Shown piece after piece: positions 1 to 32,224 of a stretch of DNA of 32,224 bases. Both the position numbers and the translations under genes were made by a program. Each line of letters opens with the position of its first letter. Position 1 is the first letter of the stretch. The notes under the pieces are model-generated. The model saw nothing but the letters and a program-made list of their open reading frames with translations, made no database searches and was not told where the DNA came from. The stretch spans positions 1 to 32,224 of the forward strand of contig JBIJBR010000002.1 in the NCBI GenBank assembly GCA_044345135.1. Reading direction: 5' to 3'. The stretch is from Vampirovibrionales bacterium (GTDB lineage: Bacteria; Cyanobacteriota; Vampirovibrionia; Vampirovibrionales; JAJTHC01).

Positions 1-11
1 GTAATGCCTCC

Positions 12-1694
12 ATGATTAAAACAACCCCCCAAGCGCCTTCCAACCCAACGGTTTCAACAATCGCTGTTCCCCTAGAACATTCAGCAGACCTGATTCGCAT
101 TGGCCTCAGTAATGATGCCATGACGGGTGTCTACCATTCCCGTCTCATTTTAAGTGCAGACGCGCCATTTTTTATTTCACTGGAAAAGGGCTTACCTCCT
201 GTTAAGCACTTTCAAGCGGGTGACGCTCTGCAATGGACGCTTGAAAATGGCCAGCTCCGTTTAGAGGTCCGCTATGCAGGACAAAGCACTTTTTATCCCT
301 TAACGTTAAATGAAATGACTCAAAACGCGTGGATACAACCCGACGCGTCTAACAGCTTTTTAAAGGTACTGAATATAACACGCAAAGGGGAAACGCCACG
401 GTATCGAGGGGTTTTACACGTGTTAGCTTCCCCTCAAACACCAAGTGCTGCTCGTTTACTGTTGGTGAATCAATTACCCATGCAAGATTATTTACGTGCG
501 GTGGTTCCCAATGAATTACCCATACGTTTTGGAGCTGAAGCGGTGAAAGCCCAAGCGGTGGCGGCTCGTAATTATGCCGTGCGTCCCCGTGAAAAAAAAT
601 GGTTTGATTTTGATTTGTGTGACAGTCAGATGTGCCAAGCCTATTATGGCCAACAAACCGAAACCCCTGAAACAGATGCCTTATTAAACGCCACCGAAGG
701 GCAAGTCCTCCTTTACGGGCCAGACGTGGCGCTCACCTTATATAGTTCTTCCCATGGGGGGGTGAGCACGCCGTATCATCATGCCTTTAGTGACCCTGTG
801 ACACAGGCGTTTCCTGCCCCTGCCTTGCCCTATTTAAAGTCCGTGTGGGATGATCCTCGAACCGCGCGTGCGTACCCAGATTTGTCTCATGAGGCGACTT
901 TTTTGGCCTATTTAAAGGATGATACCATCGCGAGTTTTGACCGTAAATCGCCGCATTTTCGCTGGAAGGAACAGTGGTACTTTACCGAAATGAGCGACGC
1001 AATGAAACGGTTCTTACCAGAAACCTTAAAACAGCCGTCTACCGCGCGATGGATTCATCCTGAAGGCTCTATTTTAAAAGAAGTTGGACAAGTCCGTGGT
1101 GTTGACGTGCTTGAACGAGATATCTCAGGCAAATTAATGCGTTTGAAAATCAGAACCACCACAGGAGCCGTCACCCTTAGCAAAGAACTTGTCATTCGTA
1201 GTGTCTTACGTGCTCCTCAAAAACGTTTGCTTTCTGCTAGTATTGCCTTTGAACCTTGGCGAGATGAAGACACTCAAAAAGTTAAAGGACTCACGATTTA
1301 CGGCACAGGTTTTGGACACGGAGTAGGCATGAGTCAGTTTGGAGCCAGTGGCATGAACGACTTGGGCTTTCAATACCCGGAAATTCTGAGTCACTACTAT
1401 CCACAAACCCGCCTAGGCAGTCAACCTCTACAGCTCAATGAACAGAGGCCTCAAGTGCAACAGGTGCACGGCATCCCCAAAAATCGAGTGATTTTACATC
1501 TTCAGTCACTCACAGGACGGGGGATGTCAGAGCCCCTGACTTTGCAGATCAACCAAGCCTCCTTACGGATGCAACCCTTTAGGAACAAGCAAAAGGCCTT
1601 TGATGTCACCCCTTACGTCGACGGAAGCTCCCTCAATACCTTGCATTGGCCCCCCATGAAAAACATGCGGGTGTGGTTAAGTTTCGAACCCTAA
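12..1694 (+). CDS. SpoIID/LytB-domain protein (peptidoglycan lytic transglycosylase-like); 5' end possibly outside window
   Basis: 560-aa ORF with SpoIID signature stretches AVKAQAVAARNYAV, DLCDSQMCQAYYG and GFGHGVGMSQFGA. There is no in-frame stop between the window edge and the ATG at 12, and no signal peptide, so the true start may lie upstream. Stop TAA. Confidence 0.8.
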   Translation: MIKTTPQAPSNPTVSTIAVPLEHSADLIRIGLSNDAMTGVYHSRLILSADAPFFISLEKGLPPVKHFQAGDALQWTLENGQLRLEVRYAGQSTFYPLTLNEMTQNAWIQPDASNSFLKVLNITRKGETPRYRGVLHVLASPQTPSAARLLLVNQLPMQDYLRAVVPNELPIRFGAEAVKAQAVAARNYAVRPREKKWFDFDLCDSQMCQAYYGQQTETPETDALLNATEGQVLLYGPDVALTLYSSSHGGVSTPYHHAFSDPVTQAFPAPALPYLKSVWDDPRTARAYPDLSHEATFLAYLKDDTIASFDRKSPHFRWKEQWYFTEMSDAMKRFLPETLKQPSTARWIHPEGSILKEVGQVRGVDVLERDISGKLMRLKIRTTTGAVTLSKELVIRSVLRAPQKRLLSASIAFEPWRDEDTQKVKGLTIYGTGFGHGVGMSQFGASGMNDLGFQYPEILSHYYPQTRLGSQPLQLNEQRPQVQQVHGIPKNRVILHLQSLTGRGMSEPLTLQINQASLRMQPFRNKQKAFDVTPYVDGSSLNTLHWPPMKNMRVWLSFEP

Positions 1695-1842
1695 GCAGGC
1701 ACTATAGTGTTTTTCAGCCAAAAATTGAAAGGTTTAACCCTTACACCAACCGACGTTCACGCAAAAATCCGAGCGGGTGAGCGGATTGCGAATCCCCGAG
1801 AGATTTTGCGGACGTCCGATGGGAGCGAGTGGGGCAAGCGAA

Positions 1843-1927
1843 AAGGAAGAGAAGGGGGGAGGATTTTCAAGGAGGGGGGAAGAGAAGGAGAGCCGCAACA
1901 ATTTCCTTTTCTTTCCCCCTCCTTGAA
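1843..1927 (+). repeat. Homopurine mirror repeat (1843-1862 / 1871-1890) followed by complementary homopyrimidine arm (1902-1924); long hairpin 1866-1927
   Basis: Read directly. aaggaagagaaggggggagg reversed matches ggaggggggaagagaaggag at 19/20 positions. 1866-1891 pairs with 1902-1927 over 26 bp, including 3 G-U pairs that are only valid on the + strand RNA. Confidence 0.8.
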
Positions 1928-1944
1928 CGGATTTAGAGGTGTTG

Positions 1945-1981
1945 GAGACCTTTTTCCGCGAAAAGGTCTCTGACGAGCGAC
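1945..1981 (+). repeat. Palindromic repeat element, degenerate copy (GAGACCTTTT-N6-AAAAGGTCTC + GACGAGCGAC)
   Basis: 10-bp stem with 6-nt loop. It shares the core and the 3' flank GGTCTCTGACGAG[C/T]GAC with the copy at 16962-17003. Confidence 0.75.
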
Positions 1982-2015
1982 CAGCTAAAAATGAAAGCCT
2001 GCCATATAAAGCGCT

Positions 2016-3767
2016 TTAAGCGTTCACATTGAGGGGCTTGGGAGGAGCCAGAGGTATAAGAGAAGCGTCGGGATGGGTCTTTGAATGATTAGGCTGGTCT
2101 AAAACATATTCCGCAGGATACATAGGGGCATCTCCCTGTTGAACATAAATATGCCCTTTCTTGGGATTGTCCACATTATCCGTTAAATAATGTTCTCTTT
2201 CCTGAATCGAAACCCCTGGGAACTGTTTGGCCAAAATGGATTCTGGCCCCGTTAAAGCCTCTACATGCCACGCCTGAGGACCCAAGTATTTTTGGGCCGT
2301 CTTTTCCACATCACCCGCGGAGACATTTAAATAACTTTCTTGTAAAGCTTGTCGGCTAATAGGGGGCAAGCCGTCTCGTAATCGATTAGACGTATTCGAC
2401 ATAATCCCTAGGCTGGTGACATCCGTGTCTCGCATGGTATGAATAATGCGTCGTTTGACTTTGTCCAGTTCTTGTTCAGAAGGAGCGGCTTTGACGTAAG
2501 TATTAATGGCATCTTGCTGACCGTCAATCGCCTCAGACAATTTATCCCCATCAATTTCTTCAGACACTTCATATTCACCATAGTGCTTATTCGATTCAAT
2601 GCCTGAAGACACGCTATAAACCAAACCTCGTTCCGTACGCATGGTTTTAAATAAAGACCCTGTCATTCCCCCCATCAGGTTTTTCATAATCACAAAGGAA
2701 GGGTGATCTTCCGTCCCGACTTCAGGTGCCTTCCACAAGGTGGACATATGCACGCGGTCCAGTCGGTTGTCAGACACCAGAATAGGGGTCTTAATATTTT
2801 TTTCTTTGACAGGTGGGATTTTAATCCCCGCCGTGGGAGGTGCGACCGTATCATTGGTTTTCCACGCTTTGTCTTGAGCCACTTGATTAAACAAAGACGC
2901 TTGCTGTTCAGGCGACAACGCCGAAACCATCGCGATTTGTGTGAGTTCAGGATGAGCGTAACTGGCTTTAAATTGTTGAATCGTCGCTTGAGGGTTCAGG
3001 GTTTGAACTTCCATAATGGTTTGCAAAGTCGATTTACTATAGGGGTGCCCCTCGCCCAATCTGGCTCGTTGTAGGCTTTCTGCTTTTTGAAAATCAGGCT
3101 TATTAGACAAATTCAATAAATTTTGCATCACAATGGTACGAGACGACTCATATTCTTTCTCATCCGTTTCAGGCGTTTTTAAAAAATCCAAACCCAAGGC
3201 CAAGAGTTTTTTCTCTTGGCCCGTAGGTCCATTCACCAGTAAAGTAAAATGGTCTTGCGTCACCAAACTTTCTACCGTAATGCCTTGGCCTTGTAAATCA
3301 GACAAAAGCTTTTTTTTCGCCAAGGTTCCATTTAATAACACACTATTGGACAAATGCATTTGCGCATCGTCTGGAAACAACGGCAGTACAAATTCCACAC
3401 AAGCTGTTGGACGGTTCAACGCCTGCTGAAAATACCCCTGTGCCCCATTCTTAAGCTTGATGGGGGTCATATCCCCAATGTCAGGGCTATTTTCTACATT
3501 AAGCGTGTTCATCATTAAAACAGGCTTGGCCCCATAAGGTTCTTCAGCCAGTTGTTGTAATAAAGCTCGTTCTTCCGCGCTATTGGGAATAATGTGTACC
3601 TTGGGGATATTGGGAATCGATTGGGGTTCCAAAACCGTTTGAGACGCGTCGTGAGATTGAATCGGCAACGGTAAGGGTTTCGCCGTGGAGGCGGGTGTGG
3701 GTAAATTAGTAGTGCTAGGGGGGTGAAGGGCAATCATATGAAAAATCCTTTTATCAAAAACGTTCAA
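2016..3767 (-). CDS. M16-family peptidase-like protein, probably non-catalytic subunit
   Basis: 583-aa ORF immediately downstream of the active M16 gene (15-nt gap). It has two-domain M16-like length and architecture, but the HxxEH position reads AQMHLSNSVLLNGT, so the zinc motif is lost. Long Pro-rich N-terminus, no signal peptide. Stop TAA. Confidence 0.6.
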   Translation of the reverse strand: MNVFDKRIFHMIALHPPSTTNLPTPASTAKPLPLPIQSHDASQTVLEPQSIPNIPKVHIIPNSAEERALLQQLAEEPYGAKPVLMMNTLNVENSPDIGDMTPIKLKNGAQGYFQQALNRPTACVEFVLPLFPDDAQMHLSNSVLLNGTLAKKKLLSDLQGQGITVESLVTQDHFTLLVNGPTGQEKKLLALGLDFLKTPETDEKEYESSRTIVMQNLLNLSNKPDFQKAESLQRARLGEGHPYSKSTLQTIMEVQTLNPQATIQQFKASYAHPELTQIAMVSALSPEQQASLFNQVAQDKAWKTNDTVAPPTAGIKIPPVKEKNIKTPILVSDNRLDRVHMSTLWKAPEVGTEDHPSFVIMKNLMGGMTGSLFKTMRTERGLVYSVSSGIESNKHYGEYEVSEEIDGDKLSEAIDGQQDAINTYVKAAPSEQELDKVKRRIIHTMRDTDVTSLGIMSNTSNRLRDGLPPISRQALQESYLNVSAGDVEKTAQKYLGPQAWHVEALTGPESILAKQFPGVSIQEREHYLTDNVDNPKKGHIYVQQGDAPMYPAEYVLDQPNHSKTHPDASLIPLAPPKPLNVNA

Positions 3768-3782
3768 TACGTTTGGGTGGTC

Positions 3783-5555
3783 TTAAGCGTGTAGATTTAA
3801 AGCGTGACGAGAGGACTTACGTTGAAGTTTAATATCTGATTTATCTACAGGATCACTGGGCTGATCACTGTTAGGAGCCGTAGGTGTTCCCTCCGTCAAG
3901 GGAGGTGAAAGTTCAGGTGTTTCAGTATGAGCAACTTGAGATTGAAAGCTAGGCAATACACCCATTACATTGGATGTTTTTTGACTTTCAAGCGCTTTTT
4001 CTCCAGGTAAGGCATAGGCCAACACATAGCTGTCGCCTTTCAGGTAGCATTGGGCATAGGCTTGAACATCTTCAGGTTGAAGCTTCTGAATTTCTCTTTC
4101 ATACTGCGTTAAATAATCCATTGAACCTGTCATGGCTTCCGTACCGATGGCGAAGCTAGAATCTTCCCCATGTTGTAAAGACATTTTATGTTGAATGATC
4201 AAGGTTTCTTTAATCGCCTGTAACTTTTCAGGGGTCATGGGGGTTTGGCCCACAGCTAAGAGTTCATTCATCAAAGCCTGCGCCGCTTTTTGTTCATGAC
4301 CTTCGAAGCTGTGCATCATAAACATACTCATACCCGTTTGTTTTTGGGGGCTATTGGCCATTGAAACATCCATGGCCAGGTGTTGTTCATCCACCAAGTG
4401 ACGATTAAGCGGAGAGAGTTCATCCCCCGTTAAGTAGACTTCCAAAATTTCTTGTAAGGCCCGTCCTTTCACATCCTTCTTTTTAGGACCTTCAAAACCA
4501 AGTAAGACCAAAGAAAGACCACTGAGCTTAGGGTCTATATACGTTTGTTCTCTAATTTCCTTAGGCTTTAAAGCCCATTTCAAACTCGCTTGATTCACGG
4601 GACTGGGCTGAGCCACCGCATGCCCAAATTCTTTGTTCATCAAGGGCAATACATCGCTAGGATTCACATTGCCTGATAAAACCGTCAGCATATTGGTGGG
4701 GGTATAAAAAGTCTTAAAAAATTGATCTAAGTCCTCCGCCGTGGTGGATTTAACATCCTCTCGGCTGCCCAAGGTTTGATAAGACACAGGGCGGTCAAAC
4801 ATCAGTTCAAAGCCTTTGTCCATTAAACGAAGGGTCGAACTTTCCAAGCGTTCACTGGCTTCATTCAATACATTTTTACGTTCTTGGTCAATATTTTTAG
4901 CCTCATAATGAGGATGTAAAACTTGTTCGGCATGGAGTTGTAGCATGCTCGGCAAGTCTTCGCGATTAAAGTGTAGTTCATGTTGGACTTCTTCATCACT
5001 GGTGCTCGCATTCAGCGAAACCCCATAGGCTTCAATATGTTCTACCCATTCATTTTTTTTAGGGAAATTTTGCGTCGTTAAGAAATGGCAATGTTCATCT
5101 AAGTGCGCAATCCCTGATTTAAAGCCTGTCTGAGGATATAAAGCACTCGGGTAAACGGCATTTTCATTGGCGGATCCCACCCGAATAAAGGTCCGTAAAC
5201 TCACAATGTTGTCGGGGCGTCGTTCAAAAAGCACTTGATGCCCATTCTTCAGTACGTAATGGTCTACTCGATTGCCATTGGGTAAACGAGTGGAAGGAAG
5301 GGTTTGAATCCCTAGTTTTTTGAGTGTCGCCTCTGAAGTTTCAGGCGTGCTCGCAGGCAAAGACCTTGTATTGCCGCGGGCATTTGGAGACGTATCCATC
5401 AAAGGGGCGAGTAAAGCAGGGGTTTCAAGCAAGGGGAGTTCACAAGGTTGCTGCTGACAAGGGGAAGCCTCCCGAAGGGCGGTTCCTGCAGATTTAGAAT
5501 AAGGAAAAGGTCCTGTCAATTGTGGAGAGATCATAAAATAAACATCCCTAATCAT
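3783..5555 (-). CDS. M16-family (pitrilysin/insulinase-like) zinc metallopeptidase
   Basis: 590-aa ORF with the inverted zinc motif GIAHLDEHCHFLTT (HLDEH at 5091-5105) and downstream NASTSDEE. About 100 aa of low-complexity N-terminus, so the start is uncertain. Stop TAA. Confidence 0.8.
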   Translation of the reverse strand: MIRDVYFMISPQLTGPFPYSKSAGTALREASPCQQQPCELPLLETPALLAPLMDTSPNARGNTRSLPASTPETSEATLKKLGIQTLPSTRLPNGNRVDHYVLKNGHQVLFERRPDNIVSLRTFIRVGSANENAVYPSALYPQTGFKSGIAHLDEHCHFLTTQNFPKKNEWVEHIEAYGVSLNASTSDEEVQHELHFNREDLPSMLQLHAEQVLHPHYEAKNIDQERKNVLNEASERLESSTLRLMDKGFELMFDRPVSYQTLGSREDVKSTTAEDLDQFFKTFYTPTNMLTVLSGNVNPSDVLPLMNKEFGHAVAQPSPVNQASLKWALKPKEIREQTYIDPKLSGLSLVLLGFEGPKKKDVKGRALQEILEVYLTGDELSPLNRHLVDEQHLAMDVSMANSPQKQTGMSMFMMHSFEGHEQKAAQALMNELLAVGQTPMTPEKLQAIKETLIIQHKMSLQHGEDSSFAIGTEAMTGSMDYLTQYEREIQKLQPEDVQAYAQCYLKGDSYVLAYALPGEKALESQKTSNVMGVLPSFQSQVAHTETPELSPPLTEGTPTAPNSDQPSDPVDKSDIKLQRKSSRHALNLHA

Positions 5556-5572
5556 TAAAGAGTAAGCCTATG

Positions 5573-5600
5573 TTGTATAGTGGCATAAACACCATAAAAT
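5573..5600 (+). promoter_or_regulatory. Candidate sigma70-type promoter upstream of flhB-like gene
   Basis: TTGTAT (5573-5578), 16-nt spacer, TAAAAT (5595-5600), about 105 nt upstream of the ATG at 5706. Sequence match only. Confidence 0.3.
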
Positions 5601-5705
5601 CTCAAATTGTGCTAGCGTTTATTTTAATCCCGTTTTATCTCCGTTAGACTTATGCTAGGATGAGGGAACAAAGATCATTCTCTAACCGCGTAAAGGGCAA
5701 GGCCA

Positions 5706-6806
5706 ATGGGTGATGAAGACAAATCCTTTGAAGCCTCTCAGCAAAAATTGCAACGCTTACGAGAATCGGGTCAAATCATTAAAAGCCGAGACCTTTCCTC
5801 CGCCTTGTTTTTGGCCATTATGTTTATTTTACTCTTAGCGCTGTCTCCCTTTGTGTTTCGAACGGTGGCGGATATGTTTGTGGTCTTTTTTAATTTAATC
5901 CCCCAACAACATTTGGAAGACATGGGCAAGTCCTTTTTAATTTTACAGAGTATTAAAGGATTATTACTGCCGACCTTACCCTTTTTAGCCTTGGCGTATT
6001 TTATCGCTTTTTTTGCCGATTTTTTACAAGTCGGGCCTCTCTTTGCCCTGAAATCAATTACCCCCAAACTCGATAAACTCAACCCCATTAACGGCCTAAA
6101 AGGGATTTTTTCTAAACGCACCGTGGTGGAACTGTTTAAAAACTTACTAAAAATTGGTATTTTATTTTACTTGGGTTATACCTCGTTCATGAAGCATTTG
6201 CCCGAAATGATTAACAGCATGCAGAGTGATCAACCGATGATTATTTTGTACTTGGTGGGAAAAATTTTACAAGATTTTATTTTCGTCGCCATTGTCTTTT
6301 TTATTATTATCGGTTTTGGGGATTATTTATACCAACGCACCAAATTTATGAATGACCAAAAAATGTCGCTTAAAGAAGTAAAAGACGAATACAAGCAGTC
6401 CGAAGGAGACCCTATGGTCAAGCATATGTTGAAGCAAAAACGTATGCAAATGATGATGCAACGCCAATTAGAAGCCGTCCCCACCGCGGATGTCATTACC
6501 ACCAATCCGATTCACGTGGCGGTGGCCTTAAAATATAAACCCAAAGAAATGGAAGCGCCGCTGGTCGTGGCCAAAGGAGCGGAACATTTTGCGGAACGTA
6601 TTAAAGCCATGGCGCGGGAACATAATATCCCCATTGTCGAAAATCCCGTACTGGCTCGTACCTTATACCGTGTGGTGGATGTCAATCAAGACATTCCCCC
6701 TGACCTGTACCAAGCCGTGGCAGAAATTTTAATGTTTGCGTGGCAAATGAAGGGAGACAGTCCCCTTCAAAAAGCCCAAGACGCCCTCCCAACAAGCAAT
6801 CCATAA
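5706..6806 (+). CDS. flhB: FlhB/YscU/SpaS-family type III export apparatus switch protein
   Basis: 366 aa. The N-terminus KSFEASQQKLQRLRESGQIIKSRDL is typical of the family. Four hydrophobic helices. The C-terminal domain TTNPIHVAVALKY...PLVVAKG...IPIVENPVLARTLY has the autocleavage motif as NPIH (6504-6515) rather than NPTH. Stop TAA. Confidence 0.85.
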   Translation: MGDEDKSFEASQQKLQRLRESGQIIKSRDLSSALFLAIMFILLLALSPFVFRTVADMFVVFFNLIPQQHLEDMGKSFLILQSIKGLLLPTLPFLALAYFIAFFADFLQVGPLFALKSITPKLDKLNPINGLKGIFSKRTVVELFKNLLKIGILFYLGYTSFMKHLPEMINSMQSDQPMIILYLVGKILQDFIFVAIVFFIIIGFGDYLYQRTKFMNDQKMSLKEVKDEYKQSEGDPMVKHMLKQKRMQMMMQRQLEAVPTADVITTNPIHVAVALKYKPKEMEAPLVVAKGAEHFAERIKAMAREHNIPIVENPVLARTLYRVVDVNQDIPPDLYQAVAEILMFAWQMKGDSPLQKAQDALPTSNP

Positions 6807-6834
6807 GAACACCGCACCCCCGCGTTTGAAGCAT

Positions 6835-7269
6835 TTAAACACAGGTGGGATGCGAAGTCAGCATCTCCAAAATAGTGGGAATTAGTAAGCGGCCTGCCTG
6901 TGATTTATTCACCGCACGAAAAGGGTGAGGCGGCACATCGGTGGAGCCACTCACGATAATGACGCGATCAGCGGGAAGGCCTTTTTGAATCCACGCCTCT
7001 ACCAAACGTAAGCCATCGCCCCCATGGGCCAATTGCCAATCCATGAGTAGGACATCAGGCCAGTGGGGTTCGCTTTGCTTCGCATTTAAAAGCAGCCAAG
7101 GCTGTGTTGCCTCTACAGAATCCGCGACTTGAAACACGACAGGGGTATTAAACGCCATACCTGCTAAAAGCTGAAAGGCTTCCTGCCATTTGGCTTCATC
7201 TTCCACAATCCAGACCCTCGGCGTGGCTGGTGATGAATCAACGCTATTTAAAAATGTGGCAGTATTCAT
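6835..7269 (-). CDS. Stand-alone response regulator receiver (CheY-like) protein
   Basis: 144 aa. VWIVEDE acidic pocket, phospho-acceptor Asp in VLLMDWQL, IIVSGS, and Lys in AVNKS. No output domain. Stop TAA. Confidence 0.75.
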   Translation of the reverse strand: MNTATFLNSVDSSPATPRVWIVEDEAKWQEAFQLLAGMAFNTPVVFQVADSVEATQPWLLLNAKQSEPHWPDVLLMDWQLAHGGDGLRLVEAWIQKGLPADRVIIVSGSTDVPPHPFRAVNKSQAGRLLIPTILEMLTSHPTCV

Positions 7270-7402
7270 TAAAGTTAATCCTTTTCCTCAATAAGCTAAC
7301 CTTGAGGTGTACATTACCTATACGGTACCAAAATACAGGAAACCGTACCTCCCCTATATGGGGGAATCCATTCCAGTTTACCCAATACGCAAAACGGCAC
7401 GC

Positions 7403-8944
7403 TTAAATTTGAACACTCAAGACCAAGTAACGTATCATGGCTTGATGATAAGCTTGTTCCGATTCAATGACCTTACGAAAGGCCTCCGTACTTTCACGTT
7501 CACGCAAGTTTAACACAAACAGGGTGCTGTCCCCTAATTCAAATTGTGTGCGCTCTCCAGCTTCTAAGGCTTGGGCGGTTTTCCACTCTCCCGTCGCGGC
7601 GGTATACATCACATATTGAGCCTCTAAATCGGCGAGCGTCTGTTCTAAGTCGGCCATCAATGCTTGATACACCAACACGTATTCAAGGTCCAAAGCCTCT
7701 AAATTCAATTCCCCTATACGAAGCTTGCCTTTGGCCATTCGATTACGCAAAGGCAATTCATACTTGACTCCAGCTTTTAAGGCGGGACCAATGCCATTGT
7801 CTCCCGTTTGAAAACTGGGGCTTAAAAAAGCATCCAGCTTGGGAAGCAAGGCCTGTTTAGCCAGAGCGACATCCAACTGCGCAATGTCTTTGCTAATGGG
7901 AAAGCTCAACAAGCGAGGGTGCCGTTGCACCATCGACAATCGTGCAGATTCAGACAAATCGCTTCGCTTGGGAGCCAGAGGCTGAGGCAAATGTAGTTCT
8001 GGCGGGGTCCACGTGTCACTAAAGTCCAAACGACCTTTCGTGTAAGCCTCATTCCATAATAAAAGGCTCAGCTTAATACGGGCTTTCTGTACATTTAAGG
8101 TATCCTTGGCCAATTGGCCTTGCCGTTTCTGAACTTCTTTTTGAACCTCTATATTGGCGATAGTAGGCAAATCTCCCGCAGAAACCCGTTTTTGAACTTG
8201 AAGCACTCGCGTTTGCCCCAAGCGTAATAACTGTTGACTCGTCATTTGCAAACGTTGACTCGCCACCCATTCCCAATAGGCATCGCCCATTTTTTGTTGA
8301 AGCTGTAATTCTTTTTCTTGAAGCCCTAAAGCCGCTTGTTGAAGTTCTAAAACCGCTTGTTTTTCAGCGACACTAAAGGGGTTAATCTGACGATATCGCC
8401 ATAACGGCAATAAAAGATTGGTATAAAATTCGCCGCCATCCCCCACAGGAGAAACACTAGAAGACAAATCACCACGGGCCGTTCGGTAGCCCCCTTCCAG
8501 CTGAAGGCCGTAACGCGTCAGCACACTCAACGCCGTGTCTGACAAAAAACTTTCTTTCGCTTGACCTGGAGCGGATGAATTATTATAGCGTCTAAACTCA
8601 GCATTGCCGCTTAACTTAGGGTCAAAAGCCCCTTGGCTCACCAAAAGCTTGGCTTGCGCTGTTTGCATTTTTAAACGAGCCAAGCGTAGCTCTGGGTGCG
8701 TTTGCTTCACCCACATCAGTGCTTGCCGTAATTGGAGTCCTTCCTGTGGATTCACCACCAACTGAGTCAGGGGTTCAAGTCCTGCTGGGGAAGAATAAAT
8801 GAAGGTTACGGGACTTAAATCCACCTTAGGCGCGTGAGGCGAATGTTTAGACCACGCCATAGCCCCCCCTAAGACAGAAAAGACAAGCCCCCAAACGCCG
8901 CCCCATACCAAAACGAAATAAGTCTTATTTCTGTTTACCCGCAT
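7403..8944 (-). CDS. TolC-family outer membrane efflux/secretion protein
   Basis: OEP-type helical repeats, e.g. LQLRQALMWVKQTHPELRLARLKMQTAQAKLLVSQGAFDPKL. The ORF opens at 8983, but the ATG at 8944 gives a good signal peptide (MRVNRNK, hydrophobic core, AMA) and has GGAGA upstream. It overlaps the hlyD-like stop by 20 nt. Stop TAA. Confidence 0.75.
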   Translation of the reverse strand: MRVNRNKTYFVLVWGGVWGLVFSVLGGAMAWSKHSPHAPKVDLSPVTFIYSSPAGLEPLTQLVVNPQEGLQLRQALMWVKQTHPELRLARLKMQTAQAKLLVSQGAFDPKLSGNAEFRRYNNSSAPGQAKESFLSDTALSVLTRYGLQLEGGYRTARGDLSSSVSPVGDGGEFYTNLLLPLWRYRQINPFSVAEKQAVLELQQAALGLQEKELQLQQKMGDAYWEWVASQRLQMTSQQLLRLGQTRVLQVQKRVSAGDLPTIANIEVQKEVQKRQGQLAKDTLNVQKARIKLSLLLWNEAYTKGRLDFSDTWTPPELHLPQPLAPKRSDLSESARLSMVQRHPRLLSFPISKDIAQLDVALAKQALLPKLDAFLSPSFQTGDNGIGPALKAGVKYELPLRNRMAKGKLRIGELNLEALDLEYVLVYQALMADLEQTLADLEAQYVMYTAATGEWKTAQALEAGERTQFELGDSTLFVLNLRERESTEAFRKVIESEQAYHQAMIRYLVLSVQI

Positions 8945-10409
8945 TACTTTTGAGGTCTCCAAATTTAACCGTCTTTTCATCATTAAGCATTTTAGTCGGA
9001 TACGTCCCCGAACTATTCGTGGCTTTCACATTGTCAATCGCACTATTGACAGGAGGGGGCTTTTTCTGAAGATTAAGCTGAAATCCGTTAAAGCGACGCC
9101 ATAATTCATAGCCCAGTGGAACTTCATCCAACATGACCCAACCCAAGGCTTGGGTGCCGTAACGCAGGTGTTCATTTTCAGGCCACGGTTCTTCTTTTTT
9201 GGCTTGAATCGCTTTAAAATCAGGCACGACCAAGACCCGAAAACGATTTTGTCCATCATCAACGGCATCAATCACCTGAATGCGTCCTGCAAAGGTTCCC
9301 AACGCAGCTTTTGGCCAGCCTGAAAATTGAACGGCGGGAAAACCCGCAAATTGTAAGCGAACCAAACGCCCAACAGACAATAAGGGGGCATCGACATCAC
9401 TAAAAAACAAGGTCACCATGCGGTCTCCTGCCTGTGGAACCACCACGGCGAGTTCATCGCCTTCTTTCACGGTTTGCCCTCCACCATAGACCGAAGTCCG
9501 TACCAAGCGGCCTGTCACAGGGGAACTAATGCGTCGTTGGGCGTAGCGTTGACGCAGATTTTCTAAGTCATTGTCTAGCTTAAGCAATTCCGCAGTGGCC
9601 TTGGCATGCTCTTGTGCGGCTTTGGCAATTTTGGCGTTGACTTCCGTTAATTTAGCCCCCAGTTCCAAGCGGAATTTTCCTCTGTCAAAATCCGCGCCAA
9701 GCGTGGCTTGTTTGGCCCCTTCTAAATCGGCTTGAGACGCCTGATACTTACTCTGCGCGTTGACCCACTGATTATTCGCCAGTTCTAAGTCTCGTTTACT
9801 TTTTAGGCCTTCATCATACAATTTTTGAGTTCGTTTTTGAAACAGCGTCGCAGTTTCAAATTCTTTTTGGGCGGCTTGAATACTTTGCACTCTGGCAGAG
9901 ACTTTGGCTTTATTTTCTTGCACTTTGGCGGTGGCACTACCCATCACGGCGCCCTGACTACTGGCAATTACGGCATATTGAGATTCAAGCGCCTCTAACT
10001 GCAAAGTGGCGCTTTTTACTTGGAGGGCTTGGGCGTCTCGCATGGCTTGCAATTTATCCAACTGCGTTTCATCCAAATAAGTATTTTTAATTTCCTTAAG
10101 TTGAAGTAATGCCTGCCCTTTTTTGACCCATTGCCCTTCCTGAACCAGCCATTGTTCAATTCGAGCATCAATAGGAGCTTGAACCGTCTGGGGTCGATGC
10201 ATGGGATTCAAGGTACTCACTTCCCCCACGCCGGAAACAGATTGTTGCCAAGGCACAAAAGCCAAACCTAAAATCCCCAAAAAAACAGTCAGTATCAACG
10301 CCATAGACAAATAACGCATAGAGGCAGGCGTGTTAACCATACGAGCCGACTGCACCTGTGCCAAGGCTTCCATACTTTCCACCTGTCGTTTACTGAGCAT
10401 AATCGGCAT
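8925..10409 (-). CDS. HlyD-family type I secretion membrane fusion protein
   Basis: 494 aa. N-terminal TM anchor, lipoyl-like hairpin (PIDARIEQWLVQEGQWVKKGQALLQL) and a long coiled-coil middle. Its start lies 3 nt after the ABC gene stop. Stop TAA. Confidence 0.8.
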   Translation of the reverse strand: MPIMLSKRQVESMEALAQVQSARMVNTPASMRYLSMALILTVFLGILGLAFVPWQQSVSGVGEVSTLNPMHRPQTVQAPIDARIEQWLVQEGQWVKKGQALLQLKEIKNTYLDETQLDKLQAMRDAQALQVKSATLQLEALESQYAVIASSQGAVMGSATAKVQENKAKVSARVQSIQAAQKEFETATLFQKRTQKLYDEGLKSKRDLELANNQWVNAQSKYQASQADLEGAKQATLGADFDRGKFRLELGAKLTEVNAKIAKAAQEHAKATAELLKLDNDLENLRQRYAQRRISSPVTGRLVRTSVYGGGQTVKEGDELAVVVPQAGDRMVTLFFSDVDAPLLSVGRLVRLQFAGFPAVQFSGWPKAALGTFAGRIQVIDAVDDGQNRFRVLVVPDFKAIQAKKEEPWPENEHLRYGTQALGWVMLDEVPLGYELWRRFNGFQLNLQKKPPPVNSAIDNVKATNSSGTYPTKMLNDEKTVKFGDLKSNAGKQK

Positions 10410-10412
10410 GGC

Positions 10413-12176
10413 TTAGTTCCCCTCACCTGTACGGTCCCGATAAACAAAGGCAGGAAAAAAAGATTGAAAAAAGGGATCTTCTTTCGCCAAGAGACTGGGA
10501 ATACTGCCTTGACTCATCACGTTTCCCTCATGAAATAAGTAGGCATCCTCACACGCACGAAGCACCTCCGCATCATGCGTGATAAAAATAAGCGTCCATT
10601 TCTCTTCAGGCGCGGTTAACTTTTCCAAAATTTGCCGACGCAAAGGACCTTCAATATGGTGAAACGCTTCATCCAAAATCAACAAAGCAGGCGACGCCAA
10701 TAAACTCCTTGCGAGCATCAACATTTGCCGTTTCCCTGAAGAAAGATTGAGACCTTCGCTGCCCAAAGGCATGTCTAAGCCTTGAGGTAGCGTGTCTAAG
10801 ACCGTAGACAAGCCTGAAATATCCAAGGCTCTCTTCAAAGCCGCTTCGCCTAAAAATTCCCGTCCCATTAAGATGTTATCCCGCAAGGTGCCTTTAAAAA
10901 TAGCCGTATGGCTCCCCACCAAAGACACGTGTTGTCTAAAATGAGACAGTTGTAAATCTCTTAACTGTTGTTGGTTGATTTGCACCGCTCCTGCATTAGG
11001 TTGTAAAAGCCCTAAAATCAACTGGGCCAAAGTACTTTTACCTGCCCCACTCGTCCCAACAATCGCCGTACGGCTCCCTGATTTAAAGACTAAATTCAAG
11101 TGTTGAAACAAAGGAAAAGGTTGTTGAGGATATTGAAACGACACTTGCTGGAGATTAACCTCAATTCCTTTCCCCGTATCAATGTAGTCCACTCCCCGCT
11201 CGACTTCATTCGGTAAGTCCGTCAAAGTGCCTAATTTGTCGATGCTGGTTAATAAGTCATACCAACTTTCAATGTTACTAACGATTTTCGTCACCGCTGC
11301 CAGCAATAAAAGCATCATGAGTTCCGCCGCGACCAATTGCCCAATGGAAATGTCTTTTTTCATGACCAACCAACCCCCTAAAGCGAGCAAACCCGCCGTC
11401 GCAGCCGTATTCACAAAAAAGCTCCATGAGGCTTGACGAATCACCACGTTAAAATGCCGACGGCGCGCCGTGACATACGTGGTACATAAGGCGTCGACTT
11501 CCTTCATGCCAAAGCACTGGGCCACATAAATTTTAAAGGCGCTATGACAGCGAGCCAAATCTTGAAGCAAATGAGCCATTTCATACTTATACTTGCATTC
11601 CACCAAACTACTGGTGACGCCTGTTTTGCCTAAGAGTAAAAAACCCAAGCCTCCTGCCACCAAAAACGCATTAAAAAATAGAAAATAAGGGCTATAAAAG
11701 CCCATAAAAATCAAGGAAATCACAATTTGTAAAAGTGCTGCGGGAAATTCAAGCAAGACTTTGGTCAATGATTTTTGAAGCGTGGTGGTTTCAAAAAAAC
11801 GATTCACCCGTTCAGGCGGATATGCCTCATTCCATACTTGACTATCGACTTGAGGCAAATGCTTCGCCAAATACAAGGTAATACGAACAAAAAGCCGTTG
11901 TTGAAGTATTTCAAGCAAAGTCATTTCAACGATACGCACCACGCCTGTAAAGCCTAAACCCACAAAAACCAAAAGGGACAAAATAATCAAAGGCTGTAGA
12001 AATACACCACTGGCAATGATATTAATCAAGGCTTGAGAGGCAATCGGCAACATCAAACTCAAGACTCCACTAATCGTAGAATACAGGAGCAAAAGGGCGA
12101 GATCTTTTTTATCTTCCCATAGTAATTGTTGCAAACGCCTAAAGGGCGAAGGCAAGGCCGTGGACTCCATCACCAT
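10413..12176 (-). CDS. Type I secretion ABC transporter, fused permease/ATPase (PrtD-like, no C39 peptidase domain)
   Basis: 587 aa. N-terminal transmembrane domain with multiple hydrophobic helices. Walker A GTSGAGKST, signature LSSGKRQ, Walker B LLILDEA, ITHD. Stop TAA. Confidence 0.85.
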   Translation of the reverse strand: MVMESTALPSPFRRLQQLLWEDKKDLALLLLYSTISGVLSLMLPIASQALINIIASGVFLQPLIILSLLVFVGLGFTGVVRIVEMTLLEILQQRLFVRITLYLAKHLPQVDSQVWNEAYPPERVNRFFETTTLQKSLTKVLLEFPAALLQIVISLIFMGFYSPYFLFFNAFLVAGGLGFLLLGKTGVTSSLVECKYKYEMAHLLQDLARCHSAFKIYVAQCFGMKEVDALCTTYVTARRRHFNVVIRQASWSFFVNTAATAGLLALGGWLVMKKDISIGQLVAAELMMLLLLAAVTKIVSNIESWYDLLTSIDKLGTLTDLPNEVERGVDYIDTGKGIEVNLQQVSFQYPQQPFPLFQHLNLVFKSGSRTAIVGTSGAGKSTLAQLILGLLQPNAGAVQINQQQLRDLQLSHFRQHVSLVGSHTAIFKGTLRDNILMGREFLGEAALKRALDISGLSTVLDTLPQGLDMPLGSEGLNLSSGKRQMLMLARSLLASPALLILDEAFHHIEGPLRRQILEKLTAPEEKWTLIFITHDAEVLRACEDAYLFHEGNVMSQGSIPSLLAKEDPFFQSFFPAFVYRDRTGEGN

Positions 12177-12193
12177 TAAAACCGTTACACTTT

Positions 12194-12225
12194 CTTATTC
12201 TACTTCAGACTTCTTCTACTTCAGA
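12194..12225. repeat. Tandem 16-nt direct repeat (CTT[A/C]TTCTACTTCAGA x2) in divergent promoter region
   Basis: Read directly. 12194-12209 and 12210-12225 differ at one position. The repeat lies between the ABC operon start (12176) and the bolA-like start (12339). Confidence 0.8.
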
Positions 12226-12338
12226 ATACTTCCCCTATCTTAAACCGATTTTCCTTTTTTGTGTCAAACTTATTCAGGTATAAACAAGAATTACTCTAAA
12301 CTTAGGATAAACCCCCAAGCGTAAAGGAACTCCCTCGC

Positions 12339-12575
12339 ATGATTAGCCCCAATGACTTAACGCAACACCTCAAAAACGCCTTTCCCGACGCCCATCTTGA
12401 AGTCTTTGACAAAACAGGTGAGCAAGACCACTATATCGTCTATATTCGATCCGCCGAATTCTTGGGGAAAAATACATTAGCCTGCCATAGACTTGTACAA
12501 AGCGTTTTAGCGCCTTTAATTCAAACAGGCCAGCTACACGCCAGCGAAATCAAAACCGCCACGCCTGAATCCTAA
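12339..12575 (+). CDS. BolA/IbaG-family protein
   Basis: 78 aa. HLEVFDKTGEQDHY...SAEFLGKNTLACHRLVQSVL matches the BolA F-x-G...RH-x-x-V pattern. Stop TAA. Confidence 0.7.
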   Translation: MISPNDLTQHLKNAFPDAHLEVFDKTGEQDHYIVYIRSAEFLGKNTLACHRLVQSVLAPLIQTGQLHASEIKTATPES

Positions 12576-12632
12576 ACGAAGGCTCATTTTGACACAAAAA
12601 ATATCCTTTTATGAGCTGAAGCTCGACACGCG

Positions 12633-12935
12633 CTAAGCGTCTAGCTTACTTTCTACACTAGACACCTTATCCGCCATCGACTGCGAACGGTCCACCCGCG
12701 TGCCTAATTTGATGGTAGAGCTAATACGAGGCACGCCTTCTTGATGCACCGCTTCATGACACGCTTTGATACACGCCATCACGTCATCCCAATCCCCTTC
12801 GATATTCGTACCGTAGGCATGTAAGTGATGCGTCAAGCCAAATTGCTGAATCACACGCTCACAAATGGCGATATAGGAAGAAACACTCACCCCCACACCC
12901 AAAGGCACCACACACAAATCAACAATCACATGCAT
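12633..12935 (-). CDS. MTH1187/YkoF-related (UPF0045, DUF77) thiamine-binding-like protein
   Basis: 100 aa. The N-terminus VDLCVVPLGVGVSVSSYIA and ...HAYGTNIEGDWDDVM... are typical of the family. Stop TAG. Confidence 0.65.
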   Translation of the reverse strand: MHVIVDLCVVPLGVGVSVSSYIAICERVIQQFGLTHHLHAYGTNIEGDWDDVMACIKACHEAVHQEGVPRISSTIKLGTRVDRSQSMADKVSSVESKLDA

Positions 12936-12996
12936 ATGAAAGACTCCTCATGAGTTTGAAATGATCTAAACAAGTCAAGCGTTAGGTCAACACGAC

Positions 12997-13794
12997 CTAG
13001 TAAAAATCAGAAAACACGGACGCTACAGGCATTTCTAAAGCGGCTTGGGCAATGGCCACACAGGCAGAAGACCCAATACGCGTGGCTCCCACGGCTTGCA
13101 CCGCTAAGGCGTCATCTAGTGAACGAACCCCTCCGCTGGCTTTAATGCCGATATGAAAGGCCCCGAGCTCATCTAAATAGTGACGAATAAAGGCAATGCG
13201 CTCTGGCGTGGCCCCTTGGCCCCCTTTTAAATAACCCGTAGAAGTTTTAATAGTATCCATATCCGCTTCGACGGCTTGGCGAAGGGCAAAACGGATTTCA
13301 TCATCGCTGAGTAAATCCACCTCTAAAATCAGCTTAATGGGCATGTCTCCCGCCGCCATCCGTAAACCTTGGAGTTCTTTCAGGGTAAAGCTCCCCCCAA
13401 TTTCATAATCCGTTTTTAAGAACGCGACGTTCATGACCACGTCAAATTCTTCTCCACCAGAGCCTTGAATCGTGGTGATTTCCTGCAATTTAGTGGTCGA
13501 ATTACACGCCCCAATCACAGGGCATTCTTCATGGACTTCCCGTGTGACGGGGTGTTCAGGGAAGCCCACCACGGCCGCGAGTATCACCTCACTACGGTGG
13601 CCCAAGGCCTCTCGAGCCACCATCACATGTTGTGGCCTCACGCAGACCGTGGCCATTCCATACTGTTGGGCCTCTTCACAGAGTTGCCGAATCAGGGCGT
13701 CTTCATTGGCACCATGCTCAAAGTGTAGTTTTGTATGTTCTAATTTAGAAATCAATTGTTGCGCTGGACTCGGGGTGTTACTAGGGGTGCTCAT
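12997..13794 (-). CDS. deoC: Deoxyribose-phosphate aldolase
   Basis: 265 aa. ATVCVRP, DTIKTSTGY (Schiff-base Lys context), IKASGGVRS, ATRIGSS. Stop TAG. Confidence 0.8.
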   Translation of the reverse strand: MSTPSNTPSPAQQLISKLEHTKLHFEHGANEDALIRQLCEEAQQYGMATVCVRPQHVMVAREALGHRSEVILAAVVGFPEHPVTREVHEECPVIGACNSTTKLQEITTIQGSGGEEFDVVMNVAFLKTDYEIGGSFTLKELQGLRMAAGDMPIKLILEVDLLSDDEIRFALRQAVEADMDTIKTSTGYLKGGQGATPERIAFIRHYLDELGAFHIGIKASGGVRSLDDALAVQAVGATRIGSSACVAIAQAALEMPVASVFSDFY

Positions 13795-13923
13795 CCAAAA
13801 ACCTCTTCACTTTCATGCGGATTGACGTCATAGACTTCTTGATGATAGCGTTAAGTCAACTTTTATTCAATGCCTCCACGTAGGAACAGAATGTTTATTT
13901 TTAAGAATAAGAGGTCTGCTTCA

Positions 13924-14523
13924 TTAATTTGGAGAGCTTGTTTTCGAATGAACGGCAGCTAAAATTTTTCGATGAAATTCATTTAAAGCACTTTGTGTTG
14001 TTTTGTCAAATTCCCTTTCCCCTTGTATTAATAAGTTATATCTAAAGGGTTTCTCAAAAGCTTGATCTGTGATAACAGAATAGTACTCTTTCAAACTGTA
14101 AACTCCGCCAGGCATCTGTAACTCAACAATATTTTTCCAATATATTAATTTTTCTTTTTCAAATGGACCTCTCTTACCTTTAATTATTTCCGTATCATAA
14201 AGAATATAATATGATGAAAGATTAAACAAAGTGATCAATCCTATAATCAGCAAAATTATAAAATTTAAAGTTATTGATTGTCCATTGATATTGATATAGG
14301 GTAGTAAGGGAGAAAGCCCATAGCATACTCCAGCAGATAAAATATATGTACCCCATGACAACGAGCAAAAAAGAAAAAAACTCTCAAACGGACTAAGCTT
14401 TGGAGCTATCAATGTTTGATGTGGTTGGGGTTTGGGTATATTTGTATTTAGAAGCCAATTTGTCAGATAGCAAAAGAAAATATTTAAAAATACAACACTA
14501 ATAATTTCTGCAGAATTTATCAT
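13924..14523 (-). CDS. Hypothetical membrane protein (ORFan) in AT-rich islet
   Basis: 199-aa ORF with 3-4 hydrophobic helices followed by a soluble tail of about 90 aa. Markedly AT-rich compared with its flanks. No recognisable motif. Stop TAA. Confidence 0.45.
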   Translation of the reverse strand: MINSAEIISVVFLNIFFCYLTNWLLNTNIPKPQPHQTLIAPKLSPFESFFLFCSLSWGTYILSAGVCYGLSPLLPYININGQSITLNFIILLIIGLITLFNLSSYYILYDTEIIKGKRGPFEKEKLIYWKNIVELQMPGGVYSLKEYYSVITDQAFEKPFRYNLLIQGEREFDKTTQSALNEFHRKILAAVHSKTSSPN

Positions 14524-14727
14524 ATAAATTCCCTTATCCTTTTTAGTTTCAAAGACTTAAAAAAAAACGCCTAAAGCTCCTTCACAATAAATACTTTTCC
14601 CTATTAAGGTTGCTTATTAGAGAAACAATCCCCTAAGAGGTACCATTAAAATAATTTTAACTTGCCTCGCTATCACAAGTTAAGGCTTTTACAAATATAC
14701 ACAATATAGATTAAGAGAAAGCCTTCT

Positions 14728-14756
14728 TTGATTCCATGTCCTTTTTATGATAAATT
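14728..14756 (+). promoter_or_regulatory. Candidate sigma70 promoter for miaB
   Basis: TTGATT (14728-14733), 17-nt spacer, TAAATT (14751-14756), with TGA immediately upstream of the -10 (extended -10-like). About 36 nt upstream of the ATG at 14792. Confidence 0.4.
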
Positions 14757-14791
14757 AAATTCAATAAATACGAAATATAAGGTTGGCTTCT

Positions 14792-16165
14792 ATGACACGC
14801 ACGGTCTTTATTGAAACGCAAGGCTGTCAAATGAATGAAGCCGATAGCGAACTCATGCTGGGGCTTTTGGCGCGTGAAGGCTTTGTCCCTACCTTAGACC
14901 CTCATGTCGCCGATTTACTGATTCTCAACACCTGCCAAATTCGTGAAATGGCCAGTGACAAAGCCTTTAGCCAAATAGGGCGCTGGGGAAAATTAAAAAA
15001 GAAACGGCCTGAGGTCAAAATCGCCATGGCAGGATGCGTGGCCCAACAGGTTGGGCATACCGTGTTTGAACGTATGCCTTATGTGGATATCGTCTACGGG
15101 ACACAGAACATTCACGATTTACCCCGACTGGTACGGGAAATTTTTGAAGAAAACGCACAACATGTCTTCGCCATTGACAAACAAAAAGAACAGTCCACCT
15201 TTGATTATTTTGAAGACATCACCCAAGTTCGCCAAAACAAGGGGACTTCCGCGTGGGTCACCATTATTGAAGGCTGCAACTATTTTTGCACGTATTGTGT
15301 GGTGCCTTATACACGTGGACGTCAAATCAGTCGTAAGCCTGACAGTATTTTAGACGAAATCAAGCGCTTAGCGGAAGGGGGCGTCAAAGAAGTCACGCTC
15401 TTGGGGCAAACGGTGGACGCCTATGGACAAGACTTCAACGACCGTCGCTATGATTTAGCCGATTTATTTGAAGCCGTCCACGACATTGAAGGCATTGAAC
15501 GCATTCGCTTTATGACGTCGCATCCGCTGGATTTAAACGACCGTATGATTGACGCCATCGCGACTTTGCCCAAGCTCATGGAACATATCCACATTCCCAT
15601 GCAAAGCGGAGACGACGCCGTCCTTCGCCGTATGAGACGTGGCTATACGGCAGACGACTATTACCGTTTAACCGACAAAATTTACGACCGCATTCCCCAG
15701 GTGGCCATTACTGGCGACTACATTGTAGGCTTCCCTGCGGAGTCTGAAACCGCGTTTTTAAACAGCGTCTATAGCCTGAGTCGTTCAGGGGTGTACATGG
15801 CCAATACCGCGGCATATTCGGCTCGATTACAAACCCCCGCGGCCATTTGGGAAGCGCGCTATGAAGTAGAGGCGGTGCCTCAATCCGTCAAGGAAGCCCG
15901 TTTACAAATTTTAAATGACGCCATTCGAAAACAAGCGTTGGCACAGAATCAAGCAACCTTAGGGCAGTCGCTACAAGTCTTGGTAGAAGGGCCCAGTAAG
16001 CGAAACCCCCATCGCCTCACGGGACGAACGCGTCAAAACAAAGTGGTGAATTTTGACGTGCCTGAAGGGATTGACCCTACATCGTTAGTGAATACGCTGG
16101 TGGAGGTTCACATCAATGACGCCTACCCTTTTTCATTATTGGGTGTATTGTCGGGTTCACTTTAA
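14792..16165 (+). CDS. miaB: tRNA-2-methylthio-N6-dimethylallyladenosine synthase (MiaB)
   Basis: MTTase N-terminal Cys triad (GCQMNE, NTCQIRE, GCVAQQ), radical-SAM CNYFCTYC, and a C-terminal TRAM-like domain. The ORF opens at a TTG at 14783; the ATG at 14792 is preferred. Stop TAA. Confidence 0.9.
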   Translation: MTRTVFIETQGCQMNEADSELMLGLLAREGFVPTLDPHVADLLILNTCQIREMASDKAFSQIGRWGKLKKKRPEVKIAMAGCVAQQVGHTVFERMPYVDIVYGTQNIHDLPRLVREIFEENAQHVFAIDKQKEQSTFDYFEDITQVRQNKGTSAWVTIIEGCNYFCTYCVVPYTRGRQISRKPDSILDEIKRLAEGGVKEVTLLGQTVDAYGQDFNDRRYDLADLFEAVHDIEGIERIRFMTSHPLDLNDRMIDAIATLPKLMEHIHIPMQSGDDAVLRRMRRGYTADDYYRLTDKIYDRIPQVAITGDYIVGFPAESETAFLNSVYSLSRSGVYMANTAAYSARLQTPAAIWEARYEVEAVPQSVKEARLQILNDAIRKQALAQNQATLGQSLQVLVEGPSKRNPHRLTGRTRQNKVVNFDVPEGIDPTSLVNTLVEVHINDAYPFSLLGVLSGSL

Positions 16166-16181
16166 TTTAAAGTAACGACCA

Positions 16182-16682
16182 CTATTGGCTTGGATATGCG
16201 GCATTCATTGTCTTGAGACATCTCTCCCAGAATGCTCTCATTGCTTTTTCTGACGGCATAATCACGTGAGTTAACACTGCGTCATACTGATCATATTGGC
16301 GCATCTTTTTCATTTGGGCCAATACAGCTGGCGGCAAGAAAAAACTTTTTGATTCAACCCCTGTTTTGGGCTTCCTTTTTCCTATGTCTTTTGTCAATAA
16401 GGGTGATTTTCTCCCATCTATCAGAAGAGAAAAGCCTCCGCCTTTACTCTCTGTAGTAAAAGTCGGGCGTATAACAATCCCATCTGTAGGAGAAATTCTT
16501 GCATAATCTTCAGGCCTTCCTTCATAAAAACCTTTAGGAAGCTTAAGCTGACCCTTACGGTCAAGAGAAGAATCAGGGGGACAGAACCTTTCCAAATGAC
16601 TTAAAAAAGTTAGGCGCGCGGCACGAGTCAAAAGAGCTTTATCACAAAATCGTTTAACTACTCCTTCATACCCTGGAAGCAA
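16182..16682 (-). CDS. Hypothetical protein (possibly disrupted; see finding)
   Basis: 166-aa ORF from a TTG, with AAGGGG 5 nt upstream. An in-frame ATG at 16772 has a strong GAGGA SD and is separated from this ORF by a single TAA (16710-16712). No motif recognised. Stop TAG. Confidence 0.4.
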   Translation of the reverse strand: MLPGYEGVVKRFCDKALLTRAARLTFLSHLERFCPPDSSLDRKGQLKLPKGFYEGRPEDYARISPTDGIVIRPTFTTESKGGGFSLLIDGRKSPLLTKDIGKRKPKTGVESKSFFLPPAVLAQMKKMRQYDQYDAVLTHVIMPSEKAMRAFWERCLKTMNAAYPSQ

Positions 16683-16961
16683 CGTCGCCCCTTGACGCTG
16701 GAGGTTCGCTTAGGAAGGTGACGACTTCGTAGACCTTAAGGGACCTGACGTAGGAGCAGACACGATATTCATAAAAAATCCTCATTACATTGATGACCAC
16801 AAAGGTTCTTGAAGTAGCTTAACCTTTAGAGAGTTTAAAAACATCTACACAACGAAGAAATTTTAACACGCCCTACGATTTAAAAATAGCTTTGTTACAA
16901 AAAATTACAATTGACTGTAAAAGATCCGTTCTAGCCTCCCCGTTCCATTTTAAGCGGGCGA

Positions 16962-17003
16962 CGTCAGAGACCTTTTCGCGAAAAAAGGTCTCTGACGAGT
17001 GAC
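16962..17003 (+). repeat. Palindromic repeat element, best copy (CGTCAGAGACCTTTT-cgcgaa-AAAAGGTCTCTGACG + AGTGAC)
   Basis: Perfect 15-bp stem (16962-16976 / 16983-16997) with a 6-nt loop. It shares its core and 3' flank with 1945-1981. Confidence 0.8.
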
Positions 17004-17175
17004 ATACTCCAAACGAAGAGAGGAATCCAAAAAAGAGAAAATATTAAAATTAAACGACAATTTTAGCTAAAAAACACGCTATTTTTTTTAAAAAGTCGTG
17101 CGAAGGCACAAAAATAGATTCACTTGTGTTTATCTGTATGACTAACGTACTCAAACCTTTTAGAAAGCTTTTCTC

Positions 17176-17922
17176 ATGACGCCTATCTCTTTCTATGCTT
17201 CTTCCCAACCCTACAGTGCCACTCATCAACAGCGCCAAGGCGCTTTACGTCTTGCGACGATTCCTCAACATGGAAAACATGCCGCCATTAATCTCTGGGA
17301 GTTATCTCCTAAAGATCCCCATTTTCAAGAGGATCTGCAAACTTTATTCAAGCTTTATCCAGAAGCTCATAAAAGAGCTGAAGCAGGCTGTGCGGTGAGT
17401 AAAGCTTATGCGGCAACAGTCATAAGTCTAAACAATATATTTGATCCTCGCCTTTTAAGCTTAAACGAGCAGTTGGGTGGAACGAGAAAAAACCGCTGTT
17501 TACTTGCGGTATCTGACTCAAAATTAGCAGGGTTTGCTGTGACGAAGACGGAGGCTTTGGATGAAGACTCTAACCGTTGTGATATAACTTTACTAGGATC
17601 TTGGTTCCCAAAGGTGGCAGGCACTTTACTCGGATTAATCCAAAAAGAGGAAAAACCGAACACGACTTTTATTGCCTGCCCAATGCCAGATGAGGAGGCT
17701 TCTCATGTCTGGATTAAAGATCGCTTGCGAAAGCTACCTCTATTAAGTAATTCATATAAGAGATTGGAGCCAACGCCTTGGAAACCTGAATTGACTAATG
17801 GTAAAATGCAACAATTGTCAAACGAGCGGCTACAGGCATTAGGCCAACGCCATTTAGAGCAGGCCGTGATTTATAAAGAACCTACCTCAGAACCGCTTTG
17901 CATTACGGGCTTACCGTCTTAA
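17176..17922 (+). CDS. Hypothetical protein (ORFan)
   Basis: 248-aa ORF with an ATG start, preceded by an in-frame TAG. No signal peptide or confident motif. Stop TAA. Confidence 0.5.
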   Translation: MTPISFYASSQPYSATHQQRQGALRLATIPQHGKHAAINLWELSPKDPHFQEDLQTLFKLYPEAHKRAEAGCAVSKAYAATVISLNNIFDPRLLSLNEQLGGTRKNRCLLAVSDSKLAGFAVTKTEALDEDSNRCDITLLGSWFPKVAGTLLGLIQKEEKPNTTFIACPMPDEEASHVWIKDRLRKLPLLSNSYKRLEPTPWKPELTNGKMQQLSNERLQALGQRHLEQAVIYKEPTSEPLCITGLPS

Positions 17923-17935
17923 GAAGTAAGCTTTA

Positions 17936-19156
17936 TTAAGGTTGGAAGGCTTGGGCTTGCATTTCCTGACTGCGCAAGCTGAGCTGAACTCGCTTTTTAT
18001 CTCGTAACACATCCAACTGAAAGCGGGTCCCAATTTGCTTCTGGCGGATTTCATTTTGAAAGGCCTTCGCCGTATGAGTAGTCACGCCAGTGACACTTTG
18101 AATGACATCGCCTTCTTCTAAGCCTGCGGATTCAGCAGGGGAATGCGCTTGCACCTGAATCACCACAACCCCTTTGGTCGCAGGGAATAAATTCAACTGT
18201 GTGGCAATTTCAGGATTTAAATCCCCTAGGGCTAAGCCTACATAAGGGCGCTTAATGTGACCGCTTTGAATGAGTTGATCGGCCACCGTTTTCACGGTAT
18301 CCGAAGGAATAGAAAAACCGATATTTTGCCCATGCCCTGCAATGGCGGTATTAATCCCAATGACTTCTCCTTCAAGATTCACCAAGGGTCCCCCTGAATT
18401 GCCAGGGTTAATGGCCGCATCCGTCTGAACAAAAGGAACCTCTTCATTCAAACCAGGGACTTTACGGGCCAAGGCGGAAATAATCCCCAAGGTCACTGTA
18501 TGGTCAAAACCCAGAGGCGACCCCATCGCCAAGACCCAATCCCCTGTACGCAGTTGATTCGACACCCCTAGCGGCGCCGCTTTTAAAGAAGCCGAGGGGG
18601 CCTGTATTTGAATTACGGCCAAATCGGTTAAGGGGTCACTGCCCACGCGTTTGGCAGGGTAGGCCTTGCCATCATCCAAGGTGACAATCATTTGACTGGC
18701 CCCTTGTACCACGTGATTATTGGTGATGATGTATCCTTTTTTCGCATCGTAAATAATGCCACTGCCTTGACTCGCCTGTTCTTGTGGGGAGGGGGGGGCG
18801 GCATCTTTCCCAAAAAAGTAGCGAAACATCTCGCTTGTGGCGTCGTTTTCTTCTTTTTGGCGAATGCGGACATCAATATTCACCACGCTAGGGGCCAAGG
18901 TTTCGGCCACATCGGCCGTGAGATGAGAAAAGGGAGAAACCCCTTTAGACGCTAAGCGCCTTGGATTGTCCGTATTCACCAGAGAAGCCGTCGCACGATT
19001 AGGCTCCGACTGATCTTTAAGTTGGGGGAGCAGGTCAGGGAAAAATTGTAACCCTAAACTCGTCGCCGCCAAAACTACCGCAAAAAGACTTAGGATAAGC
19101 GGATTGTACGGATAGGGTGTAGAAAGTGAGTGGACTTCAGAACGGGGGATAGACAT
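17936..19156 (-). CDS. htrA: HtrA/DegP-family periplasmic serine endoprotease (single PDZ)
   Basis: 406 aa. N-terminal membrane anchor, catalytic contexts TNNHVV (His), DLAVIQ (Asp) and GNSGGPLVN (Ser), and a C-terminal PDZ-like region. Stop TAA. Confidence 0.9.
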   Translation of the reverse strand: MSIPRSEVHSLSTPYPYNPLILSLFAVVLAATSLGLQFFPDLLPQLKDQSEPNRATASLVNTDNPRRLASKGVSPFSHLTADVAETLAPSVVNIDVRIRQKEENDATSEMFRYFFGKDAAPPSPQEQASQGSGIIYDAKKGYIITNNHVVQGASQMIVTLDDGKAYPAKRVGSDPLTDLAVIQIQAPSASLKAAPLGVSNQLRTGDWVLAMGSPLGFDHTVTLGIISALARKVPGLNEEVPFVQTDAAINPGNSGGPLVNLEGEVIGINTAIAGHGQNIGFSIPSDTVKTVADQLIQSGHIKRPYVGLALGDLNPEIATQLNLFPATKGVVVIQVQAHSPAESAGLEEGDVIQSVTGVTTHTAKAFQNEIRQKQIGTRFQLDVLRDKKRVQLSLRSQEMQAQAFQP

Positions 19157-19320
19157 AGACGTTTTACTCCTTATTCGTTTAAATTCATTCAGGTTAAGAC
19201 GCTTACTAAGTAGAGCTTAAAGCAATTTTTTTAATTTATTTGTGCCAATTATTATAACCCATATACAAAAATGTGGGCTATAATGGGAAGGAATCCATTT
19301 TTTGTAGGAAATAACGGTTT

Positions 19321-20367
19321 ATGACATCGACAGATTCACTGAGGCAAGCACTAGACTCCCCTACGCTTCTCCCCCCTCCTTTAATTCAAGTCACAGGATT
19401 GAAGAAATATTTCCCTGTGAAAGAAGGATTTTTCAATACCAAAGTGGGCGATGTCAAAGCCTTAGATGAGGTCAGTTTTGACGTCAAAGCAGGGGAAACC
19501 TTCGGTATTGTGGGAGAAAGTGGCTGTGGTAAATCGACTTTGGCGCGCTGTTTAATTCGCTTAGAACAGGCCGATGCGGGAACCATATTTTTTAATGGCG
19601 AAAACTGGCTGGACTTAAAAGAAACGGCCTTACGTGAAAAGCGGATTCATATGCAAATGATTTTTCAAAATCCTTATGCCAGTTTGAATCCTCGTCTGCG
19701 AGTGGGACAAGCCATTGGTGAACCCTTGGAAATTTTCAAGCGGGCCACCGGTCAGGCCTTGCGTCAAGAGATTTTGTCTTTGTTGGATATGGTCGGGTTG
19801 CCCGCAAGTTTAATCGACCGCTTCCCTAGTGAGCTTTCTGGCGGGCAACGTCAACGGGTTTGTATCGCGCGTGCCTTGGCACTTCGTCCCAAGCTTATTA
19901 TTGCGGATGAAGCCGTCAGCGCCTTAGATGTTTCCGTCCAAGCCCAAGTCTTGAATTTGATGGAAAGTCTCAAAAAAGACTTGGGGCTTACCTATATTTT
20001 TATTGCGCATAACCTGAGTGTGGTCCAACATTTTTGTGACCGAGTGGGCGTGATGTACTTGGGTAAAATGATGGAAGTGGGGACGACTGCCGCGATTTTT
20101 GAGACCCCTCAACACCCGTATACTCAAGCCCTACTCAGTGCAATGCCGATTGCGGACCCGACCTTGGCGCGCGCGATGAGAGCGCAGCGACACCCTTTGA
20201 AAGGAGAGCTCCCCAGTCCGATGAATCCCCCTGCGGGCTGTCGTTTTCATACCCGTTGTCCCCAAGCCTATGCCCCCTGCTCAAGCGACGAACCCTTGCT
20301 TCGTCAAGTCGGCACCCCCGATACCCCGCATCTTTCTGCCTGTCATTTGAATGATGAGGAGCCTTAG
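19321..20367 (+). CDS. Oligopeptide/dipeptide ABC transporter ATP-binding protein (OppF/DppF type)
   Basis: 348 aa. Walker A GESGCGKST, signature LSGGQRQR, Walker B IIADEAVSALD, and a C-terminal oligopeptide-transporter extension with CRFHTRCP...C...C. Stop TAG. Confidence 0.85.
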   Translation: MTSTDSLRQALDSPTLLPPPLIQVTGLKKYFPVKEGFFNTKVGDVKALDEVSFDVKAGETFGIVGESGCGKSTLARCLIRLEQADAGTIFFNGENWLDLKETALREKRIHMQMIFQNPYASLNPRLRVGQAIGEPLEIFKRATGQALRQEILSLLDMVGLPASLIDRFPSELSGGQRQRVCIARALALRPKLIIADEAVSALDVSVQAQVLNLMESLKKDLGLTYIFIAHNLSVVQHFCDRVGVMYLGKMMEVGTTAAIFETPQHPYTQALLSAMPIADPTLARAMRAQRHPLKGELPSPMNPPAGCRFHTRCPQAYAPCSSDEPLLRQVGTPDTPHLSACHLNDEEP

Positions 20368-20370
20368 TTT

Positions 20371-20811
20371 ATGATGATGGCCAGTCCCGAAGAAGATTTT
20401 AAACGCTTTCTCAATACCTTTATGAACAATCAATTTGGGGAAGCCTTTGACATGTTTTCCAAAGAAACACGCGACTATTTTTTAAAGTATACCTTTGACT
20501 TATTGACCAAGCGCAATAAAGAAGCAGTTGAAACGTCTGGCATTGGCTTAAAAGAAGTGCATATGATGTTTCGTATGAACGAAAAAACCTTGATTCATAC
20601 CTTTTGGAAGACGTTTTATTTTAGCAGTGGGACTCAAGAACTTTATCAATTTGGAAGCTACGCCCTGAACGGCATTCAAGGGGATAAGGCGGCCATTTCA
20701 TGCCGTTTACAGTACCCCAATGGCCAACAAGGCGAAGTGGATATTTGTATGGTCAAAGAAGGCACGGCGTGGAAATACGGCTATATTGAATCAGGGATGA
20801 AGCTAAACTAA
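20371..20811 (+). CDS. Hypothetical protein, possibly NTF2-like fold
   Basis: 146-aa ORF starting 3 nt after the ATPase stop. The C-terminal ...VDICMVKEGTAWKYGY resembles NTF2-like/DUF4878 endings, which is weak evidence. Stop TAA. Confidence 0.45.
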   Translation: MMMASPEEDFKRFLNTFMNNQFGEAFDMFSKETRDYFLKYTFDLLTKRNKEAVETSGIGLKEVHMMFRMNEKTLIHTFWKTFYFSSGTQELYQFGSYALNGIQGDKAAISCRLQYPNGQQGEVDICMVKEGTAWKYGYIESGMKLN

Positions 20812-20861
20812 TCCCCTTTAAACGATTCAATATCGTATGGCTTGTTTAAAGAGTATAAGTC

Positions 20862-22211
20862 CTAGGCCACGATGATTTTGGGAGGCGTTGGAGTCGTAGG
20901 GGCTAAACTGGTGGGTAGTGGTGCGTTGGGGTCTTTCCCCCCTTGGGCAATCGTAGGAGCCACGGTGCTTGCCACGACTTGACTGGCTTGGTTTTGCAGA
21001 TAATACCACACCCCTGCGCCTATCGCCAAGAGTACTGCGCCCCCCCCTAGCACCACTTTGACGGGACCCCCTTCTTTTTCAAGGGTTTTAGTACCTTCCT
21101 TCACGGTCTTTGAAACATCTTCAGGGAACTCAGGGAGACCTTCTTTTTTGAGGAGTTCGGAGGAATTGACTTCCACGGGTGTTGTATCGGCTTTGGGTGC
21201 TTTTTTATATCCACCACCACCGCCGCCATAGTAAACAGGTTGTGGCGACTTCTGAAAGTTTTTAATATCATTAGCAATTTTAGCGACGCCATCTTCAAGG
21301 GCCTGTATGATTAGTAACAGTTCATCAGCTGAAGGCTTTGTTTCTTGATATTTTTGGGCGGTATCGTCTAGAAGACTTTCGAGAAATGGTGTAAATAAAG
21401 AATCGAACTGTGTGTGTTGTACTTCTGTCAAACCTTGCGTATATTTCTTTTCAAGTTTTGCCCTCCACTGATCGAGATTAAACTTACGAGGATCTAAAAT
21501 CTGTTCACGAAGGCCTTTCAATTTAGTGTTGAATTTTTCTACCAACTCTAAAGCATGGGTGTCTACCTTTGCTGAGGGATATTGATACATTAAACCGAGC
21601 TTGGTCTCTAATTCTTTGAATTCCTGATCACTGTGACGTTGAAAGTAGTCCGACTGTATTTTGCTTAAGTTTTTTGTTAGGCTTTCATAAAGTCGCTCTC
21701 TTAATCCCTGTAAAGATTTTGGTAAAGGAGGGGAATCTTGCCAAACATCTTTAGTCCCTTGAACCTGATCAAGACTATGGTCGACAAGACCTTGATAAGC
21801 CTTCTTAAATGCTTCGTGGTCAATATAATCATTCTTCTCATCCAGATGTTGCATAATAACGGACCAATTTTTATCAAGTTCTTTCTTAAACAAGACTTGT
21901 TGTTTTCCTGACAATCCGTCTAATGTTTTTTCATATAAAGTTTTCACCCATTCATCCGTTTGAGCTGAAAGGTCTTTGGGGTTAACATCTTCAATGTTAT
22001 TCAAAGGCGATTCGACTGGGATGTGATTTTCTGGGGTTTTTACGGCGTCTTCTAGTAGTGTTGCTTTCTCAAAAGTATCAGTAACCTCTGAGATGGGAGA
22101 CTCAGGCGCAACGGCTAGAGGGTCTGTCTTAGAATAAGTCGTAAGCGCCTTAACTCTAGGAGTAGACGTTGGAAGAGTACTATCTGAGGGGGGAGGGATA
22201 ATAATTGTCAT
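20862..22211 (-). CDS. Hypothetical helical protein with C-terminal transmembrane anchor (ORFan)
   Basis: The ORF opens at a GTG at 22268; the ATG at 22211 (MTIIIPPP) with AAGGA upstream is preferred. Long predicted-helical region, a GGGGGG stretch, one TM (VVLGGGAVLLAIGAGVWYYL) and a Pro/Thr-rich tail. Stop TAG. Confidence 0.5.
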   Translation of the reverse strand: MTIIIPPPSDSTLPTSTPRVKALTTYSKTDPLAVAPESPISEVTDTFEKATLLEDAVKTPENHIPVESPLNNIEDVNPKDLSAQTDEWVKTLYEKTLDGLSGKQQVLFKKELDKNWSVIMQHLDEKNDYIDHEAFKKAYQGLVDHSLDQVQGTKDVWQDSPPLPKSLQGLRERLYESLTKNLSKIQSDYFQRHSDQEFKELETKLGLMYQYPSAKVDTHALELVEKFNTKLKGLREQILDPRKFNLDQWRAKLEKKYTQGLTEVQHTQFDSLFTPFLESLLDDTAQKYQETKPSADELLLIIQALEDGVAKIANDIKNFQKSPQPVYYGGGGGGYKKAPKADTTPVEVNSSELLKKEGLPEFPEDVSKTVKEGTKTLEKEGGPVKVVLGGGAVLLAIGAGVWYYLQNQASQVVASTVAPTIAQGGKDPNAPLPTSLAPTTPTPPKIIVA

Positions 22212-22499
22212 AAAAGAAAAGATCCTTATATTTTTAGAGAAAAAGACTTGCACGGTAGGCCAAAGCACGAACGCTTGCCGATATCATGTATACCCATATA
22301 AAACCATAAAGGCGTTTGGCTTGGAACCTTAAGGCTGTAACGTTATGTAACAAATTAGGGGGGCTTTCGTGGGGGCTTCGCGCCTAAGGTTTTATGAAAA
22401 TCAACATCACCAAAACGGATGAAAATCTGATTTTTAGAGTAAAATAATAAATGAATCGTTCTACGGTTGTTCTTGTCTAAAAAATAAAGGAGTTTTTTT

Positions 22500-23543
22500 A
22501 TGATGACGGTTGAATCCCCCCAAGCCCTAAAAGTGTATTATGACCAAGACATTGATCGCAGTAAGTTGTTGTCTAAAAACATTGCCGTGATTGGTTTTGG
22601 TAGTCAAGGCTTTGGACAATCCGTGAACCTTAAGGACGCGGGCGCCAAGGTGAAAATCGTTTTGCGTGCAGGGTCTAAAACCGCTGAAAAAGTAAAAGCC
22701 AACGGCATGGAAAGTATCACCTTTGAAGAAGCGGCTCAATGGGCGGATATTATCCTCTTCTTATGTCCTGATGTCGTGCAAGCCGACGTTTACCAACAGT
22801 ACTTTGAAGGCAAGCTCCGTAAAGGGCAAGCCTTGATGTTTAGCCACGGCTTTGCCATTCACTTTGGCTATATTACTCCCCCTGCGGATGTTGACGTCTT
22901 TTTAGTCGCACCCAAAGGGCCTGGTCACTTGGTGCGTTCAGAATATGAACGCGGTCGTGGTGTGCCTTGCTTAATGGCGATTCAGCAAGACGCCAGTGGC
23001 GAAACCAAAGAAATTGCCCTAGGCTATGCGGCCTGTGTGGGCGGTGGTCGTGGGGGTGTGATTGAAACCACCTTTAAAGATGAAACCGAAACAGACCTTT
23101 TTGGCGAACAAGCCGTGCTTTGTGGCGGGGCCGCAGCCTTGGTGAAAGCGGGCTTTGAAGTGCTCACCGAAGCAGGGTATCCCCCTGAAATGGCGTACTT
23201 TGAATGTTTGCATGAATTAAAGCTCATTGTGGATTTGATGTACGAAGGGGGCCTCGACGATATGCGCTATTCCATTAGCGATACCGCTCGTTATGGGGAT
23301 GTGACGCGTGGGCCTCGTGTGGTGGATGCCGACACGAAAGCTCGCATGAAAGTGATTTTAAAAGAAATTCAAGACGGCACCTTCGCTCGAGAGTTTACCG
23401 CGGATGTTCGCGCGGGTATGCCTCAACTCAAAGCCTTGGTGGAAGCGGATTCTAATCACCCGATTGAAGTGACCGGTCGCAAGTTGCGTGGCATGATGAG
23501 CTGGCTCAGCGAATCTAAAAACGTTCAACGCGACAAAAACTAG
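22500..23543 (+). CDS. ilvC: Ketol-acid reductoisomerase (class I)
   Basis: 347 aa. IAVIGFGSQG Rossmann motif, SHGF, LVAPKGPGHLVR, DLFGEQAVLCGG, YFECLHELKLIVDL. AAGGAG SD 7 nt upstream. Stop TAG. Confidence 0.95.
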   Translation: MMTVESPQALKVYYDQDIDRSKLLSKNIAVIGFGSQGFGQSVNLKDAGAKVKIVLRAGSKTAEKVKANGMESITFEEAAQWADIILFLCPDVVQADVYQQYFEGKLRKGQALMFSHGFAIHFGYITPPADVDVFLVAPKGPGHLVRSEYERGRGVPCLMAIQQDASGETKEIALGYAACVGGGRGGVIETTFKDETETDLFGEQAVLCGGAAALVKAGFEVLTEAGYPPEMAYFECLHELKLIVDLMYEGGLDDMRYSISDTARYGDVTRGPRVVDADTKARMKVILKEIQDGTFAREFTADVRAGMPQLKALVEADSNHPIEVTGRKLRGMMSWLSESKNVQRDKN

Positions 23544-23559
23544 TCACCCGTGACTTTGC

Positions 23560-23596
23560 AAAAGGGGAGGCCGCGTGAGTGTGCTTCCCCTTTTCT
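23560..23596 (+). terminator. Candidate intrinsic terminator after ilvC
   Basis: Stem GGGGAGG (23564-23570) / CTTCCCC (23584-23590) with one G-U pair and a 13-nt loop, followed by TTTTCT. The upstream A-tract is complementary to the T-tract. Confidence 0.55.
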
Positions 23597-23707
23597 ACGT
23601 TGACTGCTCCGTTGAATCTTCAGTGCTGGAGGGTTGATTTGTAAAAATCCATGAGCACTAGATTGCACTTAAAATGTAACGACTTTTCTTTCTCTCTCAT
23701 GAACCCT

Positions 23708-23736
23708 TTGTCATTTCAGTATTCTTAAAGTATACT
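23708..23736 (+). promoter_or_regulatory. Candidate sigma70 promoter for the P-loop NTPase gene
   Basis: TTGTCA (23708-23713), 17-nt spacer, TATACT (23731-23736), 43 nt upstream of the ATG at 23779. Confidence 0.45.
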
Positions 23737-23778
23737 CTGTACAGTCCTCTTTTTAATTAGGGTATATGACTTTTGCTT

Positions 23779-26574
23779 ATGTCTCGCACTTTAGCTCCGC
23801 CTTCCATCACCTCCTGTATAGCGTTTCCTCTGGTACATTTTGAGGTAAGTGGACTTTGCCTGACGGGGGAACCTTTAAATCTCAAAAATCTTCGCTCTCA
23901 TGAAGCCTCTCTTCTTGAAGCAGGACTAGTGAATAAAGGTCATGAATGGCAGGTTCTTCACAAATTTTTGACTTTAGGACAAAGCCGAACCCTTCTTTTA
24001 TTAGGCGATGAGGGCGTTGGTAAAACGGCCTTATTAAATGCTTTTTTCAAATCCGCCAACACCCTAGGCTCGGATGAATTTTCTCAGCATCAAGGGGTTA
24101 AAATCCACCTAGGTAAGCTACCTAAAAAGGCGTGGACGCAGTGGGAACTTGATCAGTTACTTCAAGAGGCGCTTCATCAATGGGCGACAGAGCTACTGCA
24201 GTCTCTACACATGCAAGGCAATAAGACTTTACACTCCACGGGTTTGATCCTTTCAGAGGCGGAATTAAATCAGACCTTGAAAGAAGCCATTTCCTTAACG
24301 CTTCAAGAAGAACGCACGACGCTGTGGCAAACGGTCTTAACACAAGCCCTTGCGAAACGGCAAAATACTTTAGCACAATGGATGAAAAGTGGACAGGCCT
24401 CCATCACGGCGGCAGGGTCTGTTTTTAATCATCCGTGGGGACTAATTGCCTTTAAAATGAAAGAGGCTTTAGAAGATCCTCATATGCAAGGCTCTATCTA
24501 TGAAATTATTGCGCAACTGGGTCGAGACTTAAAGCACTATAGCCCTACGCTTGAAACGAAGAGTCGTTTTAGCATTATTATTGATGAATGGGAGATGTTA
24601 CTTCATCAAAAAGAAGCACAACAATGGCAAAATTTACAGTGCTTGTCTCAGATACTTAAAAGCATCAATACGCAAAAAAGAATGCCTTTACAACTTATAT
24701 TGGCCACCCGCAGCGAGGCCTTGTCTCAACAACTCGCCTTAGGCACCTATGGTTTATTTTCAGAACAAATGCTGCTTTCTGGCTTTACCGCGAAAGAGCT
24801 TCCTGCGCTTTTAGCGCTTTATCCCAGTACATATCCCTTCCCCATGGAATACTTAGACGAATTTTACGCGCGTTCAGGCGCGTCTTCACGAGCGATTTTT
24901 CGTCTCTTTCAAGCGTGGGAAGCAAAAGCAACACAACGGGGAGAAAAGACTTTAAGCTTAGACGCTTTAAACGATTTAGCCGTTAAAGGTGTTCAAGACT
25001 TAGATGATTTTATTTATGCGCGTTTTCATATGGATGCTTTACAATACGGTATGCCCTTTCTAAAGGCCTTAGAAGTTGTCGTGGCTTATTTAGATGAAGT
25101 CCCGTTTTTGGTGCGTGATTTTATCGCCCAGCGATTGTCCGAAACACAGGAAAATCTTAGCGAAGAATATTTAGCACTCGCTTTGCGAAAATTATTTTTG
25201 TATGGGGTCCTGACGGCTCTACCGAATGAGTCTTCTTTTGAGCAGGAGCCTCGCTATGTCATGAGCTCTCGCGCTGATTTAAAAAGAGTCGCTTTGTTTT
25301 TTAGAAACACGGACTGTGGCGAGCCGTTCAATGCAACCGAAGGCTCTATTGAGGATCGCCTCCAACAGGAGTGTGCCTCCTTTCTCTCTAGCATGACAGC
25401 TCCGACCGAATCCTTAATGGCTTGGCTTCCTAAACTCTTTGAAGCAGGAGACTGTACCCCTAAAAAAATAAGTCATCTCTTAAATCATATGGCTCATTCC
25501 TCTAATATAGAAGCCAATGTATTTATTGATACCTTACTGAGCTTTTTCAAAGAAAAATGGGAAAACGCTCAAAACACTGAACATTGCTCTAAGGCACTGA
25601 TGATTTTAAGTGTTCTGCCTCGAATAGAAGCCTTTAATGCCTTGCTGGACGCCTTAGCACATGCTGAATTCAAGGTAAAAGTAAGCAGTTTAAACGCGCT
25701 ACAGATATGGTTGAACCGTTATGCAGAGACGAATCCTTATACGGTGGCGTCTTTGATCTCTACGCTAATGACGCATCTTTACTCTTGGGAACATCTCCCC
25801 GTGAATGAAAAAGAGTGCTTACAAAATCTCGTCTTTGACCTTTTGACGAGAGTGTATCCCTATGCACCCAAAAAGGTGGTCAACGCATTCAATGAAATCA
25901 TCAATACGCTTCTTATAGAAGAAAATTCAGAAAAGTCTTATTTAAGTGTCGAATGCTTCAATGCGTTGTCTACTATCGTTAAGAATACCGCGCCAGATAT
26001 TTTGATACAAGCCTTACCTAAGGTGGCTCAAGTATTAAAGCTCGCTTTGAATCAGCCTGATTTGAAGGATCAAGCTTTAAATCTTTTGTCTTATCTCCCC
26101 CCTCAAACCCCTGATCTACATGATTTTCTGGGGGGAATGGATGATCAAGCCAGTGCTCCTTTAGGCGCCTTTGAGGTTTTTGTCTATGCCAGTCAGCATT
26201 TAAACGCATCACCCGCACTACAAGAAAGAGTTATGGCCACGCTAAAAGCAATTTATACAAATGAAAATCTTATTGAACGCTTAAAACATTCTGAATTTCG
26301 TCAGTATTTTACGCAAATCACCTTGCAACTCTTAAAAGTAAGTAAACAGTGGCCTCAAGTGAATCAATGTTTCTTATTGACGCTTTTAGAACAGGTACTT
26401 CGTGAAGCCATTTGGCAAGACTATTTAGATTTATTTTGGTTGTCCCTACGTTTAGTGAGACAACTTAAAGGAAGTATTCCGCGTGATGCCTACGCATGGA
26501 TAGAGACCTTGGAAACAAGTCCTACGTCCCAATTAGTAAAACGGCTTTTGAAACAATCAGAACTTGATGTTTAA
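23779..26574 (+). CDS. Large P-loop NTPase (STAND/AAA_16-like) with C-terminal HEAT/ARM-like helical repeats
   Basis: The ORF opens at a TTG at 23773; the ATG at 23779 is preferred. Walker A GDEGVGKT (24004-24027), Walker B IIIDE (24574-24588), then LILATRSE. The C-terminal ~400 aa is helical-repeat-like, e.g. EAFNALLDALAHAEFKVKVSSLNALQIWL. Stop TAA. Confidence 0.7.
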   Translation: MSRTLAPPSITSCIAFPLVHFEVSGLCLTGEPLNLKNLRSHEASLLEAGLVNKGHEWQVLHKFLTLGQSRTLLLLGDEGVGKTALLNAFFKSANTLGSDEFSQHQGVKIHLGKLPKKAWTQWELDQLLQEALHQWATELLQSLHMQGNKTLHSTGLILSEAELNQTLKEAISLTLQEERTTLWQTVLTQALAKRQNTLAQWMKSGQASITAAGSVFNHPWGLIAFKMKEALEDPHMQGSIYEIIAQLGRDLKHYSPTLETKSRFSIIIDEWEMLLHQKEAQQWQNLQCLSQILKSINTQKRMPLQLILATRSEALSQQLALGTYGLFSEQMLLSGFTAKELPALLALYPSTYPFPMEYLDEFYARSGASSRAIFRLFQAWEAKATQRGEKTLSLDALNDLAVKGVQDLDDFIYARFHMDALQYGMPFLKALEVVVAYLDEVPFLVRDFIAQRLSETQENLSEEYLALALRKLFLYGVLTALPNESSFEQEPRYVMSSRADLKRVALFFRNTDCGEPFNATEGSIEDRLQQECASFLSSMTAPTESLMAWLPKLFEAGDCTPKKISHLLNHMAHSSNIEANVFIDTLLSFFKEKWENAQNTEHCSKALMILSVLPRIEAFNALLDALAHAEFKVKVSSLNALQIWLNRYAETNPYTVASLISTLMTHLYSWEHLPVNEKECLQNLVFDLLTRVYPYAPKKVVNAFNEIINTLLIEENSEKSYLSVECFNALSTIVKNTAPDILIQALPKVAQVLKLALNQPDLKDQALNLLSYLPPQTPDLHDFLGGMDDQASAPLGAFEVFVYASQHLNASPALQERVMATLKAIYTNENLIERLKHSEFRQYFTQITLQLLKVSKQWPQVNQCFLLTLLEQVLREAIWQDYLDLFWLSLRLVRQLKGSIPRDAYAWIETLETSPTSQLVKRLLKQSELDV

Positions 26575-26591
26575 TTAAATATCAAGAAGCT

Positions 26592-27347
26592 TTAAAAAAT
26601 CTGGAAGGGCTTACGGCTTTCTTCTTTTAAGAATAAGATACTCTCCACGTCTTCTGTCGTAATTAGGCCAAGTCGAATCAAAATATCTGCAATTTTCGAA
26701 CGCTCTCCCATTGTCGACTCAATATAGTTTTGGGTCTGTAAGGCGAGTTCCATTTGTTCTCTGTCTACTAAACCTAAGTAGACCAAGTATTCGCCAAGAC
26801 GAATTTCATCTCCTAAAAACCGAACGGACGCTTCAAGGACTTTGGATTCAGGACGATGAATCCAATTACGACGTAAAACTTGTACAATTAATTGACACGC
26901 ATACTGTAACGACCACGTATAGCGAGCACATAGCATCGCAATGTTGTCTTTCAACTGAAAAGAAGTCAACAATAAGGAGGTGTCTTCTTTGGAGTCACTG
27001 GCGATGGATTGAAAGGCTTCTTGCCCGTTCGTGTTTAAAATCGGCACCCATAATTGTAAAAAATCGCGACGTTTAATCTCAGAAAGTGGAGAAGACGCGG
27101 CGTCTTTATCTAAATTACTTTTCAAGTCCGCATAAATCACCTGTTGTACCCAAAGTGGGAGCCGTCCCATTTCATTCAACACCAAAGACAAACGATCCAC
27201 TCTGGCCTGTGACTCTTCTTGATTAGAAAAACTAGCAGAAGAAGGCAATGAAGGAAATACCCCTTGAAGTTCAATGGAAGGCATTAATCCTGAAGAAGAC
27301 GGTTCTGTATTAATATTCGCTGTTGAAGAAGATTCTAAAAAAGACAT
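26592..27347 (-). CDS. Small protein with C-terminal MshEN/T2SSE_N-like (c-di-GMP receptor-type) domain
   Basis: The ORF opens at a TTG at 27356; the ATG at 27347 with GAAGGA 9 nt upstream is preferred. The C-terminus RLGEYLVYLGLVDREQMELALQTQ fits the 24-aa MshEN motif, and a second degenerate copy KIADILIRLGLITTEDVESILFLK follows. Stop TAA. Confidence 0.6.
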   Translation of the reverse strand: MSFLESSSTANINTEPSSSGLMPSIELQGVFPSLPSSASFSNQEESQARVDRLSLVLNEMGRLPLWVQQVIYADLKSNLDKDAASSPLSEIKRRDFLQLWVPILNTNGQEAFQSIASDSKEDTSLLLTSFQLKDNIAMLCARYTWSLQYACQLIVQVLRRNWIHRPESKVLEASVRFLGDEIRLGEYLVYLGLVDREQMELALQTQNYIESTMGERSKIADILIRLGLITTEDVESILFLKEESRKPFQIF

Positions 27348-27465
27348 ACATCTCAATCCTTCGTTTTTTTAAAGGGAGTACTCCTTTTAAAAGGGTACAA
27401 AATAAAAGGACACGCTAACCGAATTAGAGGAGTAAAATCCTCTATTAAAAGGACTATTGATATAC

Positions 27466-28962
27466 TTACGAACGCGCGGGGACCAGCTGCACCACAGGAG
27501 ACATGGGGTAGTAATTCGGTGCAGACCAATTATAACCGATATTGTCTAAAATACTCTGAATGCGCTGTTGAAGGTCTTCAGGACTCAGGGTCCCCTTCTT
27601 TAAATCCTGTTCTAAAATTTGTAGTGCATGATTCAATTGTGAACGTTCACTAATGGCTTTAAAGTGAGGCTCTAAGACCGTAAATTTATAGGTTTCGTAT
27701 TGTTTTTCGGTTTCTGCATTTAAATGGGTGACTTCAATTTCACGAAGACTTTCCGTTAAAAACTGAAGTAGTTTCAGCATGACCCCAAAGGTAATAAATA
27801 ATCCACCCATGATAAAACCTTCTTTTTTTTGAAAAAAGTGTAATAAGACGGCCTCCGTATTTTGAGGCGCTAAAGTCATTTTAATCAAAGGCACTTCTCG
27901 AGCTTGGGGATTATTTTCCAAGTTTTTTTTGACCTCTTGACTCAACGGTGTGATGAAATCTCGAGTCACTTTAAAGGCATATAGCCCTATACTGGTCATA
28001 CTGAGTCCTAGGCCTAAGCCGAGTAAATTCAACCCTAAACGAGATGCCTGATGAAAATCCAAGGCGGGGCTTGTGGGATGAAGGGCAGGACGCGTTAGTG
28101 GTACCATGGGTGCATTTTTTGAGTCTGTAGACGATGTTTCTCCGACTCGTGCCTGACGAGGCAGGGGTTTTCGATTTTGAGGCAGCATGGCAAAAATACT
28201 CTGTTTTTGACGTAAATCTTGCATCTGGTGAGTATCTGTCGAAGGGGGACAATTCAAAGGGGTACGCGAAAAATAGCGTTCCGTGTCTTCAATATGTTGG
28301 GCTTTTAATAAGGCACGAATGTGCTCTTCCGCATAGCGATGATTTTCTTCATCAATCATCATTTTGGCTTCAATGGACTGTTGATAGGCCTGATCCAAAT
28401 GAGCCACCAAATTGGCGCGAATCCGACTTTCTTGCCAGCGTAGCCAGACTTCCTGCACCCCATTGAGGGCATTACTTCCCATGTAACCCAAGCCCAACAA
28501 CGCGGTTACCGCAATGGCAGGACGCGTTAAGCGTGGAGAAAAAAGCGGAATCATTAACAATAAAGCCATGGGGTGAGATAAAAAAGAAACAAATTCGCTT
28601 GATTCTTGTCCTGAGCTCTCCGCTTTTTTGGACGGCTGCGCATTGGTCAAATCCTTCACCACCTTATCCAAGGGCGTTGCTTTCGAGTGGGGTAAGGGGT
28701 GATGCATCCATAAAGGAGCGAGCAATAGGGCGCCTAAGACCCCTAGTCCTGTCGCCATTAAAAATTCAGTGCTCTTCGGCAAGTGGGGTAACTGAGAGAC
28801 TGCCGAAGAAGATTCAGAACGATGATGATCGTCTATAGACGCCACAGGACCTTCAAGAGACATGAGAGGTTTCCCCGTTCGCTGCCTATGGCCTTGTCGT
28901 GGTGGTGTAGATAAGGGAGAAACCGCAGGAAACGATGCAAAAAAAAGCATAAAGGTTTTCAT
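27466..28962 (-). CDS. Hypothetical polytopic membrane protein (ORFan)
   Basis: 498-aa ORF with several hydrophobic segments (FLMATGLGVLGALLLAPLWM; MALLLMIPLF...AIAVTALLGLGYMG; LGLNLLGLGLGLSMTSIGLYAF; FIMGGLFITFGVMLKLLQFL) separated by polar helical regions. It lies upstream of, and on the same strand as, the MshEN-like gene. Stop TAA. Confidence 0.5.
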   Translation of the reverse strand: MKTFMLFFASFPAVSPLSTPPRQGHRQRTGKPLMSLEGPVASIDDHHRSESSSAVSQLPHLPKSTEFLMATGLGVLGALLLAPLWMHHPLPHSKATPLDKVVKDLTNAQPSKKAESSGQESSEFVSFLSHPMALLLMIPLFSPRLTRPAIAVTALLGLGYMGSNALNGVQEVWLRWQESRIRANLVAHLDQAYQQSIEAKMMIDEENHRYAEEHIRALLKAQHIEDTERYFSRTPLNCPPSTDTHQMQDLRQKQSIFAMLPQNRKPLPRQARVGETSSTDSKNAPMVPLTRPALHPTSPALDFHQASRLGLNLLGLGLGLSMTSIGLYAFKVTRDFITPLSQEVKKNLENNPQAREVPLIKMTLAPQNTEAVLLHFFQKKEGFIMGGLFITFGVMLKLLQFLTESLREIEVTHLNAETEKQYETYKFTVLEPHFKAISERSQLNHALQILEQDLKKGTLSPEDLQQRIQSILDNIGYNWSAPNYYPMSPVVQLVPARS

Positions 28963-29177
28963 TATTCATTGGAGAAAAGGGGTCAATTACACTCTATTAT
29001 ATCTAAAATAGACTTCTCGTATAGCCTTGGTTTCTCCCGCTTGTATTTTAGTGCAGTTTAAGACGTTATTCAGTCAGCTCAGTAAGGGTATCTTTCATCA
29101 GAGCGAAGCCTTCATGATACAATAATTACGATAAAAAAGCTTAAAATACACCTGTAAAATGAAAGGTCGCTAACTTC

Positions 29178-30752
29178 ATGATTTTTTCATTCTTTGCGTC
29201 CGCTTTAAATTCGACGACGGAAGCAAGCACGGCTTCTAAATTTCCAACGCCTGATCCTCGCTTTGTTAAATCTACCCATGACTTACGCGCGTTTATCCAG
29301 CTTTTGAAAGACGCGGGCGAACTCATTGAAATTGATGCCCCCGTGTCTTGTCATCTTGAAATTGCAGAAATTACGGACCGAGTCTCTAAATCTCAAGGGG
29401 CGGCGAATAAGGCGCTACTCTTCACCCAAGTCGAAGGCTATGACATGCCACTACTCATTAACGCATTAGGCAGTCATGAACGTGTGCTGATGGCTTTAGG
29501 AGGAAGCTCCTACGAAGCGCTACAAGCCCGTATTGCCAAATACGCCAAACCCGATTTCGCCACCTTGTCTTCTTCATCCTTGTGGGACAAAGTGGCGTTG
29601 CTCCCTGAATATGCGGAATTACGGCATGTATTTCCTCGTCATTACAAAGGGAAGGTCGCCCCTTGCCAAGAAGTGGTCGTGACGGACCCTAGTCAAGCCA
29701 TGCTCGACCAATTACCGATTCTGACCTGCTGGCCTGAAGATGGAGGTCCCTTCATCACCCTGCCTTGCGTCTTTACCAAAGATTCCATGACAGGCGACCG
29801 TAATGTGGGAATGTATCGCTTACAAAAATATGACAACAGCACCACAGGCATGCATTGGCATAAGCATCATGACGGAAACGATATTTACGAAAATTCTAAA
29901 AAATCGGGGAAACCTTGCTTAGAAGTCGCCGTGGTTTTAGGGGCTCATCCTGCAGTGATTTATAGTGCGACGGCGCCCTTACCCAAAGGCTTGAATGAAT
30001 TATTATTGGCAGGGTTTTTAATGAATCATCCTGTTGAAACGGTGCGCTGTAAAACGGTGAATTTAGACGTGCCTGCCCATGCGGAAATTGTGCTAGAAGG
30101 CTACGTCAATTATGATGAAACCCGTTGGGAAGGCCCTTTTGGCGATCACACGGGGTATTATTCCTTGGCGGATGATTTCCCCGTTTTTCATGTCACAGCC
30201 ATGACGCATCGGCGTGACCCTATTTATATGACCACTATTGTGGGTAAACCCCCGCAGGAAGACTGCTACCTAGGGAAGGCCACCGAACAATTATTTTTAC
30301 CTTTATTAAAAATTTTTATTCCTGAAATAGTGGATATGAATCTACCGTGGGAAGGGGTGTTTCATAATTGTGTGTTATTGAGTATTAAAAAACGTTACCC
30401 TGGCCATGCCCGTAAAGTCATGAGCGCCATGTGGGGCTTTGGGCAATTGATGTTTAGTAAATATGTCGTGATTGTGGATGAACACGTCAATGTGCAAAAC
30501 ATGAGTCAAGTGGCGTGGCACGTTTTTAACAATACCGACCCCAAGCGGGATATGATGTTCGCTGAAGGGCCCATGGATATTTTGGATCACGCCACGCCAC
30601 GCTGGGCCTACGGCAGCAAAGTCGGGATTGACGCCACCAAAAAATGGGAAAGCGAAGGCTTTACGAGAGAATGGCCCAATGAAATTGCCATGTGCCCCGC
30701 CATGAAGGCCCGTGTGGATGAGCGCTGGTCAAGCTTTTTTGGAGCACAATAG
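29178..30752 (+). CDS. ubiD: UbiD-family (prenylated-FMN dependent) decarboxylase, quinone biosynthesis type
   Basis: 524 aa. DLRAFIQLLKDAGELIEIDAPVS N-terminus, GGPFITLP, NVGMYRLQ, HWHKHHDG, FGDHTGYY. Whether it acts in the ubiquinone or the menaquinone branch cannot be told. Stop TAG. Confidence 0.9.
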   Translation: MIFSFFASALNSTTEASTASKFPTPDPRFVKSTHDLRAFIQLLKDAGELIEIDAPVSCHLEIAEITDRVSKSQGAANKALLFTQVEGYDMPLLINALGSHERVLMALGGSSYEALQARIAKYAKPDFATLSSSSLWDKVALLPEYAELRHVFPRHYKGKVAPCQEVVVTDPSQAMLDQLPILTCWPEDGGPFITLPCVFTKDSMTGDRNVGMYRLQKYDNSTTGMHWHKHHDGNDIYENSKKSGKPCLEVAVVLGAHPAVIYSATAPLPKGLNELLLAGFLMNHPVETVRCKTVNLDVPAHAEIVLEGYVNYDETRWEGPFGDHTGYYSLADDFPVFHVTAMTHRRDPIYMTTIVGKPPQEDCYLGKATEQLFLPLLKIFIPEIVDMNLPWEGVFHNCVLLSIKKRYPGHARKVMSAMWGFGQLMFSKYVVIVDEHVNVQNMSQVAWHVFNNTDPKRDMMFAEGPMDILDHATPRWAYGSKVGIDATKKWESEGFTREWPNEIAMCPAMKARVDERWSSFFGAQ

Positions 30753-30755
30753 GCC

Positions 30756-30781
30756 TTGAATAAGGCTTAAGTCTTATTCAA
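30756..30781 (+). terminator. Hairpin just after ubiD stop (possible terminator)
   Basis: Perfect 9-bp stem TTGAATAAG / CTTATTCAA with an 8-nt loop. It is AT-rich and has no immediate T-tract, so support is weak. Confidence 0.3.
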
Positions 30782-31020
30782 CCGCTGTGGTTTTGCGACG
30801 ACTATTGCCTAAAGTGACGCGAGCGACTCGTGAACGTGCTGTGCTTTTCGACGATAGCGAAGGGGTTTTGTAAAGTTATTTTAAGGGATCTTCTCAATCG
30901 GCGCACTAAAATACATTGACACGGTTTTCTCTACTTAAGCGCATTATTTTTTCGTAAAATAGGCGATCTTTTCTGTCCCTTTCATTTTCTTGTCCCTCTA
31001 AACGATAGGTATGTTTATTT

Positions 31021-31839
31021 ATGTCTACCCTCCCTCCCTCCTCTACTTCTGCAAAGACTACTTTGCCCTTAACGCATCAATTCAAGGGTGACCCAAATCA
31101 TCCTTTATTTGTGAATGATTATTCAGAAGCAATTCCAAGAAGAAAGGGACTTGTGGGTTACTTTTTCCCAAAGAATTTTTATCCTGGCGCTGTCCCTAAG
31201 AACCATCCTTCATCTTCAAAGATTAAAAAAAATGAAACGGAACTATTCAATATATGGCGTCCTCTGAAATTTTCTCCAAGACTCTACAGAACACAAGATG
31301 TTTTACAGTCTACACAAGTTACTGACAGAGAGGCCTTAAAGCATTTGGTTCGTATGTTTCCCACTGAAGAACGACCAAGAACGATTGCAACAGTAGCGGA
31401 TGCCGTTGACACAGTTGAAATGGACCAAATAGCCAAGGGTTTAAAAAACAGAGATATCCCGATGGAGATACTGAGTACGGCAGTCCATCGATATCACTCA
31501 GAACACCCTTTTAACCTTTCGCATTGGTCGTGGCTTCCTGCTGGTTTGGGCTCACTACTTTCGATTATTTCAGCCCTCACCTTTGGTTCTGGAGAAATCT
31601 CGTTTCCTTTATTAGGGACAGGCATTTTTACTGCCTTTAAATTGGAGTCTGAGCATACGAAGAGAGCCCAAAAAAGAGATCATCAATTGCTCCGTTTAAA
31701 GCTATACATGGGTATGCAAACAAAACAAGACAAGCTTAAAGAGTCAAGCGTCACCCTTCCACTTGAGAAGATGAAGAAGCTGGAGAAAGAGGGACAAAAA
31801 TCTTTGAAACGCTTACCAGCGTCTTATTTTAAAATATAA
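31021..31839 (+). CDS. Hypothetical protein with bilobed hydrophobic segment (ORFan)
   Basis: 272-aa ORF with an ATG start. One ~38-aa hydrophobic block split by GSGE (WSWLPAGLGSLLSIISALTFGSGEISFPLLGTGIFTAF, 31525-31638), with basic helical flanks. Stop TAA. Confidence 0.5.
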   Translation: MSTLPPSSTSAKTTLPLTHQFKGDPNHPLFVNDYSEAIPRRKGLVGYFFPKNFYPGAVPKNHPSSSKIKKNETELFNIWRPLKFSPRLYRTQDVLQSTQVTDREALKHLVRMFPTEERPRTIATVADAVDTVEMDQIAKGLKNRDIPMEILSTAVHRYHSEHPFNLSHWSWLPAGLGSLLSIISALTFGSGEISFPLLGTGIFTAFKLESEHTKRAQKRDHQLLRLKLYMGMQTKQDKLKESSVTLPLEKMKKLEKEGQKSLKRLPASYFKI

Positions 31840-32013
31840 GAGACGTTTCTCTTCTTCTGCTAGTCGTCGGGAGAGGCTTAGGCTTGATGCTCAAGCTTCA
31901 TCTTACCTTGCATGGGAGCGTTGGTTTTCGCCGATAAATCCTGCTTTGACTTTGTCGAAGCAGCCCCATTTGGGACACTGCATTTTATAATACTCCTTAG
32001 CTAGTGTCGACAT

Positions 32014-32224
32014 TTATTTAAGCCACAAACAAACAGAAGCAAGATGAACAAAAGACAAATAAGCCACATCTCATTTATCGTAACGGGTTGCCATTCGCCT
32101 GAAATTTTTAAGGTCTTTAAACAAGTTTTCTACCAAGTGGCGAGCCTTGTAAAGGAAGTAATCGACTTGACGAGGCGCCACCGCATTGCTTTTATTGGGG
32201 ATGACCACTTCAGCCCCCATGAGG
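32014..32224 (-). mobile_element. IS5-family (DDE_Tnp_1) transposase, C-terminal fragment running off the window, with in-frame TGA
   Basis: The minus-strand translation is ...VIPNKSNAVAPRQVDYFLYKARHLVENLFKDLKNFRRMATRYDK[TGA]DVAYLSFVHLASVCLWLK-TAA. The YK-x-R-x-x-VE-x-x-F...L-K-x-F-R-R-x-ATRYDK...LW pattern is the classic IS5-family C-terminus. The TGA is at 32071-32073. Confidence 0.7.

Follow-up and report, generated by a model that had tools for sequence, protein, structure and literature searches.

The 32,224-nt stretch of DNA analysed here (the window), which is an entire metagenome contig, raises the question of whether a genome fragment devoid of TGA stop codons reflects a change in the meaning of UGA. 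We assign the contig to a Vampirovibrio species, in the order Vampirovibrionales (class Vampirovibrionia/Melainabacteria) within the non-photosynthetic Cyanobacteriota. The complete genome of Vampirovibrio sp. OL03a (CP050876.1) matches window positions 1-16265 at 95-96% nucleotide identity, and the FlhB of the window shares 99% identity with its CP050876.1 counterpart, its remaining matches being to Vampirovibrionales and Melainabacteria MAGs. An environmental chlamydia, suggested at first by the Pfam content (SpoIID, a YscU/FlhB-family protein, HtrA, M16 peptidases), was rejected as the source in view of these genome matches. Vampirovibrio is a predatory, non-photosynthetic relative of cyanobacteria; the species genome is 2 Mb with a GC content of 45%, the lineage carries flagellar genes, and the window species and its close relatives fall at approximately 43-47% GC. 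The reading that we consider highly probable is a standard bacterial code combined with a strong, lineage-wide and probably selected avoidance of TGA stops, with TGA being rare yet functional. The window encodes the following:

1-1694, plus strand: SpoIID-family CDS (ORF 12-1694; Pfam PF08486), stop TAA at 1692-1694
2016-3767, minus strand: M16 peptidase-like CDS, stop TAA
3783-5555, minus strand: M16 peptidase CDS, stop TAA
5706-6806, plus strand: flagellar export protein FlhB, stop TAA
6835-7269, minus strand: response-regulator receiver CDS, stop TAA
7403-8983, minus strand: TolC-like outer-membrane factor, stop TAA
8925-10409, minus strand: HlyD-type membrane-fusion protein, stop TAA
10413-12176, minus strand: ABC exporter with transmembrane and ATPase domains, stop TAA
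12339-12575, plus strand: BolA-like CDS, stop TAA
12633-12935, minus strand: thiamine-binding protein (PF01910; 100% identity to the OL03a protein), stop TAG
12997-13794, minus strand: DeoC/LacD-type aldolase, stop TAG
13924-14523, minus strand: hypothetical CDS, 199 aa, stop TAA followed immediately by TGA
14783-16165, plus strand: MiaB-type radical-SAM methylthiotransferase, stop TAA
16182-16682, minus strand: hypothetical CDS, stop TAG
17176-17922, plus strand: hypothetical CDS, stop TAA
17936-19156, minus strand: HtrA/DegP protease, stop TAA
19321-20367, plus strand: oligopeptide-type ABC ATPase, stop TAG, with the next ATG 3 nt on
20371-20811, plus strand: hypothetical CDS, stop TAA
20862-22268, minus strand: hypothetical CDS, 468 aa, stop TAG
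22500-23543, plus strand: ketol-acid reductoisomerase IlvC, stop TAG
23773-26574, plus strand: AAA_16-type ATPase, 933 aa, stop TAA
26592-27356, minus strand: hypothetical CDS, stop TAA
27466-28962, minus strand: hypothetical CDS, 498 aa, stop TAA
29178-30752, plus strand: UbiD-family decarboxylase (menaquinone biosynthesis), stop TAG
31021-31839, plus strand: hypothetical CDS, 272 aa, stop TAA
31990-32224, minus strand: IS5-type insertion sequence, right end only, containing the 3' portion of a DDE transposase gene that runs off the contig

The SpoIID-family CDS lacks its 5' part, which lies beyond the contig end (its OL03a ortholog has 591 aa), and the real start of the TolC-like factor probably lies about 41 codons inside the ORF, given the length of 485 aa annotated for the OL03a gene. 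The TAA of the ABC exporter sits 3 nt ahead of the next ATG, and there is therefore no ATGA overlap. The 199-aa hypothetical CDS is missing in OL03a, and was found in other contigs of the window's population.

The initial annotation reported that the stop is TAA in 18 of the 25 CDSs, TAG in 7 and TGA in none, and every stop position that it listed proved correct; its gene set needs two amendments, in that the first CDS is cut at its 5' end and the transposase ORF at the right-hand edge of the contig had been overlooked. It also held that the TGA trinucleotide itself is common and that the supported CDSs contain no in-frame TGA, both of which stand: in the two off-frames of the window genes TGA is the most frequent stop trinucleotide (654, against 385 TAA and 234 TAG), intergenic DNA contains 112 TGA vs 86 TAG, and the 9,562 codons of the 25 CDSs include 0 TGA vs 110 TGG. 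The ORFs at 1707-1973, 3133-3429, 5771-6121 and 7546-7767, which had been set aside as spurious, do end in TGA, and across all 40 window ORFs of ≥60 aa that are not genes the stops are TGA in 13 (33%), TAG in 12 and TAA in 15 (Fisher P = 0.001 for TGA stops in the 25 genes vs these ORFs). At two-fold R-ending sites the G fraction of the window is 0.258, a value for which the pan-bacterial model in Povolotskaya et al. (2012; PMC3549826) gives 62% TAA, 16% TAG and 22% TGA, under which P(0/25) = 0.0023, in keeping with the earlier judgement that such a count is unlikely at the usual TGA share.

The further proposal that TGA is “never used”, and UGA “unassigned” or “being reassigned”, is contradicted by conserved genes that end in TGA, namely flgN in CP050876.1 and four genes in relatives (murJ, a PBP2-type transpeptidase, nuoJ, and an acireductone dioxygenase [ARD] gene). 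The OL03a flgN (177 aa; locus L126, 1848-2381) matches PF05130 profile positions 6-146 of 147 and ends in TGA, with a second TGA four codons after the first and the first TAA 15 codons on. It is situated ~12.5 kb upstream of the point corresponding to the window start; the lone species-level TGA stop lies in a sister strain, outside the window's own contig. A second conspecific MAG (GCA_041447075.1) has the same flgN annotated, also at 177 aa. A UGA-unassigned genome would have zero TGA-ended genes, and this gene is an exception in a strain at 95-96% nucleotide identity. Among the relatives, murJ of L031 ends in TGA within the context TGA TTT TAA; the transpeptidase of L033 ends “...VPE TGA” vs “...LPE TAG” in the L031 ortholog, with a shared C-terminus (“...PE*”); and in L011, nuoJ (PF00499) ends “TGA TGA TGA”, overlapping the nuoK ATG, and the ARD gene (PF03079) ends in TGA with a match that reaches the profile end. 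L040 has a 766-aa ORF with a TGA overlapping the next ATG. All three stops thus terminate real genes at conserved C-termini when the window, OL03a and close relatives are taken together. Several of the TGA-ended genes have a nearby backup stop, a layout that a genome reading TGA poorly would likewise tolerate.

The rarity of TGA stops extends beyond the window. Among ORFs of at least 100 aa, TGA ends 1/45 genes (~2%) in the window species, a small sample with a single TGA, and 8/136 in close relatives, where the eight TGA-ending ORFs include three that lack a Pfam match and may be miscalls; together these give 9/181 (5%; binomial P = 6e-10 vs 21.6%), and the earlier view that the missing TGA stops are more than a fluke of a normal genome holds. 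The OL03a sampling was extended via its GroEL locus, with 10 kb upstream covered, using a chimeric GroEL + MetH query (the OL03a MetH was not among the matches to this query). In all, 20 further OL03a genes gave one TGA. At the clade TGA rates of 2-6%, P(0/25) = 0.22-0.57; the window count is thus an ordinary sample from a genome in which TGA stops are rare while still terminating real genes. TAG is used ~6x more often than TGA (51 vs 8 stops; sign test P = 9e-9), and its share in the clade is unusually high (~30-35%, with TGA at 2-6%). Given that TGA is the top off-frame stop trinucleotide and exceeds TAG in intergenic DNA, and that TAG has the same base composition, the bias is specific to gene ends, and we infer selection against UGA termination. 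Such selection could arise, for example, if RF2-dependent termination were weak or leaky, or alternatively if RF1 supply exceeded RF2 supply, and inertia from low-GC ancestry may underlie the effect. On our reading the species would encode RF2.

The bias might instead be a by-product of composition and ancestry, with descent from low-GC Melainabacteria, TGA tracking GC, and no selection on termination. TGA does rise with GC inside the order: other Vampirovibrionales at ~43% GC have 2/40 TGA stops and those at 50-53% GC have 9/37 (~24%); the comparison within the order is 11/226 at 43-47% vs 9/37 at 50-53% (Fisher P = 4.5e-4), and low-GC loci of Gastranaerophilales and Caenarcanales stand at 8-9%. 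Among 80 metagenome loci used as a control, which encode the nearest GatB relatives available (48-57% identical; from a scan with the gatB of L039), the TGA share likewise climbs from 7% to 43% with GC. However, composition would not account for the excess of TAG, its compositional equal, over TGA at stops when TGA outnumbers TAG off-frame and between genes, and the control bin of the same GC has 16% TGA vs 5.6% in the clade (Fisher P = 0.004). Vampirovibrionales orthologs also exchange TAA and TAG often (9/32 families) and none of these switches involves TGA. We therefore regard composition and ancestry alone as an improbable explanation, although the most probable of the rivals.

Somewhat less probable again is that UGA is effectively unassigned or disappearing, with RF2 lost or crippled, TGA purged, and the surviving TGA stops tolerated as harmless read-through or through ribosome rescue. 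The counts for window and species, the avoidance of TGA at stops in spite of its abundance elsewhere, the lack of the usual ATGA overlap between neighbouring genes, and the backup stops of murJ and flgN would all fit. Against this, skipping the conspecific flgN TGA, which stands at the Pfam domain end, would entail read-through of two TGAs and a 15-residue extension; the essential murJ, PBP2 and nuoJ genes end in TGA in genomes with UbiD 86-87% identical to that of the window; and the PBP2 C-terminus is kept right up to the TGA. In more distant Vampirovibrionales 24% of stops are TGA, and RF2 is therefore ancestral there, and 0/25 is unremarkable at the relatives' TGA rate. We accord the same low probability to an early stage of UGA loss in a free-living, 2-Mb, mid-GC lineage, with RF2 weak or poorly expressed, TGA at ~2%, and the survivors backed by nearby stops; if true, the lineage would represent a naturally occurring “codon capture” intermediate in a setting other than the usual tiny symbiont genomes. 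GGQ-motif scans for release-factor genes in the sampled loci gave no match in any melainabacterial locus; the sole match is a release factor (probably RF1, by motif context) in an unrelated contig of 65% GC. Our literature search found no account of stop-codon usage, prfB or the genetic code in Vampirovibrionia, “Melainabacteria” appearing merely within an NCBI group name in a prfB survey.

Chance sampling of a genome whose TGA usage is ordinary (~20%) would be compatible with a window count resting on only 25 genes, but is very unlikely in view of the clade-wide deficit, the single TGA among the 20 additional OL03a genes, and the one-third of spurious window ORFs that do end in TGA. That TGA is a very rare sense codon (code 4, code 25 or a new assignment) is scarcely credible: the one in-frame TGA in a recognisable CDS, in the transposase fragment, aligns to a Leu codon in another copy, and the supported CDSs have none, ~300 kb of Vampirovibrionales DNA contains no split genes, a tRNA with anticodon UCA is absent from all loci examined (a small part of any genome), and the coding density of the window under table 11 is 89%.

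The evidence on sense TGA can be specified as follows. A search for conserved genes split at TGA, as the initial annotation had suggested, covered the window and 17 Vampirovibrionales loci and found none; every TGA-joined ORF pair overlaps a longer ORF in another frame. Its statement that this is no established code-4 or code-25 genome is accordingly borne out, there being neither split genes nor in-frame TGA in conserved genes. The tRNA search covered the window and 27 related loci, and the few tRNAs present are ordinary. In the minus-strand IS5-type transposase fragment the in-frame TGA is at 32071-32073 and the full-length frame ends with TAA at 32014-32016. A second copy of the IS, 96% identical, in locus L039, has TTA (Leu) at this codon, and its frame continues to the TAA; the TGA for this reason ends the frame prematurely in one IS copy and is no native terminator, and the transposase ORF was rejected as a candidate native TGA-ended gene. 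The two copies differ here by a single T-to-G change, at a position that is neither Trp nor Gly. For further IS copies, a protein search gave only two fragments, and an exact-DNA scan of metagenome contigs gave none.

In bacteria generally, TAG makes up ~20% of stops at any GC, and TGA rises with GC (PMC3549826; Ho and Hurst, 2021, PMC8789281). The Vampirovibrionales resemble this ordinary variation in their standard code, three working stops, preference for TAA, and increase of TGA with GC in the order; the window's clade departs from the published model in that the TAG/TGA relation is reversed, with the clade shares given above against a predicted 16% TAG and 22% TGA. If our reading of a standard code with avoidance of TGA holds, this is a lineage with TGA far below and TAG far above the GC prediction, the opposite of the usual bacterial pattern, and a data point for the debate on whether release-factor supply or other forces set stop-codon choice. 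The result is no new genetic code; table 11 is right for gene calling here, and zero TGA stops on a single contig should therefore trigger no alternative-code call.

Near-absence of TGA at gene ends is shared with UGA-to-Trp genomes (table 4: most Mycoplasmatota, several insect endosymbionts, and some Eggerthellaceae and Minisyncoccia), which have many in-frame TGAs at Trp, usually a tRNA-Trp(UCA), and usually no prfB (PMC12421855; gTranslate preprint). Unlike these, the window lineage has no in-frame TGA in conserved genes, and TGA ends conserved genes. A screen of 42,109 genomes reported UGA-to-Trp reassignment in four phyla, with cyanobacteria unmentioned (PMC13092985), and cyanobacteria are likewise unmentioned in a test of translation-table prediction on 250,583 genomes (gTranslate preprint). 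UGA-to-Gly genomes (table 25: Absconditabacteria/SR1 and Gracilibacteria) are similar in having no or few TGA stops, but carry in-frame TGA in abundance together with a tRNA-Gly(UCA); the sampled loci here show neither.

Transitional or mixed codes are reported for Ca. Stammera capleta and Ca. Providencia siddallii (gTranslate preprint; PMC10540940). The few TGA stops of the window lineage are the expected look of an early “codon capture” stage. Both symbionts have tiny, AT-rich, host-restricted genomes in which TGA is already aligned to Trp; by contrast, the window lineage combines a larger, mid-GC genome and flagellar genes with no sense TGA and an flgN that ends in TGA. In the plastid genome of Chlamydomonas reinhardtii (~70 genes), UGA is, to our knowledge, wholly absent and unused as a stop. 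The window lineage is like this plastid in its cyanobacterial descent and in its use of RF1-read stops, with the difference that here UGA is rare but present.

When each ORF end was re-read, the 25 long ORFs of the window were found to terminate at TAA (18) or TAG (7) and none at TGA, as the initial annotation had counted; these CDSs account for 89% of the window sequence, and Pfam domains were matched in 16. The G fraction at two-fold R-ending sites of the window is 0.258, for which a pan-bacterial model gives 62% TAA, 16% TAG and 22% TGA (Povolotskaya et al., PMC3549826), and under this model 0/25 TGA has P = 0.0023. The 40 non-gene ORFs (≥60 aa) of the window end in TGA (13), TAG (12) or TAA (15), and differ from the genes in TGA ending (Fisher P = 0.001); the four ORFs previously labelled spurious do terminate at TGA. 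Off-frame in the window genes, TGA is the most frequent stop trinucleotide (654, against 385 TAA and 234 TAG), and in intergenic sequence TGA (112) exceeds TAG (86). Compared with these counts, TGA is shunned at the stop position specifically, and its deficit relative to generic expectations is real. Co-directional neighbours at 10409-10413 (TAA GCC ATG) and 20367-20371 (TAG TTT ATG) are separated by a 3-nt gap in place of the usual ATGA overlap, which is consistent with TGA avoidance; ATGA overlaps do occur in relatives (nuoJ/nuoK of locus L011, and locus L040).

The FlhB encoded at 5706-6806 shares 99% identity with a protein from the complete chromosome of Vampirovibrio sp. OL03a (CP050876.1; 2,037,776 nt), and its remaining matches are all from Vampirovibrionales, Gastranaerophilales, Caenarcanales or other Melainabacteria MAGs. 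Nucleotide identity to OL03a is 95-96% over window 1-16265, which indicates that the two belong to one species or very nearly so. Outward sampling of OL03a from the window via shared proteins yielded 20 genes beyond the window content, including a flgN (L126 1848-2381, 177 aa) that terminates at TGA, ~12.5 kb upstream of where the window start maps. PF05130 covers its product over profile positions 6-146 of 147; downstream of the TGA, another TGA follows 4 codons on and the first TAA 15 codons on. In GCA_041447075.1, a second MAG of the species, flgN is likewise called at 177 aa. The proposals that TGA is never used, or that UGA is unassigned, therefore fail on a conspecific gene that ends in TGA.

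Further TGA-terminated genes are found in related loci. The genomes of L031 and L033 encode UbiD 86-87% identical to that of the window; murJ of L031 terminates at TGA, and a PBP2-type transpeptidase ends in VPE TGA in L033, against LPE TAG in its L031 ortholog. L011, which shares its MAG with L033, has a nuoJ (PF00499) that ends TGA TGA TGA, overlapping the nuoK start, and an acireductone dioxygenase gene (PF03079, matched to the profile end) that terminates at TGA, and L040 encodes a 766-aa ORF with a TGA that overlaps the next ATG. In Vampirovibrionales at a greater distance, TGA stops are freely used: by 5/17 genes in L034 (50% GC; UbiD gene included), 2/17 in L035, and 5/22 in L037 (53% GC, 2.87-Mb contig), the last including genes for a Glu/Gln-type class-I aminoacyl-tRNA synthetase and a SAICAR synthase (purC-type). 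TGA serves as a stop in this lineage.

TGA stops among ORFs ≥100 aa, with the called OL03a genes included
Window species: 1/45, 2% (95% CI 0.06-12%)
Close relatives: 8/136, 5.9%
Species and close relatives combined: 9/181, 5.0% (P = 6e-10 against 21.6%)
Other Vampirovibrionales, ~43% GC: 2/40, 5%
Vampirovibrionales of 50-53% GC: 9/37, 24%

The suggestion that UGA is very rarely used is thus borne out in the window species (1/45) and in the species together with its close relatives (9/181). The fetched loci are mostly syntenic at the query gene only, so the counted genes are largely independent. At TGA rates of 2-6%, P(0/25) is 0.57-0.22, which makes the window an ordinary draw from an unusual genome; 0/25 is neither a fluke from a normal genome nor evidence that TGA is unusable.

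A standard code with strong TGA avoidance is the likely reading of these data. A true decay of UGA termination in the window species is very improbable: the 1/45 TGA stops of the species would suit it, and the TGA-terminated flgN of OL03a speaks against it. Reassignment of UGA, also proposed initially, is unsupported, as TGA was sought as a sense codon and no sign of it was seen: the 9,562 codons of the 25 CDSs contain 110 TGG and, as had been reported, no in-frame TGA, and reading TGA as sense joins no pair of ORF pieces free of a longer overlapping ORF in the window plus 17 Vampirovibrionales loci (~300 kb in total), so that the recommended search for genes split at TGA yielded none. The window has no tRNA genes or Rfam matches, and no tRNA of the related loci carries a UCA anticodon. 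Sense TGA, the defining feature of table 4 and table 25 genomes, is missing from these ~300 kb, in agreement with the earlier exclusion of these codes. Two screens for UGA reassignment, of 42,109 genomes (PMC13092985) and 250,583 genomes (gTranslate preprint), do not mention cyanobacteria in their main texts; one of the two gives UGA-to-Trp reassignment in four phyla.

The sole in-frame TGA of any recognisable gene (32071-32073) lies in a transposase fragment at the 3' end of the window, which falls within an insertion sequence:

31990-32224, minus strand: IS5-type insertion sequence, truncated by the contig end; transposase fragment

A second copy (L039 1-197, from the same JGI sample) is 96% identical over 197 nt, has a different flank with gatB, and carries TTA (Leu) in place of the TGA; its frame extends 19 codons, that Leu counted ('LDVAYLSFVHLASVCLWLK'), to a TAA that maps to 32014-32016 of the window as the end of the intact transposase frame. 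By this alignment, the TGA is a nonsense difference affecting one copy of the IS. The different flanks indicate that the IS occupies at least two places in the population. The window element lies ~1.2 kb downstream of ubiD; in L034, a DDE_Tnp_1 transposase gene (9215-9640) adjoins ubiD, and no nucleotide similarity was detected between the two elements.

Termination in the window lineage matches an ordinary bias in stop-codon use within table 11, and we class it as such. The bias stands out by its magnitude and direction: TAG typically makes up ~20% of bacterial stops at any GC while TGA rises with GC (PMC3549826; PMC8789281), and the model of PMC3549826 places TGA above TAG at the window composition, whereas here TAG is ~30-35% and TGA 2-6% at 45% GC. 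A literature search found no paper reporting such TGA avoidance for Vampirovibrionia. The rarity of TGA represents a lineage-level oddity of codon usage.

TGA use climbs with GC within the order (Fisher P = 4.5e-4), so composition contributes. Selection against UGA termination is suggested by the stop-position specificity together with three comparisons. TAG stops outnumber TGA stops six-fold (51 vs 8; P = 9e-9) despite equal base composition. Among 32 Vampirovibrionales ortholog families, TAA and TAG are mixed in nine and TGA occurs in none; families including TGA number 4/24 in Gastranaerophilales and 7/20 in the Caenarcanales group. In the same GC bin, the TGA share is 5.6% in the clade vs 16% in 80 control metagenome loci, whose GatB proteins were the nearest relatives to be had (48-57% identical) (Fisher P = 0.004). 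A putative RF2 that is weak or scarce relative to RF1 would be one likely cause and putatively leaky UGA the other; inheritance from low-GC Melainabacteria, which have 8-9% TGA stops, may add to selection.

The window is an entire metagenome contig, as its UbiD is listed in the protein database on a contig of exactly 32,224 nt, and its 5' end cuts a SpoIID gene (591 aa in OL03a). Synteny with OL03a stops just past a MiaB-type gene (window ~16265 onward vs L121 1-7500): OL03a continues with genes for a diacylglycerol kinase, uvrC, a RelA/SpoT-like protein and metH, and the window with hypothetical genes, htrA, an ABC ATPase gene, ilvC and ubiD. An OL03a UbiD is absent among the best 120 UbiD matches. 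A 199-aa hypothetical gene (13924-14523) lies within a ~920-nt stretch (13877-14798) for which OL03a has ~166 nt (L004 18151-18317), and recurs on further contigs of the window-type strain (L122, and an 83.9-kb contig of GCA_041447075.1); the difference is an insertion or deletion specific to the strain. The 59-nt overlap between the TolC-like (7403-8983, minus strand) and HlyD-like (8925-10409, minus strand) ORFs is probably an artefact of first-ATG choice, since the OL03a TolC-like call is 485 aa against the 526-aa ORF, which removes the overlap.

The flhB gene is isolated among non-flagellar genes (M16 peptidases, a response regulator, and a type-I-secretion-like ABC/HlyD/TolC trio), and flgN and flgK (L126 1848-3963) are ~11-12.5 kb upstream of the window-start point in OL03a, so that the flagellar genes are dispersed. 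In the Vampirovibrionales loci, synteny around flhB is limited to flhB itself. Four loci (L012, L017, L018 and L028) have FlhB and neighbours that are clearly melainabacterial, yet are titled 'Gammaproteobacteria bacterium' or 'uncultured Muribaculaceae bacterium'; the MAGs behind them are probably mislabelled or chimeric.
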